This document shows positions 1 through 64,000 of a DNA stretch of 64,000 nt, in pieces. The DNA is taken from positions 19,008 through 83,007 of the IMG/VR virus record IMGVR_UViG_3300013383_000027; one strand, written 5' to 3'. The first letter of the stretch is position 1. The number at the start of each line of letters is the position of its first letter. This DNA is from a virus (lineage: Duplodnaviria > Caudoviricetes). The notes under the pieces are model-generated. The model had not been told where the DNA came from, made no database searches, and was given only the letters and a program-made list of their open reading frames with translations. The position numbers and the translations under genes were made by a program.

Positions 1-3000
1 AGACCTCGTTTGTCATGATTATCGTCGTGTTCTGGTCGTCAATCGAACTCACCTTGTTGATTGTGACGGTCTCGCCTCCATCAATCGGCTTCGCGTACGT
101 TATCCTCGTGAAGTCGTCCCAGTTGTACTTCTCGAATATCGGGTACAGCGTGAGGCTTATGTCGTCGTCCGAAGTCGGCTCGATGTGACCCATGTCTGGA
201 TACATGACCGTGGACGACTCAGGATCCGTCGTCCACCCCTTGAACAGGTATCCGTCCTTCGTGAACATGTTCCTGCGGATCTCGAAGTACGGAACGTCGT
301 ACCCGAGAGAAACCACCTGATCCGGCATCTCCCCCCCAAGGTCCTGATTGTTGACGAAGCGTATGGTCGCTGTCGGGTAAGCCTGCGCTATGAACCGTAT
401 CGACTGCTCGTCTGTCCCGTAGACGGCGAACTCCAGTACGATATTGTTCGAGTCCTTCTCGATCAGCCTCCCGACGTTGTTCCCGTCCTGCTCTATCGGA
501 ATAGTCATCGTCAAGGACGGCTGTATTACCGAATGGTACATGCCGTCGAACCCAGAGCACGGGTGGTCGGTGTCGGCGTAGACCTTTAACGGAAGCGATG
601 TCCCGTTGATCTGTATCGCCGTTATGCTCTTCAGGTTGAAGTGGCTCTGGTCGATGTAGATCCTGAGCCTCGTGTATTTCTCGTTCAGCTTGTTGTCCGT
701 GACGGTGCCGTCTATGTTCTTCCTCTCGACCGTCGTGTCCTCGTAGCGGCAGTTCCCGAAACCCGCAACGTGGTTCATGTAGTACGTCATCGTCGTTGGG
801 ACGTGGATGAAGAACTCCATCTTGCCGTTGTTCCATCTCTTGACGATGTAGTCGAGCTTGAACGTGTCGAGCGTACCGATGTCCGTGTCGTTCATCCTGT
901 TGGCAAACCCACCGGAATAGACCTCTTTCGCAGCCTTTTTCTGAGTGAAGAAGTTTCTCACGCCGCCGCGTATGTACTGGTACTCGTCGTTGAACTCTAT
1001 CGACTGCGGGACGTTTGCGTATTTCGGTGGAAGCGTCACGTTCGTCATCGACGTGTCGGCGTGCTTGGCGATTTTCTGTATGAAGTCCTCGTCACGGTGG
1101 TTTTCAGCTATGTGGTGGGCTTCTGCATGGTCGTAGAAGTCCTGAATCCACCTGTTGAACTCCTTGAACGACTGCGTGTTTATGTCGTCCCTGAGCTCGT
1201 ATATGCTCTTCGTGTAGTACAGACCCCTCGACGTCGGAATGATGAAGTCCCTGTCCCCGACATTCAGTATCTGGTTGATCCTGAGGCTTTCCGGGAGCGT
1301 CTCAATAATGGGGTTGAATCCAATCAGGTCATTCGTCTCGAATATCCTCGTCCCCTGGTTAACATAGTACGACTTTCCGTCAGTGACCGTGTTGTTTCCG
1401 CTGCCGATTGCCGTGACTGGAAGGTTGATTCGGACACCGTACGACGTGTTGTAGTACGACCTTATCACGACATTGTCCCTGAAGAACTTGAATCCACCGT
1501 AATAGCCTATCAGGAAGTTCGCGTCGTCAATCTTCAGGAAATGATACCCACCGTCAGCCTCGGAAGCGAGGTTGTTAAGGTTCTCGAGCTCGTTCCGGCA
1601 TCCTCCGAAATGCCTGACACGACCAATTTCGCCAGTCTTTACAACGAACTGACCGACGACGTATACGACTGAATCGTTGTCATACTTGACAATGTTAGAG
1701 ATGTCGTCACCCGTCGTCTCGTTGCCGAACCTGAAGCCAATCCACTCGCCGTTCTGCTGGCTGTTGAATATGCAGCCGTCGTCAGAGACGGCAAGCAGGG
1801 TCTAGATTCCGAAATTGTTTTCTGGATTGACGATATACGTGCTTCGGAAGACGCTGAAGTTTCCTCTGTAGAACACGCTTCCATCCGAGACGTTGACGAC
1901 TCCTGATTCGGTCAGCGCAAGCACCGAATCGTTCCCTCCGTCATCCTTGAAATGCTCAAGACCGAGAACCTTCGTTCCCGTGATGTGCGTATTCACGTAT
2001 TTCGGAATGTTTGTGAACTCAGGCTTGTACGTCCTGTCTGAAGCAACGAACAGCGTACCGCCTCCGGACGTGGTTCTCCTTATTGTCAAATGGCTGTCCG
2101 TCGCAGATGTGAACGGAAGCTTGCCGCCTTCCTCTGTCATTAGTATCGAAATGCCGTTCGAGTATACGCAGTTACTTCCGTCGTCGAGAAACACGCCAGA
2201 ACCACTTCGTGTAATCCGCGTCATCTTCGAGTCAACCGGCATGTCGCATTCGTACAACCTGCGTGTGACCATCACGTCGCGGTTGTCTCCGTCTCCCTCC
2301 TGTACCTGAGTAATGTAGTTCTTTCCGTCTGCGTAATTCAACACGACGACCCGTGAACCGACCGTGGCGATGCTGTGGCAATCGTCAATGATGTCAGAAT
2401 GTGTAAGGTCCAGTTGTATCGACGGATTAAGCTAGTAGATTCCGCCCGTCGTCGGAACGAACACGACATGTCCCCCGTCAACCATAACGTCAGACACCTT
2501 TCCTGTCTGGACGATTCCACCCAGCGACCTTCGTGACAGTATCTTGTAATCCGAGCCTATGTTGATGTTCACGTATTCTGTGTCCGTGAATGCAATCAGC
2601 GTTCCGGAGTTGGCATATATCCTCCGTATTCCGTTGACCCCGCTTGGTGTTATGTCAGTCCACCTGTACGTTCCCTTGAAATTGGAAATCGCTGGACACG
2701 TGTACACCGCTCCGTCAGCGACACAGTACGCGGCTGAATCCGTAACGGCGATTGAAGTGACGTTCTTCGTTCCAAGCGCACTATCCTTCTTCGGGTCGCT
2801 TGAGAACATGACGAACTGGCACTTCATCGGTCTCTCATCAATTCCGGTGGCGTCAAGTACTAAGTTGACAACCTTGTTCTCGTTTCCGTTTACAAGCTTT
2901 ACCTGTGACTGCGCGAGGAATACTCCGTTTGTCCTGTCATATCTCGTCTTGTCAAGATCTTGATATATCGTCTCAATGTTCGCTCCGTCGATCTTGTAGA

Positions 3001-6000
3001 CCCCAAACGCACCTCTGTTGTTGCCCTTGAAGAATATCCCCCCTTCGGTGAAGATTTCCTCTGCGTTGAGATCCTCGCGCCATTTACCCTGAAGGGAACC
3101 CGAAAACGAATACTTGCAGAATCCCTTTTCCGTCGCCACATAGACATAGTTCCCGTCGACGGCGAAGTCGTTGACTCCTACACCAAGCTCAGGTGATAGT
3201 CTGTTAAAGGACGTCAGAACAACTCCCGTCGTCGGAAGCCCAGGATACTCCATCAGTGCGTCGCCGGAAAGCACAAGAAGCTTGCTCCCGGCTATTCCGA
3301 CTCTCCTTAGCTCTGTTTTGCTGGACAATATAAGCGCTTCACTTGTCTGGTAGTTTATCCTATTCAGGCTGTATGTCGTTCCGCTCTTCCTGATTACATA
3401 CGAACCGGTAAGAGTGTCAAGCGCATAGAGATCTCTTATGGCCAGATCAACGGTGTCCTTCAGGTTGTTCTGACTGGTCTGCCACCACGGATAGTCGATC
3501 AGGTCGTTCGTTGTCCTGATTCCTCCACTTGTCAATACAAGCGCACTTTTTGCTCCTGTACGAATGACCCGGCGGATCGTCTCAGAACTGCTGATGCTTC
3601 CCATTTTGTGTGTCTTGAACGAATACCTGTCTTCTGCCTCTGGATCGTCAACTATTCCAGTTGCGACGTGATATTCTCCACCCTTGGAGTAGATCATCAT
3701 GATGTTGCTGTCACACGATACATCAGTTGGATATGTCGACGCAAAGATCCCGGTTCCACCCACAGTAGCATCGTCATCGTTTGAAAACGAGTCCTCGAAA
3801 TACACCGCTGTCGTGGCCGTATAAAGACCGTCAGACGCTCCTATCAGCTTCACCAGACCATTTGATGCCGACAGATCTGCCATGTCGTTCACCTGTCTTC
3901 CGCCCAGGTAGGGACCATCGACATACTCAAGCGTTGCGTCAATCTCGTAATATCCGCTGTCCGTTCCGATGTAGTTCTGGGGAATCTCTCCTGGAATGGA
4001 TGTGCATGCGCATTTCAGAGAGCGGCTCGTCAATCCACCAAACGTATTGACGACACCTCCGGTCTTTGGATCTATCTGGGTCCAGTTTCCGCTTCCAGCT
4101 GCGTTCCTGATGCAGCAAACCCCGCTTCCGAAGTAGTGTACCTGAGACACGTTCCCGAAGCCAGATCCGAGCAGGGATTCGTATTCTGGATTTGAGACAA
4201 TCTGATAGTCTCCGACGTTTCCAAGCGACCGCAGGACACCACCTGAGATGACGAGCAGAGAGTTTGCCATGGCATACGCAGCCGTAACTTCATCGTCAAA
4301 CTCAAACCTTGACATCATCCGGCGTCCTGTCATCAGGTATACGTATTTCCCGCCGTATGCGTATGCATGGTTTCCAAAACTTGCCACTACATCACACCCT
4401 CCGACACCCTGAATGTACGTTGCCAGACCGCCGTCAAGCACCGCTACTCCACTGTTTGTTGCAACATACATCGGGGTTGTCGAAACCACGTCTTCTGTTT
4501 CTGACTCCTGTGCAGTCATTATCGTCGCGACATCGTTTATCCTCGTCGAGACATCTGGAAACTGGAATAACTGCTCGAGCTTTCCACCTACAACCTGATA
4601 CAGTATCGGATTGTCATCGAACGAGACCAATGTCCTCCCGACGTCATTCTTCATCATCCGGAGCGTGTTGCTGTTCAGCCTCGAGTCAACGGTCGAATCG
4701 TTCGGAATGAGCATCATCGACTCTCTGATGAGGTATTCGTCAACCCCATCGTTGCGACCAACGTGAAGACCCCCGGAATAGTCCGTGTCAAAGTCCTCCT
4801 CGCGGTCAAAGCATGTCGGATTCGTCCCGTTACTCAGGCGATACCACTTTCCGATGCTGTTTACATTGGCGTAGTACACGGAATTCCCTTCGACTGCGGC
4901 GAAGATGAATGCTCCGCGAGCCGATATGTCAGCTATCTTTCCATTGTCAAGGTCCGAAATGCCACTTTGAATCTTCTCAAATGTCATTTCCAGGCGATTC
5001 CTGACATACAGTCCAGCATCCGTTCCGCAGAGAATCGGGAAATATTCGGAATCAGCCCCGACTATCTCATCCATGAACGCCATGACCCTGCTGACGTTCA
5101 TTCCGCTTGAACTCGGAACGATTTCTGGTCCCACATTTCCGTTTGTGCACTCGTACAGTCCGCCACTCGTTCCGATGTACAATGCACTGTTGTCCTCGGT
5201 CACGTCGTGTATCGCCACGCCTATCTTCGTGAAATCGGCAACCACATCCTGGTTCAGCGGGTTGTACTCGCCGTACGACTGCTGAATCCTGTCATAGCCT
5301 CCGACGACAATCCTGTTCTCCTCGGGTTGCGAGCCGATGTGCATGATGTCGCTTGCCGACGTCACGTCGCGTTCCCTTCTGAGGTTCTCCCCGTCAAACG
5401 AAGAAAGACCGGTGTTCTCACCCCTATCGTTGAGAAGGAACATCTCTCCATCTATCACATCGATTTTCGTCACCTGGATGCCGTCGACAAGCAGGTTCCA
5501 CGAAAGCGTGTCGCCGTTATCTCGCAGACCATAAAGACCACCATCCGTACCGATGTAATATTCACACCCATTCAACCAGTTGTCGGACTCTATCCTGTTT
5601 CCGTAATCGTCGTTGATGTAATAACAGAAAACGTTCGTTCCGCCGAGACTTCCGAAAATCCGATTTCCATTCCCGTCTGTCCTGTCGAATCTGGACAAGT
5701 CGAAGTTCTGTCCGGACGCATACAGCCCATCGCTCGTTCCGACTATGTACCTCGACTTGTACTCAAACACGAAATTAACCTGGAGATTTTCCAAGCCTGC
5801 CGAAGACGACAGGGTAGACGGATCGGAAAGGGGGATGTCGTACTTCTGGAGTATTGAAAGCTGCGATTCGCCGAGACCTCCAAACACCTTGTATCCATTC
5901 TCCCTTGTCGCAAGGTTCTCGTCTCCGCCGGAAAGATTTGGACCGTCGGCGTATCCTCTCCGTACAACCGCCAACCTCTCGTTGAATAGGTCGTTGTCGG

Positions 6001-6139
6001 TCATCTTCTAAAAAGCGTTATTTATCGAGGTGTAGATTATTTGGTTAGCCTTGAGGGATATGCCGGAACCGTCCCTGTTTGGAAGGGTTGTCTTCCTGTC
6101 TATTCCAAGCCTTACATTCTTTACCTTCAAGTTGTTCAT
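1..6139 (-). CDS. Giant beta-propeller-repeat virion protein (tail fibre/receptor-binding-like), >2046 aa, runs off the window start; 3 in-frame TAG (6008, 2432, 1802)
   Basis: ORFs 2432..6004 and 1802..2344 share a frame and are separated only by TAG. The frame stays open to position 1 and extends up to an ATG at 6139 overlapping the TGA of the upstream gene (ATGA). Repeated xIGTxxGLY motifs (YIVGTSDGLY, YIGTDGGLY, YIGTSGGLY, LCGTDAGLY, LIGASDGLY). Confidence 0.8.
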
Positions 6140-7218
6140 TTGTCACACCTTCCGACTATCTGGCACCTGAATACAAGATTCGGATCAATCGCTATCTGCC
6201 TGACGTCCCTCTCCGAGAACTCAGGCTTTATGTACAGGGCGGTTATCGTTCCCTTCATCTTGTTCACATACACGATGTCATTTACCGACTTCTCGGGCTT
6301 GTCAGTGAAAACCATGTACGACACGTCCCTGAACGGAACAGGAAGGACTATCTTTCCGGCATATGCGTTCTGCTGCTTGTTGATGTTCCTGTATGTCACG
6401 CCGTTCGCGACGAAATCCTCCGTTCCGTCCTGCTGAAATATCTCATAGTCCGAATCCTCCATGAAATACAGCCTGTTCTCCTGATACTCGTCAGAGGAAA
6501 GCGGAACCTCAACGCCATAGGAGTTCTCGATTGACAAGGTGTTAGCCACTATCGTCTCCGAATCGACATATCCGACCCTGTACCTTATGTCATACTCGAG
6601 AAGCCCGTTGTCCCACTTCCTGTAGAACCCGCCGACTATCACGCCATCAGGCTTCAGGTTCACTGTCTCGTACGGGAATATGATCCTGCTCCTGCCCCTG
6701 TTCCTATTCGTTAGGTCGGACTTCATCACCTTCCGCTCGTACTCCTGGACTGACGAGAGCGTCCCGAAATGGTGATATGTGTCGGACTGGTCGTGACCGT
6801 ACGTGATGTCGTGCGACAGCCGTTCCTAGACATACCTTCCGAGATACGTGTTGTAGAGAGAGCTGAACTTGCACTGGTCGCTCCATCCCGAGCCCGTGAA
6901 CGATTCCGTCCCGTCTGTCAGGGTCTCCCTTTTCGGGGGCGTCGTGTTCCCGTCCGTCATGGACTTGAGTATGTACAGGTCGATATCACCCGTCGTGTCG
7001 TTGTATTCCCTGAACCACACGGTCTCGTCCTTGGAATACGTCTGACCCTCGACGAAGGCACGTATCCTCGCGACGTTCGAGTAGTTCTGCTGATATTCCT
7101 CAATCCTTGTGTCGTTGTCGAGCAGCCTCTTGAAGTTCCTGTTGAGCGAAGCCCTCGTCATCGGCTCGTTGCCGGTGACGTCGTTTCCGACGACGTTCCC
7201 TATGATTGTCCTGCTCAT
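6136..7218 (-). CDS. Putative tail/baseplate-associated structural protein, 360 aa (1 TAG at 6826)
   Basis: ORFs 6826..7218 and 6136..6729 are in frame through TAG; ATGA overlaps at both ends; ends TGA. Confidence 0.75.
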
Positions 7219-8435
7219 CTTCTGACAAACCCTTTCGTGGAGAACGAGAAATACTCGGGAATCTTCCTTGCGTTTGAGTCGACTGAAATCGAGAATCCTC
7301 CCGTCCTGACGTTTATCAGGCTGTACGTCAGGAAGTTCTGCTCCGACGACAGTATGGTGTCCGGATACGGACCGTCGGAAACGTCGATTATCTCAAACGA
7401 ACTAACGTCGCCGGTCGTCGTGACAACTATCGTGGAGAGACCTGTGTCCGGATCGGTCTCCTTTATCCTCGTCGTCTTGTAGTGCCTGTCCACCGAGAGC
7501 TCGAACCCGAACGGGGATACGCATATCGTGTAGTCGGCGTTGAGATACCTGTAGTCCGATGGGAACGACACGACGGCGACACCGTTCGAGCCGACCGCTA
7601 CCGTCCCGTCGTTTTCAACAAGACCCGAGTTCCATTTCCTTGACCTGAACTTCGCTATGTGCATTCTGTTCAGTTCCGGAAGGTTCAGGGTATCGACATC
7701 GAGGTTCGGATACGTTATGTCGGTCGATATCATGCAATCGTACCCGGAAACCGAATAGTCTGGCTCGTAGCTTCCGTACCTCTGGAGGGTCACGTTTCCG
7801 AAGTCCTTCAGCAGCCTGTCATCAGTGTTCAGGGACGACAGGTTCATGTGATATGCGCTCAGGTGGTTGTCTATGAGGGTTGACATCGTGTTGCAGAGCT
7901 GCGCATCGACGACATCCGACACCTCGTCCATTCTTGCGAACACGCTCTTCCAGTACCTGTCGTCGGTGACTGGATGCTTGTTGTCGTCAACTCTCGAAAT
8001 CCTGATCTGGGTAGCCCTCTCCTGGTCCCCGAGGTAAAACAGGGCTGAAAGGGGATGAGCCATTCCATCGGTATAGTAACCGCTCAGGATGTTCCTATAC
8101 AAAGAGATTTGGGATGGATCCTCCGAAAGCGGCTTTATAGAATTCCCGATGTACGGGTTGTTCACACCGTAGTTATAGATCGTGTCAGCCTTGGCGGTTA
8201 TGAACGACTGCTCGTTCTCCGTGTTGAGCCAGCATGCATCACCCTTCGAATACCCCCTTATGGTCTGATCGTTGTACCACCTGCATTCCCATATCGTCGG
8301 GGCGAGTCCAACGTCTCCACCAATATAGAAATCGTTCCTCAAGAGCTTCGCGAATATCCCGTTCAATACCTGCTCGTTCTTCTTCTGAGAAGGGTGAATT
8401 GTAACGTCTGTCGCGGACGGAAACGGAATATCCAT
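7215..8435 (-). CDS. Putative tail-associated structural protein, 406 aa (no TAG)
   Basis: Single ORF in a coupled operon; motif YSKGDACWL resembles YSKDETVWF in the downstream gene. Confidence 0.7.
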   Translation of the reverse strand: MDIPFPSATDVTIHPSQKKNEQVLNGIFAKLLRNDFYIGGDVGLAPTIWECRWYNDQTIRGYSKGDACWLNTENEQSFITAKADTIYNYGVNNPYIGNSIKPLSEDPSQISLYRNILSGYYTDGMAHPLSALFYLGDQERATQIRISRVDDNKHPVTDDRYWKSVFARMDEVSDVVDAQLCNTMSTLIDNHLSAYHMNLSSLNTDDRLLKDFGNVTLQRYGSYEPDYSVSGYDCMISTDITYPNLDVDTLNLPELNRMHIAKFRSRKWNSGLVENDGTVAVGSNGVAVVSFPSDYRYLNADYTICVSPFGFELSVDRHYKTTRIKETDPDTGLSTIVVTTTGDVSSFEIIDVSDGPYPDTILSSEQNFLTYSLINVRTGGFSISVDSNARKIPEYFSFSTKGFVRR

Positions 8436-9613
8436 CAGTTCACCTCCACATCGAACAGGTGTGTGTTAACTGGACATATGCTTTCTGTCAGTTCGCGTAT
8501 CTTGTTCCTAATGTCCTGCTTCAACATCTCGCGCATCCTAACGTTCTTCTCGCTGTACATGTCTCCTCCGGAGAAGTTTGTCGAGTCAAGTCCCATCTGG
8601 TTTATCCGCACCGAATAGAAGTTTGACCTGTGAACATTCTGTGTGTTGAACCTGTTGATAGACTGTATAACCTCCACCTTCTGGTATGTCCTCTTTCCAA
8701 TCGTCTTAACCATGTGCACGGATGTCGGCTCTCCGTCCGACGAGATTCCTGGAGTGTAGCCTATATTATCATAGTACTTCAGGTATGTCAGACCTCCGCA
8801 AGTTCCTATTCCACAGTATTCCCTGCATCCAGAAAACCTCATTCCGTCTCTAATGTCAATCGAATACGTCGAATCATATGTGTTTTTCCCAAGAAACACG
8901 TCGCCCTGTATGTCGCCGGAATCATAATCGTTGTACGTGTCGGAGTTCAGTGGAACCTCATACAAACAGTTGTATACAATGCCGTCGGCGTTTCTCACCG
9001 GGACGAACAATTCCTGAGCCAATTCGGACGAAATCGAAGGATTCAGTTCAAGATACTGCCCATATGACGACAGTTGCATTCCTGTCTCTTCAGAAAGATC
9101 GGTAAGCGTCCTATACAAGTACGTCCCGATGCTCCTTCCGCTGTCGACCATCTCCCTATACGAATAGTCGTTTACCTCTTCGTTCGACTTGAGATCCTCC
9201 CTGCGCTCCTCGAGATTCGTCCCCTTGACATTCGGCTGCTCGGTGTCACTGTCCGCAAGACCGTATGCATAATCTCCGTTCTGTGAGAACCCAAGCGGGT
9301 TTTTCTTCATCTGTGGAGCGTATATGTCAATGAAATTGTCCGATTTCCCGCGTTCACCATCAATTGTCGCCTTGTAAACCTTGCTCTTCAGTGCAACGTC
9401 GCGTATGTCGAAGAGAGGGTATATAACATCTCCACCAGAAAGGGTCTCATATGCATACTTGTTATAGTGGTCAAACCAGCCTTTCCTGTCGGTTCCGACG
9501 ACAAGCGTCACGTTGGGCTCAAGTTTCCCGTCCCTTGAGATGTCAACGTTTATCAGCGACTGGGTTTTACCTGAAACAACGTAATTCAACTACTCGATAC
9601 CAATACGCGCCAT
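8435..9613 (-). CDS. Putative structural protein, 392 aa (TAG at codon 8, 9590)
   Basis: Reading through TAG gives an ATG at 9613 preceded by AAGGGGG (SD) and GTAAATA; TGATG overlap downstream. Confidence 0.7.
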
Positions 9614-9619
9614 CCCCCT

Positions 9620-9626
9620 TATTTAC
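9620..9626 (-). promoter_or_regulatory. Late-promoter motif GTAAATA (no mini-element)
   Basis: Directly upstream of the SD and ATG 9613; resembles the T4 late promoter TATAAATA. Confidence 0.65.
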
Positions 9627-9680
9627 GGTTTTGAGTAGGTGGCAATACATGGTCGAGGATGTTCAAAACGTCTTCTGGAA

Positions 9681-9851
9681 TTATCCGTCAAGACCGATTT
9701 TCAGAAAGTCAAGTATAACCTTAAGCGATACCTTCCTTCCGCTGTACGTCCCATTTGTATTCTTCTTCACGACATAGAGGAAATCGTCAAGCGTAAGGTC
9801 GCTCGCCTGCTAAATCTCTGTCATTGCAGATACCATCTGTCCTGTAGCCAT
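9681..9851 (-). CDS. Small 56 aa protein MATGQMVSAMTEI(Q)QASDLTLDDFLYVVKK..., resembles tail-fibre N-terminal modules
   Basis: Not in the ORF track; ATG lies just after the previous TAA, TAG at codon 14, ends TAA. Confidence 0.6.
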
Positions 9852-9852
9852 T

Positions 9853-12800
9853 TTACTTCACTTTCCTTTTCTTTGTATTTCCAGCCCTCTTTAAAACGGT
9901 TTTACGTTTCTTGACGTTCTCCGGTTTTGTTGTGGAAAGTCTCGTACGTGTTTTTCTCGATCCAGTCTCAACCCCTATTGCGGTGAACGTATCCGTATTC
10001 TCGGACACAAGATACGTAAACCTTGTCCCGTTTACAGCATTTTCTTCCTTGTCAGAGTCTTCAGTAAGAATTGCATAGTCGATTTCTGGAACCTCGAACG
10101 GAATCGTGAGATTCCTTCTCTTCAACTCGTCGGAGACATTTGCCCTCGACAACGACTTTCCTGGTCTTCCGATGTTATTGTCGATGTCGTTCTCCGTAAT
10201 GAGGTGACCAATCATCGATCTGTTTCCTACAAAGAAGAACTCGATCTTTCCGGGATGAATGATTGTCTAGATGCTGTTCCCGAACTCATCTATTGTCCAC
10301 CCTTTCACAAGATCTATGTAGACCTAAGCTCGTTCTGTGCCAGAATCGACCTTATACCCAGGGTGCATAATAAATGTAATGTATGCATCTTCAGTGTTCT
10401 CATTGGATTTAAACTCGACATACCCATCACCAAAATTTGTTATCTCACATCCGACCGTCTTCGGCTTTCCATCGTTTCCGTATGACAGCTCTATCAGTCC
10501 ATTCTGATGGTCGTACATGAAGTATGCCCCGAACTCCCTGGGGTCAGCTCCGCATATGTCCTCTATGTGTACCTTAAACTCGATATCCCTCGAGGTGTGG
10601 AACGTCGCATCAAGCGCGTTATCAATACTGAGCTCCTGACTTTCCGCGATTATATGCGATCTGACACCGCTTCCGGTGAAGTCTATGTAATCAAGCCTTC
10701 CAGGTCCTTCTAGAGTCTTCCTTAGAACGAACTTCGGCTTGTCGTCCGATACGTTCGTTATCTCATATGAGGCGAATACCGCCGTCCTCTGCCCGATCAA
10801 CTGCTTGTTGTGGTTGAAAACCTTGAACTGTAGGATTATGTCGAGCTTTCCGGTCTATCCGGATTCGACCTTCAGGTATGTAGAGTCAATGTACATGGCG
10901 CACGTGTCGCCAGTCGTCTTACTCCTAAACACATACGGCGTGTTGAAGAGGTTGTTGCAGTTGAAGTAAAGAGTCCTGTCTGCGTCATAAGAGACGAACA
11001 TGTTGAAGAACTCGTCAAGCTATCCGACTGAAAGCTCATATTCTGCATATCCAACACCAACCGCAATGTCGTTGCTCTCAGTTGCCCCACCGAAAAGACC
11101 GTACTTTACGCTGAGTTCTTCCTAAACCTCCGAAAATGTGCTTCCGTACAGGCTCGACAGCCAGATGCCGGTTCCGTCGTCGGAACTCATCGCATCAGAC
11201 GAAACCGTCGCCGTATCCGAGAACTTCATGTACTGGGCGAACTCCCTGTCGTCCTCTTCAATTGAATACATGACACTAAGGTAATCCTCGTATACCCTTG
11301 TCTCCTCATCAAGAGCTATATCAAGCGGTATCTTTACCTTAGTAAGCGTCTTCACCATCTCAGGGGAGGTCACCTGTACGATATAGGTATTAGATATGCT
11401 GAACACACCGGACGACGAGTACTGTATATTAAGCTTGTCGCTGAGTTCTGTGTCCTTGTCAGTCGGTCCTATCTCGTAATACTCGAACGGGAAATCGTAG
11501 TCCCTCGTCGGGAAGTTCTCGTCAGCCTTGAACGAGAGAACTTTCTACTTGAACTTTCCGGTCAGTACACTGAGTCCGTCGAACTTCGTGTAGTCGGATG
11601 ATCCGGGTCTTGCCCCGTCGTACACACGACCGCTGAGAATCGGTATCTCTGACAGGTCATCATATCTGAAAAACGGATACATCGCAAGTTCTGGTCCGTC
11701 CTTCATTATCCTCTCGGTAACCCTGCAGTTCCTGAACGTATCAAGGAAATGGTACTGCTCGAAGTTCTCAAGCATTCCGGCATGGAAGATGTACAGCTTG
11801 AGCTGACCCTTCTTGATTATTGTGTTTCCACGAAGCTCATCTGGAACATGGTCTCCGGTGTCGACATAGAACCTGAACGTCAGCGTCTTGCTGGGGAGAT
11901 TCACATCGACATCAACTCCGGAAATGTTGAATATGTGGTTCGACTCGTCGTTATATGACCTCGTTTCGTCCGTGAAGCAGTTCTATATTCCACCGACTTC
12001 AATGATCTGTCCGCCATATGCGCGATTCTCATAGTAGTCCTTGTCGAACTTCGTCGGTTCAATATTGTACCACAGGGATTCCTTCAGGTTAGACAACGTT
12101 CCGTTGAAGATTGGATTCCTGTTCGACGTCTGTCTGTTCAGGAGGACGCACTGGTATTCGCCGAGTATGTCCTACTTGAGATCCGAAAGGCTTACTACCC
12201 ACTCGTAATAGGGTTTGTTTCCTCCGTGAAGCTTCAACAGACCGAACGACGGGCTGGACTCAATCTTTGCAGACCTCGTCCCATTCTCCGTGTAGTCCTC
12301 ATATACACGAAACGCACCATCCCCGAGCAATTCTTCCGTGGATACGTCCGTTAAGTACTCAATTTCACCCTGGATGTAGGACTTCAGATTCTGTTCCTTT
12401 TTTGCCACGAGTTCCTTCAGTTCCCTGTTGTCGTATCCGAGAAGCTCGAACGAAAAGAAGTCCGCACTTGAGTATTCTGGGACGATGTGCGTCTTAATCC
12501 TTCCGTCCTCTCCGCTATAGAGAGGAATGTAGGATATATCTCCGTTGAGGTTGTGATGTCTGACGTCAACCGTCCTGCTCACAATGTCATAGCCCACAAC
12601 ATCGAACTGCACTGTTGTCACATGCTTGTTGAAATAGTCTATTGATGTCTCTGCGTCCTCCGCATCAACCGAACTCTCGTATAACCGCATCTTTCCTTCC
12701 GCAAGGCTGTCATCGGAATTCCTCCCTACGAAGTTGCATATCTCTCCATGATCCTTGTTGTTCGGTTCCGTCAGGAATGCGAAGACGAAGTGATTCCCCG

Positions 12801-15708
12801 TGTACTGAACCCTGAAGTCTGTTCCATCAACGATCTTCCTTCCGATATCAGACGGTCTGAACACATAGTCGGAATGTATGATTGGAGTCTTCCGTCTGTG
12901 ATATGTTGCGGTGCGGATGTGCAGTGTTCCGTCTTCAAGAACCTTCGTAGAAGCAACACCAAGAGTCTGTTTATCGCAGAAATACCCAGCGAAAAGGTAT
13001 CCCGAGCCAACATCTATCCTCGTCGTGTTGGAGTCCTTGTCGACGCCAAGCTGGTATTTCCTCCGCATTTCCGACGGGCTGTAGTCGAAATACTGCCCCG
13101 AGACGAGCACAAGGTGTATTGAGTCACGATACCCGGAACGCACAACATTTCCGTCGGAGTCCGTCACGTCGTCCTGTACGCTTGCCACGGCAACCCTTCG
13201 CGTCGAGTCGAACTCGAAGTCGTAGAACCTTATCAACCTGTCGTTGTTTTGGTCGTTGTAGTTTCCAAGAAGCCATTTCCCGAGAAGCGAATTTACCTTG
13301 CCGTTTGTATCGTTGTCCTTCTCGACGTTGACCTGCGGATACGCTCCAGAATATGCCGGGAATGCAAACGGATGGTGTGCAACCCTCATCCAAAGCTCCC
13401 CCGGAGTCTCCAGCTTCTACGAATACGTCTCGTCTTGTTGGACACTCTTGACGATCATTATGCTGTTGCCGTAGGCGTCGAGACCGTACTTGAACACATC
13501 GAACACATTCTCGTCGTCTCCTCGTTCTGAGGTGATTTCAAGAATCCTGTCCCCGTACTGGTCGAGCTGCTTCGCTATGCGATAAAGCTCCTCGTCCGTC
13601 AGAGAGAGATGGGAGTAGTATCTCTCGAAGTACCCGAAACCACCCTCTCCACGGCTCCTGACGTCATCAATGAAGTTCCTCTTGTCCCTTGCGAAGTCCT
13701 CTACGGCCGGAGGATAGAACATTCCGTCATAGTCGATACACCCGTTCACCTTACCGACGTCATCCGCAAGCACATGTGAACTTTTCTCGTATCTCGACAT
13801 CCATCCACTATAATCCCTAACGTTGTGAAGCCACACGTCGACGCTGTTCCCGTTCGGTCCGATGTGCCTGTCGACAAGTCCCTTCGCTATGTCGTCCTCG
13901 AGGTTCTCGTTCGCGTCGTTGTAGAACGCGTTGACTATCGGGTATGCAAGCTGCGAACTCTCGATGAACTTCCTGAGATAGGGATGAACTTGGTATGAAG
14001 GATGTGCGACATTCTTGTAGTTCGCGTACGGCTGGTATCCGACGTCCTGCCCGTTGAACTTCAGAAACAACTGCTCTGTTCTGGCGTTCGCCTCGTTGTT
14101 CTCTGAACTCAGGATCTGCGGCTCACCGGTGTCCTTTGATGTGAATGAAACACTTGCTCCGAGATCGTATATGACGGTAAGGAAATCGTCTAGATCCGTC
14201 TTTCCGTCACCAACATTCAGTGTGTCAAGATAGTACTTCTCTATTTCGCTTGCCGAAAAAGCAAATCCCGAATTGCCCAAGAAGCCAGAACCAACCTCCT
14301 CCCAGAACCTCTGGTTTGTCGTGTCCCCACTCAACGCAACGCCGTCCGTCTGTGTCTTGATGTTAAAATACTCCGTCGTGTCGTCATACTCAACAACCTG
14401 TATGTTCTCAGAGTCGAAGTTTCTGAGTGTGGAAAGTTCAGGATATCGTAACGCGACATTCTTGACGAGATACTCGTTTATGATGTAGGAGAGTAGCGTG
14501 AATGTTCCACGCATGTGGTATCTCTGAGCCTCTGTCTTTAAACGTTCTCGTATCTCCGAAATCGCGATGCAGATGTCCTTCAAGATTTTTGACGTTTGAA
14601 CGACATACTCGTCGTGGTATGTCCCGTCCCTGGTAAGTAGCTCGACCGTCGGAGAGCTTATCTCGATGTAGTTCCTGTCGACGTCGTATACGCTGGCATC
14701 ATTCAACAGTCCAGCCTGCTTGTCTATAAACGAGGAATATTCGGATTGTATGAAGTCGAAGTACTCCTTGACTTTCTGCTCCCTGTAGTAGGAGTATCGC
14801 GTCTGTAGCTTGTTTGCGTCCGTATCGTTCTCAGACCGGGAGTTCACGATCTTATACTCATCCCTGAAGACGGAGCTTCTCTTCTCGAACTCTATGTCTA
14901 GAATCGTGCGCCTGATTCCCGTATAGTTGTCAAGGAAATCATCCCCTTTGTCTATGTCGTCAGCTATCCTCTGGTTCGAGAATCCCGTTATCCCATGCTT
15001 TAACTTAAGCTGTCGTATCCGCTCGTCGTACGTCTCGTATTTCGTTATCCCGGTATCGTTCTCATATACCAGCTCGCCAGAAATCTGCGACATCACGCTG
15101 ACTTTGTCATATGGATACTGGTACATCATCTTCGTCATCGAGTCGAGAAGACCGTAGAACGCATCCTGTATGTATTTCTCGTACTTCTCGTTATCGACAC
15201 GGTACGAGAATCCAGGAGATGGTCGTTCTTTCCCATCGAACCCAGAAAGCTAGTTCGCAACATCGTCATTTTCCGTGGAGACGAAAAAACCATCCATTCC
15301 GCTCAAGGTCTAGGATGACACGAACTCACGGTCAACATAGAACCTCCTGTTGACAGAGAATATGTCTATGAGATCCAGAACCTCCTGCGGACATGTCTAG
15401 ATTTGATCGAGGATTGCGTACTTAACACCAATCATCTTCGCTATTGACCTGAGAGCCTTAATGCCACATGTGTCTATGTTCGACACGTTGTCAATGTAGT
15501 TCAGGACGTTCTGGTACACCGTATCCCCGACGATGTCACCTATCGCGGAAAGCGTCTCCCACACGTACGTCTCGTTCGTCCTGTTTCCTGACTTAAGGGA
15601 ATCGTATCCCCTCCTGAAGTTCCTGTTGCCGACGAACGAAGCGAGCGTATCGACGTAATTGAAGTCGTTCGAGTTCTTCCTGATCTTGTCCCAGTTTACG
15701 CTTCCCAT
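9853..15708 (-). CDS. Large baseplate wedge-associated protein (T4 gp7 position), 1951 aa, 12 in-frame TAG
   Basis: Seven track ORFs (15397, 13417, 12172, 11545, 11122, 10324, 9853) share one frame; I read the gaps codon by codon and found only TAG. Lies directly downstream of the gp6 homolog. Confidence 0.75.
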
Positions 15709-15718
15709 TTTCCGATCC

Positions 15719-17638
15719 TTAGTACTGCACCTGGTTCAATGTGGTGATGGACTTCTTGATAACCTTCACGTTCACGTCACCATAGAAATTCGGGAACTGA
15801 AACGGCTCGAGGCTCTTCGATGTGTTTGACACCTCCATGTCATCACCTTGATCGACGAATCCACCAGACCATGTTGCGAAGCACAGACCGTTGCGTACGA
15901 CCTGCGAATACTCGTCGTCAGACGAGCGGTATACCGTGCGAATCCTACTGACACCGTTGATTGCGTAAATTTTCGCCATCATATCGTTGTAGTCGACCGT
16001 CTACCCGAGCCTGAAGTTCCCCTCGTCGAAGAACTCCCTGATGATTTTTCTGACGTTGGACTGTATCTGAGAATTCACAAACAGTGCGTTAGAGTCCATC
16101 GTTATCTCGACATACGAACTGTCGAAGGGGTTCGTTCCATCTTCGGTAATTCCTTGCTCGACGAACCTCGCAACGATGTCGTCAGATGCCGCACACAGCG
16201 CAAAGTTGACCGTTATCGGAGGAAGAATGACTGGGTCTGCGGTAATTGTCTTCAGTGCGTCGAACTCGTCGAGCCAACTGTCTGTGTTCGTCAGGTCGCC
16301 GTATGTCTTGACCCAGAGATAGACGTTATTCGAGTCTGAGGCGTCGGACATCCTGTATCCATAGCGTGACATCATGTTCTGGTTGAGATAATACCTTCCA
16401 TTGCCGTGCTTCTGCTTGCCGATGTCGTAAAGCCACTTGTAGAAGGTGGCAAGGTACTCGGAGTTCCCCATACATCTGACATCGATTATGTCTCCCCTGT
16501 GCGAGGAGTTCCTGAGGTAGTACTCATAGTCTCCCTTCGTGACGAGCCTTCCACCAGTCTTGAACCATATCGGGGCGTTTTCGCGTATCTCATCTACCGT
16601 CTCCTCCTCTTTCGGCTGCGTAGCAATCGAGACGCTTCCAACCGACGCACCATTTGTCTGGTCATATATGAGGTCTTCGTCCTGCCCTTCAGATGCGAAC
16701 CCAGGAATCGAGTCGTAGAGCTCGTCCGTTATTCCGAACATGCTGGCGTCATGCCGCAACTTCAGGTCCTGGAGGTCGTCAATTCCTACCTGGATGTCAG
16801 AACCGTTTGACTCAAGGTAGAAGATGTAGACGAGATCCCCCTCGTCAAGCTTCGTGCAGCACGTACCGTCTCCGAACTTGATCTCGTAGTTCTTCTCCTA
16901 GTTCAACCTAATATTGTATACGGCGTCGTTTCCAGTGTATATGGACGGATTCTCGATATCCGTGTTCTTGAATAGGTTGTTGTGTGTAGCCGCAAACGGA
17001 ACCAGCGTGTCCTTCCCAACCTTTTTCACGTAGACGTCGACGAAGCTGTCGGAAACGAACTTTCCGTTCTCCGAGTCTGAACCGATGTTGAGTGTAAATG
17101 TCTCGAAATTGTACCCGGAAGCTGTGAAAACAGTCGGATACAGCTTCCACTTCCCATTGTATGCAACGAAATCAAACTCCTGCTCGTCATTCACGGTGAG
17201 AGACTTTTTCCCGGTCGAGAAGTTTATCTCATTTCCGTCCGAATCGTACATTCCGGTGGAAATCAGCGTATACGGCTTAATCCTACAACCCCTGAACGAG
17301 GATGACATAACATCACCAACGGCATCCATGGTTTCGTTGCTGAAGGAAAGCCTTATTTCGGACGGATTCATCCCCCTCGGATTGTACCCTATCATCGAGA
17401 CGAGCCTGTTTATGTTCTCGTAGACCTGTGTGTCCTTGAACATCGACTCTGATGCGGCGTTGTTCAGCTGGTAGACGAGACACTGGTACATGTATGCTAC
17501 AAGATCTATTAGAACGTTTATGTTCGACCCCTCGTAGATCTGATCCGTGAACCTGCTGTCCTCGGACAGCTTCCGGATTATCAACTCCTTTATTGAATAT
17601 GGTGAAAACCTTACGAAATCTGTACTTTGACCTGCCAT
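15719..17638 (-). CDS. Baseplate wedge subunit, T4 gp6-like, 639 aa (TAG at 16898 and 16001)
   Basis: Motifs LIDLVAYM..YQLN, IGYNPRG, YEIKFGDG and IRENAP..RLVTKGDYE; fused length is close to T4 gp6. Confidence 0.9.
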
Positions 17639-17659
17639 TGCCGACTTTCCACTTTCAGA

Positions 17660-17666
17660 TATTTAC
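17660..17666 (-). promoter_or_regulatory. Late-promoter motif GTAAATA
   Basis: 21 nt upstream of the gp6-like ATG. Confidence 0.65.
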
Positions 17667-17717
17667 GAAAAATTTAACAAGAAAGATGCCAGGTCTTCAG
17701 CACGACACAGAGTTCAC
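17667..17717 (+). mobile_element. 51-bp IS200/IS605-end-like mini-element (imperfect stem)
   Basis: TTTAC|GAAAAATTTAACAAGAAAGATGCCAGGTCTTCAGCACGACACAGAGTTCAC. Confidence 0.75.
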
Positions 17718-17727
17718 ATTTTAGATC

Positions 17728-19785
17728 TCAGTCATTGACTTTGCTAACTTTGTTTGTAGCCTGGTTTTCTATGGTAGCCTTGTTTGACATGGCATCGTTC
17801 TGAAACTTCAATATAAGTGCAATGTTGTTTTTGTTCTCCAGTTCAAGCAGCATAGATTTGGCTGCAGCATCCTCGGAAAAGGACCCTCCAAGATCTTTCA
17901 ACGAACTCACAAATCCATTTCCAAACGAACTATACATATCATCCTTGGCTTTCTCGATTTCCTGTGACGATTTCTCGCGTTCCGCAAGTATTTTTTCGTT
18001 ATTCTTCGCCGTCTCAAGATCTTTCTTCTCTTTTTCAGCTTTGATTTTTTCTGTCATTGCTTTTTTTATCTGTTCTGGGCACTGAACTGTTGGAAATGAA
18101 GTAAACAACTGGCTTATCTAACCACCATAACCCATAGATGCAACCTACATCTGCGCCGCCATTTCTTTGAGTTTCTTCTTCCCAGCCTCATACATCACCT
18201 ATGGCATTGTCTTCATCAACGAAAATATCTTTGGCATTAACTCGATTGCCGTATCTAAAAGATTTAATGGATACGGAAGTGGTAATTCTCCGCCGGTTAC
18301 CGCTGACCAAAGATTTTTTACAATAGAAATCAATGCATTAATCATGTTGAATATAAGCTAAACGAGCAAAGTTGGCAACATCATCATAAGAAGATTGATG
18401 GTCTGCATCATTGACGAAAGGGACTATTTCCATGTATCTGGAATCTAAGCCTTATCCTTCCACTTTTCTATCAACTTCTTCTAGTCGTCCGTCAACGTAG
18501 AAGTATCTGAACTTTTACTTGACATCATCTTTAATATATCTGATATTGGCGATGCAACCGGAGGAAGTGGCAACTTTAATTTCGTAACGCCATCAAACAC
18601 AGGATCCATCATTGATTGCAATTTTTGAAGTACTGAGTCCACATCACCCTTTATATCCAACGACGGAATATTACGCAAAAAACCAGTTACAACAAGAAAC
18701 AATATGCTTTCAAGTTTATCAAAATCCTTCATTAAATCTTGTGGCAGTTTGGCAAATTTCTTGGCGGCATCTTCAAGCATCTGGAAATTCTTCAACTTAT
18801 CAAGTGAAGATACATCCATTTCTTGCACTTCAATTTGTTTTTTGCAAGCTTTTAAGACTTTCTCATTCATCTTCTCAGCCATCGAAGCTGCCTTATTAAG
18901 CGATTTTTCATATGATGAACATATCTATCTAAAAGCAGCCTAAACATTTTGAAGGAATTGTTTTTGAATCCCCTGTATCTGCTTCTGCATGGATTTCATC
19001 TACGCCTGGTTTTTTGCAACCTCATCCAATGTTCCTCCGGATTTGTTAAGGTTGTTAATCTTCGCCGCTATCTCACATGCTTCTGTATCAACATCCTTGA
19101 ATTCATCTGAACTTTCTATTGTCGCAAACAACGACTCTGTCACAGCCCCGGTAGAATACACTATCGGAGGTGTTGATGTATCTGATGTAGCCTTCCCATA
19201 TTCTGTTATATGAACAGAACTCCATTTAATCAACACACCACCGTCATTACTACCTTCAAGCTGATAATTGTAATACGGATATTTTTTATCGGCATATTCA
19301 TTTACACGTTCAATAAACTTGGAAATATCCTAGTTTATCTGTTTCTTTGTGTCTCCAAATTTTTTCTATAACTCCTCCAGTGTAATATTCGAACTGTCTC
19401 CACCTGGGGTCAGCTGTTTAACAAGATAATCATATATTGTAACCTAAAGCTTTGTCGTTATATCGGCGTTTTTCTCGACTTCTGCTACAACATCTTTTGC
19501 CGTAAGCATTTCAAGTTGTTTTTGTAGGTACTTTTTCTGTGCTTCAAGATTTCCGTCATAGTTCTTGGAACATGCGTCTGTTGCCATTTTGGTCAACATG
19601 TCAGCAAGAACCTTTTTGTTCTCTTCTGTTTCAAGGATAGGACCACCGCCGGACTTCACCATTGTGTTTATCCGGTTTTGCATCTGTTCGATATTCTTCT
19701 GTGTCGCCCCATACTTCCGTCTAAAATCGTTCTTGGCTTTTTCTTTGCTGAGATTTGCTTTTACCTATGCTTTCGTAAGTGCCAT
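17728..19785 (-). CDS. Uncharacterised helical protein, 685 aa, 14 in-frame TAG, AT-rich, downstream of the gp5-like gene
   Basis: Frame open except for TAG from ATG 19785 (SD GGAGG) to TGA 17728; joins four track ORFs. Confidence 0.7.
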
Positions 19786-19850
19786 TGTTTCCTCCAAAAA
19801 TATTTTATTTCGCTTACCAAAAAAGGGACCATTTTCAGTAGTTGCCAGCT

Positions 19851-20618
19851 TCAAACACAGTGCAGACCATTAGGAAGCGATACTGCCGTTATATAACCAT
19901 CCGGAACATCCATTGTTACTGTATCACTGATTATTGTTACACCATTTTGACCGGTCTTACTTATACTGCTCTTTTTTGACGTGTTATCCTTTGTGTTGAA
20001 TGTTATATATGGCGATGAAAACTTCATCTGTTTTGATGCATCGACCGTAAATGTCTCCGTCTCAAGCATGATGCTCTTCGTACCATATATCTAGACACAA
20101 CCATTCTCGTCCATTTCAATCTACGCAATCCTCTCTTCATTTGTCTTTGTGTCTTTACAATGGTTCTTTATGGTGACATGCCCAAGCTCCGAAATCATAA
20201 CCGTACTGTTTCCGCATGTTATTTTGTGTACATATGCACCACCACTTGGACCGACCAGGTCGTCTTTTGTCGGGAGTTTTTGTTCACATGTGGCAAACTA
20301 TCCGGCCGAATTTGTAGTACCTGGGCACGCCGCAAAGTACACCGGGAAATTTGGATCTCCATTCTGAAAAAAACACCAGACAACAGAACCTTCGTTTGGA
20401 TACGAAAACATACCATTTCCGTCATTGCATCCACCGAATAAAGGAGAAGCTTGCTCACAATCTGGAAGATTTGTCGCCTTGTCCAAGTTATTGAATTCTT
20501 CGGGATATACGCCAGGAATAAATACTTTTAAAAATCCCTTTCCGTTTTTAGATCTGGCAAGAACCTTTCCACGATAAAACCCAATGAGCTTATTCCCCGT
20601 CGTTGTGTTCTGAGTCAT
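19851..20618 (-). CDS. Baseplate hub/spike protein with gp5/VgrG-type OB-fold, 255 aa (3 TAG)
   Basis: FYRGKV..KVFIPG..P..GSVVWCFFQNGDPNFPVYF is the gp5 N-terminal OB-fold signature. Confidence 0.85.
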
Positions 20619-20630
20619 TTCTCACCCCCC

Positions 20631-21206
20631 TCACTGATGCGTATTCACCACAAGTGTCTTCCTGAACCTTATATCTTCAAGACCCCGTATCTGATAGTAT
20701 ATCTCAAGCCGTACCGTGTTCTCCTCGGTGTCATCCGTGCTCGACGCATTTGAAACCCGTACATTGATGACCCTTGGCTCGCACCTCTGTATCGAGTTCC
20801 TGATGTCGGCCACTATCCTCTCTTCCGTCAGATCCGTTATACCCTCATACAGGAGGGTGTAAATTCCGGTCCCGAACTCCGGATCAAGTACCCTTTCTCC
20901 CGGGATCCACGAGAAAATGTTGTCTATTGCGTTCTGCACAGCCCTTACGTTAACCGACTTGTCTATTGCATAGTTGGACTTGGACAGACCATCCCTGTAC
21001 CACGCCGTCTGGACCTGAAGCGAGTTGTACCGCTCGTCTGTCAGCTCGCTCCCATCGTAGTCTCCAAGCACGTGAAACGGGTATGCTTCTTGTTTCGACA
21101 CTTTCCTTGACGGCTTCGACGTCATATTAAGATCTGTGTAGACCTCACTGTTCTGCCGTTCGAGAAATGTCTTCTTCCTACCAAGCTGAATTACTCTGTT
21201 TGACAT
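20631..21206 (-). CDS. Baseplate wedge protein, T4 gp25-like
   Basis: AIDNIFSWIPGERVLDPEFG..IRNSIQRCEPRV signature. Confidence 0.9.
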   Translation of the reverse strand: MSNRVIQLGRKKTFLERQNSEVYTDLNMTSKPSRKVSKQEAYPFHVLGDYDGSELTDERYNSLQVQTAWYRDGLSKSNYAIDKSVNVRAVQNAIDNIFSWIPGERVLDPEFGTGIYTLLYEGITDLTEERIVADIRNSIQRCEPRVINVRVSNASSTDDTEENTVRLEIYYQIRGLEDIRFRKTLVVNTHQ

Positions 21207-21218
21207 GACTTACCGGAA

Positions 21219-21225
21219 TATTTAC
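21219..21225 (-). promoter_or_regulatory. Late-promoter motif GTAAATA (no mini-element)
   Basis: 12 nt upstream of the gp25-like ATG. Confidence 0.65.
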
Positions 21226-21226
21226 G

Positions 21227-21255
21227 GAAAATGCCCAGGTTAACCTGGGCATTTC
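21227..21255 (-). terminator. Intrinsic terminator after the LRR gene
   Basis: AAATGCCCAGG-TTAA-CCTGGGCATTT. Confidence 0.7.
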
Positions 21256-21277
21256 AATTTTGTGCCGTCTACACATC

Positions 21278-21994
21278 TCACAGTCCGGAGATGAGCGCCT
21301 TCATCTCTGATGATGTGTCCGAACCAACATAGAAACAAACGGTTATATCGGCATATGTCGCTTTCAGGGACTGATTCTTGATTTTCGAAATCACATTGGT
21401 CTTGTACGTGATAGCATCATCCTTAGTCCCGCTCCAGTTCATGACGTTTATCATCTTTAGGGACGGAATGTTCCTGAACGCAGTCTTTTCGAATGCCGTG
21501 GAAGTGAGGTTCTGGGAAAGCGTAATCTTCGCAAGCGCAGTGCAGTTCACGATGGTACCAACACCTTCGAATTCGGTGATGTTCCTTATGTCAAGTTCCG
21601 TCAATTCTGGACAGTTGCGGATCGCATCCTTGCCGAGTGCTGTAAGGCTCGTGACAGGCGAAAGATCTATTTTCGTTATCGCGGTCAGCCCTTTAAAAGT
21701 GCATATCGCCGGAGTCCACGTCGAATCGCCCATGAATTCAATCGACTTGAGGCTCGTGCAGTCCTGGAATGTGCTCGTTCCTCCGATCCTCTTGACGGTC
21801 GCCGGAATCGTGACGCTTTCGAGTTTCGCGCATCCGCAGAAGCAGTACTCCACGAGACTTGCGACGCCTTTTCCGATTTCAACCGCCTTGAGGATGGCGG
21901 CGGAAGCAGGGACGGTCTTCGCCCCGAACCCAATCTCGTCTATCGTATCGGTGACATGTTTGGAATTATTTACTTTCGTCGCATTCCGAAGCAA
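21278..21994 (-). CDS. BspA-type leucine-rich-repeat protein (start codon uncertain)
   Basis: Repeats FCGCAKLESVTIP, FQDCTSLKSI, NCPELTEL, NCTALAKITL; no in-frame ATG near the 5' end. Confidence 0.8.
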   Translation of the reverse strand: MLRNATKVNNSKHVTDTIDEIGFGAKTVPASAAILKAVEIGKGVASLVEYCFCGCAKLESVTIPATVKRIGGTSTFQDCTSLKSIEFMGDSTWTPAICTFKGLTAITKIDLSPVTSLTALGKDAIRNCPELTELDIRNITEFEGVGTIVNCTALAKITLSQNLTSTAFEKTAFRNIPSLKMINVMNWSGTKDDAITYKTNVISKIKNQSLKATYADITVCFYVGSDTSSEMKALISGL

Positions 21995-22103
21995 GCCTCT
22001 CGACGACCTTGCGGGTGAGGATCTTCTTCAGGATCTTCCCTGCGTCGTCCTTCTTACCCTCGCCTATCTTCCGTATCAATTCCTTGATGTCCTCGTTCTT
22101 CAT
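21966..22103 (-). CDS. Small 45 aa protein MKNEDIKELIRKIGEGKKDDAGKILKK...
   Basis: ATGA overlap with the upstream gene, ends TAA; below the track cutoff. Confidence 0.6.
   Translation of the reverse strand: MKNEDIKELIRKIGEGKKDDAGKILKKILTRKVVERLASECDESK
21967..21973 (-). promoter_or_regulatory. GTAAATA motif overlapping the stop of the 45 aa gene, upstream of the LRR gene
   Basis: Motif match at a gene boundary. Confidence 0.45.
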
Positions 22104-22786
22104 TTGTTCTCAGCCCTGTCAAATATGAGGTTGTAGCCGATTTTGAACCCAACCCTCGGCTTCTGGGTTCCGGACTTGCCCTTCGTCACGTTTCCGCTTT
22201 TGTCTGTCTTGTCCTGCCTGTCGGTGAAATACTGAACCTGAGCCTTAAGTTCCATGTTCTGGATTTTGTACTTGCTTATCTTCACGGCTCGTCCGTTGTA
22301 GTCCGGAATGAAGGTGTCAATGTCGTCAACCCCTATGCCGTCGAACGACTTTTCGCCGGAAAACCACCTGAAGTACTCCTTTATGCCCTCGTAAGACCTT
22401 TCCCTAAGGAGCTTGAGACCTTCCTTGTTGAACTCGCTGATCCTCTCCATTATCTTCTCGGGTTCCTTTATCCCGGAGATGTCTGCGGTCTTGAAATCCG
22501 TGAACTCGAGCACGATTCCAAGCTCGTAATGCCCGGTTCCCCTGAAGAACTTCGCACTAGCCTTCTTCAGGATCTTGTCTGCAACCGAATTGCCATCATC
22601 TGACACTCCGGTATTGATTATGGTCGCTCCGATTTCGCTGTCGTTGAACTGTATTCCAAGCTTCTTAGCCGCGTTTTGAGCAGCAGCGACGTGAAGATTC
22701 AGGAAAATCTGCTCGGATGACGTCTCGAAGCACGGCTTTGTGTCCGCGCTCTATATGTTGGTGTCCGTCTTGATGTTGTCAGCCAT
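22100..22786 (-). CDS. Hypothetical late protein, 228 aa (TAG at codon 12)
   Basis: Readthrough reaches an ATG at 22786, 6 nt after GTAAATA. Confidence 0.7.
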
Positions 22787-22792
22787 TTCAAA

Positions 22793-22799
22793 TATTTAC
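22793..22799 (-). promoter_or_regulatory. Late-promoter motif GTAAATA
   Basis: 6 nt upstream of ATG 22786. Confidence 0.65.
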
Positions 22800-22850
22800 A
22801 GAAAACTTGACGAGAAAGATGCCAGGTCTTTAGCCTGGCATAGAGTTCAC
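22800..22850 (+). mobile_element. 51-bp mini-element (perfect hairpin)
   Basis: TTTAC|AGAAAACTTGACGAGAAAG-ATGCCAGG-TCTTTAG-CCTGGCAT-AGAGTTCAC. Confidence 0.85.
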
Positions 22851-22857
22851 CTTCCTG

Positions 22858-25545
22858 TCAAGACTTGTATGCGCTGTCGTTGGCGGTTGCAACAACAGTA
22901 CCGTCGCTTCTCCTGATCTCCTTGTTCGGGTTGTCAGACATCCTCTTGAGCTTCTTGTTGGGGACGATGTATAGATCCTTCCGGTCTCCTGGATTCCTCT
23001 CCTGTTCGGAACCGTCCTGTTTTGCGTCACCGGTTTTGTCGGCATCGTTCTCCATGGTGAACGGATCCGGGAGAATGAGTACAAACGTCATCGTGTATGA
23101 GTCACCGACCGGGATTTCCTCCGGCTGGTTGACCTCGTTCTCGCCGATGTCGAACGGCTTGACCCATGCGTCAATGAGTGTCTCGACCCTCTTGTTCCTG
23201 CTCCTGTCGCGGTTGTATCCGAGCGAAACCTCGAAGAGCTCGCCTGGTCTGCCCTTCCTGTTAGTCGGATTGCACTGGAGGACCGAGACCGCATCGTCGT
23301 GGTTTCCGAAAGTCCTGTCGAAAACACCCTCGACGACATCCGTGGTGAAGAACCTGTTACCCTGCGTACCCCTGAACTCGGTTCCGTCAAGATCCCGCTT
23401 GGCGATGACTATCGCGGCATACTTCTTCGCGAGAATGGCATCATGCTAATCCTTTCCGCCAATCTGGTGGGCGGTCATGTAGTCGACGACGCGCTGTGAC
23501 GTCGTGACTGCCGCATACGGGGAGGCTTGCCACATCTCGTCTCCAGTTCCCTCCCTTGCCGCCTGAATCAGGTTGTTCCTGATTTCGGTGTTGTATGCAA
23601 TGATTTCGTTCGGGATGTCGCCAGTGTGCTGGCTCTGGACTCCTGGTGCCAGTGTAGACGAACCCTCTATGACGCTCCGGACGACTTCGCGTATCTGCTC
23701 CTCCTCGTTCGTCTTCTCGTCGCCGGTGAAGTACGTGCCAATTCTCATGTTGAGGCTCACGCTTCCGACGTCAAGCGACCTCTCCTTTATCGTGTCATAG
23801 ATGGCGTTCTGGAACACCTTCAGACACTTTGGCTTGAGCTCCTTCTGAGTCTTCTTCAGGAGCTTCATCTTCTCAACCTGCGCGTCCACGACCTTCCGAA
23901 CCTTTGCATCGTCATCCTTGTTGCCGGTGATGTTCGCATCTCCTAGCTTCATCTGCTCCGCCGTGGGTTCCGGAGTGTCGACCGAACCATGTTCGGCATC
24001 GGTCTCGTCAAGACCGAGTTCCTCAAGAAGAAGCCTGCAGATGACATTGAAAACCATTTCCTGTTCCGATTCGTTGAGTTTCCCACCATTGACCCTCCGC
24101 TTCACGGCGAAATGGTAGACGACCTTGCCCTCCCTCTCAAGGTCGAACGCAAGCTTTGAATCGTTGAGATTCTTGAACTCGTCACTTTTGACATAATCCT
24201 CCGTCTTAGATACCTCAGGAGCCGCGACATCCATCCCAGAGAACTCCTTGTCAACCTGCTCCTTCAACTTCTCGACAACCGTCTTCAGAGTATCCTAGAC
24301 GTTTTTTTCATCGTCAGCATTGTTATCACCACTTTCCGCGCTGTCACCTTCAGCTTCCTTCAGGCTCTTGGATTTCTTCTTGGCGTCCCCACCCGTTGTC
24401 TTTTGGTCATATGATGACGTGTACTTGTCGTTGTCGTCGCAGTTCTCTATCTTGATGACCTCCTTCGGGTCGACCTTATTCCAATCGACACCCTTATTCT
24501 CAGCGGTTCCAAACGCATCTGTACAAATCTGCGCAATCATCTTCTGTCCGTATTTCGGGTAGTTGGGGTCCCGACTGTCGACCATTATGGAGACCGAATA
24601 CTCGGACTTGTCTATCTCCGATTTGTACTGCGGTGTGTTCTTTCCACGACGATTCAGGAACGTATTGAGTTCTCCCCTCTCCCAGACCTTCACGTGAACG
24701 TCTGAATTTGGATACCTCTTGTCAAATATGTTTCTGATATTGTCAGGGGCTGTCTCAACATTTATGTCGTGTTTCCCGACGAGCTGCTTCCATTGTTCCT
24801 TGTCAAAAATCTTCCCTATATTCACGGGTTTTCCGTAGACGGTAACCTTAATGCTCTTGAGGTCCGACCACACATCGTCGAACCATCCGCGCTTGCGCCC
24901 CCCAAACGAGTTGCTTACCGCTCCGTTCTTATTGTCGTCTGAAATATCGAACTTGTACTTTACGGAATAGCCTATCGTTTTGTCGCTTGTCCCGATATCG
25001 CCGGAATCGTCCTGCGTCTCTTCATTTCCCTCTGCGCCAACCATCGGCTCTGTCGCCACGTTATCTTCCGTTTTTTCATTGGTCTCATCTTCAAACAACA
25101 AATTCAAGAACCCACGGTTCATGAACTATGCGTAGGACTCTGACGCCTGGGTTGTTTCGGTCTCCGTACCTTTTTGTTCTTGTTTCTCTGATATTTCCCG
25201 ACTGTTCTGTGAGGTTTCGTCCCCCTCGTCACCGCCTCGGGCATCCAAGATTGGAAGAAGCATCTCCCCCTTGACGTACTGGGCTTCATCCCCTCCAACA
25301 AAATATGTGGTGTATTCCCTGACCGCATCAAGAAACACAGATTTCTGCGGCACGTTTTCCTCGTCCTTCGCCTTCATCACGATTTGGTATTCATTATTCT
25401 TCGTGTAGATGAGAGCGTTGGCGTCATCGTTGATCATCAGATTATCGATGATGACGTCTGGCGCCTTGCCCGACGCCCGTTCCTTCGCAACCTTGTCAAG
25501 TTGGAGGATTATGTTTGGAAAACTTACTGAAACATCCTTTGACAT
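22858..25545 (-). CDS. Hypothetical late/virion protein, 895 aa (TAG at 25126, 24295, 23446)
   Basis: Four track ORFs in one frame separated only by TAG; ATG 6 nt after GTAAATA; ends TGA. Confidence 0.7.
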
Positions 25546-25551
25546 CCGACA

Positions 25552-25558
25552 TATTTAC
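25552..25558 (-). promoter_or_regulatory. Late-promoter motif GTAAATA
   Basis: 6 nt upstream of ATG 25545. Confidence 0.65.
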
Positions 25559-25601
25559 ATAAAATTTGACGAGAAAGATGCCAGGTCTTCAGCCTGGCAT
25601 A
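25559..25601 (+). mobile_element. Mini-element copy with a disrupted 3' end
   Basis: TTTAC|ATAAAATTTGACGAGAAAGATGCCAGGTCTTCAGCCTGGCATA then diverges. Confidence 0.75.
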
Positions 25602-25631
25602 TGAATCGTCATTCTTTCACATTGTTTTTTT

Positions 25632-25638
25632 GTAAATA
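25632..25638 (+). promoter_or_regulatory. GTAAATA motif on the plus strand, 5 nt upstream of the orphan omegaRNA scaffold
   Basis: TTTTTTGTAAATAATTTCGTACCGACGG. Confidence 0.45.
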
Positions 25639-25643
25639 ATTTC

Positions 25644-25774
25644 GTACCGACGGAACATCGGGAAATTACGCTTGTGGAGTTCAAGACCTCTGTCAACGAT
25701 GCTTGTAGTGTTGTTGATAAGTCTGAACGATGAAACAAGAAGATGCCATGTTTTTAGCATGGCATAGAGTTCAC
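25644..25774 (+). ncRNA. Orphan TnpB omegaRNA-like scaffold plus right end
   Basis: GTACCGACGGAACATCGGGAAATTACGCTTGTGGAG...TGAAC...hairpin ATGCCATG-TTTTTAG-CATGGCAT-AGAGTTCAC; aligns by eye with 45808..45933. Confidence 0.7.
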
Positions 25775-25788
25775 GGTTTCCCAGGACG

Positions 25789-27039
25789 TCAGAATGTCTT
25801 CGTGTTTCTTATGAGTGCCACATTCTGACGGAAAAGGCTCTTGTGCGGCGTGAAGAATGTCCTGACCGATGATGCCACCCAAGAACCGCTCATGCTGTTG
25901 TACTTCTTTGTCGACGGGAGTCCCCCAGATGGCATTCTCTTCTGGAACATGTCGTCCACGTGCATGTCGACATTCACTCCACACCCCGGGAAAAGACCAA
26001 GGTGACCCTGCATGTTGACTATGAGCGACCCGTTGTCGAGAAGGGAAAACATCTGTTTCCTGTACGTGTCGCTGTTGTTGTCCCATGTCGATTCGTTAAT
26101 AGAGTACAGGTTGCTTGCACCCATCTTCGTGATTCTCGACGTCTCGGCTTCGCTCCTGAACAGTCCGGCTATCTCAGACGAATCGATTTCATCGTGGCTG
26201 AACTTGTTCTCGTCAAGATTGTACTTCCAAAATATCCTTCTTGTCGTGTCAAGGGATATCTGCGTCCTCCCCTTCCTGACAACATATGCAATGTTTACCG
26301 GGGTGTCCTCAAGTATGTTCGGCTAGTTGGACACCTGCGACACTTGCACACCGAAAGACTTCTGGAACGACTTCTGCTTCGCCATGTCAAACAAGTGAAT
26401 TTTGTCTGCATACTCGTCATAGACGAAGAATTTCAGAGATTTTTCCCTTGCCGAGTCTCCCCCATAGAACATTCTGCTGTACAGATAGTTCAGCGCGGTC
26501 TCTACGTTCTCATTCCCCGATGTTATGAACTGTATCGAATTTGCGCTTCCGCTGGTCTTGAACGACTCCGCATCGACCGGATATCCAGTATTAGAAAGAA
26601 TCTTTAGCATGATGTCCAGAATCGATTCCGGACCTGTGGAGTAGTTCGAGTACTGCACACTCTTTCTGTAATTCTCCCACGTATTTCCAACCAACTTCAG
26701 CTCGTATGTTATCTTCCCCGGCTCGTTCCTTACGATTCCGATGTTGTCGACGAAGAAGCCAAACTGATGTTGCTCGATTGTCGTGTTCCCATCCTTGTCT
26801 CCATATCTCGCAACCTGCACGGTGCAATTCACGTACTGCTTGTCGAGAAACTTGTCTATTTTCGCGTCATCGTCAAGATACTCGATTGTTCCGGTGGTGT
26901 GAAGCTCGCCCATCCTGTTCAGAGTCTCGAAGCGGAGGAGATTGTTCGAGTCGAGTGTCACGGTGTTCGTCTCGTGATCTGTTAAGACCGCGAAAACACC
27001 ATAGTGCTACCCGTTCTTTGTCGTGAATATCCCGTTCAT
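25789..27039 (-). CDS. Probable baseplate hub (gp27-like position), 416 aa (TAG at codon 11 and at 26323)
   Basis: ATGA overlap with the gp53-like gene; the function is inferred from gene order only. Confidence 0.55.
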
Positions 27040-27374
27040 GACCTGACCCCGTTCATGACAAGAGTGAGTTCCTCACCGTCTATGTACTTGACTGCCGTCG
27101 CGGCTTTCACGATGTCAAACATGTTCTTCGGACCTACACCATTCAACTTCATCAGGAGCCACGCGAGTCTCGTCGTCCCGTAGATGTTGTAGGAAATTGT
27201 CGTCCAGAACATATCCATCTTCGTCATGTAGTTCTTCACGGTTTCGTCAGAGAACGAGAGATAAATCGTGCTGTTCAGGTTATACGAATAATTCCCCTTC
27301 CTGTCCGTGTAGATCTGGAAAAAGTTCTCGAAGTCGTTGTCGTCGACGTTTACGTCTATGTCGTAGATTTTCAT
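27036..27374 (-). CDS. Baseplate wedge protein, T4 gp53-like (LysM-like fold)
   Basis: WTTISYNIYGTTRLAWLLMKLN motif. Confidence 0.8.
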   Translation of the reverse strand: MKIYDIDVNVDDNDFENFFQIYTDRKGNYSYNLNSTIYLSFSDETVKNYMTKMDMFWTTISYNIYGTTRLAWLLMKLNGVGPKNMFDIVKAATAVKYIDGEELTLVMNGVRS

Positions 27375-27397
27375 ATAAAAATACTCATTTTGATGTT

Positions 27398-28801
27398 TTA
27401 AGTGCCATCTGAAAATTTAACATCAACCTTCACATCATCTTTTTCAACCGCTTTCTTTGCAGTCTCCATTAGTTTTTTTTGATTCCACTTAGTATCGGCG
27501 TCTTTTCTACCACTTGCAAAATAACCCCCATCAGTGTTGTTATTCACTTCTTTGTCATCCGGTACGCAAGACATTATGGCGTTCTTGACATTCGTTGTAT
27601 TATACCACACTTCAGTATTGAAAGGACTCAACTAAGTAAGTTGATTCTGTGCGGTAAACCCAAGCATATATGTGTTAAACACGTCCGGAAGCAATGACTT
27701 GAAATCCAAATTCAATTCATATACGTCAGGAATCCTTACCATATCTTCAGGTAACTCCCATGATTCATCGTAGAAACTTGTATCTTTATTTTGGTATTTT
27801 TCGAGTTTTTCAAAAAACTTTTTTGATGGACGTCTTGACACCCCCTTGAACTTACAATCGAACTTTCCGGAACACATCATCAAGCGCTTCCCACCCTCGA
27901 TCTTGATGTCGTATGCGCATGGTGGCATCCTGAACACGCCATACTGAAATGACATGTTCTGTGGTATCAATGTGTTTATGAACAGGAAATTGTTAATGGC
28001 GTGGTCTATGGTATCGTTGAAAAGACTCAGGTTTATCGTGATATTGGATGTCGGATCCTGTGATGGAACCTGCCAGATTGGAGTCAGCGTGAATCTAACG
28101 TTTGAACCCAACGCGCTTAGCAACCTTCCGACTATGGTGCTTTTGTTGTTTGAGAATCCATCGTTTCCGGCAGAATTGAAGCCAAGTTGACCGTCTGAAG
28201 TCAAGTAATCCGTACTGGCACAAGGAAGAACATAGAAGTTCGTTGTCTCGCTTCCTATTGTCTTGAAATACATATTCTCAACGTAATCCAACACCAACTT
28301 TTTTTCAAATGAACCATTTTGACCATTAAAGAGACTGCTCCAAAAACTAGGGGATTTCAAACTTTCAAATGCATATCCTGCTTTGTACGCGGCCGCATTT
28401 ATGATGTTTTCCGAGTTCTGTCCGCTTGCGTCTTCCTTTCCTGTTGACGCACCATCAACAAGATTTTTGAACAACGACACAATCGTATCGAACTTCGTGT
28501 CCTGCTGATATTCGCGAATTACAATGCCGGGTATGTGGTTAAGAATATTATCCATGTCCCCCCCCGTTCCACCAAGTGCTGAAACAAGCTGCTTCACCCC
28601 GATGTCTCTCTTAAACATTTTCCTATGTTCCGGAAATATATTCAGAAGACATCCGTCGTTTTTAGGACGAAACGAAAATGTTGAACACGCACCTCCTTTA
28701 TATTGGAACGGGAGCAAGTGATTCTTTGTATTACGAGTAAAATTTCCGTCACTAAAGATTGTAAACGATTCACTTGATTTGTTTGTATTTTCACTTCCCA
28801 T
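27398..28801 (-). CDS. Putative baseplate/tail-tube initiator protein, 467 aa (TAG at 27632)
   Basis: Two ORFs in frame through TAG; located between the tape-measure-like genes and gp53; function from context only. Confidence 0.5.
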
Positions 28802-28866
28802 TCGACACCTCTCTCAGACACCAAAACTTTACAATATGAAAATTGATTCCACTTTTACGATGAAAA

Positions 28867-28873
28867 TATTTAC
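28867..28873 (-). promoter_or_regulatory. Late-promoter motif GTAAATA
   Basis: Upstream of ATG 28801. Confidence 0.6.
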
Positions 28874-28924
28874 AGAGAACTTGACGAGAAAGATGCCAGG
28901 TCTTCAGCCTGGCATAGAGCTCAC
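28874..28924 (+). mobile_element. 51-bp mini-element
   Basis: TTTAC|AGAGAACTTGACGAGAAAGATGCCAGGTCTTCAGCCTGGCATAGAGCTCAC. Confidence 0.85.
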
Positions 28925-29031
28925 TTGAAGCTTGCAATCTCTGAAGACGATTGCCATTCAGCCTTATGGCAGCACCGCCGAGCCCCCGGTGAAAATCTTA
29001 ACCAGTGGCGAAACAACATCGCCTCTATTTC
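28925..29031 (-). mobile_element. 107-bp four-hairpin element of a second IS200/IS605-like family, ending TTCAA
   Basis: On the minus strand it follows TTTAC; stems GGCGA/TCGCC, TGCCAT/ATGGCA and GCAATC-GTCTTCAGA-GATTGC; ends GCTTCAA. Confidence 0.6.
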
Positions 29032-29041
29032 GTAAATGTCC

Positions 29042-31873
29042 TCAGCCGTGGGTATCTGATTCTGCATCGTCATTTGGCTTCATCTCCTTGTCATCCGGTT
29101 CCTGTTGAACAATCAGACTGGTGTCAATGCCAAGTTCTATGATCTTCTCAATAAGGCTCATGTTCTCCCGTCTCAGCTTGTCGTTCCTGATTCTTGACAC
29201 AAATAGCGGATCGGTTTGATCTTCGTTTTCGTTTTTCTTATCGTCCAAGCCGAGACTCTTTTGTGCCTCGCTGCATTCCGCTGCGATTTCTGCATCCACG
29301 TCCTTGTCTCCGCTGGGTGTCTTCAGAAACTCGAACAGTCCACCCAACACCTTGTCTATGGCAGGAGTGGTGTCGGACTCATCTTCGGGTGCCGACGTGT
29401 CTCTGAGAAGCGCAACGATATTTCTCTGCAATTCCCCATATGATTCACTGCCATTCTTTATGTCAGCATATGACCTTATGTTGTTTTTAATGATAAAATC
29501 GCGGAACAACGACTGAATTACATCCCTGAATTTTTCGACATGTTCATTTGAAACGGGGTTGTTTCCCCTTGCTTTCTTGTATTGTGCTATAAAATCATTT
29601 GTAAGAGACTCTATCGTGTCCTGCTGCCAGTCGGTAATCTGGAATCTGTCGGAAACCGTTTTGTTCATTAAATTCCACAAGTCATCAGAACTTTCCGTTT
29701 GCATATTAATAAAGTCATCTCTTCCAGACAGTATGTAATCTTTCAACGAGACACTTCCACCGGATGATATATATTTTGAAATATCACGCGATGCATAGCT
29801 ACCGGCTCCAATACCGGCATTTCCCGAAAAGTTACGATATATCTTGCATTGAACCTTGTCCGCATATTCCAGCACCAGTCCATTTGCGACGGACCGTATG
29901 TCAGAATATGGTATTAGCCCCTTCTGATATGCATCAACCGCGACGTTTAACGCATTTTGTTTTATTTGTAACAGACACTTATATGCTTTTAATCTCTCCT
30001 GGGGAATATTGACCGCTGTCAACCCATTCTCATTGTAACTTATGTCCCCTCTTTCGGCCTGACTTATCACGGAGTCAACGGTGAAATCAAGAAGCTCTTT
30101 TGTTGTTCCGTCTTTGAATACCTTGAATATCGATTGTCCAACCTCTCTTCCCTGTTCCATTGTAAGAAGCTTCTGTATATTCTCAACTATAGCGGCATGC
30201 CGTTCCCTTTCCTAATCTTCCTCGTCATTGATAGTCATCGTTCCAGAGATGCCATCCAAGCGGTTCTTCAGTTCATCCCTCTACTTCGCAAATTCCGACC
30301 TTTGTTTGTCATCATAGATCTTGTTGTTAGCCTTTTTGTCGAGCTCACCTATTTTGCCTTTCAAGTCCATCCGTATTCCACGGAGGTGTCTTTCCCTCTT
30401 CTGTTTGTACTTGTTCGTGACAGCGGCGATAAACATATTCTTCTGTCCGCGCTCACTCGCTGGCTTTTCCGGAACGCTCCCATATGCTTTTCCTATGTAA
30501 TAACCAGCTATTGAGCCGAGCGCGGTTCCAACACCCATGATAATTGGCTGCAGCGGTCCGAAGAACGAGCCGACAAACCCTCCGACAACACGACCGACCC
30601 ATGCGCCAATCACACCGCCCGCAGAGCCCCCGATTGCACCAGCCAAACTGAAGGAATTCAACTGTATGCCCATCTTGAACATCTTTGTCTTGAACGCCTT
30701 CATGTTAAGGTTTGCGATTGCAAGTTTGCGAAGATATGCCAGAAGAGGACTTTTCTTGAAGTATCCGGCTATATTCATTTTGATTTTGTGAACATCCCTT
30801 TTCTTGTCTTCCCACCATCCCCGGGCTTTATCCTTGTATTCCTTGTATTTTCCAACGATTTTCTGGTATATGAATCCAGCGACATAACCAACAATGAACA
30901 TTCCGGGTGGAGAAAGCAGAAATTTGCCGAACCGTTCAAGAAAACCGATATTAAGCCTTGCCACAAACGCCACAATTTTCTTGCAGACCCTAAATACGCC
31001 GGTTACGATTTTGGTTGCCACCCCGAAAACGGTCTTCGTGGCACCAAGCGCAACCGACACGATGCCCCTTGTCAAGGAAAAGATTCCCTTCAACATTCCC
31101 GAAACGATCTTGCCTATGCCGCCAAGTATGCCACCAATAAATCCAAGAACATTTTTGACCGTAAACAATTTCCTGATTCTGCGTATAATGGAAGACCCCC
31201 CCCATTTCGGTTGTTTTAACAACTCAGAACGCCGTTCCCGAGCCCGATTCACAACCTCAGAAAGCACGTTCTTGCTTCTGGATTGTTTCATTTTCTTGAG
31301 ATTTCGTGTCAACCAATCCGACGCACCATACTGTTTTTTCGTTTGATTGTGTACGTTTTCTGTTGTCTGCCGTCCGGTGGTTTTTACGGAAAAATCGCAA
31401 AAAGCCCTACTCAGCGTCTCCATCCTTTTGGTGTGACCCGTTTTGAGAACATTTATGCAGAAATCCGTTATCTTTTTAGCATATTCTGCGTTTTTTCCTA
31501 TATTGTTTTTGGGAATTTGTGTGTGTACACTTTTTTTAGTCTTTACCCTGTTGTTCAGGACACTTTCTATGTCTTCTTCTAGCCGCTTCTTTGTGTCCTG
31601 TGAAACCCCGAACTCCTTGACAAGAATATCTTGAATCGTGTCTTTCAGGGTCTCCATGAATTTTTCATCACCAAGCTGCTGGAGAATGATGTTGGCGTTT
31701 CCGTCAAGGCACTTTACAAGCTCTATTCTCCTGTTCTTCTCCTCAAGATGATGGTTGAGGTATGCTGTCTTCACAAGCGTATGCATTGCATGGCTGATTT
31801 TCGCATGACGCTCGAAAACCATCTCAAAACTGACTGGTTTAGTCTTGTTCAGCCGCCCGTAATCTGATTTCAT
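29042..31873 (-). CDS. Tape-measure-like protein A, 943 aa (TAG at 30281 and about 30212)
   Basis: Gly/Ile/Val/Lys amphipathic repeats (GFIGGILGGIGKIVSGMLKGIF), a hydrophobic AIGGSAGGVIGAW stretch, and position downstream of the tail chaperone. Confidence 0.7.
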
Positions 31874-34404
31874 TTCGACTCTACCCTCTTTCCGGTTCTC
31901 TGTGATATCATCTCTCGCATTTTCTTGTTCTACTTCTCGAGTTTCCGGCTTTCCTCGTCAAGTTTGGTTATCTCCTCCATTCTTTTCTTTTCGTCTTCTT
32001 TCTTTCGTTCTTCCGAAATCCTTTTGTTTCGCTCCTTCCATTCTGCAATCATCTTGTCAAAAACCCGTTTCCTGTCCGAAAGAGACATTTTCTTCAACCT
32101 ATCGATGTCTTCGGAGTTATATTTTGACAACATCGTGTTTCGAACTATCTCACTTTCGTTATCGTCAAGACCGCCAACCAGCTTTTTGATCTGCTTTTCT
32201 GAAACGACCTATGTTGGAACAATCCTTTCTATGCTGAACGCCTTGTTCGGATCTTTTCCATTCATTCTGCGCCTAATACGACCATTGTGTTTGTTTACTT
32301 GATAACGTGTGGTTTTTTTAGACTGGACATTGCCTACAATATCAGTATATTTCCTTAATTTATCTTGTAGATCATGCCACGGCATAAACCAACGGTCTTT
32401 TCTAAGGTCTTTTGTATCTATCTGCAGTTTTTTGACAACATCGCTGGCAACGACGTTTCCACCATCAAACTTAGCAATCCTGTCAATCATATACTGCAAA
32501 TGCTTCGATGACACAGAAGTCGCAAGCGCGTTTTTCATTATGATCAATCGATTATAACGTTTCGACACGGCATCAGCTAGCATTTTAAGTTGGTCGATTA
32601 CACTACTGTTTTTCGATCTTTTCCTAAAATTGTTGTATTCAGCCCTGTCGAACCCAAAAAGTTCAGAATCATAAACAGTCCTTACAAAATCACCATAAAG
32701 CGCATTCAGATTTGTGTTTTTGTCATCATCGTTTTCAAAAACATCCCTCAAATTGTTTATGTCGTTCACAAGCTGTCCGAGTTCGGATTCCTCCACATTC
32801 ATCTGTGATGTCAATGCATCATATTTCTTTTTCTCTTCTTGGGACAAGCCTTCTATGTTTATTTTATTTGCACTCCCGACACCGCTTGCTATTTCAGATT
32901 TTTCATTTGCAAGCTGAAACTTGTTTTTCCCGAAAACATAACTGAACAATCGCGGAACGACAAATGCGGACGCGAGAATTCCGGCGGCAATTAAAGCAGA
33001 TAACGGACTTCCACAACATTTCAGAACTTTTGATGCTGGACCAAGTATCTGAAGAAGAGGTGGTACAATCTTCAACAGGGCAAGAATGGATGTAACAAGA
33101 ACCGGGTGCTGAAGGACAAACCCAAGCATCGTTCCAACTATGTCAGATGTCTTCGTCGCTATCGGCTTGATGAAATCGACAAAAGGCTTGATGTAATCAA
33201 GATATATCGTATCAAAAACACCCTTTGTCTTTTCGACAACACCATTAAACCAGATTATCTGCGGTTCAAATGTCTTCTTCATCCAACCGACGACCCCACC
33301 TTCATGGTTCTTGTCTATGTTCTTCTTCACCAGACCCCAAACATACCCAAGGGCATAGCCGATTGCAAACATTCCAGCAGGTGTCCTTATCACCGCACAA
33401 AAAGAGTTCTATACAGCCTTCTTCGCAAGCTTGAAAATATCCCCGACAATGTTTACAACTCCACTCAAAAGCTTGTCAATTCTGAAAAATTTCAACGTCG
33501 AAACCAATACACCACCAAGTTTGCGGATTCCCTTTACGATTCCTCCGACAATTCCGGATAGGATCTTGACAATTACACTAACGGATATCGATGCAACTTT
33601 CTTGATGAAACTGCCAATTTTGAAGATATTTTGTATAGAACGAATTCCGCCAATTGACTCCCCCTGTTGTGCATTCTTCTTGAAGATCCCAAGCTGTCTC
33701 TTTGTGAGTTTCGGGGTCATGCCCGCCGCACGCTGCTGTGCATTCTTCTTGAAGATCCCAAGCTGTCTCTTTCGCATATTCTCAAGAATGTTCCTCTGTC
33801 CAGATGCAACAATTGAACTTCTGGCTCTTTTTCCCCCACTTTTCTTGGCGTAATCTTTGCAGTTCTTTCTGAACAGTTCTACGATTTCAGATGTATGTTT
33901 TTCCTATGTCCTTTCTATTTCTTTTCTGAACCTTGTCGGAAAATTCTTCTGATTTTCCAGCTATGACATTGCCTCGTCAAGACTGGTATCAGGGGAATCC
34001 TTCGTGTCTATAAGATTTGTGGTTTTGGAGGACTCTTTTTTTAGCTTCCGTATGGAAGACTTTATGCTCTTAAATACCTCATCGGCAACATTGTCCTGCA
34101 ACCTCTTCGACTTCGCGATTTCCCGAACCGCCAACTATAGATCAACAGTCTTTGCGAAATTGTCGACATATGGTTTCAGGAGCTCCTAAAACCTATCCGT
34201 TATGTAGTGTACAAGTTTTTCGTTCCTCCCACTCTCGGTATCCTCCTCGCACTACCTGTACTTTTGCAATATGTCGGAAAGTGCGGAGATTATGTCACGC
34301 TGTTCCTGTTCCCAGAAACCCTTAAGAACGGTTTTCTCGGCACGGGGAAGCGTGTTGACTTTCTTGTGCGAGTTTGGCAGAATGGAACGCGAAACTTTTT
34401 TCAT
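31870..34404 (-). CDS. Tape-measure-like protein B, 844 aa (8 TAG)
   Basis: Frame open except for TAG from ATG 34404 (ATGA overlap) to TGA 31870 (ATGA overlap); amphipathic repeats; shares a motif with protein A. Confidence 0.7.
33668..33772. repeat. Two exact 36-bp direct repeats, period 69 (in-frame KRQLGIFKKNAQ duplication) inside tape-measure B
   Basis: TGTGCATTCTTCTTGAAGATCCCAAGCTGTCTCTTT at 33668 and 33737. Confidence 0.9.
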
Positions 34405-34667
34405 CTCGGAGACGTGTTCTTGTACCTCATGTAATTTATAATGTCACCGATGGCGTAAAGCGACTTCACCATGTCGTTCCCATCATTCTTTCGCATGTTC
34501 TGCTCCTCCTCGTTGTCGGTGTTGAGCTTCTGGATGAACGACTGAAGATCCAACATTGTCATGTACTTCTCATCTCCATGTATCATAACCCTGTATCTCC
34601 TGAAGATTCCCATTTCGGCTTCGGCGACATATTGATACATCTTCCGATCAATTGCGCCGAGAATCAA
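34401..34667 (-). CDS. Tail assembly chaperone C-terminal part (lambda T-like), probably made as a -1 frameshift fusion
   Basis: Begins in the -1 frame at the T-TTT-TTT-TGA end of the upstream ORF and directly precedes the tape measure. Confidence 0.6.
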   Translation of the reverse strand: MILGAIDRKMYQYVAEAEMGIFRRYRVMIHGDEKYMTMLDLQSFIQKLNTDNEEEQNMRKNDGNDMVKSLYAIGDIINYMRYKNTSPR

Positions 34668-35545
34668 AAAAAATCAATAAGGTTCCCCATTCCCTCCTTG
34701 GTCTCGTATCCACAGTGTCCGCACTTCTCGTACTGGAACACAGAGTTGATCTTCTCGATGAATTCCTTCGCGATGTGCTTGAGAACACCATTCTCCTCGT
34801 CGAACATGATGTTCTGCGGAAAATACGACAAAAGCGTTTCAACGTCATCATATGGCATTATCGAGAGATCTGCCAACTTATGATCGTTTGGATTCTTCTT
34901 GTTGATGAGTTCGACCTTCTTGATGAAGAGGTTAATGTACTCGATGTTCCCGAGGTCGTCAAGAGCCTCCTGCTCCTTCTTCGAGACGTTCCTGTAGTTC
35001 TTCATGTAGCCCTTGTAGAAATTCGAAACGGCGCGGACGGAAGGGTAGTTGAGCGTGAAGCTGTACACCCTGTTCCTGTCTTCGGTTGTGAACTTAACAT
35101 CCTGTAGGTCGAACGCGTTGAATTTCGCTAGAATCTTGTCGAAGTCGAGGATGTATGAGTTCTCACATCCGCATTCGGGGCACTTGTACGTTATCTTGTC
35201 GTGGAAGTAATTCGATGAATAGATTTCCATGAGAATGCGAATCCTGTCGAACTCCGTGAGCCTGTAGACGCTGAAACCATCCTCTGCGCAGACCTTGTTG
35301 ATGAGGGCGCACTGCGTGTCGTAAACGATGTCCTTGCGGTTCTCGTTCTGGATCATCGTCTTCGAGAGAGACTTCTGGTCTGTGACACTGACCTCGTTGA
35401 ACATGACCTCGCGCTTGAGCGAGTTCACGTATACCGGTATCTGGGAAGACGTGAGCTCCTGCTTGAACACATTCAGGATTTCGCTGTTGTTTTTCTCTGG
35501 TGTGGTGTTTTCAGCAACCACGGACTCTTTTACTTCATTTGACAT
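34664..35545 (-). CDS. Tail/baseplate assembly chaperone (T4 gp26/gp51-like), 293 aa, with CPECG and CGHCG Zn motifs
   Basis: Cys motifs, SD AGGAG, position between the tube and tape-measure genes. Confidence 0.65.
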   Translation of the reverse strand: MSNEVKESVVAENTTPEKNNSEILNVFKQELTSSQIPVYVNSLKREVMFNEVSVTDQKSLSKTMIQNENRKDIVYDTQCALINKVCAEDGFSVYRLTEFDRIRILMEIYSSNYFHDKITYKCPECGCENSYILDFDKILAKFNAFDLQDVKFTTEDRNRVYSFTLNYPSVRAVSNFYKGYMKNYRNVSKKEQEALDDLGNIEYINLFIKKVELINKKNPNDHKLADLSIMPYDDVETLLSYFPQNIMFDEENGVLKHIAKEFIEKINSVFQYEKCGHCGYETKEGMGNLIDFF

Positions 35546-35567
35546 GTTAACTCCTACCTTACAGAAA

Positions 35568-35574
35568 TATTTAC
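35568..35574 (-). promoter_or_regulatory. Late-promoter motif GTAAATA
   Basis: Upstream of the SD and ATG 35545. Confidence 0.65.
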
Positions 35575-35617
35575 AAAAAATTTGACGAAAAAGATGCCAT
35601 GTTTTCAGTCTGACACA
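35575..35617 (+). mobile_element. Degenerate mini-element
   Basis: TTTAC|AAAAAATTTGACGAAAAAGATGCCATGTTTTCAGTCTGACACATA. Confidence 0.65.
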
Positions 35618-35691
35618 TAAATCGTCAATACCATTTTTGGTGAACTCTATGCATAGAATTCACAGTTCTGAAGAGTGTTCACACGAAAAAA

Positions 35692-36567
35692 TCAAAGTCC
35701 GAGGGTGTTTGCAACACCACCAACGAGCTTCTTGGCGGTGTCTTTCAGCTTGTCTTTCGCAGACTCACACGTATTAAAGTTTGACATGACAAACATATAA
35801 TCGAATGTGAACGATATGTTCCTTGTCGGGGTGGGAAGGTCGTTCGACGGAGTCAGAGTCTCGAGCTGGGTCGGTCTGCTACCGACAAAGAGGTACTTGA
35901 AGTCTGCATGCTTCTCGAAGCTGATTTCGACGTTCGCCGTCGTGTACGGCTGGTTGTCGTATGACCAATAGGGCAGTGTGATCTCCCTCATCCATGGATA
36001 GAAAATGCGCTCAAGAAGGGGAACTTTCGTGTTGATGATGTTAAGCTGGAACGAATTCTGAGAAGGCTTCACGAACAGTCCGCTTGTCGGATACTGTCCG
36101 AGCATCGTCTTGACATCCTCCACACCTTCCACCTATAGAGCTGGGACAGTCGCATTCTGAACATAATAACTGAGATTCAAAACAAGCTGTGGCTTTATTG
36201 GTCCGTCTGACGCACCCATGCCATCATCGGACAAAAGGTTGCCTCTCGCCACATAGTCAAGGAACGTGGTCTGCCCGAGCGAGTCACCCCCACCCCAGTT
36301 GTCCCTGAGCTTCATGATGTCGACGTCGTTCAAGAGGGCGCCGAGCAATCCACCTGTCAAGTTGTTCACGGCGTTCATTGCTGCGGACTTCACGCCGCTG
36401 ACAACCTTATCGAACAAACCCTTCTTCTTACCACCAGAATCATCTTCTTCGATTTTCGGGAAGAAAGTGAACGTCACGTCAAATGTCGCGAGGGGGTCTA
36501 TCTACTCGACCCACTTTCCCTACGCCGAGTTAAACTTCGAGAGGAATCCCTGTAGATTTGAAGCCAT
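35692..36567 (-). CDS. Tail-tube-like paralog 3, 291 aa (3 TAG)
   Basis: TGATG overlap at 36565-36569; LERIFYPWMREI and YTTANVEISF resemble gp19/gp54 family motifs. Confidence 0.6.
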
Positions 36568-37160
36568 CAGCTGAATATACTCCCCAATGCCCCTACGACA
36601 CCAGAAACTTTTCCAAGCTGCCCCGGCGTCACGCTGAAGTCTATCGCGGAACAGTTCATCGTGAACGTCTGTACGTCGCCGCCGCTGTGCTGGAAGGACA
36701 AGCCTGAGCAACTTTTCAGCCTAACACCGTTAAGCTTTATTATCGTCCCCTTGTGCTTGTCGTCTCCTATTGCCTTGATTGTGATTGTGTATCCGCTATT
36801 CGTGATCGCGCTACCAGAATCATTGACAAGGAAGTTTGTCAGTGCGGTGTAGATATATCCGGACGCGTCATTTATGACTGTCATGCTGAAATCATGCTCG
36901 TACTCAAAGTTCTGCGGTATTTCAACGAGCTTTCCGTCAAAATACAGGTTTGTGACATTCTGCTTGACTCCAGGAGATGAAATTTGTGTAATGAAGAAAG
37001 ACGACTGCGGTATTGCGGAGAACACGGCTTCGTACCGGCTCGTTATCTGGACGCCGAGAGAATCCATGGCTGACATGAACTTCTTCAGCGAGTTCTCCTT
37101 TCCGAATCCCGCCTGAATACTTGAAGCCGCACCTATCAGATTTCCCAACTCAAGACCCAT
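36567..37160 (-). CDS. Tail-tube-like paralog 2, 197 aa (no TAG)
   Basis: SRYEAVF..SPG..N.YFDGKLVEIP..YEHDFSMTVINDASG is a gp19-type pattern. Confidence 0.7.
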   Translation of the reverse strand: MGLELGNLIGAASSIQAGFGKENSLKKFMSAMDSLGVQITSRYEAVFSAIPQSSFFITQISSPGVKQNVTNLYFDGKLVEIPQNFEYEHDFSMTVINDASGYIYTALTNFLVNDSGSAITNSGYTITIKAIGDDKHKGTIIKLNGVRLKSCSGLSFQHSGGDVQTFTMNCSAIDFSVTPGQLGKVSGVVGALGSIFS

Positions 37161-37177
37161 GACATCTACCTCTGAAA

Positions 37178-37184
37178 TATTTAC
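37178..37184 (-). promoter_or_regulatory. Late-promoter motif GTAAATA
   Basis: Upstream of ATG 37160. Confidence 0.65.
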
Positions 37185-37235
37185 AAAAAATTTGACAAGG
37201 AAGATGCCATGTCTTTAGCATGGCATAGAGTTCAC
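37185..37235 (+). mobile_element. 51-bp mini-element
   Basis: TTTAC|AAAAAATTTGACAAGGAAG-ATGCCATG-TCTTTAG-CATGGCAT-AGAGTTCAC. Confidence 0.85.
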
Positions 37236-37264
37236 AAAAACCGTGCGGTCTCCCACACGGTTTT
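37236..37264. terminator. Terminator after the major tube gene
   Basis: AAAAACCGTG...CACGGTTTT stem. Confidence 0.65.
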
Positions 37265-37340
37265 ATAACTCCTATGCTGAGAAAAGGCAACCATCTCCAG
37301 AGGCTACCAGCTTCAACGCACCTCATCAATTGGAAATCAA

Positions 37341-37916
37341 TCAGACCTGGTTCGAGAATGCACCCGCGTTTACCGAACCCTTCTCAATCTGCCAGTACGT
37401 GCTCCTGAAGGAAACCGTGAAGGTGGAAACACTGGCTTCTGTGTTCGACACCGTCAATGCTCCGACATCTGCGATCCTGACACCGACGAGCTTGTACGAT
37501 TCGGAGATTGTCTCCATGTCGTTGTCTAGTAGGTTGATTCGCATTATGGAGCCTGTGTTGAGACGCCTGTCCCCTTTGAGAATCGAGCCACCTTCGATAT
37601 CCGGATCCCATGTCTTCGACTGCCACGCGAGAAACGCCCTGCGGATTTCTCCGTTTGCGTCGGCGTTGACAGTCATTGAGTGTTCGTTCGTCATTTGCTG
37701 GTTTGTCGGAATCGGGAATGCATACCCCTTGAACGATACGTCGGCATAGCTTGTTGTTCTGGACGGGATCTCGAATCCTTGTCCATACATCGTTATGTCC
37801 TTCAAAACCGCATCGACATCCGAATATCCGGACGTGATGTAAAGCTCGAACATGTTTGTCGTGCGGATCTGGTTCGTCGTCAGCTTGTTGAGAAATTCGT
37901 TTAGGGCTCGTGCCAT
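37341..37916 (-). CDS. Major tail tube protein, T4 gp19-like, 191 aa (no TAG)
   Basis: RTTNMFEL, EIPSRT..DVSFKG..PIP, HSMTVNAD..IRRAFLAWQ, FTVSFRSTYW; SD AGGAG. Confidence 0.9.
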   Translation of the reverse strand: MARALNEFLNKLTTNQIRTTNMFELYITSGYSDVDAVLKDITMYGQGFEIPSRTTSYADVSFKGYAFPIPTNQQMTNEHSMTVNADANGEIRRAFLAWQSKTWDPDIEGGSILKGDRRLNTGSIMRINLLDNDMETISESYKLVGVRIADVGALTVSNTEASVSTFTVSFRSTYWQIEKGSVNAGAFSNQV

Positions 37917-37941
37917 TTTATGTCTCCTGTTTCTATAATAT

Positions 37942-37948
37942 TATTTAC
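37942..37948 (-). promoter_or_regulatory. Late-promoter motif GTAAATA
   Basis: Upstream of the major tube gene ATG 37916. Confidence 0.65.
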
Positions 37949-37999
37949 AAAAAATGACGATTGTGGTTCGCCCCATGAATTTACAAAGAAAAAACACAG

Positions 38000-38027
38000 T
38001 TGACGATTTAAACAAAAACCGTATAAT
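38000..38027 (+). promoter_or_regulatory. Sigma70-like promoter of the homing endonuclease
   Basis: TTGACG-N16-TATAAT. Confidence 0.7.
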
Positions 38028-38058
38028 ACTTACTACTTAGCTTTATCTGGAAATTCCT

Positions 38059-39789
38059 ATGACATACAAAGAAATATCGCTCTTTCTCGAAAACTTGAAT
38101 ATCGGAAAATCGAAACGTGAAATTTTCCTGAAAAACCACTGTCCAGATATTTTAAATGAAATTTTAAAAGCAACGAAGTTTCTCGATGAGACGAACAAGG
38201 ACGACCGTGAGATAACTTTTGCTGAACGCGTTTTCTGCATCCTGCATAATATTCACGAACGTCCAAAATGCATACAATGTGGTTCTTATGTGATGTTTGC
38301 TAAAGATCGTGGTTGCTATCGTGAATTTTGTTCTCAAACATGTTCGAGAAAAAGCGAACAGACAAAGACGAAACGAAAAACCACAACATTGGAACGCTAT
38401 GGAAGTGAAACATTCCACAACATCGAAAAAGCAAAGAAAACAAGATTTGAACACAACAAAGGCAAATGGCATTCAGATGATTTCTCTAAAAAAGTGAAAG
38501 AGACGAAATTTGGGAAATATGGAGATGAAAACTGGAGCAATCCTGAAAAAACATCAAAGACAAATATGGGAAAATATGGCGTAGTCTATCCATTCCAATC
38601 AAAAGAAATAAGAAGCCGTGCCGTTGAGTCTTTTATGAAAAAACACAACGGAATATCTTGTGTGTTCAAACTTCCGTCTGTTATGAAAAAAACACACAAA
38701 GGAATAAGAAAAAGATCATACGGTTTCATTTTGGAAGATAAGAACATAACTCCGAATTTCACAGAAGAAGAGTACGTGAACGGTTCTTCCGAAACCGAAT
38801 TTGAATTCATATGCAGCAAATGTGGTTCGAAATTCAAATCGACATGGGAGCGTGGATTTTGCAAAAGATGTCCTACATGTTATCCTGAACCGTTTGGTAT
38901 GTCGAATGCAGAATGTGAACTTTATGAATTCCTGAAAAACAACTGTGGTTCTAAATGGTCTGTTTTTCATCGCACAGATATAAACAAAAACATTTTAAAT
39001 AAACGTGAAATAGATATTGTCCTGAAAAGTGTTTCAGGACAATATCTATGTATAGAATATGATGGACTTTTCTATCATTCGGAAGAAAATGGAAAACACA
39101 CAAACTATCACTTGTCCAAAACAGAAGAGTGTGAAAAATCTGGCATTCAGTTAATCCATATTTTCGAGAATGAATGGATTTCAAAACAAAAAATAGTCGA
39201 ATCGAGATTATTAAACCTACTCGGAATATACGAAAACACGGTGTATGCAAGAAAGTGTTCAATAAAAACAGTAGATAAAGATACAAAAGACAGATTTCTT
39301 GATCAAAATCACATCCAGGGAAAATGTTCATCTAGTTTTAACTGTGGTTTATATTTTGAAAATGATTTAATTTCATTAATGACTTTTGGAAAATCTCGCT
39401 TTTCAAAAAAATACGAATGGGAATTGATAAGATTCTGCAACAAAACGGGTTATCATGTTCCTGGTTCGGCCGGAAAACTGCTAAAATTCTTTGAAAAGAC
39501 AATGAAGCCAAAATCAATTGTCTCTTATGCGGACAGAAGATGGTCTGTTGGAAAACTATACTATTCACTTGGATTCAATCTAGACCACACATCAAACCCA
39601 AACTACTGGTATTTCAAGCCAAATAAACCATATGTAATCTACAACCGAATTGGGTTTCAGAAGCACAAATTACCGAAACTGCTGAAAGAATACGACCCAA
39701 AACTTTCCGAAACAAAAAACATGGAAAACAACGGATACATGAGACTGTGGGATTGTGGAAATCTGGTATTTGTGAAGACTTGTACTTAA
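38059..39789 (+). CDS. Free-standing Hef-like homing endonuclease (basic repeats, Vsr/PD-(D/E)XK-like domain, GNAT-like C-terminus), 576 aa
   Basis: REIDI..IEYDGLFYHS..KTEECEKSGIQLIHIFENEW; IVSYADRRWS; WDCGNLVF. AT-rich and oriented opposite to the tail genes. Confidence 0.8.
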   Translation: MTYKEISLFLENLNIGKSKREIFLKNHCPDILNEILKATKFLDETNKDDREITFAERVFCILHNIHERPKCIQCGSYVMFAKDRGCYREFCSQTCSRKSEQTKTKRKTTTLERYGSETFHNIEKAKKTRFEHNKGKWHSDDFSKKVKETKFGKYGDENWSNPEKTSKTNMGKYGVVYPFQSKEIRSRAVESFMKKHNGISCVFKLPSVMKKTHKGIRKRSYGFILEDKNITPNFTEEEYVNGSSETEFEFICSKCGSKFKSTWERGFCKRCPTCYPEPFGMSNAECELYEFLKNNCGSKWSVFHRTDINKNILNKREIDIVLKSVSGQYLCIEYDGLFYHSEENGKHTNYHLSKTEECEKSGIQLIHIFENEWISKQKIVESRLLNLLGIYENTVYARKCSIKTVDKDTKDRFLDQNHIQGKCSSSFNCGLYFENDLISLMTFGKSRFSKKYEWELIRFCNKTGYHVPGSAGKLLKFFEKTMKPKSIVSYADRRWSVGKLYYSLGFNLDHTSNPNYWYFKPNKPYVIYNRIGFQKHKLPKLLKEYDPKLSETKNMENNGYMRLWDCGNLVFVKTCT

Positions 39790-39840
39790 GTGAACTCTAT
39801 GCCAGGCTAAAGACCTGGCATCTTTCTCGTCAAGTTTTCT
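39790..39840 (-). mobile_element. 51-bp mini-element abutting the stop codon of the homing endonuclease
   Basis: Reverse complement matches the 22800 copy; TTTAC at 39841-39845 on the minus strand. Confidence 0.85.
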
Positions 39841-39842
39841 GT

Positions 39843-39876
39843 AAAAAAGAAGACCCGGTCGGGTCTTCTTTTTTTT
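39843..39876. terminator. Bidirectional terminator between the endonuclease and sheath 1
   Basis: AAAAAAGAAGACCC-GGTC-GGGTCTTCTTTTTTTT. Confidence 0.8.
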
Positions 39877-39893
39877 GGTTTCTTTATTTTTTT

Positions 39894-42560
39894 TTAATTC
39901 ATCTCATCCCACGAACCGCCAGTTCCAAGGGCGTAGAAGTCGATGAGGATGAATTCAGCCGTCTTCACTGGCTTAAGACCAATCTTGACCTTCAACTCAT
40001 TGTTGTCAATTGTGTTTGCATCATTGATTGACTCGTCACAGATGATCTTGTAGTCATAGAGACCACCACCACATTTCACCTTGTAGAAGATTGGATCAAG
40101 TGTGTCAATGAGACGCTGACGGGTGTATGCGGTGTTTCCTTCATAGACAAAGTAGCGAGCAACTTTGAATGTCTGCCTTTCGAGGCGAAGGAAGAGGCGC
40201 CTCACGTTGACCCTATCGAAAGCACTGGGCTTGACTTGGAATGTCTTCTGTCCCTCAAGGACGATACCATCTGTCGGATAGTTGATTGCGTAGTTCCAGT
40301 TCTTCTCATAAATCGTTCCGGCTTGTTTTGAGGTTGGCGAGAACGCAACGTCGGTAGCCGAAACAAGACCACGGTTCAGTCCGGCTGGGGCGTCCCAGTA
40401 ATTCGCATTGGAATCTGTGTAGATGTAGACACCCATAGCCTTTATGGAAGGGGGGCACCAGAAGAAGTCTCCTGTGAACTCATCGGCAACCTCAAACCAG
40501 TCCATGTATCCGGCGCCGTAGTTTGTGTTAAGACCGGTAATGTATTTGATATACGGAAGGATGTTGGTGTCGATGCTGTTTGTAGGCTTCGACGGACGGA
40601 CAATCTTCTTCTGTCCGTCGATAACGAGTGGACGAAGACCGTCTGCAATGAACATGCAATCCTTCCTGACATTCTTACAGAAATTGTCGTACTTCTGTTC
40701 GATCGACTTCCATGTCTTGACTGCAGAATCGTTCGAGTTGATCTTCCAGAGCGAGCACGCCGTTGCGCCCGTAGCCTCATTGACCATCGCGTTTAGATCA
40801 TACTTGCCCTTTCCGCCATAGACTTTCTTGATAAATGAACCGATGTTGGCAAGTCCTGCGTCCACAACGATGTCTATGTCGCGCTCGTTTACGTCAGATA
40901 CCTTGTTGAAGCTGCGCGTGATACCCTCGTAGATCGAGCGGTCAAGAGAGATGTCCTCTTCTGTCATGTACGAATAAAACCCGAGTGAGGCAGAATTGTC
41001 GGTCGGTTTCGAGATTATAATGTCGCACTTCTCGATATAATTTTTCTTGTCAGACGAGGTGTTGAAGCAGTTCGAGAAGACATTGATGTACTCAGATGTT
41101 GTATTGACTATGGTATCAATAAACGTCGTGACACCAGTGTTCGGATCGACGTCTTCCTTGTAGAGCGAGCCGACGAACGCCTCGACCGGCTCGAACGCAA
41201 TCTTATTGCCCTCGGACGAATCGATGTAAGTTTTGAACACGACGATGCCGATCTTCTTGAAGTGGGTCCTGTCGAACCCCTCTCCGGTCTTGTCGAGTTC
41301 TATCGTGTTGAAGTACGCGTTGGCCACCTGTGAAATCGTCTCGGGAATGTCATCGTCGCCATCCTCTGCGTGAATTCCGGCATAACCATCCAGGTAGGAA
41401 TATAGCTTTGAGACGGAAGTCTGACAGTCTCCAACCGTGCTGTCTTCCTCTATCCTAAGCTCATCAAGCGCATTGGCCTCCGCGATTAGTGAATCGGAGT
41501 TAAGCTCGTCCGCTATCTTGAGCATCTGTGCCTTGACTGCATCGGCAGCGGCATTTATGAGTTCCGGCCATTCCCTTATTGAATCGGGTGCACCGGAAAG
41601 ACCGTTTTCCTCATAGTACTTCTTCACAATCTCGTCAAGACCGGAGAGCGTCGTGTCCTCCTTAAGCTGTTCCTGGACGAGGGTCATGCATTCGGCGAGC
41701 GTATCGTTTATCTGTCCTATCGTCTCAAGATTTGACGTAAGGCTCTCATACTTGACATAGAAGTGCTTGTAAACCGAGTTAAGCTGCTCGACGAGATCCG
41801 TGTTGTAAAGCTCAGCCATGCTCTTGTCGTTGTCTTCCTCATTCGTCGCATTTCCGGCGAGAATACCTCCGGTACCGGCTCTAAGCGTATCTATCTTGCC
41901 GAGTGGCTCGTAGAATTTGACCCGATACGGCTTTACGTCGATTAGCGACTGGGTGTAAAGGGCATTTGCGGCGGTTGTGATGACAGGAACTATTCCGAGC
42001 AACTCCCTCTGCATACCCTTGCGCGTGTCCGCGTCAATCATCTTGTAGGTGGCGCACGTTTTGTCGACGATTACGAATGTATTGCGCCCAACCTTCTCCT
42101 CGTTCGTCCTCCATGCATCGACGGATGCGGTATCGACAAGGTAGGGGGTATCGGCGGAATCGATGACATATGCATCCCTCACCGTTTTGTCGGAGTCGTG
42201 TATCTCGTGGAACCACCCGTTTTCCTTAAGCTCATTATAATCTTCCTTGAACGTGACGTTGTACTTGTGTGCTACCATCTTGTCACGCGCCTGATTGTCA
42301 TACGGAAGACGGGCGCAATAAAGAGTTCCGTTCTGGTTGATGACCTCCATGCAGGCATTGAAGAAATACCTCTCCGCCTCGTTGTCCGGTTCACCGTAAT
42401 AGTTTATCCACGCCGTGCGCGAAGAGAATTCCATCGGGACGTAGGGTTCGCCCTTGTTGGCGAATCCCATGACAAAGCACTTCGTGCCGGTCTCGGTTTT
42501 CGCGTACTGCGACTTGTCAATTTCTTTTATCTCAACTCCAGGAGCCTGAATAGTTCTCAT
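39894..42560 (-). CDS. Tail sheath protein 1, T4 gp18-like, 888 aa (no TAG)
   Basis: N-terminal APGVEIKEID; WDAPAGLNRG; DRVNVRRLF; KPVKTAEFILIDF. Confidence 0.95.
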   Translation of the reverse strand: MRTIQAPGVEIKEIDKSQYAKTETGTKCFVMGFANKGEPYVPMEFSSRTAWINYYGEPDNEAERYFFNACMEVINQNGTLYCARLPYDNQARDKMVAHKYNVTFKEDYNELKENGWFHEIHDSDKTVRDAYVIDSADTPYLVDTASVDAWRTNEEKVGRNTFVIVDKTCATYKMIDADTRKGMQRELLGIVPVITTAANALYTQSLIDVKPYRVKFYEPLGKIDTLRAGTGGILAGNATNEEDNDKSMAELYNTDLVEQLNSVYKHFYVKYESLTSNLETIGQINDTLAECMTLVQEQLKEDTTLSGLDEIVKKYYEENGLSGAPDSIREWPELINAAADAVKAQMLKIADELNSDSLIAEANALDELRIEEDSTVGDCQTSVSKLYSYLDGYAGIHAEDGDDDIPETISQVANAYFNTIELDKTGEGFDRTHFKKIGIVVFKTYIDSSEGNKIAFEPVEAFVGSLYKEDVDPNTGVTTFIDTIVNTTSEYINVFSNCFNTSSDKKNYIEKCDIIISKPTDNSASLGFYSYMTEEDISLDRSIYEGITRSFNKVSDVNERDIDIVVDAGLANIGSFIKKVYGGKGKYDLNAMVNEATGATACSLWKINSNDSAVKTWKSIEQKYDNFCKNVRKDCMFIADGLRPLVIDGQKKIVRPSKPTNSIDTNILPYIKYITGLNTNYGAGYMDWFEVADEFTGDFFWCPPSIKAMGVYIYTDSNANYWDAPAGLNRGLVSATDVAFSPTSKQAGTIYEKNWNYAINYPTDGIVLEGQKTFQVKPSAFDRVNVRRLFLRLERQTFKVARYFVYEGNTAYTRQRLIDTLDPIFYKVKCGGGLYDYKIICDESINDANTIDNNELKVKIGLKPVKTAEFILIDFYALGTGGSWDEMN

Positions 42561-42597
42561 TTTCGTCCTTTGCAGTCATTAAATCGTTATTCTCTGA

Positions 42598-42604
42598 TAT
42601 TTAC
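42598..42604 (-). promoter_or_regulatory. Late-promoter motif GTAAATA (no mini-element)
   Basis: Upstream of sheath 1 ATG 42560. Confidence 0.65.
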
Positions 42605-42634
42605 AAGAATCATCTCGGGAAGTGTTCCGAAAAA

Positions 42635-45580
42635 TCACAAGTTCCCAATCGTCACTTCCTCTACAGAAGCTCCTTGTGACGTACAGATGAAATTAAGGAC
42701 GATGAACTCCCCCGATTTCACAGGCTTGACCCCAAACGCGCAATGAAGCTCGTTGTTTTCAATCGTGTTCGCGTTGTTGTTCCTGTCGTCACAGACAATC
42801 CTGTAATCCTGTATTCCAAAACGGCTGACGGCATCGTCAAATATTGGGGACATCGTGTCAACAAACCTCTGCATCATGTAGTCTGTTATACCCTCGTAGA
42901 TAAAGAACTTGGACAGATACCTGACCCTGCTCTCGAGACCGAGGAACAAGCGTCTCACATTAACCCTATCAAAAGCCGTCTTGTCGGACTGGAACGTCTT
43001 CTGACCCTCAATGACTATCCCGTTTATCGGGTAGTTCATGGCATAGTTCCACGACGAGTTGTAGATAGCCCACGACTGCCTGTTTGTCGGGTTGAACGCG
43101 GTGTCGACAACGTCATTCGGGAGTACGCCACGATTGAGCCCGGCCGGGGCGTTCCAGTAGTTCGAGTATGCATCGGTGTAGAGGTACACGCCAGCAGCCT
43201 TGATTGATGGAGGACACCAGAAGAGGTCTCCGGTATGCCCGTCGACACACCTGAACCAGTTGCAATACCCAGCGCCATACGATGTATTGATTACACCGGA
43301 TATGTACTTCAGCTTCGGATGGATCTGGTTCTCGATTGTGTTCTGTGGGCTTGTGTCGCGCACAAGCTTCTCGTCCCCCTGCAGGCAGAACGGTCTCGGG
43401 GCGTCTGCGATGAACATGCAGTCCTTGCGGACGTTCTTGCAGAAATCGTCATACTTTTTGAGAATCATCTCCCATTCTACGGTATGGGTTTTCGAACTCA
43501 GCTTATGCTTGTACGATATCTTCGACAGGTTGTCATAATATCCTATCTCCCGCTAATAGACCGATTTTATGAACTGACCTATATTCGACACGCCCGCATC
43601 GACGACAAGATCAACCTCAGAGGTGTTGATATCCCTATTGTGGTCGAATATATAGTCTATTGCCCTGTTTAGAGAATTCTTTACGGATATGAGCTTATCG
43701 CTGTCCGACAAGTAAAGACCAAGCGAAACGGCATCGTTCTGTGATGCAATGAAAATTGATGCCTTGTCGGCGTCGTAGAGCTTGATGTTACCGTTCTCGG
43801 AGAACCTCACGTTGCTGAAGAACCTTATGTACCTCGACCCCTAGTTGACCATCGTGTCAAGGAAAATGGACGCTTTGGTAATCGGGTCGACAGCTTTGCG
43901 GTTCAACGAGCCGACGAACGATTCAACTGCGGAAAATGATATCTTATTGTTATTCGATCTATCGACGAACATCTGATAGACGACAACACCGACTCTCTTT
44001 AGCAGGTCCGTATCGTAATGACCATCCCTTGTGGTTATCTCCGGGAAGCTGGAGGACGCCACTAGCGAAAGCGTCACCTGCCCATCCTGTACGTCATTCT
44101 CCCCTCCGATGTCTTGTGAAAATCCTGTTATCGTCAATATGTCATTGTTAAGACCAACAAGATCGTTTGAGACATCCGCGTATTTCTCGACACCGTTCTC
44201 ATCGACATATACATACCTGTTTGTCGACTTTACGTTGCTGATTGTGCCAACGGGAGAATAGTCCTTGTTGCCCTGCCTTGAACGACCGAGCTGATTTTGT
44301 ACGTACAGTGCGTTTGCGGCGGTCGTGAACACCGGGAGAATTCCCGCATATTCGAGATTCTTATTCTTGAACGTGTCAATCTGATATCTCTGCCTGGATA
44401 TGTCCACAACGACAATCCGCCCGGTCTATACGGCAAGCCTGTTCGTCTGCAACTTGTCTAGTGTCTCCATCTCAAGCATACCAGACATCTTCCCCTCCTT
44501 CCGTCCAATTGACCTTATGCCAAGGTATGTCTATATGGACCCATCTGCCACCTTCAACTCGGTGAACTTTGTGTAGAGAAGTTCGTTTTCAAGGAACGAG
44601 CATATAACCTTGATGATCTTTTCTATGCAAACCTTGAACTACTTAGCCGCTTTTCTCGTTGCAACCAACAATACCTGTTTCTTGCTTGTTTCAAGAATTC
44701 CCTGACTTTGGGTTTTAAGCACTCTTTCTATCGAATAGTCCTCATCATACACGATTCCGGAAAGGAGATCCCTCAAGTCCTCAAGCTATGTCACGTAGTA
44801 GCTCAAACCCTTACTCCTCGCGAAACGCTCGACCCACTTGTCTGCACTAGAGAGTTCGGTTGAAAGTGTCTTCTGGAGTTCGTCAAATCCAACAATGCTT
44901 CCGTCGTCAAGACCGTATTTGGCACTGAGACCGAGAACCTCTTTGGGATTCTGCAAAACACTCAGGAGAACATCGTACTAGTTGTTCTAAAAGTAACCCC
45001 TGAACAGTGCATCGAAAGTCTCATAAAGCTCATATGGAACACTTGACTGATCCCTAACGAACTCGGCAAATTCGAGGGGTACAGACGTCTACACTGACAA
45101 GATATCGAAAATTTCGTGACACTCCAATTCGTCGACAATCGGATGCACAAGGAATTCGATAACATTCTGGTTGCACCACCACGATGGGATTTTGCCGGTA
45201 TCGACACTTACTTGAACCGCAATGTCGTATGGGTCGCTGAGGTTCGTCAATTTTGCATCGACCTCATACGTCGTGAACGCGAACTTGTTCATCGAGGCGT
45301 TGTCGTACGGGAGCTTCGCGCACCTCAGGTTTCCGCCGCGTTCCATTACCTCGTGTGCGGCGTTGTAGAAATACCGTTCAGCCTCGTTGGTCGGATATCC
45401 GTAAACGGACGCGAACTGCGCCATTGAACCTATTTGTCTCGTAATGTAGTCTTGTCCCATGTCGGCGAAACCCATCAGGAAGACCGTTGTGTCCACTATG
45501 CTGTTATCCTGTTCGTTGCCGTACGAGGAACGGTCTATCTCGTTCACTTCGAGACCTGGAGCCTAAATTGTTCTACTCAT
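42635..45580 (-). CDS. Tail sheath protein 2, gp18-like paralog, 981 aa (10 TAG)
   Basis: Starts MSRTI(TAG)APGLEVNEIDRS; C-terminal WNAPAGLNRG, DRVNVRRLF, KPVKSGEFIVLNF; frame open except for TAG. Confidence 0.9.
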
Positions 45581-45613
45581 TTCACGAAAACCCTGAGAAT
45601 TGTATTTCGGGAA

Positions 45614-45620
45614 TATTTAC
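45614..45620 (-). promoter_or_regulatory. Late-promoter motif GTAAATA
   Basis: Upstream of sheath 2 ATG 45580. Confidence 0.65.
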
Positions 45621-45665
45621 AAGAGAAATGACGAGAAAGATGTCGGGTCTTCAGCTGTGAAATCG
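45621..45665 (+). mobile_element. Degenerate mini-element / left end of the decayed tnpB element
   Basis: TTTAC|AAGAGAAATGACGAGAAAGATGTCGGGTCTTCAGCTG. Confidence 0.6.
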
Positions 45666-45679
45666 CATAGTTTTTAGAT

Positions 45680-45933
45680 GATCTCATTTGCAGGAACTGT
45701 AGGCAATAGCTAAGAAAGAGAAATCTCAGTGGAATGGCAAGTATCTTCAGTGATTGTGGATATAAATTTGATAGGGACACTCATTCAGCAAAAAACACAC
45801 AATTTCGTACCGGTGGAACATCGAGAAATCACGTTTGTGTAATTCAAGATATCTAGAGATGACACTTATGGTGTTGACAAGTCTGGACACTGAAACAAGA
45901 CACACCTTGTCTTCAGCACGGTATAGAGTTCAC
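45680..45933 (+). pseudogene. tnpB: Degenerate tnpB 3' end (Zn ribbon) with omegaRNA/right end ending GAGTTCAC
   Basis: Translates as ICRNCRQ*LRKRNLS..DCGYKFDRDTHSAKN (CG..DRD.NAA.N motif), followed by GTACCGGTGGAACATCGAGAAATCACGTTTGTG and the terminal hairpin. Confidence 0.75.
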
Positions 45934-46048
45934 AAAAACCCTCATTTAATGTGTGAAAAAAAAATATTTTTTCTTACGATAATAGACAGAAAACAAACAT
46001 TTATAATGAAAAATGTCAAATATCGGAAAATGCTAATGAAAATGACTA

Positions 46049-46077
46049 TTGACTTTTTGTTAAGAAAATGTTATTAT
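46049..46077 (+). promoter_or_regulatory. Sigma70-like promoter with no obvious ORF downstream (faces the tnpB remnant)
   Basis: TTGACT-N17-TATTAT. Confidence 0.45.
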
Positions 46078-46238
46078 TTAAATACTTCTTTGATTTGATT
46101 AATAAATCTTCATTACAACTAAATCAATATCAATTCAAAATTACAACTTTCTCCTGTTTCACATGGCTTGACGAAGTCAAGACATCCGTAAAAATATTCA
46201 CTGACTGAATGTATTTAAAATATAAAAACTTTAGTCAA

Positions 46239-46769
46239 TTAAATAAAACTGTATTTAAACAATAGTTTTTGACTATAGAATTTACTGAAAACTGCGTTAT
46301 GGACATAATCCTGAAGCAGAAATCGATATTTCACTTTCGATTTTTTGATTTCTTGAAATGCTGATTTCCAGTTATCAAATCCAGATAGTGTTTGCTTCCA
46401 TTGCTCATCTATTCTTTCATCTTTGATATTTGGATAGAACCAACTTTTCTCAAACTTTCTGTATCCTCTTCTTGCTATTTCTATTGATGAAGCAACCATG
46501 TCTGGAGTATTTTTGTTTCCATACATGATATTTCCAATAAAACTTGAATAGCAAGGATTGACTTCAACTAAACTGAAATTGCAAAGTAAGGAAAGTGATT
46601 TCAGTTTATTGACAAACAAATTTCTATTCCATACATTATTGCATAGTCTATTGAAATACTTTCCTTGTTTTTTATCGGAACTTTTAATTGACAAATCTTC
46701 AATAACTACCTTGTCACATTTCCAATAATCAACAAGATTGCAAATATCATGAAAATACAAATACCACAA
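46239..46769 (-). pseudogene. tnpB: 5'-truncated TnpB-related (IS200/IS605 accessory, Cas12f-like) RuvC protein, C-terminal 176 aa
   Basis: VVIEDL (RuvC-II), EVNPCYSSFIGN and PDMVASSIEIARRG (RuvC-III). No RuvC-I region; a TGA lies 14 codons upstream of the TTG. Confidence 0.7.
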
Positions 46770-46823
46770 CCATGCAGGTGTACCTTCATGCCATTTCTAT
46801 TCTAAATGTCAATATCTGTTCAC

Positions 46824-46873
46824 ACAAAAATGACAAGAAAGATGCCTTGTCTTCAGCATAGCATAGAGTTCAC
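46824..46873 (+). mobile_element. Mini-element preceded by TTCAC instead of TTTAC
   Basis: GTTCAC|ACAAAAATGACAAGAAAGATGCCTTGTCTTCAGCATAGCATAGAGTTCAC. Confidence 0.75.
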
Positions 46874-46988
46874 TATTGAAAAAATATTCTACCGATTCAT
46901 GACAACATCTGAAGAAGATTACCTTTTCTCAGCATAGGGGTTATAAAAAATATAAAAATGATATATGTTTGGAAAATGCATATTTTTC

Positions 46989-47017
46989 TTGATTTTTAGT
47001 GAAAAAAACGATATAAT
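46989..47017 (+). promoter_or_regulatory. Sigma70-like promoter of uvsY-uvsW
   Basis: TTGATT-N17-TATAAT. Confidence 0.7.
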
Positions 47018-47023
47018 GGTGTT

Positions 47024-47443
47024 ATGGAAACTGTAAAGAAAGAAATAACAGGCGTAAGGGATGTTCTTTCGTACAAGTCTGAACTTGATGAAGACGTAAA
47101 ACTGACAAAGCAGAACCTTCTCGAAAAATCCCTTATGGTTTCCGGCATCAGGACGAAATGGCTCGGATACTACTTCAACGAGAAATCCATCTTGGAAAGA
47201 ATCAAGAAGGGAAGAGAAAAGCTTCTAAGGGAACTGAACGGTTCTTCGCCCTCATATTCCGATCTGAAGATGAAATCAAATGACATTTTGACGAAAAAGG
47301 ACCCAAGGCTTCAAAAACTTGACGAACTCTTAAAGATTAACAGGGATAATGTAGATTTCATAGAGAGGGCGATGAACATACTTTCCGACATGATCTGGCA
47401 AATACGGACCAGTGTCGAACAGGTAAAGTTGGAGAGGATGTGA
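47024..47443 (+). CDS. uvsY: Recombination mediator UvsY-like, 139 aa
   Basis: Size, coiled-coil pattern and adjacency to uvsW as in T4. Confidence 0.7.
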   Translation: METVKKEITGVRDVLSYKSELDEDVKLTKQNLLEKSLMVSGIRTKWLGYYFNEKSILERIKKGREKLLRELNGSSPSYSDLKMKSNDILTKKDPRLQKLDELLKINRDNVDFIERAMNILSDMIWQIRTSVEQVKLERM

Positions 47444-47447
47444 TTGC

Positions 47448-49139
47448 ATGCAACCACAAAAAGTCTTGAGACCAATTTCGTCATACGAACGCTATGAAGA
47501 CCCGGCTGACACGGAAATATTCCCTCCGGGAAAGATATTCAGAATCTCGTATTCGATATGTGTCGGAAAGGCTCGGATCAGATGCCTAAACGAAAGGGAT
47601 CTTGAGGACATCAGACGGTGCTATTCGGAAGAGAACAAAAATGCGTTCTTCCTGAAGCTTCACGGATATGCTGTCAGCGGCAGGAATTACATGGTGAATC
47701 AGTTCGGATACTTCCCCATTGGATTCACGCTCGAAATCCTGAGGTATATCAAGCTAAGGTACGGGTCGCTTTCGCAGGTCGCATTTTCTGACGGTTTTCG
47801 CAGGCTTCTCGACGAACGCGTTGTTCCGCTGAAAAAAATGCTTGGTGAGGTGAAGCCAAAAGATTTCGATGTACTCTGTGTGAGTGATGACAGCGGAGTG
47901 AACGAACGTAACGAAAGTTCCGGCGAAAAGACGTTTGGGTTCAGGTCGTATCAGCGAGATGCCATACGAAATTTGCTTGTTGGTGGGTGGGGTCGCGGAA
48001 TCATCGAGGTCGGCACGTCCGGCGGAAAGACGTTCATCTTGTGCAACTTGATATACAACATCTGGAAGCAGATCAACAGAAACGCGAGGGTCCTTGTGCT
48101 TGTTCCGAACAAGCAACTCGTATACCAGATGCGCAACGATTTTCTCGAATATGGTCTTCGAGAGGATTGCATGACCATCTTCACCAGACACTCGAGGGGA
48201 GATTTGCCGTATGACGCCAGCAGGAACTTGATCATCGCAAACAGACAATATGTGTTCACGAATATGAAGCTCTTGCCGCCAATAGACGTTCTCGTGTGTG
48301 ACGAGGTTCATACGGCAACCGCAGAGAAGACCCAAAACTGCATACGTGCAATAGATCCGATACTGAAATTCGGATGTACGGGATCGATGCCGGGCGACAG
48401 GTTCGAGAGGTGGAAACTGAATGCCGAATTTGGCAATGTCGTGTACTCGAAACCGGTTGGAGAACTTCAGAGGGATGGTTTCGTTTCGAAGATGAAACTC
48501 ACCCAGATAAGCGTGGTCGACCCAAATGTGGACGGAAACCGGGATTTACTGTTCAACGTCTACTCTAGACGCAAGTACAGCCCAGACGAGAACGGGTATT
48601 CCGAGGTTGCGTTCAATGAGGCTCACGACGCCGAGCACGAATACTGCGAGAAGTACTATCGTGATCTATACAAACCGGTCATTGAATATGTTGGGAAATT
48701 CGAGTCAAACACCCTCCTGCTTTTCGGGAGGATTGAGATGGGCAAGAATCTGTCGGAACTTGCCCGTGAGCTTCTTCCCGAAAGGAAGGTTTATTACATA
48801 GACGGGAGCGTACCCGTCAAGAACAGGCTTGAGATCACGAACTGCATGGAGACAAGCGAAAGGAATGTTCTTTTTGCCGAATTCGCTACGTTTTCGACTG
48901 GTATTTCAGTAAAAAACCTTACGAATCTCGTGTTCATTGGCGATACGAAGTCTCTTGTCAGGTGCCTTCAGTCGATAGGTCGCACCCTTCGGTTGCACAA
49001 AGACAAAGACTACGCCAGAATAATAGACGTGTCCTTCAAGGACTTCAAGTACAGCCAGCGTCACCTGCGCGAGAGATTGATGATCTACCGGGAGCACTAC
49101 GGGAAGGTTCCGGATGAGAAACTAGTGTTCACGATCTGA
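47448..49139 (+). CDS. uvsW: UvsW-like SF2 DNA helicase
   Basis: RSYQ, GTSGGKT, DEVH, GCTGS, FSTGISVKNL and QSIGRTLR motifs. Confidence 0.92.
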   Translation: MQPQKVLRPISSYERYEDPADTEIFPPGKIFRISYSICVGKARIRCLNERDLEDIRRCYSEENKNAFFLKLHGYAVSGRNYMVNQFGYFPIGFTLEILRYIKLRYGSLSQVAFSDGFRRLLDERVVPLKKMLGEVKPKDFDVLCVSDDSGVNERNESSGEKTFGFRSYQRDAIRNLLVGGWGRGIIEVGTSGGKTFILCNLIYNIWKQINRNARVLVLVPNKQLVYQMRNDFLEYGLREDCMTIFTRHSRGDLPYDASRNLIIANRQYVFTNMKLLPPIDVLVCDEVHTATAEKTQNCIRAIDPILKFGCTGSMPGDRFERWKLNAEFGNVVYSKPVGELQRDGFVSKMKLTQISVVDPNVDGNRDLLFNVYSRRKYSPDENGYSEVAFNEAHDAEHEYCEKYYRDLYKPVIEYVGKFESNTLLLFGRIEMGKNLSELARELLPERKVYYIDGSVPVKNRLEITNCMETSERNVLFAEFATFSTGISVKNLTNLVFIGDTKSLVRCLQSIGRTLRLHKDKDYARIIDVSFKDFKYSQRHLRERLMIYREHYGKVPDEKLVFTI

Positions 49140-49143
49140 ATCC

Positions 49144-49176
49144 AAAAAGAAACGGACAGCCGATGGCTGTCCGTGA
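49144..49176. terminator. Hairpin between convergent uvsW and the acidic gene
   Basis: ACGGACAGCC-GAT-GGCTGTCCGT. Confidence 0.7.
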
Positions 49177-49201
49177 TTCTTAAACAGGAACTCTGTTTTC
49201 C

Positions 49202-50041
49202 TCAGTCGCGGACAAACAATTTTTTGTTGGCTGCGACAAACGCACTGATGTTCTTAATCGACTCTTGGAGCTGCTTGCCCTCGTCGTCTTCTTCCGTTTC
49301 AGGTTTCTCTTCCTGCTTCTCCCCTTCGGAAGGCTTGACCTCAGAATCCTCCTGTTCGGACTTTTCAGCCTCGTCTAGATCAAGAACGTCAGACGCCGGG
49401 CGCGACGTCTTCTCTGACTCGCCATTCACTTCGTCGTCCTTCTTGGGACATTCCTCCGAATCGCGCTCTTTTTCATCTGATTCTGGCTCGTCACCCTCTG
49501 CCTCTTTCTCATCCTCGACTTTCTCCGTACTATCAACCTCGTCTTCGGTGAAAAGTTGCGAGGCTTTCATCACTTTGGACTCAGACTCGTCCGCCTTCTC
49601 GGAATCGTCCTTCTTCTCCACGTCGTCGGTTTTTTCGTCTTCTGGATTATCTTTCTCTGGCTCATCATCGACAGAACCCTCATCTTTCTTTGGTTCCGCG
49701 CCGTCGTCAGACTCTGTCACATCATCCCTTGTAGGGATTTCCTCGTCCTCTTCAGCCCCCACACCATCATCTTTTTCCTCGTCAGAGCCCTTTCCGAAGA
49801 ATTCCTCGGCTGTCAGAAACTTGTCGTCCTTCTTTGGAGCCTTCTTCTCGTCTTCGACCTCATCGTCACCCTCTGAGAACTCGACTTTCGTTATGTCGTC
49901 AGCGGCGGCGTCCTCTTTCTTTTCACCATCCTCCACGTCGGCATCCTTCTCTCCACATAGAGATTCATAAATAGCCGTTAGCTTCGTGTTTTCCTTTTTG
50001 ATGGCTTCCTTATACTCTTTCAGTATGTCAAGGTATTTCAT
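49202..50041 (-). CDS. Highly acidic low-complexity late protein (possible scaffold/internal head protein), 279 aa
   Basis: D/E/K-rich; GTAAATA upstream; no TAG. Confidence 0.65.
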   Translation of the reverse strand: MKYLDILKEYKEAIKKENTKLTAIYESLCGEKDADVEDGEKKEDAAADDITKVEFSEGDDEVEDEKKAPKKDDKFLTAEEFFGKGSDEEKDDGVGAEEDEEIPTRDDVTESDDGAEPKKDEGSVDDEPEKDNPEDEKTDDVEKKDDSEKADESESKVMKASQLFTEDEVDSTEKVEDEKEAEGDEPESDEKERDSEECPKKDDEVNGESEKTSRPASDVLDLDEAEKSEQEDSEVKPSEGEKQEEKPETEEDDEGKQLQESIKNISAFVAANKKLFVRD

Positions 50042-50084
50042 ATTCAAATTCCTCGGTAGAATTCCTGTTAACGATATTTACAAA

Positions 50085-50091
50085 AAACATG
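50085..50091 (-). promoter_or_regulatory. Late-promoter motif GTAAATA (no mini-element)
   Basis: Upstream of the acidic protein gene. Confidence 0.6.
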
Positions 50092-50099
50092 TGAAAAGG

Positions 50100-51761
50100 T
50101 CAACAAAGCTTGAACATCTTCCTGTTCCTGTTTCCAAGACGGCAGTAAAGATGGTCGTTCAGGGACATCAGAACCGTATTGGATTCCCTGAACTTATAGT
50201 AGAAATCACCGCTTGTGTTGTTGTCTCTTCTGTTGTATGTTGTGTCGACAAGGCTGTTCAGACAATATTCGACCTCGTCCTGAGTCATGCTGTCGTCTTC
50301 ACATATTTTCTATGAAACATTGTCGAAATTCACAAAATACAGGGCATTATCGGTAGATTTGATATATTGAAGACCCGTCTGAACATAGTTTTCCTAAATT
50401 GGTTTCTCCGGTTCCGTGCATGTTATCTTGTGTCCGTTCTTTCTCGAATCGACGAAAACAAGATCATATCCATCCGTTCCAAGCCTTGAACCATCACCGA
50501 ACTCGTGTATTAGAATCAACGAACCGTCATCAACAAATTCGTAAGCGTGCCCGTCGGGGCGGTAATCCTTCTCCGCTGCACCCTTGTCGTGTGTCTCGTA
50601 CTTCCTCTCGTACCCTCCGTAGACGGCGTCGTTTGCGTTTTCGTCGTATTGCCCAATCTGCCTTGCGATGATTTCGTCCGAATTGTTCAGGAAGTCGATT
50701 CCTTCGTTCCACCTTTCGTTGGATTCGTTAATTTCCGGGAATTGCTCCCCCGAGTTGATGTACCTTCTTGCCTTGCACTTCCACACGTACCTGTGGAGAA
50801 GCGGGTTTATTCCATCAGAAGCAAGGTTCTTGTCGTTGCAGTCGGTTATCTCGAACTGCTGCCTGTTTGTCTCGTCCGGGAAGTCTATCGTAACTATGTC
50901 CCCGACATCTGGATGTATCATGTCGAGATATTTCCCCACCTTCGTTAGGTCGTGGAACAGGACTGCACCGTGGAGCCTTCCGTGAAGGACAAACCTTTCC
51001 CGCCTACCGTCGTCAACTCTGCTGACATGGTACGTAAGGAACAGTACCTGATCGACAAACTCGTGTGTGCCAAAACTGTGCAGGAATGACTTGTATATTG
51101 TGTCGTTCACGGGGAACTTCAGGTTTACATCTCCGTGTTCGTATGGATGGCACATGACGGTGTACTCTTTGTCGAGTTCGTATGGATCGAGTTTTGCCGC
51201 AAATCTTCCGCTCAATATGTCACTTTCATATTTCGTCGGAACACCATAACCGATTCCATATGGGAATATGTCATCCGAGAGATACGAGCGTTTCGTCTGA
51301 CCGTTAACCTCGTATTCGACATAGTCGGAAATTACCGCAGGAACATCCATCAGGAACGTCTGCTCTTTTATCGGATATTCCCTCAACTGTCCCATCTTCC
51401 ACGCCAGCTCGCACGCGAAGTCCCTCGTGTCGAAATAGAAGTTTACGTCCATGTTTGGCATCGCACCGTACTTCTGCAACTGGATTATGTCCTGTTCGAC
51501 CTCCATGTATGTCACCATGTCCGCCGAAATCGAATAGTCTGGGTTTGAATCCTCTCCATATGCGTGTAGAAGTAGCTGGTTCTCGTCAAGGGTTGTCTTG
51601 AACTACTCAAGATACGGTACTTTCAGCTTGTAATAGTTGCAGTCTATTCCGTATTGCCTGAGAATATCACGATAGTAGTTCCCGACCATCTTGGCTTCTT
51701 CCTCAAGATGCTGCCGTTTCATGTATCGTATTTCGCTTACCTTAGACTACTTTACTGACAT
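50100..51761 (-). CDS. Neck protein, T4 gp14-like, 553 aa (4 TAG, first at codon 5)
   Basis: YGIDCNYYKL..HAYGED..DMVTYME and PDVGDIVTIDF..FEIT motifs once TAG is read through. Confidence 0.75.
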
Positions 51762-51769
51762 GGTTGAAA

Positions 51770-51776
51770 TATTTAC
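51770..51776 (-). promoter_or_regulatory. Late-promoter motif GTAAATA
   Basis: 8 nt upstream of the gp14-like ATG. Confidence 0.65.
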
Positions 51777-51827
51777 AATAAAATTAACGAGAAAGATGCC
51801 ATGTCTTCAGCATGGCATAGAGTTCAC
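51777..51827 (+). mobile_element. 51-bp mini-element
   Basis: TTTAC|AATAAAATTAACGAGAAAG-ATGCCATG-TCTTCAG-CATGGCAT-AGAGTTCAC. Confidence 0.85.
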
Positions 51828-51838
51828 GATTTTTTTTG

Positions 51839-51867
51839 TTGACTTTTAGTCCTAAAAATGTTATTAT
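51839..51867 (+). promoter_or_regulatory. Sigma70-like promoter of the lipoprotein gene
   Basis: TTGACT-N17-TATTAT. Confidence 0.65.
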
Positions 51868-51890
51868 GGTGTTATAAAAAGGAAATAATC

Positions 51891-52430
51891 ATGAATAAAA
51901 CTATTATTCTTGGGGCTTTTGCGATTGCAGCGTCAGTCGTTACCGGGTGTAAGACAACCACACCACCCTCAACCGAGTCTGTTGTCAGGCTCGGCACAAC
52001 CGTCGGATACACGACGGCATACATCATCAATACGCAGAAGAGTATTGATGATGACACGCGAAATGCGATTGTCGGTGTTGTCACAAAGCTGAACAGCATT
52101 GTTCCCGAAACGAACGAGACATTCTCCGTCAAGTGGACTCCGGCCGCCAAGGAGATGGTTGACGCATATCGTGACAAAAACGGAAATCCTATTCCAGAAT
52201 CAACGAAAGCGCTTGTCCTTAATGTGTTCGAGTATGTTGTAAACGTTCTCGATTTCTATGTCGACAAGAAGGGATATCGCCAATACCAGGATGTTGTTTC
52301 CGTCTGGTCGAACTCTTTCTGTGATTCCTTCCTTTCGGCATTCAAGAAATCAGAGGCTCTTGTGGCAACACGCAAGAACACAGATTTCGATCAGGAAATT
52401 TATGAGGAAATTTTGACGTTGAAACGCTGA
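51891..52430 (+). CDS. Lipoprotein (signal peptide with VTGC lipobox), 179 aa
   Basis: MNKTIILGAFAIAASVVTG-C; sigma70-like promoter upstream. Confidence 0.75.
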   Translation: MNKTIILGAFAIAASVVTGCKTTTPPSTESVVRLGTTVGYTTAYIINTQKSIDDDTRNAIVGVVTKLNSIVPETNETFSVKWTPAAKEMVDAYRDKNGNPIPESTKALVLNVFEYVVNVLDFYVDKKGYRQYQDVVSVWSNSFCDSFLSAFKKSEALVATRKNTDFDQEIYEEILTLKR

Positions 52431-52448
52431 TAAATGGTGTGTGTAGTC

Positions 52449-52476
52449 AAAGACCGGGTTCTGCCCGGTCTTTTTT
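52449..52476. terminator. Bidirectional terminator between the lipoprotein and YiiX-like genes
   Basis: AAAGACCGGG-TTCTG-CCCGGTCTTTTTT. Confidence 0.75.
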
Positions 52477-53092
52477 ATTTTCTGAAGTCGACGTCACACA
52501 GTGGATTATACTGGAAAACGCAATCGAAGTCCGGGGAATCGAAAAATGACTCTGCAAGAAACACGTTATCTTTCTTGATCAACCCAAACATTTTCCTTAT
52601 TGTTTTTCCTTCAATTTTCAGGCTTCTGTAGCATTCTCCGCACAGTTCAAAACAGTACAGGGAAGACACATCTCTCTCAAACCCGAAATCGTATGGAGTC
52701 TTGTTTTTCAGGAACCTCTTGGCACAAGCAATAGCTTTTCTCTGACCCTTTTTGGGACGGAGAATGGCAATCCTGTCGCAACGCGTGAAATCGACTACAT
52801 CGATTTTCGAGACGCCCTTGGCGACAGCGTGTATTATTTGGTTGTTCCCTACAAATACCGCTCCGTGTGACCATCCGGATTTCGAGGGTACGAATTTCCC
52901 GTCAAGATAATGTCTGAACCCCCTCAATATAACATCTCCCGGTTTCAGCACCTCTATTATCTCAAGGGTCTTCTCCCCTGTCACCTAGAAGTCATCTGGA
53001 TCGTAGACGAGGAAAAACGGAAACCTGAAACACTTGATGTCCCCGAGAACGGTCAGAAACTTAGACCAAACCTTATATAGTAGTCGCTTCAT
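52475..53092 (-). CDS. YiiX/YebB-like permuted papain-fold (NlpC/P60) enzyme, 205 aa (TAG at codon 36)
   Basis: LKPGDVIL, WSHGAVFVG, PYDFGF and LYCFELC motifs. Confidence 0.8.
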
Positions 53093-53228
53093 GCCACACC
53101 CCAAGTTTCTTCAAAATCGCCACGGCAAGCTCCTTCGTCAGGTACTTCACCCACTCCCATATTGTCTTTTTCTGTTCCGATGTGAGCCGACTCGGCTCAA
53201 CACCCCTGTTTTCATGATTCGTTTCCAT
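53073..53228 (-). CDS. Small 51 aa protein METNHENRG..WEWVKYLTKELAVAILKKLGVW
   Basis: Fills the gap within the operon; below the track cutoff. Confidence 0.5.
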   Translation of the reverse strand: METNHENRGVEPSRLTSEQKKTIWEWVKYLTKELAVAILKKLGVWHEATTI

Positions 53229-53232
53229 TGTT

Positions 53233-53943
53233 TTAAACCCTCAAGTTTTCGAGATATGCGACGTACATTAGTTCCTTTAGATAGTCACACCATTTCATCA
53301 TGGCAAATCCCTTCGCCCCGAACGACTTTCCCCATTGGTTTAGGATGTATACATATTCTCCATCATAACCACACAGGTTTACCGCATGACCACCAAGGTT
53401 GTCGTCCCCATGTTCGATTACCACATTGCACTCATTGCAGTCATACCATCTGGACGTAATGCTGAAACCGGCCTATATGATGTCGTGTTTGTGGATCAGG
53501 TGTTTTGTCATCTCGATTGTATTGTCGTCCTTCTGGTTGAAGAATGTCCTTATCTCGGCATCCTTCAGGAAATCGAACCCGTCAACATTCTTGCAGAGCT
53601 AAAGGACGGATTTAAGCGATTCCTCGAGATATGTTCCCTCCATTTCGACCTCTCCGTCGAGCATTTTCGCAAGCGCGTAGACCTGGTGTGAGTCAAATTG
53701 AAGAAGTTTTCCGGTTGATTTCCAGTACAGCGATTCCACAAGCGTACACGCAGAATAACCGGCACAGTGCGGAGTGTCACCCTGTTGATCCGTCGGAGCG
53801 CACAGCTGGCGGTTGTCTATCCTGAGTGGATTCACGATTCCTGTTATGTCTATGGTGGTTCCGTCATTTTTGCCGATCTTGTAATAGTCCGAAACGATTC
53901 GGGTGTCTCCCTTGTATGCATCTATGAAATCCCTGTTGTCCAT
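53233..53943 (-). CDS. Papain-family (C1A) cysteine peptidase, 236 aa (TAG at 53599 and 53473)
   Basis: DQQGDTPHCAGY (Gln, Cys), GGHAVNLCGYD (His), LNQWGKSFG (Asn); SD GGAGG before ATG 53943. Confidence 0.85.
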
Positions 53944-53945
53944 TT

Positions 53946-54128
53946 TCACCTCCTGGTCGTTCTGTTTGTCGGGAACAGGAAGTCCTCCCACACGTAATTT
54001 TCATCCGAAAAGTAAAACGGAGATGTCACCACTGTTCTACGTGGAACATTCCTGTTGAATTTGTCCGATGTACAACCGGACAGCGCAAGAAACGCAAGCG
54101 AAACCGCCAATAGCCTCACGATACGCAT
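53946..54128 (-). CDS. Small lipoprotein (LSGC lipobox), 60 aa
   Basis: MRIVRLLAVSLAFLALSG-C; SD GAGG. Confidence 0.7.
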   Translation of the reverse strand: MRIVRLLAVSLAFLALSGCTSDKFNRNVPRRTVVTSPFYFSDENYVWEDFLFPTNRTTRR

Positions 54129-54137
54129 TGTTCATCC

Positions 54138-54623
54138 TCAACGGTTAAGGTGTGCTCCAACTCTTGTCGCAAGAAGAAGTGTCTTCAGGTTGTTCAGGTG
54201 CTCGACCTCGTCGTAGTACATTTCTATTACTAACTGCTTGACCACTTGTGGAACATCTTCATCGTTCAATACCCCTGCGTATGATTCAATAGCAAGGTTC
54301 TCCAACTCTATCGCAATACCAATGCAGTAATCCGCGTCCCCACCTCTTTTGAATTTCATCAGCTTGACTGCACGTTCGTCAGCCACTTTTGCATATTCGT
54401 CAAATCGGCATGGTATCTCAATGTCATTCGAAATCGCGAAATTGACGAGTTTCGCGAAATGATCGAGATACTCTTCGTCTGCATTAGAATGGAACATTCT
54501 CGCAATCGTTTCCCTTGAGTCGGATGAACACGAAATTACGAGAGAACGGTAGAGTTCGGTAGCAATCCACTCCTCGGAAATTAGTTTCCCGATGATTTTT
54601 TGAACCTTCTTTTCTGCTTCCAC
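54138..54623 (-). CDS. Ferritin/bacterioferritin-like diiron four-helix protein, about 161 aa (GTG start assumed)
   Basis: EEWIATELY, DEEYLDH, ELENLAIESY and DEVEH fit the ferritin E/ExxH pattern. Confidence 0.75.
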   Translation of the reverse strand: MEAEKKVQKIIGKLISEEWIATELYRSLVISCSSDSRETIARMFHSNADEEYLDHFAKLVNFAISNDIEIPCRFDEYAKVADERAVKLMKFKRGGDADYCIGIAIELENLAIESYAGVLNDEDVPQVVKQLVIEMYYDEVEHLNNLKTLLLATRVGAHLNR

Positions 54624-54625
54624 TT

Positions 54626-54850
54626 TCAGTTTTCCTTTACATTTTTCAAAACTCTTGACAGCGTTCTGTTCGAGAGAACCCAAACGGACTCACCCTCTTC
54701 CAGTTTAATACCGTCGACAGCTCTCCTGATCTGGTTCGTGCACATATAATGCCCTTCCCACGGCTTTGTCGTTTCCACCCTCGGCTCAATCGTGAATGAA
54801 ATGCATCCCGGGATAGCGATCATCAGCATTACGAAGATCAAATCTCGCAT
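54626..54850 (-). CDS. Small lipoprotein, o-spanin-like, 74 aa
   Basis: Lipobox IPGC; coupled (TAATG) to an upstream N-terminal TM protein. Confidence 0.55.
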   Translation of the reverse strand: MRDLIFVMLMIAIPGCISFTIEPRVETTKPWEGHYMCTNQIRRAVDGIKLEEGESVWVLSNRTLSRVLKNVKEN

Positions 54851-55068
54851 TATTCCCTCCTAAGGTCAAGCAGGTCGTCAAGGTTTCCGTTGTTGCACAC
54901 TCCGTCAACACGTCCGTTGAACTCCTCCGTTTTCTTTTCTTTTTTCCCCTGAATCTGGTCTTTTTTCACCATTATCATAAATTTGAGAAACTAGGAGACA
55001 AGTGAGACGAGTTGTGTCAGGAACCCCATCCCAACAGCCTTGACAACACCAAGTATGGTCGACCACAT
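54850..55068 (-). CDS. Inner-membrane i-spanin-like protein, 72 aa (TAG at codon 26)
   Basis: MWSTILGVVKAVGMGFLTQLVSLVS(Q)FLKFMIMV followed by a charged helix; not in the track; ATG 6 nt after GTAAATA. Confidence 0.55.
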
Positions 55069-55074
55069 GATTTC

Positions 55075-55081
55075 TATTTAC
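55075..55081 (-). promoter_or_regulatory. Late-promoter motif GTAAATA
   Basis: 6 nt upstream of ATG 55068. Confidence 0.65.
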
Positions 55082-55132
55082 AGAAAATTTGACGAGAAAG
55101 ATGCCAGGCTGAAGACCTGGCATAGAATTCAC
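55082..55132 (+). mobile_element. 51-bp mini-element with an inverted hairpin loop
   Basis: TTTAC|AGAAAATTTGACGAGAAAG-ATGCCAGG-CTGAAGA-CCTGGCAT-AGAATTCAC. Confidence 0.85.
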
Positions 55133-55210
55133 GGTTTTTTTTTGGTTTTTCCGTGAAAATGTCGGTAGAATACTCTTCATGTACTTCAATTGAATTCCGA
55201 GGAAACAAAA

Positions 55211-56836
55211 ATGGAAAAAATAGTCAATTACGGTGAAGAAGTGAATCAGAAGTTCCTGACAGGTGTCGCTAAGCTTTCAAGGGTCGTTGGCTCTACGCTT
55301 GGTGCCCGTGGAAGGAATGTCGCAATCGAGACGTCGCGCGGCGTCCATTGCACGAAGGACGGAATAACGGTGGCATCGTACTTTACACTCAAAGATCCCG
55401 TCGAAAACATGGGCGCAAACCTCGTACGAGAGGCTTCCGCAAAGACGAATTCCGAGTGTGGCGACGGATCCACGGGATCAATCATCCTCACAGAGGCAAT
55501 TTTCAAGAACGGTCTTAAGCACATCTCGCTTGGTGCAAATCCGGTTCAGGTCAAGAACGGAATAGACAAGGCTGCCAAGAAAGTCATCGAGTACGTCAAG
55601 TCGAAAGCTATTCCAATTTCAACCAAGGAGGAAATCAAGCAGGTCGCAAAGGTCTCGGCGAACGGTGACGACGAAATCGCCGAGGTTATCGCAGACATCT
55701 TCCAGAAAATCGGAAAGAACGGAACAATCCGGGTCGAGGACGGATCGTCTTCAATGGATTCGAAGGTTGTCGAGGGTATGGTATTCGAGGATCGCGGCTA
55801 CGTTTCCCCGTATTTTGCCAACAACGAGGCTCTTGAGTGCTACATGGACAACCCATATCTTCTCATAACGGATAAGCGTCTGTCCAACATAAACGATCTG
55901 ATACCGATTCTTCAACAGGTCTCAAAGACGGGTCGTCCGCTTCTCGTGATAGGAGAGGATATCGAGGGCGACGTTCTCTCAACCCTTGTCCTCAACAGGC
56001 TTCGCGGCGGCTTGACAATCTGTGCAATCAAGGCTCCGTCGTACGGCGACTACCGCAAAGGAATCCTCAACGACCTCGCCATCATCACAGGAGGACAGCT
56101 CGTCTCCGAAGATACCGGCATCAACCTTCAGGAGGTTACCCTTGAAAATGGCATACTTGGTCAGGCAAAGACGATTACCGTTACGAAAACCTCGACAGCC
56201 ATTATCGGAGGAAAGGGTGACAAGAGCAAGATCGATGAGCTTGTCGAGAAACTTTCCACCGAAATTGAGAACACGAAGGACGAATTTCAGGTCAAGAAGC
56301 TTCGCGAACGCCTGGCCAAGGTATCTGGTGGAATAGGGATCATCATGTGCGGAGCGCCAACTGAATCGGAACTCAAGGAGAAGAAGGACAGGGTTGATGA
56401 CGCGTTCAATTCCGCAAAGAACTCGATCCGTTCTGGCGTGGTGGCCGGCGGTGGAGTGACACTCCTTTCCGCACAGCGGGTTCTTGACCGTGCGTTTTCC
56501 GAAAACAACCTCCAGGGTGACGAGGGCATTGGCGTTGCAATTCTCCGCAAGTCGCTCGACGCGCCGATCCGTAGGATTCTCGACAACGCCGGTGAGAAGA
56601 CCGATCTAATCGTTTCAAAACTCACGGAAGAGACCACCAAGGAGGGTACGGGTTACGATGTGATTTCAAAGGAATATGTGGACATGGTCGGCTCCGGGAT
56701 AGTTGATCCGGCTGAGGTCATCATATCCGAAGTCAAGAATGCGTCTTCGATAGCAGGGCTGATGTTAACGACCGACGCATCTATTGTGTCGGCGGAGGAA
56801 AAAGACGACAAGGAACCCCCTGTTCCGCAGATGTGA
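55211..56836 (+). CDS. groEL: Phage-encoded GroEL-like chaperonin, 541 aa
   Basis: TKDGITVA, ENMGA, GDGSTG, KAPSYGDYRK, ERLAK and GGGVTL motifs; no GGM tail. Confidence 0.95.
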   Translation: MEKIVNYGEEVNQKFLTGVAKLSRVVGSTLGARGRNVAIETSRGVHCTKDGITVASYFTLKDPVENMGANLVREASAKTNSECGDGSTGSIILTEAIFKNGLKHISLGANPVQVKNGIDKAAKKVIEYVKSKAIPISTKEEIKQVAKVSANGDDEIAEVIADIFQKIGKNGTIRVEDGSSSMDSKVVEGMVFEDRGYVSPYFANNEALECYMDNPYLLITDKRLSNINDLIPILQQVSKTGRPLLVIGEDIEGDVLSTLVLNRLRGGLTICAIKAPSYGDYRKGILNDLAIITGGQLVSEDTGINLQEVTLENGILGQAKTITVTKTSTAIIGGKGDKSKIDELVEKLSTEIENTKDEFQVKKLRERLAKVSGGIGIIMCGAPTESELKEKKDRVDDAFNSAKNSIRSGVVAGGGVTLLSAQRVLDRAFSENNLQGDEGIGVAILRKSLDAPIRRILDNAGEKTDLIVSKLTEETTKEGTGYDVISKEYVDMVGSGIVDPAEVIISEVKNASSIAGLMLTTDASIVSAEEKDDKEPPVPQM

Positions 56837-56857
56837 AAATTTCCACAACCAATACAG

Positions 56858-56892
56858 GAAACCACCAGGCGAATCTTGGTGGTTTCTTCTTT
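56858..56892 (+). terminator. Terminator after groEL
   Basis: GAAACCACCA...TGGTGGTTTC followed by a T-rich tract. Confidence 0.7.
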
Positions 56893-56911
56893 ATGTGGTT
56901 TAAAATGCCAC

Positions 56912-56939
56912 TTGACAATTAATGTGAATTTGCTATACT
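56912..56939 (+). promoter_or_regulatory. Sigma70-like promoter of the gp47-gp46 operon
   Basis: TTGACA-N16-TATACT. Confidence 0.7.
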
Positions 56940-56981
56940 ACTTAACATGGAAAATCCAAACGGTCTTAGCTGGGAACAGAC

Positions 56982-58202
56982 ATGTTGAAAATAGATGGCA
57001 CTACCCTGATATCGTCCGATTGGCACTTCGGGATAAAGAATTCGCAGACGTCAAGACTCAAGATCATGGGCAACGTTGTCCGCGAGATGGCGAAGTACAT
57101 CCGCCAGAACAAGATTGACAATTTGCTTTTCCTTGGTGACATGTTCCATCAGAGGAACAACCTGTCGGTTCAGACGATAAACGTCGCAATCGGATGCATT
57201 GATACGCTCTCGAAACTGTGCAACATATACCTGATTCTCGGAAATCACGATCTCTACAACAAAAACACGAACGAGATACATTCCCTGAACATCTTCAGGA
57301 ACACGAGAAATGTAACCGTCGTTTCAAAACCGACGGAAGCGATGATAAATGGGGAAAAATGCCTTCTTGCGCCGTGGCTAACAGATCTTACCGCATATGA
57401 GAAGGATTCGTTTGACAAGATGTTTGGACACTTCGATATTTCTCCGCAATATCTACTTGCATCCTACATCGAGCACAACAGGGAGAAGAATGTTGCATCT
57501 TTGGGTGCACTTGCTGCAATCGAAAACGACGAAATGCTGATGGAGTCTGGTCTTGATGGCATTGATTTCAATAGCGATGTAGACAAGAAAATTTTGAACG
57601 GCGATGTCAAGTCGTCCGAAATGATTGGAAGTTGGATAGAGGTCGTCAAGGACGGTGGAACAATATTCTCCGGACACATACACAACAGGAGTGAGTTCGT
57701 TTCGAAGGGGAGACAGTTCATATTTGTTGGTTCCCCATATCAGCAGACACTTGGGGAAATTGATTCAAACGATGGGTTCTACATTCTCGACAGGAAAAAC
57801 CGGTGGTCATTCCATCCTCTTTCCGGGATTCCGGTCCACGTCGACCTTGTCATGTCGAGAATCGTAAAGGACATTGACGGTTTCGACTTTTCCGTCGTGA
57901 TCGGTAATATAGTTCATAAAATATATGATGTTGAGGTCGACCGTGTTCTTGATGCGAAGATAACGAGAAAAATAGTAGATGCAAAGCCATATGAGGAGAT
58001 AACACCCGAGTACGACATCAGGGCATCCTCCGAAGACGTAGATGATGAGACGGTGAAGGCACTAAAGAAGTCGAAACTCGAGTACCTTCACAATTATATC
58101 AACAGCATAGACGACTCCACCCTGAAAAAAGAAGATCTTGACAGGGGACGCCTGTTTGAGATAACTACGGAGTATTACAACATGGTTGATGAGGGGGTCT
58201 GA
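56982..58202 (+). CDS. Recombination nuclease, T4 gp47/SbcD-like metallophosphoesterase
   Basis: SDWHFG, LGDMFH, GNHD, GHFD, GHIH and VGSPYQ motifs. Confidence 0.9.
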   Translation: MLKIDGTTLISSDWHFGIKNSQTSRLKIMGNVVREMAKYIRQNKIDNLLFLGDMFHQRNNLSVQTINVAIGCIDTLSKLCNIYLILGNHDLYNKNTNEIHSLNIFRNTRNVTVVSKPTEAMINGEKCLLAPWLTDLTAYEKDSFDKMFGHFDISPQYLLASYIEHNREKNVASLGALAAIENDEMLMESGLDGIDFNSDVDKKILNGDVKSSEMIGSWIEVVKDGGTIFSGHIHNRSEFVSKGRQFIFVGSPYQQTLGEIDSNDGFYILDRKNRWSFHPLSGIPVHVDLVMSRIVKDIDGFDFSVVIGNIVHKIYDVEVDRVLDAKITRKIVDAKPYEEITPEYDIRASSEDVDDETVKALKKSKLEYLHNYINSIDDSTLKKEDLDRGRLFEITTEYYNMVDEGV

Positions 58203-58204
58203 AA

Positions 58205-60037
58205 TTGAAACTCGTATTCAGGAAGCTTGAGATTCACAACTTCATGTCGTTCGCGGACGAGACAATTAACTTCGACGACTTTCCCGGGATGACAAGGATA
58301 ACGGGAAGGAACTTCGACCTTCCGAACCAGAAGAACGGTGCGGGCAAGAGCTCCATATCGAATTCGCTTGTCTATGCGTTATACGGACAGCTTCCATTCA
58401 AACTCAGAAACGACAATATCTGCAACCGGTATGTCAAGGACAAAAACGTGTGTGTTGCCCTTACGTTCGATTCCGCCCGCCGTCACTTCAAGGTCGTCTC
58501 AGGCATGAAGGGGCGCACCTCGTACTGCAATCTGTTCGAAATCGTCAAGGGTGAGGAGAAGGATATCACGAAATCGACGATAGCCGAAACGAGGCTGTTC
58601 CTCGAGAGGGAGATATTGAGATGTGACCTCAACCTGTTCATGCGGACGATATTCCTGAACTCGGACCCAAACTACAACTTCTACAACCTGAAGAGCGTAG
58701 ATAAGAAGGAGTTCATCGATAAACTCTTCGACATATCAAAATTCGGCAACATGTATGGGGTAATACACAGGGATGTCCTGTCAATGGACAAGGACATCCT
58801 CGCCCACCAGAACAGGCTTATTGTCATGAACAACGCAAAAGCTGACTACGAGGAGCGGTCGCGGGAATTCGAGGAGAGGAAATCTCGTAATGTCGCGTCA
58901 CTCGAAAAGGAATTGAATGGTCTTCGGGTGGCGTTCGACAGGAAGAGTAAGGTCGTTGTTAAGAGGAATACAGAGTTAATCTCCAAGTGTGAAGGGGGAA
59001 TAGGGAAGCTCGAAAGGTCAATTGGTTGTGTTAACGAGTTGATAACCAAGGTTGACATTGAACTGGGAGGTCTGAAGCATTCGATTTCAAGGTGTATTTC
59101 GTCGATATCCGATAAACAGAGGATAATCGACAGGCACAGCGAACTGAAGTCGAGGTTGTGTGACGGATGCAGGGAGATATTTTCAGACTATTATTCTCTC
59201 AAGAAGTACGAGGATGAGATATCCAGGCTCACGAAGGAAAGGGACGGTTCCGAACGGAGGGTTTCTGAGCTGAAGGAACGCCGCGAAAAGCTTGTTCTGG
59301 AAAAGAAAGACCTGATTGAAAAGCGGGAAAAGCTTTCAACAAACCTCGTCAAGTTGAATTCGGATTACGACAGTGCGCAGAAGGAACTCAGAAGACTTGA
59401 ACTTGACATTGGGGGGTGCAAATCCCACCTTGACAGCGAGAGGAAATCCGTGAATCCATATGAACGCATGATAGAGGAGAACAATTCGAAGATTTCCGAA
59501 GAAATGGGAAAATTGTCGGAGATTGTGGATAGATACAGGTACGTGAAGTTTGTCGAAGGGATGGTCAACCAGGACAATCTCAAGAAATTCGTCATCCGCG
59601 ATCTCGTTGGATTGCTGAACAACAAGATAAAGTACTATCTGCACAAGCTCGGGGCGGACTATGACATCGTGTTTAATGACGAGATGGACTACGATTTCGT
59701 GACTGAGGCTAAGGATGGCGTCGAGTTCAACAACTTCAGCAAGGGAGAACAGGCTCGAATCTCGATAGCGACGTGTTTTGCGTTCCGGGATTTTCTATCG
59801 ACGAGAAGCAACATCTCCGCAAACATACTAATTCTCGACGAATTTTTCGACGGCAATGTCGATCCGTCCGCAATCGAGAACACGGTTGACATCCTTAGTG
59901 GATTCGTCAGGGACAACAGGCAGAAGATATTCATCGTAAGCCATCGTCTCGAAGTCAATGACGACATATTCACAACAATCATGAATGTCAACAAGCGCAA
60001 CAAGATAAGTTCAATACAATGTGTCAAGATGCGTTAA
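58205..60037 (+). CDS. Recombination ATPase, T4 gp46/SbcC-like
   Basis: Walker A NGAGKS, coiled coil with CDGC hook, FSKGE signature, ILDE Walker B, SH loop. Confidence 0.9.
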   Translation: MKLVFRKLEIHNFMSFADETINFDDFPGMTRITGRNFDLPNQKNGAGKSSISNSLVYALYGQLPFKLRNDNICNRYVKDKNVCVALTFDSARRHFKVVSGMKGRTSYCNLFEIVKGEEKDITKSTIAETRLFLEREILRCDLNLFMRTIFLNSDPNYNFYNLKSVDKKEFIDKLFDISKFGNMYGVIHRDVLSMDKDILAHQNRLIVMNNAKADYEERSREFEERKSRNVASLEKELNGLRVAFDRKSKVVVKRNTELISKCEGGIGKLERSIGCVNELITKVDIELGGLKHSISRCISSISDKQRIIDRHSELKSRLCDGCREIFSDYYSLKKYEDEISRLTKERDGSERRVSELKERREKLVLEKKDLIEKREKLSTNLVKLNSDYDSAQKELRRLELDIGGCKSHLDSERKSVNPYERMIEENNSKISEEMGKLSEIVDRYRYVKFVEGMVNQDNLKKFVIRDLVGLLNNKIKYYLHKLGADYDIVFNDEMDYDFVTEAKDGVEFNNFSKGEQARISIATCFAFRDFLSTRSNISANILILDEFFDGNVDPSAIENTVDILSGFVRDNRQKIFIVSHRLEVNDDIFTTIMNVNKRNKISSIQCVKMR

Positions 60038-60724
60038 ATGCGGTACAATACTCATGTGAACTGGTTCAGGAAATTGTTTCCGTCAAAGAAGGAAAAACAA
60101 ATGGCAAAGAAGTATGACATTCTCGTCTTCGACACCGACGTGACGGGTGGGAAGAAGATAGAGAAACAGACGGGTGTGATGGCTGGAAGCCCACAGGAAC
60201 TGATACGGATGTATTCGATGTGCGGTCAGAAGATCCAGATTGAACGAGAGTATGAGGATGCGGAGTCGAAGAATTACGGACATCAAGAGCACCTCGATCC
60301 GTCAAAGGTTGTCATGAACACGACGCTTGGTGGGGGTGGGCTCATGAAGGTTTCTCCAGAAGAGCAAAAGAGAATCGATGAGATCGAGCAGAAACAGTCC
60401 GAGATACGGAACTGTATCACGAGTGAACAAACCGATTCGGGAGTCGTTGGGAATCCGCGTGTCTTGACCCCTCCGAAGAACGAGCCATCGAAATTTTTTA
60501 TTGTCGGTGGGATAAAGTGTAAGATGGAGAATGGGAGGGTCTACCAAAAGCAGTGGATGAGGCTTACCGACGAGGAATCTGAGGAGTTTCGCGTTATTTC
60601 CGACAAGAGCAACAAGATATGCCCACTGAAGGATAAGCACATCGAAGTCATGAAGTGGGTAATTGCAGAAACGCCGGAAGAAAACAAAAAACCGGAAGAC
60701 AATTCTGGTCTAATCTGTGGTTAA
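60038..60724 (+). CDS. Hypothetical protein, 228 aa
   Basis: Long ORF coupled to the gp46-like gene, with matching codon style. Confidence 0.65.
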   Translation: MRYNTHVNWFRKLFPSKKEKQMAKKYDILVFDTDVTGGKKIEKQTGVMAGSPQELIRMYSMCGQKIQIEREYEDAESKNYGHQEHLDPSKVVMNTTLGGGGLMKVSPEEQKRIDEIEQKQSEIRNCITSEQTDSGVVGNPRVLTPPKNEPSKFFIVGGIKCKMENGRVYQKQWMRLTDEESEEFRVISDKSNKICPLKDKHIEVMKWVIAETPEENKKPEDNSGLICG

Positions 60725-60730
60725 AAATAC

Positions 60731-60880
60731 AAAACTTACGACCGCGACAGGAACGCGGCAGTAAACATTCTTCGGGAAGGGGCATCTTCCCGTTGGCGAG
60801 ACGCCGTAAGACCGCCGGAGACGGCGGCTGGCGTCACCTGAACCCAGAATCTCGTGGCTTCAGCCGTGAGAGTGTGTCAA
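60731..60880 (+). mobile_element. Orphan tnpB 3' end plus right-end RNA (ISDra2-like architecture) ending TCAA
   Basis: Encodes YDRDRNAAVNILREG, then GTAAGACC..., a hairpin CTCGTGG-CTTCAG-CCGTGAG and a terminal GTGTCAA. Confidence 0.8.
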
Positions 60881-60956
60881 GAAAACACATAAACAGATTT
60901 TGCCAAAAAACTACATTTTGGACACAATAAATTTTTTGAAAACCATAAAGGAACAA

Positions 60957-61337
60957 ATGATGAACAGTGCGAACATGTCACAAAAAAACGAAGATGCAAT
61001 TGCAGAGAAAGAGGAAATCAAACATCCGAATCGTTATAACAAGAATGGTATTGAGGTGTGGGAAGTCGAGAAGGCTTTTTCCGCTACTCCAGAAAAGAAC
61101 ATTCCACACTTCGTCGAGCACCTTAGGTTTGGTGCCGTTGAGTACCTTCTCCGTTGTTGGGACAAGAACGGAGTCGAGGACATCAAGAAAGCCATGAATC
61201 TTTGTGGAAAGATGCTTAAGGAACTTGAGTGTGTGAAGGTTGTGCAGGATGAGTTCGTGAATTCCTCGGATATCAATGTCATGTTGACAATTGAAGAAGA
61301 CGAAGAACCGACGGTTGCTATCGTCGGGCAAATCTAA
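60957..61337 (+). CDS. DUF3310/SaV-like protein, 126 aa
   Basis: IKHPNRY..GIEVWE..GAVEYLLRC.DKNGVEDIKKA pattern. Confidence 0.75.
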   Translation: MMNSANMSQKNEDAIAEKEEIKHPNRYNKNGIEVWEVEKAFSATPEKNIPHFVEHLRFGAVEYLLRCWDKNGVEDIKKAMNLCGKMLKELECVKVVQDEFVNSSDINVMLTIEEDEEPTVAIVGQI

Positions 61338-61347
61338 AGGTCTTAAA

Positions 61348-62109
61348 ATGATTTTGCTTGACGTAGTTTTCGTTTCAAAGAACGATTCCTTCTCGTTTAC
61401 CGAAGAGGACGAGAAGAACTTTTTTCTCCTAAACCCAACCTTTTCAAAGTACATAACTTTTACGAGAATTCCGAACAATACGGACAACTTGACAAAGGTG
61501 TACAATCGCACACTCGACGAAAAGACAAACGGAAAACAACCCGACTTCGTTGCGTTCGTCCATTCCGACTCGACGATGGACTTTATCCACATTTTCAACA
61601 AGCTTGATGAATGCAAGGAAAAATATGATGTCATCGGACTGTGCGGAACACAGAGGGTAGTGACATCACAGACACCCTTGAACTGGTTCACCTCTAGCAT
61701 ACCATGCCCCGACAGGAGGGTCGGTTGTGTAAAGCACGGCGACGGGAGAGAATCATACTTCAGCAGGACCCGCCCTGGGCTTGAGGATGCCCCCGTTGGA
61801 ATGATAGACGGGGTGTTCATTGCGTTTGGCAGAAGGGCTCTTGAAAGGGGGATTAGATTTGACGAGCAGTTCGCGTTCGATCAGTACGACAGTGACATAT
61901 CATTCCAGGCTCTCCTTAAATATAATCTTAGACTTGGCGTGATAGTCGAGAAGAGCCTTGTTCACCAAAGCGTCGGAAAGTCGATACTGACAAGGGATTT
62001 TCTTGTTCATGAGCTTGATTTCAGAAAGAAGTGGAATCTTGACATTCCAAAGGGTACACTGCTCGAGAGGCTTGTGCAGAAAGTCGATGGCAACGAATTG
62101 TTGACCTGA
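61348..62109 (+). CDS. GT-A (family 2-like) glycosyltransferase, 253 aa
   Basis: FVHSD, IDGVFIA and FDEQFAFDQYDSDI motifs. Confidence 0.7.
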   Translation: MILLDVVFVSKNDSFSFTEEDEKNFFLLNPTFSKYITFTRIPNNTDNLTKVYNRTLDEKTNGKQPDFVAFVHSDSTMDFIHIFNKLDECKEKYDVIGLCGTQRVVTSQTPLNWFTSSIPCPDRRVGCVKHGDGRESYFSRTRPGLEDAPVGMIDGVFIAFGRRALERGIRFDEQFAFDQYDSDISFQALLKYNLRLGVIVEKSLVHQSVGKSILTRDFLVHELDFRKKWNLDIPKGTLLERLVQKVDGNELLT

Positions 62110-62568
62110 TCAAATCAACTGTTTTTCAGTTATCACCCTGAAGACCGCGCCGTTCAGCCGTGCGGTCTTTTTCGCCTGTTCCCATTTTGACTTGTTTTTG
62201 ATCCACGTGATGACGTTTTTTGTCTTGCTTTCATTGACGGGTCTCTTGACTTCGCTCGAATGCTTCACTTCTACCCATATTTTCTTCGTCCCACCCTTTC
62301 CATCAGAAACCCATATCACGAAATCAATGAAGTAGTTTCTCAGTTTCGGTGGATTAGACGACCTGTCCATGTACTTTATGTGCACGGTTTCGTACTGCCA
62401 GCATACAATGTCCTTGTTCCTGTCGCAGTAGAGCATGAATCTGTGTTCCAGTTTGCTCTTGAACATTGGGGGATATTCACCACGATACTTTTCCCTGTGA
62501 ATCGGGAAGTACTTCCCCGTTTCCGCATTGGAGTATTTCCCTCTGTGCTGTCCGTTAACCCTAATCAT
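62110..62568 (-). CDS. Head completion nuclease, T4 gp4-like (TnsA-like fold)
   Basis: GKY.P..REKYRG, FKSKLE..FM.YCD.N..I..W, YFIDF, VEVK and NKSKW motifs. Confidence 0.85.
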   Translation of the reverse strand: MIRVNGQHRGKYSNAETGKYFPIHREKYRGEYPPMFKSKLEHRFMLYCDRNKDIVCWQYETVHIKYMDRSSNPPKLRNYFIDFVIWVSDGKGGTKKIWVEVKHSSEVKRPVNESKTKNVITWIKNKSKWEQAKKTARLNGAVFRVITEKQLI

Positions 62569-63520
62569 CTGGAAGTTCGTCGAAATTCCATTCTAGCCTG
62601 TCAACGTAATCGCTGTCGTCGAAACCCTGTGCACACAAGGAATCCACCCAATCCATGTGTCTGCTGTAGCTTGAAAGAAGTGGTACCGGGTAAAATCCGA
62701 CATACATTCTGTTGATTAGCGGAATGAAACCGTCCTGTTTCGGATCTTCAATTGGAACCTCAACCGAAAGTTCTGTCGAGATTTCTGTCGTCACCTGTTC
62801 CGTCACGGTTATCGAAAGGTCCTTGTCCAGAAAGTCCTCGATATGCCTCTTGTCGTCGTCTGTAAGTTTGCGGATATACGATGACAGTCCCGTGTACTTT
62901 CTTACGTCAACGATTGTCGATATTTCGGTTGTCCTCTATTTTGCCTTCTGGTTTCCGCAGAACATGTATGTCTTGAACGTGAAGTTGCAGGTAGCCTGTA
63001 TGAGATCGTCTGTCGATGGGTCAATCTCGTCGCCGTGATCCTCGGTTATGCCATCCTCCATTATGACCTGGTTTGTAAAGAACAGCCCTTCGAACTTCGG
63101 ATGTTGACACCTGACGAACAAATCCTTGTTGAAGAACGGTATGAAATTTGAGAGAGCCTTGTCAATCTGTTCCTGGTATTTTGATATAATTGTGACTTCG
63201 TACGATATGTCAATGGGGACCGGAGTGAATATATTGTAATTCAGCCTTCTCGATGATGTTGCATATTTCACCTCGTTGTTGACGTTCGCAAGCCTGTCAT
63301 TGTTCTTTGTAACCCCCGTTCTCTGTATCACGATGAGCGGAAGATTGTAAATTGCGTTCTTGTCCGGGTTTTCAAGGCTCTTGAATATCCTCGACCTGTT
63401 CCCGAGGACACAGGAGAACCTTGTCCTTTTGTTTCCCTACTGTATGGCTATGTTGCTGAAAAGACGCTTGAACTGCGCATTTGCAAGAGATAGCTCCTGA
63501 TTCCAAGACTGAATTTCCAT
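62555..63520 (-). CDS. Tail sheath stabiliser/completion protein, T4 gp15-like, 321 aa (3 TAG)
   Basis: FKRLFSNIAI, LPLIVIQRTG and PVPIDISYEVTI..EQI..FIPFFN motifs; true stop TAA at 62555. Confidence 0.8.
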
Positions 63521-63539
63521 TACAGATAACTTTTAGGCA

Positions 63540-63546
63540 TATTTAC
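63540..63546 (-). promoter_or_regulatory. Late-promoter motif GTAAATA
   Basis: Upstream of the gp15-like ATG 63520. Confidence 0.65.
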
Positions 63547-63598
63547 AAGAGAAACGACGAGAAAAAATGCTACGTCTTCGGTATGGCATAGGGTTCAC
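63547..63598 (+). mobile_element. Degenerate mini-element (52 bp)
   Basis: TTTAC|AAGAGAAACGACGAGAAAAAATGCTACGTCTTCGGTATGGCATAGGGTTCAC. Confidence 0.7.
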
Positions 63599-63666
63599 GG
63601 GTGATTTGACAAGAAACATGCAAATTATTCAGGCGAAACAGCCGCCACAAAAGCAAGAAAATCCAA

Positions 63667-63717
63667 GTGAACTCTATGCCAGGCTAAAGATATGGCATCT
63701 ATCTTGCGAATTTTTGT
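63667..63717 (-). mobile_element. Mini-element, minus orientation
   Basis: Plus strand reads GTGAACTCTATGCCAGGCTAAAGATATGGCATCTATCTTG. Confidence 0.7.
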
Positions 63718-63864
63718 GTATTGCAAAAATTCGCAAGGAAAAACTTAGAAGTTCATGTTAATTAAATTCTTTAATTATTTATATTTATATAATACTAAAA
63801 TTTTTATTTTAAATAAACTTTTTAATAATATTTAAAGTTAATAAATATTAAAGTAAATACAATC

Positions 63865-64000
63865 ATGACAACGCTTAAATTGAAATTAGAAAATGAAATA
63901 GATATTCTGAAAGAACAGAAAACTTTCAGCAATATTGTTCGTCTTTCATTTAATCGTTTTCAGGATGGTTTAAAAGAAAAAGAAGTTAGAGAATTTCTGA
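63865..64000 (+). CDS. N-terminus of a probable TnpB-related protein (same family as 46239..46769), truncated by the window end
   Basis: MTTLKLKL..FSNIVRLSFNRFQDGLKEKEVR resembles N-termini I recall for this family; AT-rich leader. Only 45 codons are visible. Confidence 0.5.
   Translation, partial: MTTLKLKLENEIDILKEQKTFSNIVRLSFNRFQDGLKEKEVREFL

Follow-up and report, generated by a model that had tools for sequence, protein, structure and literature searches.

Insertion sequences of the IS200/IS605 family move as single-stranded DNA: their transposase, TnpA, binds hairpins and finds its cleavage sites through pairing with a guide, and the elements insert just 3' of a 4–5-nt motif without target duplication. 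Palindrome-associated transposable elements (PATEs) are gene-less derivatives of this family that retain only its ends. Within the family, the IS605 group, exemplified by IS608 of Helicobacter pylori and ISGst of Geobacillus stearothermophilus, combines subterminal hairpins on one strand, a 4-nt guide at the 5' foot, insertion 3' of a short motif that is left unduplicated, and a Y1 tnpA together with tnpB and its omegaRNA. The cleavage sites and guides of IS608 have been published (PMC5934647); for ISGst, covariation of guide and motif and a transposon-encoded TTCAC motif have been described, and PATEs carrying omegaRNAs noted (PMC10055086). Two other systems produce comparable repeats. REP/RAYT (TnpA_REP) systems and REPINs consist of short, dispersed, single intergenic hairpins that are related to IS200/IS605 ends and have a conserved tetranucleotide at the 5' foot (PMC3333891, PMC3116915), and T4-type phages carry PeSL cassettes, dispersed intergenic modules of ~50–70 bp that join a stem-loop to a promoter and could serve recombination and the shuffling of modules (PMC2839356, PMC4122927).

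Here, we analyze a repeat family in a 64,000-nt stretch (hereafter the window) of IMG/VR virus record IMGVR_UViG_3300013383_000027, whose whole contig (G000) is 83,007 bp and covers only ~32% of the phage genome. The family shares the hairpins, guide, mode of insertion and tnpB/omegaRNA listed above for the IS605 group, and its left site and guide, TTAC and AAAG, are identical to those of IS608 (PMC5934647), while its right-end motif, TTCAC, is that of ISGst (PMC10055086). It differs from the IS605 group in that a 51-nt single-hairpin unit dominates, the family resides in phage genomes, and the sole tnpA seen is disrupted. Like PATEs, the units are non-autonomous, protein-less and presumed to be mobilized in trans. 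A gene-less 216-nt unit with both palindromic ends (left end, tnpB tail, right end) closely resembles a 271-nt PATE-like element (PMC7290912); units of 89 and 313 nt conform to the PATE type in part, one hairpin being damaged or deleted in each. Whereas PATEs retain both end hairpins, the 51-mers have a single hairpin, shared by a left-end 5' half and a right-end 3' half, and fall outside the class. REPs are thought to move as inverted doublets (REPINs); by contrast, the units here are bounded by TTTAC and TTCAC, have AAAG, ATAG or GAAG at the foot instead of GTAG, and occur without a RAYT gene, the only Y1 gene found lying within a visible tnpA-tnpB parent. PeSLs have sigma70 early promoters and real terminators and no transposon ends, whereas in this family an IS end supplies the hairpin, and the promoter core, which lies outside the unit, is a pre-existing target.

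Results

A dispersed hairpin repeat between genes

A repeat search of the window returned one 52-nt family with 13 members, and a profile search of the entire 83,007-bp contig gave 16 significant matches, one of them outside the window. We count 13 element copies or derivatives in the window (Table 1) and one more elsewhere on the 83-kb contig. The hairpin core, with 8-bp arms and a 7-nt loop, occurs nine times in the window (≤2 mismatches), against 0.01 expected from shuffled sequences. The original prediction, made from the window alone, described ~14 copies, nearly all of 50–52 bp and all intergenic. The repeat is real, and every copy indeed lies between ORFs when TAG is read as Gln; however, while seven copies are exactly 51 nt, three are longer composites, two are inverted and one has a flipped loop. 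Rfam (gathering thresholds) and ARAGORN found nothing in the window.

Table 1. Units of the repeat family in the window. TATTTAC is the complement of minus-strand GTAAATA; G005 is the collinear sister phage contig.
Unit	Position	Strand	Junction and orthologous site	Remarks
51-nt solo, mutated right arm	17667–17717	+	abuts TATTTAC 17660–17666; absent in G005	
51-nt solo, stem intact	22800–22850	+	abuts TATTTAC 22793–22799; flush absence in G005	identical (51/51) to inverted 39790–39840
216-nt gene-less derivative	25559–25774	+	abuts TATTTAC 25552–25558; entire unit flush-absent in G005	left end (19 nt, hairpin, left-end 3' flank), last ~140 nt of tnpB/omegaRNA, right-end hairpin to TTCAC; 3' part aligns to 3' end of intact G005 tnpB
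51-nt solo	28874–28924	+	abuts TATTTAC 28867–28873	
89-nt remnant	35575–35663	+	abuts TATTTAC 35568–35574; full 1.9-kb IS in G005, flanks matching	left end and its hairpin, internal deletion, right-end tip to TTCAC
51-nt solo, guide GAAG	37185–37235	+	abuts TATTTAC 37178–37184; flush absence in G005	separate canonical terminator hairpin just past it (~37237–37262), joined directly to the promoter in G005
51-nt solo, inverted	39790–39840	-	follows minus-strand TTTAC (39841–39845)	in A-tract of bidirectional terminator of convergent genes; non-promoter TTTAC
313-nt decayed IS	45621–45933	+	abuts TATTTAC 45614–45620; orthologous GTAAATA without element in G005	left end (hairpin damaged), tnpB zinc-ribbon remnant (weak TNB match, 45683–45796), omegaRNA/tnpB 3' remnant, right-end hairpin to TTCAC
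Solo-like, ~48–50 nt, mismatched stem	46826–46873	+	abuts TTCAC instead of TTTAC	adjoins sigma70-like plus-strand promoter
51-nt solo	51777–51827	+	abuts TATTTAC 51770–51776; flush absence in G005	divergent promoter region
51-nt solo, inverted loop	55082–55132	+	abuts TATTTAC 55075–55081; flush absence in G005	divergent promoter region
52-nt degenerate solo	63547–63598	+	abuts TATTTAC 63540–63546	
51-nt solo, inverted, second subfamily	63667–63717	-		guide ATAG, target ATAC

The target is a short motif embedded in a probable promoter core

GTAAATA occurs 18 times in the window, against 5.1 expected, and 16 of the 18 occurrences are on the minus strand. As predicted, 10 of these 16 abut a copy (Table 1). 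The copy-free motifs are at 9620, 21219, 21967, 37942, 42598 and 50075; the prediction had named four of them, with the last placed at 50085. A scan of ~20 ORFs found no gp55-like late sigma factor, so GTAAATA is assigned as a probable late promoter by its motif resemblance, its position and its conservation. Where an element has inserted, T-rich sequence stands in place of the usual ACC directly upstream of GTAAATA. Each of the two subfamilies goes with its own promoter-like box, GTAAATA or GTATAAT.

TTTAC, the transposon-adjacent motif, is the complement of GTAAA in this core. On the plus strand, 11 of ~20 intergenic TTTAC sites are occupied versus none of ~59 coding ones. Coding density of G000 is ~92%, and nearly all intergenic TTTAC sites in this genome are promoter complements; the promoter association thus requires no special targeting. 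The late promoter had been proposed as the target site itself. Insertion 3' of TTTAC bears this out, but promoter recognition need not be invoked, and the inverted copy of the identical pair lies at a TTTAC outside any promoter.

A sister phage has empty sites and a full-length parent

Orthologous intergenic regions were compared in G005, a collinear sister phage contig with 74–85% nucleotide identity. Precise absence, which the original prediction had named as a check, was found at six sites (window 17.7k, 22.8k, 25.6k, 37.2k, 51.8k and 55.1k): the flank is joined directly to GTAAATA with no target duplication, and the surrounding promoters and genes are conserved. Element load also differs, with ~14 in the 83 kb of G000 versus two in the matching stretch of G005. 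A gain in one lineage and a scarless excision in the other both fit these absences, and the sequences cannot distinguish between them.

At a seventh site, the ortholog of the 89-nt remnant, G005 carries a full element of ~1.9 kb (L181, about 15056–16966). It comprises a left-end hairpin after TATTTAC, a divergent Y1 tnpA (PF01797, 71 bits) that is disrupted by an in-frame TGA and a frameshift, an intact tnpB (430 aa; phrog_506 transposase, E 9.5e-41), and a right-end hairpin ending in TTCAC.

Guides, ends and transposases across contigs

The 51-mer joins 19 nt of the left end, with its AAAG guide, to a single hairpin and then to 9 nt of the right end, the last of them TTCAC. Among 43 hairpins from 11 contigs, guides and targets pair as AAAG with TTAC, ATAG with ATAC and, at right ends, GAAG with TCAC, with one exception in G006, the copies being phylogenetically non-independent. 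The AAAG at the hairpin foot, predicted to be a guide, therefore co-varies with its flanking target. TTTAC is the left flank of 21 of the tabulated hairpins. In most solos, the left-type AAAG guide mismatches the right-end motif TCAC at one position. The pairings of guide with target agree with the sites and guides published for IS608, by our own reading of the pairing positions.

In G001, an unrelated phage in which no G000 protein has a blastp match, a tnpB is bounded by the same hairpins, the full copy lying at about 31.7–33.16 kb; the hairpins occur there at the IS and nowhere else, and the 439-aa gene product contains PF01385 and PF07282. Additional tnpB copies flanked by these ends are present in G007, G008 and a contig syntenic with G003 (L194). 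Full copies in G005, G001 and L194 have both hairpins on the same strand, as does the 216-nt unit in the window, and tnpB (encoding OrfB_IS605 and zinc-ribbon TNB domains) runs with its 3' end and omegaRNA into the right end. Together with motif-specific scarless insertion and a guide that covaries with the cleavage site, these features are those of the IS605 group. The window itself contains tnpB as 3' remnants only (25638–25774 and 45683–45933). A 416-aa ORF lies upstream of the 25.7k unit, and a 576-aa plus-strand gene is homing-endonuclease-like; each was considered as a candidate tnpB and neither is one.

No Y1 tnpA was found in the window, as predicted, or on the 83-kb contig. PF01797 had no match at E ≤ 1 in G000–G004 or at E ≤ 0.1 in G009–G011, all of which are fragments, and gave a weak sub-threshold match (15.9 bits, E 3.2e-4) in G007, also a fragment. 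The only tnpA found in the group is the disrupted gene of G005.

GenBank phages gave no megablast match to 12 kb of the window and protein searches returned distant T4-like and GroEL matches only, so relatives were sought by pattern scans of IMG/VR; matches in a 14-mer scan were mostly due to chance, with real copies in six contigs only. In contigs of 25–50% GC, including a 25% GC relative, solos are 85–94% identical, while the genes are too diverged for DNA matching. G009 and G010 contain solos and are not collinear with the window, and one G003 copy keeps the 19-nt stretch behind a different hairpin. At the pattern level, almost none of the family is seen in 185,579 bacterial and archaeal species genomes. 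Logan contigs from four runs of one study, compared with 20 kb, end at the repeats, and where copies are joined this is an effect of the assembly graph.

Discussion

Our results make it very probable that the units derive, as non-autonomous miniatures, from an IS605-type member of the IS200/IS605 family, one that circulates among a group of TAG-recoded, T4-related large phages. This conclusion draws on direct observations: the family membership of the ends, the insertion polymorphism, the target and boundaries, and the guide/target covariation. The empty sites, a parent with the same ends in G005 and that covariation likewise bear out the original proposal of a minimal one-hairpin IS200/IS605-derived element lying 3' of TTTAC.

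The parent is ~1.9 kb long, with a left hairpin after a 19-nt stretch ending in a 4-nt DNA guide, and a near-identical right hairpin followed by 9 nt to TTCAC. Between them lie a divergent Y1 (HUH) tnpA, and tnpB, the gene of an RNA-guided nuclease, with its omegaRNA. Because the two hairpins are direct repeats, a deletion between them would be expected to leave a 51-mer, and the three composites represent larger deletion intermediates. Because TTTAC complements the GTAAA core and ~92% of the genome is coding, promoter-proximal TTTAC motifs would be almost the only tolerated targets, and copies would pile up directly upstream of late promoters while leaving genes unbroken. For the phage, the copies are probably near-neutral.

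The presence of identical solos at different loci and in different orientations suggests that the 51-mer itself spreads, mobilized in trans. We advance as a tentative possibility that the 51-nt unit is a transposing substrate in its own right: with a single hairpin, a single guide and the two cleavage motifs, it would be excised and inserted by a Y1 TnpA acting in trans, and would have colonized the late promoters of this stop-codon-recoded clade of large phages. Against the IS605-type reading as a whole stand the absence of a tnpA from the 83-kb contig, the one-position mismatch between guide and right-end motif in most solos, and the single hairpin, which misfits the canonical two-hairpin TnpA synaptic complex. 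Current mobility is unproven, since the only tnpA of the group is disrupted.

Alternatively, the 51-mers might be immobile scars of full-length insertions, each collapsed by recombination between its two hairpins, an account that we regard as doubtful. The deletion intermediates of 216, 89 and 313 nt in the window speak for it, as do the two shared sites (contig position 1601 and window 35.6k) at which the form in G005 is longer than that in G000, and the mismatched, chimera-like stems of several solos. The phage also encodes a UvsY homologue, and T4-style recombination may thus be able to delete between short direct repeats. However, solos outnumber full or partial ends (at least 33 versus ~15 in 11 contigs), and two solos at unrelated sites are identical over all 51 positions. 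Moreover, three G005 solos at three loci share one mismatched stem that differs from the ends of the resident full copy. Collapse of a dozen full insertions at the same point is also less parsimonious than copying of a small unit.

Co-option after insertion is improbable, whether the late gene upstream came to use the hairpin as a 3'-end, terminator or processing signal or the left-end 19 nt came to modulate the late promoter. On the sense strand the hairpins are terminator-like, G-U wobble preserves several pairs of the damaged stems at 17.7k and 35.6k on the gene strand alone, and T-rich sequence takes the place of ACC next to GTAAATA. Nevertheless, the copies are dispensable at six sites in the sister phage and also occur inverted and in untranscribed divergent regions; one G002 copy has the opposite wobble bias, in numbers too small for a strand test. 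The original suggestion of a domesticated terminator or RNA-processing module is therefore not supported, one copy even lying beside a proper terminator.

Highly improbable, and already contradicted by the empty sites, is a fixed, non-mobile regulatory cassette of the PeSL type, spread by recombination only and joining a terminator stem-loop to a phage promoter (a box near -30 and GTAAATA): a T-rich run follows the hairpin on the gene strand and a simple scan flags it as terminator-like, it sits between stop codons and GTAAATA, two subfamilies accompany two promoter-like boxes, the G003 copy has its 19-nt stretch behind another hairpin, and PeSLs provide a precedent (PMC2839356, PMC4122927), but copies are flush-absent from G005 despite conserved promoters and genes, the same hairpins bound tnpB/tnpA, as they do in an unrelated phage in which they have no other use, the copies in the divergent regions at 46.8k, 51.8k and 55.1k have no upstream co-directional gene to terminate, the element at 37.2k is redundant with an adjoining canonical terminator, and a conserved 9-nt tip ending in TTCAC is useless to a terminator. 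The empty sites and the tnpA/tnpB-bounded copies also led us to drop a terminator plus promoter with a box near -30 and an activator palindrome centered near -43. Insertion of tnpB elements into a pre-existing cassette, with the hairpin as omegaRNA guide, was rejected on the grounds that both ends of full copies carry the hairpin and that G001 has hairpins only at the IS.

IS200/IS605 elements, TnpB and PATEs are well known; what is unusual in the miniature IS derivatives described here is the dominance of a one-hairpin 51-mer, the late-promoter target and, for a phage, the high copy density. A 51-mer has no obvious place in current models of the TnpA dimer, in which each monomer takes one hairpin, which makes it a concrete and cheap substrate with which to ask what single-strand transposition minimally requires and how REP-like repeats arose. 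If it does transpose, no smaller IS200/IS605 substrate would be known, it would link PATEs to REPs in mechanism, and the repeats may also drive recombination between late-gene modules. The occurrence of the same ends in phages of 25–50% GC points to an IS lineage actively exchanged within the phage community and not with bacterial genomes. The family offers a natural case of a transposon parked in the one place that a densely coded virus tolerates, and TnpB guides at these sites would target the late-promoter junctions of rival phages.

The repeated unit and its neighborhood

The hairpin core occurs nine times in the window at up to two mismatches, against 0.01 expected, and a repeat search returned one 52-nt family with 13 members. 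A search profile made from eight copies gave 16 significant matches on the whole phage contig (G000). On the plus strand, TATTTAC is followed in a standard copy by a 19-nt stretch with AAAG at its end, a hairpin (stem 8 bp, loop 7 nt) and a 9-nt tip that closes with TTCAC. The length is exactly 51 nt in seven copies. The window has 18 GTAAATA motifs where 5 are expected; 16 are on the minus strand, and a copy adjoins 10 of these 16. The hairpin units that the original prediction placed beside GTAAATA are therefore real. In two copies (55101-55123, and 56616-56657 of the distant relative G004), the 7-nt loop is inverted while the arms are unaltered, which is a signature of template switching or inversion within a palindrome. 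Separately, a hairpin at 21229-21254 (9-bp stem, TTAA loop) has the arms of the element hairpin plus one additional pair. It lies 3 nt from GTAAATA at 21219-21225, lacks the 19-nt and 9-nt flanks, and may be a terminator from an old element or a coincidence.

G000 is an IMG/VR viral contig (83,007 bp, 46% GC, 32% complete by CheckV), and the window spans its bases 19,008-83,007. Genes of G000 specify a T4-like tail sheath, a sheath stabiliser resembling gp15, UvsY, SbcC-like and SbcD-like (metallophosphoesterase) proteins, a helicase, and GroEL. The late-type genes of the window are mostly on the minus strand and form long open frames only if TAG is a sense codon. Among them, on the opposite strand, is a 576-aa homing-endonuclease-like gene (38059-39789, plus strand; phrog_3339, DUF7487) with homologues in contigs G002 and G004 (37-44% identity); DNA equivalent to ~37950 to 39860 is absent from the collinear sister phage G005. 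A 176-aa ORF (46239-46769, minus strand) matches part of a 432-aa protein from contig G003 at 94% identity and a 95-aa ORF from G002 at 89%, with no neighboring genes in common; a Pfam search with it gave no match. It is a truncated copy of a gene beside a decayed insertion sequence, and its source gene is possibly mobile.

The hairpins are transposon ends

A pattern scan of IMG/VR recovered the same unit in other viral contigs. In one of these, G001, whose proteins gave no blastp match to those of G000, the hairpins occur at one place only, where they flank a 439-aa gene, one at each end; the gene encodes the TnpB domains OrfB_IS605 and TNB. At the upstream end, ATAC is followed by an 18-nt stretch with ATAG at its end, the hairpin, and then a distinct 3' flank; the downstream end has the tnpB tail, GAAG, the hairpin, and 9 nt ending in TTCAC. 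From this layout, the plus strand of the window is the transposon top strand, and the 51-mer is a hybrid in which one hairpin sits between the 5' half of the left end and the 3' half of the right end. Other arrangements were also seen. At 30160-30241 of G002, a left end forms a long near-perfect palindrome, in which the hairpin is enclosed by pairing between the end's own 3' flank and 18 nt that contain the TTAC target; this looks like two left-end halves facing outward. At 58201-58690 of G004, two inverted single-hairpin elements (solos) flank a small gene for a serine-rich repeat peptide directly upstream of tnpB, which may be a composite arrangement.

We then compared orthologous intergenic regions by alignment with G005 (184,635 bp, 69% complete), which matches the whole of G000 collinearly, at 74-85% nucleotide identity. 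The precise absence anticipated for a related phage was found at 17.7k, 22.8k, 37.2k, 51.8k and 55.1k, where the upstream flank in G005 runs straight into GTAAATA with no duplication. At 25.6k, the entire 216-nt composite is missing as one block; at 45.6k, G005 lacks an element on the promoter side, but no alignment was obtained for the far flank. At the ortholog of 35575-35663, by contrast, G005 carries a complete ~1.9-kb element in the order TATTTAC, left end, divergent Y1 tnpA, tnpB, and right end ending in TTCAC. Its tnpB is intact (430 aa, phrog_506), and an in-frame TGA and a frameshift interrupt its tnpA, which scores 71 bits on PF01797. The solo at contig position 1601 of G000 is clean, whereas G005 retains there a longer remnant comprising the right end, a tnpB/omegaRNA tail and a partial left end. 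At these two shared sites, long forms have decayed to short ones. The empty alleles and the full tnpA-tnpB copy support the proposed reading of the elements as IS200/IS605 derivatives with a single hairpin, sited at the late promoters of a phage.

Guide and target motifs

We tabulated guides and motifs for 43 hairpins on 11 contigs; because the copies are related, they do not count as independent events. The left motif TTAC (TTTAC in 21 cases) pairs with guide AAAG, ATAC with ATAG, and TCAC with the right-end guide GAAG. Despite the kinship of the copies, this three-way pattern is hard to explain otherwise. In our own reading, guide positions 2, 1 and 4 would complement motif positions 1, 2 and 4; the published IS608 pairs, TTAC/AAAG and TCAA/GAAT, fit the same scheme (PMC5934647). 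ISGst elements likewise show guide/motif covariation and a TTCAC transposon-encoded motif (Meers et al., PMC10055086).

Choice of insertion sites

Minus-strand start codons follow GTAAATA at a distance of 6-65 nt, and the motif is kept between G000 and G005 within spacers that have otherwise diverged. The T4 late-promoter consensus is TATAAATA, which we take GTAAATA to resemble, and an exact TATAAATA is present at the site of one G003 copy. A search for a gp55-like sigma factor among about 20 ORFs found none, hence we infer, rather than establish, that GTAAATA is the late promoter. A census of plus-strand TTTAC outside elements gave 77 sites: none of ~59 coding sites is occupied, versus 11 of ~20 intergenic ones, and the 7-mer promoter complement is present at 15 of 18 intergenic sites. 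The census explains docking beside GTAAATA without special targeting of the promoter. The TTTAC used by the inverted copy at 39790-39840 is not a promoter site; it belongs to the A-tract of a terminator.

Minus-strand ATG codons at 22786, 25545, 51761 and 55068 are 6-8 nt downstream of GTAAATA; if this is a -10-type element, the mRNAs of these late ORFs would have little or no leader. Clear Shine-Dalgarno sequences are present in the 17-65-nt leaders of other late genes. ACC or AACC often precedes copy-free GTAAATA in G000 and at the G005 empty sites (locations 9620, 25552 and others) and may be part of the promoter consensus; insertion shifts ACC 51 nt from GTAAATA.

Mobility and distribution

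Solos could arise by repeated collapse of full insertions, or the small unit could itself be copied. Several observations favor copying over collapse: solos are in the majority (33 or more, versus ~15 full or partial ends); the copies at 22800-22850 and 39790-39840 are identical at 51 of 51 positions; three G005 solos have in common one mismatched stem, unlike the ends of the resident full copy; and in G004 (24.6% GC, syntenic but very distant at 25-58% amino-acid identity) solos occupy non-orthologous positions. Since collapse is a less favored but live alternative, we put the chance that the 51-mer is itself mobile at around half or somewhat better.

A search of 185,579 species genomes for the exact right-end pattern gave one match. 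The matching contig, assigned to a Sphaerochaetaceae bin, is syntenic with phage contig G003 and has a full tnpB copy; at the corresponding G003 site, no element was detected. Hence the lineage appears mostly restricted to phages, and the bin is a weak hint to the host.

Effect on the phage

The hairpin and its T-rich tail scored as terminator-like when read on the gene strand. Three copies occupy divergent promoter regions, where they directly abut related sigma70-like promoters that drive UvsY/helicase, a 190-aa ORF and GroEL, each paired divergently with an element-bearing late promoter.

Sigma70-like promoters abutting element copies
Feature	Position	Strand	Elements
Sigma70-like promoter	46983-47030	+	TTGAC-type -35, 17-nt spacer, TATAAT-type -10
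Sigma70-like promoter	51833-51880	+	TTGAC-type -35, 17-nt spacer, TATAAT-type -10
Sigma70-like promoter	55137-55184	+	TTGAC-type -35, 17-nt spacer, TATAAT-type -10

The suggested domestication as a terminator or RNA-processing module is not supported, because G005 dispenses with copies at six sites, copies occur in divergent promoter regions, and both phages already have a canonical terminator ahead of the element site at 37.2k. The simplest reading is that the elements are near-neutral hitch-hikers.

Follow-up and report, generated by a model that had tools for sequence, protein, structure and literature searches.

What remains of TnpB transposons in the window

Several modules in this phage DNA keep the RNA end of a TnpB element and have lost most or all of the nuclease gene, which raises the question of whether the phage uses them as guides acting in trans or whether they are what is left of transposons. 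The window (the whole 64,000-nt stretch that was analysed) is part of an 83-kb contig, G000 (about 32% of the genome), from a jumbo myovirus, a giant gut phage in which TAG is probably a sense codon. We compared it with G001, a relative that is syntenic at 75–80% nucleotide identity, with a second relative, G004, and with loci L032, L038 and L045. The window holds debris of four TnpB-related element families (A to D), and it is very probable that these are transposon relics, with family A inserting at a promoter-like motif, and that they are selfish residents and not a guide-RNA system of the phage. This reading draws on direct observations of part identity, insertion polarity, target, empty sites, omegaRNA covariation and genome-specific subfamilies of very short elements. 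All four modules originally singled out as keeping the RNA end proved to be TnpB right-end relics, as judged by homology, covariance model and identity to G001 or L032. Neither tnpA nor an intact family A tnpB was found anywhere in the 83-kb contig.

Family A and its target site

Family A is an IS605-type element (Y1 TnpA, TnpB and omegaRNA). Its full-length copy in G001 consists of a left-end hairpin, broken pieces of a Y1 tnpA, a 430-aa tnpB (PF01385, OrfB_IS605, at 1e-10; PF07282, TNB, at 7e-9) whose product matches the ISFba1 and ISDra2 TnpB structures in sequence, the omegaRNA and the right end. In G004 both genes are intact when TAG is read as Q, and the TnpA read in this way spans positions 3–121 of the 121-position PF01797 model (E 1e-24). 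The Y1 HUH TnpA is present in full-length relatives and absent from the window, where tnpB survives as C-terminal remnants only; the RuvC catalytic motifs are retained in family A TnpB. Both ends carry subterminal hairpins, and insertion occurs 3’ of a short target without duplication. The left cut lies 19 nt from the hairpin foot and the right cut 9 nt from it, a geometry close to that of IS608.

Family A is represented in the window by two omegaRNA-bearing relics, one end-only stub and ten single-hairpin mini elements of 50–52 nt. One relic (25559–25774, + strand) is a deletion derivative made of a left end with its hairpin, a complete omegaRNA scaffold (25640–25774) and a right end; it has neither tnpA nor tnpB, lies between TATTTAC and GGTTT, and the G001 site is empty. 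The other (45621–45933, + strand) has a partial left end, a tnpB C-terminal remnant at about 45683–45800 (a decayed Zn ribbon and DRD, with one TAG), an omegaRNA at 45803–45933 and a right end, and again the corresponding G001 site is empty. The two modules are homologous, with 75% identity over 137 nt between 25644–25774 and 45808–45933. The stub (35575–35663, + strand), a left end joined to a right-end tip, is orthologous to the full-length G001 copy and occupies the same TATTTAC site.

Insertion takes place directly 3’ of TATTTAC (for example 25552–25558, + strand), which reads GTAAATA on the complementary strand. TTTAC, proposed earlier as the TAM, is the target/TAM and lies inside a promoter-like motif. 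TATTTAC occurs 20 times on the + strand of the contig, and family A elements occupy 12 of these sites; at 19 of the 20, a minus-strand ATG lies within 6–65 nt and opens an ORF of at least 72 aa. ATATTTAC has a strand count of 14:0, where about 4 occurrences would be expected on the two strands combined. We call GTAAATA promoter-like on account of this position and strand bias. Empty alleles of the predicted form were found in G001, which is empty at all eight comparable occupied positions, with the junction exactly at TATTTAC|; at a ninth, the site of the stub, G001 carries its full-length copy. Peel-and-paste is the known transposition mechanism of IS605-type elements, and family A would by this route insert as single-stranded DNA just 3’ of TTTAC. 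The insertion falls just upstream of GTAAATA, a motif that precedes most genes, leaving the motif and the downstream gene unaffected.

Conservation of the omegaRNA

The family A omegaRNA overlaps with the last part of tnpB and terminates at the right end. The original prediction called for covariance models of the scaffolds. Across the five full-length copies from phages and the three relics compared, the omegaRNA consensus comprises 33 pairs, and 19 of these show compensatory changes. All 33 pairs are intact in the scaffold at 25640–25774 (144.6 bits with the family’s covariance model), while the one at 45803–45933 keeps 26 of 33 and has 7 broken (107.9 bits). An internal pentamer had been proposed to pair with the terminal GTTCA, and such pairing is possible at 5 of 5 positions in both window copies. 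Across family A, however, the covarying partner of this pentamer is an internal GAGUU(C/U) segment: in L038 the compensating change is at that segment and breaks the terminal pairing.

In the same samples, a second sequence variant of the left-end-plus-omegaRNA deletion form is present among the contigs. Its depth is near that of the phage in three of four runs, and in the fourth it was not observed; it would seem, then, that the deletion form has been copied. The samples also contain short contigs that match family A tnpB at about 82% identity; they extend over its middle and 3’ part but not over its N-terminal third.

Mini elements of about 51 nt

Searching the window with the 51-bp copies gave 4 matches at no more than 3 mismatches, where 100 shuffles gave none, and 14 looser matches. 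Each mini is one hairpin in which the 5’ part of the left end is fused to the 3’ tail of the right end of the full-length IS. Those at 22800–22850, 37185–37235, 51777–51827 and 55082–55132 (all + strand and 51 nt, the last with its hairpin loop inverted) and a diverged 52-nt copy at 63547–63598 (+) correspond to empty sites in G001, and the mini at 17667–17717 (+, 51 nt) is likewise absent from the orthologous TATTTAC there. The remaining four are a 51-nt copy at 28874–28924 (+), tail-to-tail with the family D relic; one in the opposite orientation at 39790–39840 (−, 51 nt), behind TTTAC and adjoining a low-GC HNH endonuclease gene; a 50-nt copy at 46824–46873 (+), behind GTTCAC, with a partly broken hairpin; and a 51-nt copy of a second subtype at 63667–63717 (−), behind AATAC, a subtype also seen in L032.

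It had been suggested that these copies act as repeat-plus-guide units. They retain only the last hairpin and 9 nt of the approximately 135-nt scaffold, and in the hairpins covariation is slight and many pairs are broken. Near-identical subfamilies are specific to each genome: in G001 three copies have one imperfect hairpin in common, and in G000 two are 100% identical, the mini at 22800 together with its target pentamer giving a 56-nt match to 39790–39845 (−). Presence/absence and genome-specific subfamilies mark the 51-bp copies as mini transposons and not as repeat-plus-guide units.

Families B, C and D

The modules at 60731–60880 (+) and 28925–29040 (−) are 5’-truncated relics. The family B module, which has no left end, comprises the last ~17 TnpB codons, encoding a C-terminus of the DRDRNAAVNILREG type, and after them a GC-rich, omegaRNA-like tail that finishes with TCAA; it is 80% identical over 143 nt to G001 137296–137437, which lies behind a truncated TnpB gene, and the intergenic stretch that contains it is about 21 nt long in G001. 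The family D module consists of the last ~12 TnpB codons (LRNRGDVVSPLV) and an RNA-like tail ending in TTCAA. It matches, at 94% identity, the C-terminus encoded by an L032 gene that bears PF07282; L045 has the same composite.

Both ORFs flagged earlier as TnpB-related are indeed of that kind and belong to family C, a compact, IS607-like element whose protein has a Cas12f/TnpB fold and no zinc ribbon. The ORF at 46239–46769 (−) is 89% identical to residues 263–432 of the 432-aa P0002 and is part of a 5’-truncated copy (46216–46769, −) made of the C-terminal 170 aa and a 23-nt right end, the boundary of which was derived from six loci. The other ORF starts at 63865 in an element whose left end is at 63758 (63758–64000, +) and is cut by the contig end; its 45 residues are 100% identical to the P0002 N-terminus, GTAAATA stands 5 nt before its ATG, and 63758–63833 is repeated, inverted, at the contig start. 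D202 and E280 are invariant and D346 is present in at least 90% of 34 family C sequences. The AF2 model (pLDDT 88) predicts a WED-REC-RuvC fold with a D-E-D triad, and its best Foldseek matches are Cas12f (E 1e-10), ISDra2 and ISFba1 TnpB, Fanzor2 and Cas12k. The protein has no Pfam match; a search with the PF07282 Zn-ribbon model found nothing in P0002 and 32 other members and one marginal hit among the 34 (E 0.0048), and no CxxC pair lies between the RuvC-II and RuvC-III motifs. The L032 copy alone has a serine recombinase upstream (PF00239 at 6e-19, with an HTH and 4 TAG read as Q), which the window copies lack. The idea of a nuclease-dead, TldR-like form found no support, as catalytic motifs are kept in families A and C; given the invariant D202 and E280 and near-invariant D346, family C shows no sign of such a form.

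Origin and possible use of the relics

Under our preferred reading, family A copies would lose their genes by internal deletion, giving the omegaRNA-only element and the 51-nt form, in which one hairpin has a left-end leader and a right-end tail. Most probably this short form has itself been dispersed, much as a MITE or PATE is, and we infer that TnpA supplied in trans mobilises the derivatives. In the same reading, TnpB would cleave the empty TTTAC-plus-flank alleles that co-infecting relatives carry, which would be homing, and any use of the intact orphan omegaRNA is likewise putative. The absence of tnpA and of an intact family A tnpB from the contig counts against this explanation. The canonical TnpA substrate has two hairpins, and the difference of the single-hairpin unit from it also counts against it; so does the fact that repeated deletion between left and right hairpins could give the same 51-nt product at each site. 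The minis may then never have been mobile as minis, each being what was left when an independent full-length insertion recombined between its similar left and right hairpins, as might be read from the shared site where G000 has a mini (position 1607) and G001 a 330-nt relic with an internal tnpB fragment (129215), and from relics with different deletion end-points (25559–25774, 35575–35663 and 45621–45933). We regard this as unlikely, if still worth some weight: near-identical minis have idiosyncratic substitutions in common (the mismatched stem of the three G001 copies; the identical G000 pair), and ten uniform minis stand against no full-length copy in 83 kb. It is very improbable that the 51-nt units are native regulatory cassettes (a terminator or processing hairpin plus promoter) which the ISs merely resemble or target. 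They are intergenic, directly upstream of GTAAATA, often right after the preceding stop, and a pyrimidine-rich run follows the hairpin in the gene sense; but they are absent without a scar from seven comparable G001 sites where the promoter-like motif is intact, their 5’ and 3’ parts are the left and right ends of the full-length IS, one copy is inverted, another has a flipped loop, and many stems are broken.

The original prediction went further and proposed that the phage keeps orphan omegaRNAs, perhaps including the 51-nt units, as trans guides for one phage TnpB, for homing, phage-phage competition or late-gene repression. The 33 intact pairs at 25640–25774 despite the loss of tnpB, the second variant of this form and the tnpB-like short contigs (~82% identity) in the same samples, and the empty TTTAC alleles in G001 all speak for it, and the same idea has been put forward for bacterial PATEs (PMC10055086). 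We nevertheless find it improbable. No intact cognate TnpB was found in the contig or the samples (the latter with the N-terminal third of tnpB uncovered), and the TnpB-like gene that is present is of another family, C, with its own ends; the notion of one phage TnpB serving all guides found no support. Since this sole possibly whole gene is family C and the orphan RNAs are A, B and D, its protein is unlikely to load them. Moreover, the second relic has 7 broken pairs, families B and D are each represented by one truncated copy, and the minis have no scaffold and a weakly conserved structure. The flank search for TAM-adjacent matches gave no second match in 22 sequences (G000, all of G001 and 20 loci), and the guides mismatch the G001 empty sites at many positions. 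The fullest version, in which TAG-recoded jumbo phages host their own IS605 family with a late-promoter core as TAM and with genes that in some relatives are readable only in the phage code, and in which gene-less derivatives (the omegaRNA-only element and the 51-nt units) are retained to serve, in trans, a phage TnpB cutting the empty promoter alleles that co-infecting relatives carry, is a distinctly long shot. If true, it would mean RNA-guided homing or competition between phages, and a natural intermediate on the way from right-end duplication to a CRISPR-like repeat-plus-guide unit.

Relation to known systems and significance

Family A resembles the IS605 group (IS608 of H. pylori, ISDra2, ISGst) in its Y1 HUH TnpA, its TnpB with OrfB_IS605 and TNB domains, its subterminal hairpins, its insertion 3’ of a 4–5-nt target without duplication, and an omegaRNA that ends at the right end, with TAM and target the same. 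It differs in residing in jumbo phages, in a target within a promoter-like 7–8-mer, and in the in-frame TAG, readable only as sense, of some relatives’ genes. The minis are, like REP elements with their RAYT (TnpA-REP), dispersed intergenic single hairpins related to IS200/IS605 ends, but no RAYT gene was seen, and the minis carry both IS605 cleavage-site contexts and show presence/absence at a defined target. Family C shares with IS607 TnpB, Cas12f and Fanzor2 the predicted fold, the RuvC D-E-D and (in L032) the serine recombinase with HTH; it differs in having no CxxC zinc ribbon, a right end 23 nt past the stop, and the phage GTAAATA before its gene. PATEs are non-coding IS605 derivatives, and trans use of omegaRNA-only elements has been proposed in bacteria (Meers 2023, PMC10055086). 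With a left end, a right end and no ORF, 25559–25774 is a PATE in this sense, and its omegaRNA would need TnpB in trans; the 51-nt minis, in which one hairpin serves both ends and the scaffold is missing, fit only loosely. ISCaje1–4, mostly tnpB-only IS200/IS605 elements in the T4-like Campylobacter phages CP220 and CPt10 (PMC2853527), also lie inside large virulent myoviruses at sites that differ between related phages, in a report without target-motif, omegaRNA or mini-element analysis.

These relics are a clean natural example of RNA-guided transposons resident in large phages rather than in bacteria, and their decay can be followed step by step to a 51-nt single-hairpin unit, with an omegaRNA among them that is structurally perfect after the loss of its nuclease gene. 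The in-frame TAG codons in the relatives’ transposase and nuclease genes show mobile elements adapting to the altered genetic code of a virus, and the single-hairpin units raise the question of whether a Y1 transposase can move a one-hairpin substrate. For annotation, conserved hairpin “cassettes” before late genes are here insertions and not native regulatory signals. Should the two thirds of the genome outside the contig encode a cognate TnpB, co-infection by phages with and without an insertion would directly test TnpB-driven homing in viruses.

Insertion of family A elements behind a promoter-like motif

The window covers bases 19008-83007 of an 83-kb single-contig virus record (G000; completeness estimate ~32%), and the phage is, judged by its gene content, a jumbo myovirus, with an 888-aa tail sheath, a GroEL-like chaperonin, SbcCD, a helicase and an HNH homing endonuclease. 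A related IMG/VR phage record of 184.6 kb, G001, is syntenic with this contig in reversed orientation, at 75-80% nucleotide identity, and served as the single close outgroup in our presence/absence tests. Searches of the whole window returned no Rfam family at gathering thresholds and no tRNA genes, megablast of 20 kb of the phage DNA found no match among deposited phages, and an exact hairpin pattern had no match in a viral contig collection.

At the position orthologous to 35575-35663, G001 carries a full-length family A element, which runs from a hairpin-bearing left end through tnpA, tnpB and an RNA region that overlaps tnpB at its 3' end to a right-end hairpin and the tail AGAGTTCAC. Its tnpA is a divergent Y1 gene disrupted by a TGA as well as a change of frame, and its tnpB encodes 430 aa with OrfB_IS605 and TNB domains. 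Family A copies in the window start directly after TATTTAC and end in the same tail AGAGTTCAC (two 50-52-nt minis, 46824-46873(+) and 63667-63717(-), stand behind GTTCAC and AATAC, respectively). At eight sites that are occupied in the window (17660, 22793, 25552, 37178, 45614, 51770, 55075 and 63540), G001 shows the bare TATTTAC|flank junction, indicating scarless, one-sided insertion without target duplication, as is typical of IS200/IS605. Family A is thus an IS605-type element inserting 3' of TATTTAC. TnpB proteins 56-70% identical to that of G001, with the same right-end tail, occur in six more phage or MAG contigs, and a more diverged copy in another related phage, G004, ends in GTAGTTCAT. 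We considered inferring a bacterial host from bacterial-genome matches to family A TnpB and rejected it, the matches being short MAG contigs that are probably phage DNA.

The target of family A is a promoter-like motif. The sequence ATATTTAC occurs 14 times on the plus strand and not once on the other, with the mirror image of this bias in G001, and at 19 of 20 sites a minus-strand ATG that starts an ORF of 72 aa or longer lies 6-65 nt past the plus-strand TATTTAC; both sheath genes are among these ORFs. From this position we infer that GTAAATA is a putative late promoter. Insertion falls just upstream of GTAAATA, and is tolerated because the motif and the gene stay intact.

At the end of the stub at 35575-35663 (the site of the full-length G001 element), the right-end tail is duplicated in inverted form, GTGAACTCTATG / CATAGAATTCAC, in place of the normal hairpin. 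Between the family A and family C right ends lie 282 AT-rich nt (45934-46215), and two opposed minis are separated by 68 nt (63599-63666), neither stretch having a G001 counterpart.

An intact orphan omegaRNA

All items listed in the original prediction are present in the window, and its modules at 25644-25774 and 45808-45933 are indeed homologous, the latter preceded, as proposed, by a decayed Zn ribbon, of which a Zn-ribbon and DRD remnant was found. Alignment of five full-length copies and three relics gave an omegaRNA consensus of 33 pairs, and compensatory changes were seen at 19 of these; the predicted family A omegaRNA is real. The relic at 25640-25774 keeps all 33 consensus pairs, the full-length copies 30-32, the relic at 45803-45933 26 (seven are broken), and a G001 relic 27, with four more lost in a gap. 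These two window relics are the only full scaffolds found there by covariance model. The pairing first suggested, of an internal pentamer with the terminal GTTCA, did not hold up: it is inconsistent across family A, in which the terminal GUUCA is invariant, and the covarying partner is instead an internal GAGUU(C/U), compensated in locus L038.

Mini elements with fused ends

The short 51-bp repeat that was first noticed is far more abundant than expected by chance, and a looser threshold gives 14 copies in the window, the ends of longer relics included. The 51-nt units are mini elements with fused ends, each built from ~19 nt of left-end leader, a single hairpin and the right-end tail of 9 nt. 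They are missing from G001 at every comparable site.

Two origins for the minis can be weighed, namely copying as a unit and decay of longer elements in place. The minis group into genome-specific subfamilies, the three G001 minis sharing a mismatched stem and a 5' leader that resembles G001's own left end, and two G000 minis are 100% identical over 56 nt; the subfamilies and the identical pair argue that the mini is copied whole. Where G000 has a mini at one site that both genomes share, G001 has a 330-nt relic that retains an internal piece of tnpB, so decay in situ also occurs. In the mini hairpins 87.5% of cells are paired, 14 cells are unpaired and a single pair covaries, and selection on the minis is, on this alignment, weak.

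The proposal that these copies act as repeat-plus-guide units with a scaffold supplied in trans found no support: we detected no trans scaffold capable of pairing with them, and minis cannot be guides alone because a single hairpin, the last, is left of a scaffold of ~135 nt. A sigma-70 promoter inside the mini was also entertained and rejected (TTGACG and TAGAGT, read by eye, are 28 nt apart). Alone among the copies, the mini at 55082-55132 has its 7-nt loop in inverted orientation, with stem and flanks retained, which suggests a hairpin flip through template switching. A 576-aa HNH/homing-endonuclease gene of low GC (35%), at 38059-39789(+), lies between minis 37185-37235(+) and 39790-39840(-); in its place G001 has 2.3 kb of different DNA.

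Families B, C and D

The module at 60731-60880 codes for a C-terminus typical of TnpB and, as first read, its last bases are TCAA. This family B relic has no left end, shares 80% identity with the RNA region that follows a truncated TnpB of G001, with one stem compensated, and sits in an intergenic stretch that, read by eye, is just ~21 nt long in G001. The minus-strand module noticed at 28925 (family D, 28925-29040(-)) retains the final codons of a different TnpB type and matches the C-terminus encoded by a gene with PF07282 in locus L032, as well as a relic at the start of the contig. It stands tail-to-tail with a mini, and the same composite occurs in another phage (L045). Nested or abutting insertions recur at intergenic pile-up spots in other phages (L045 240-360, L032 7386-7434 and 7600-7700), one arrangement being a family C right end, then a family D relic, then an inverted mini A, another a family A relic with extensive deletions that lies behind a family C gene.

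Both ORFs taken to be TnpB-related belong to family C: residues from 63865 are the start of a 432-aa protein, and the ORF at 46239-46769(-) is the end of that protein, at 89% identity. More than 1000 cluster representatives belong to this family, which, apart from isolated hits in single members, has no significant Pfam match. An AF2 model (pLDDT 88) has its best structural matches in Cas12f, TnpB, Fanzor2 and Cas12k; of the RuvC residues, D202 and E280 are invariant, D346 nearly so, and there is no zinc ribbon. The element extends from 107 nt before the ATG, with GTAAATA 5 nt ahead of that codon, to 23 nt past the stop, where homology between loci ceases, so that any guide-RNA scaffold would have to sit within the ORF. 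The copy in L032 additionally bears an IS607-type serine recombinase.

The assembly broke within this multi-copy element: its left end forms a perfect 76-bp inverted repeat at both contig ends (63758-63833 and G000:1-76). In the copy at the contig start, this left end comes after a further decayed TnpB C-terminus (NADINGAIGILRKK; G000 78-317, minus strand). Towards the other end of the window, a 152-aa ORF at 62110-62568(-) matches the N-terminal domain of a Tn7 TnsA-like endonuclease (PF08722, 4e-14), an annotation with which its PHROG match, labelled 'head closure', conflicts.

Transposon genes and probable TAG recoding

With TAG read as sense, many ORFs of the minus strand become joined, and only then do the long ORFs 42638-45547(-), 9853-15735(-), 17728-19869(-) and 31870-34443(-) appear, with 10, 12, 14 and 8 in-frame TAGs, respectively; the 970-aa ORF with 10 TAGs is a second tail-sheath paralog, with the sheath domain at its far end. 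The phage probably uses code 15 for its late genes. In related phages, several transposon genes are intact only when TAG is read as glutamine, including both tnpB and tnpA of G004 (locus L029, 63-1376(-) and 1426-1875(+)), the former with 11 in-frame TAGs and the latter with several, five of them within the Y1 domain match. The same applies to the family A tnpB at L039 2501-3775 (five TAGs, at conserved positions) and to the L032 serine recombinase (5303-5917; four). Such codons indicate that the elements are long-term residents of recoded phages, adapted to the altered code.

Proposed guides acting in trans

Evidence for the central idea of the original prediction, guides dispersed through the genome and used in trans, is mixed. 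The family A orphan RNAs would depend on a family A TnpB, of which the contig has no intact copy. When contigs from four DNA runs of one study, in which the phage is present, were aligned to the full G001 element, short pieces appeared that match family A tnpB in its middle and 3' part at ~82% identity, at a depth near that of the phage in three of the four runs, and no contig covered the N-terminal third. These contigs also contained a second sequence variant of the left-end-plus-omegaRNA deletion form, which hints that this 216-nt element may itself have been copied.

The 16-nt flank past every right end was compared with G000, the entire G001 and 20 loci, and the TAM-adjacent matches in other places that such guides were expected to have did not appear; each flank matched itself only, apart from scattered matches of 13-14 out of 16 positions without a TAM. 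A match of the family D relic flank to family A right ends was discarded as an artefact of the right end that abuts it. Between window flanks and the empty sites of G001 many positions differ.

Both the biology of IS200/IS605 elements and retention driven by TnpB are established (PMC8612924, PMC10055086), PATEs encoding omegaRNAs for use in trans were already noted by Meers et al. (PMC10055086), and a description of IS200/IS605 elements from T4-like Campylobacter phages dates from 2010 (PMC2853527). As far as the literature was searched, a promoter-core target in a phage, a single-hairpin unit with fused ends, an intact orphan omegaRNA in a virus and recoded transposon genes each appear to be new.
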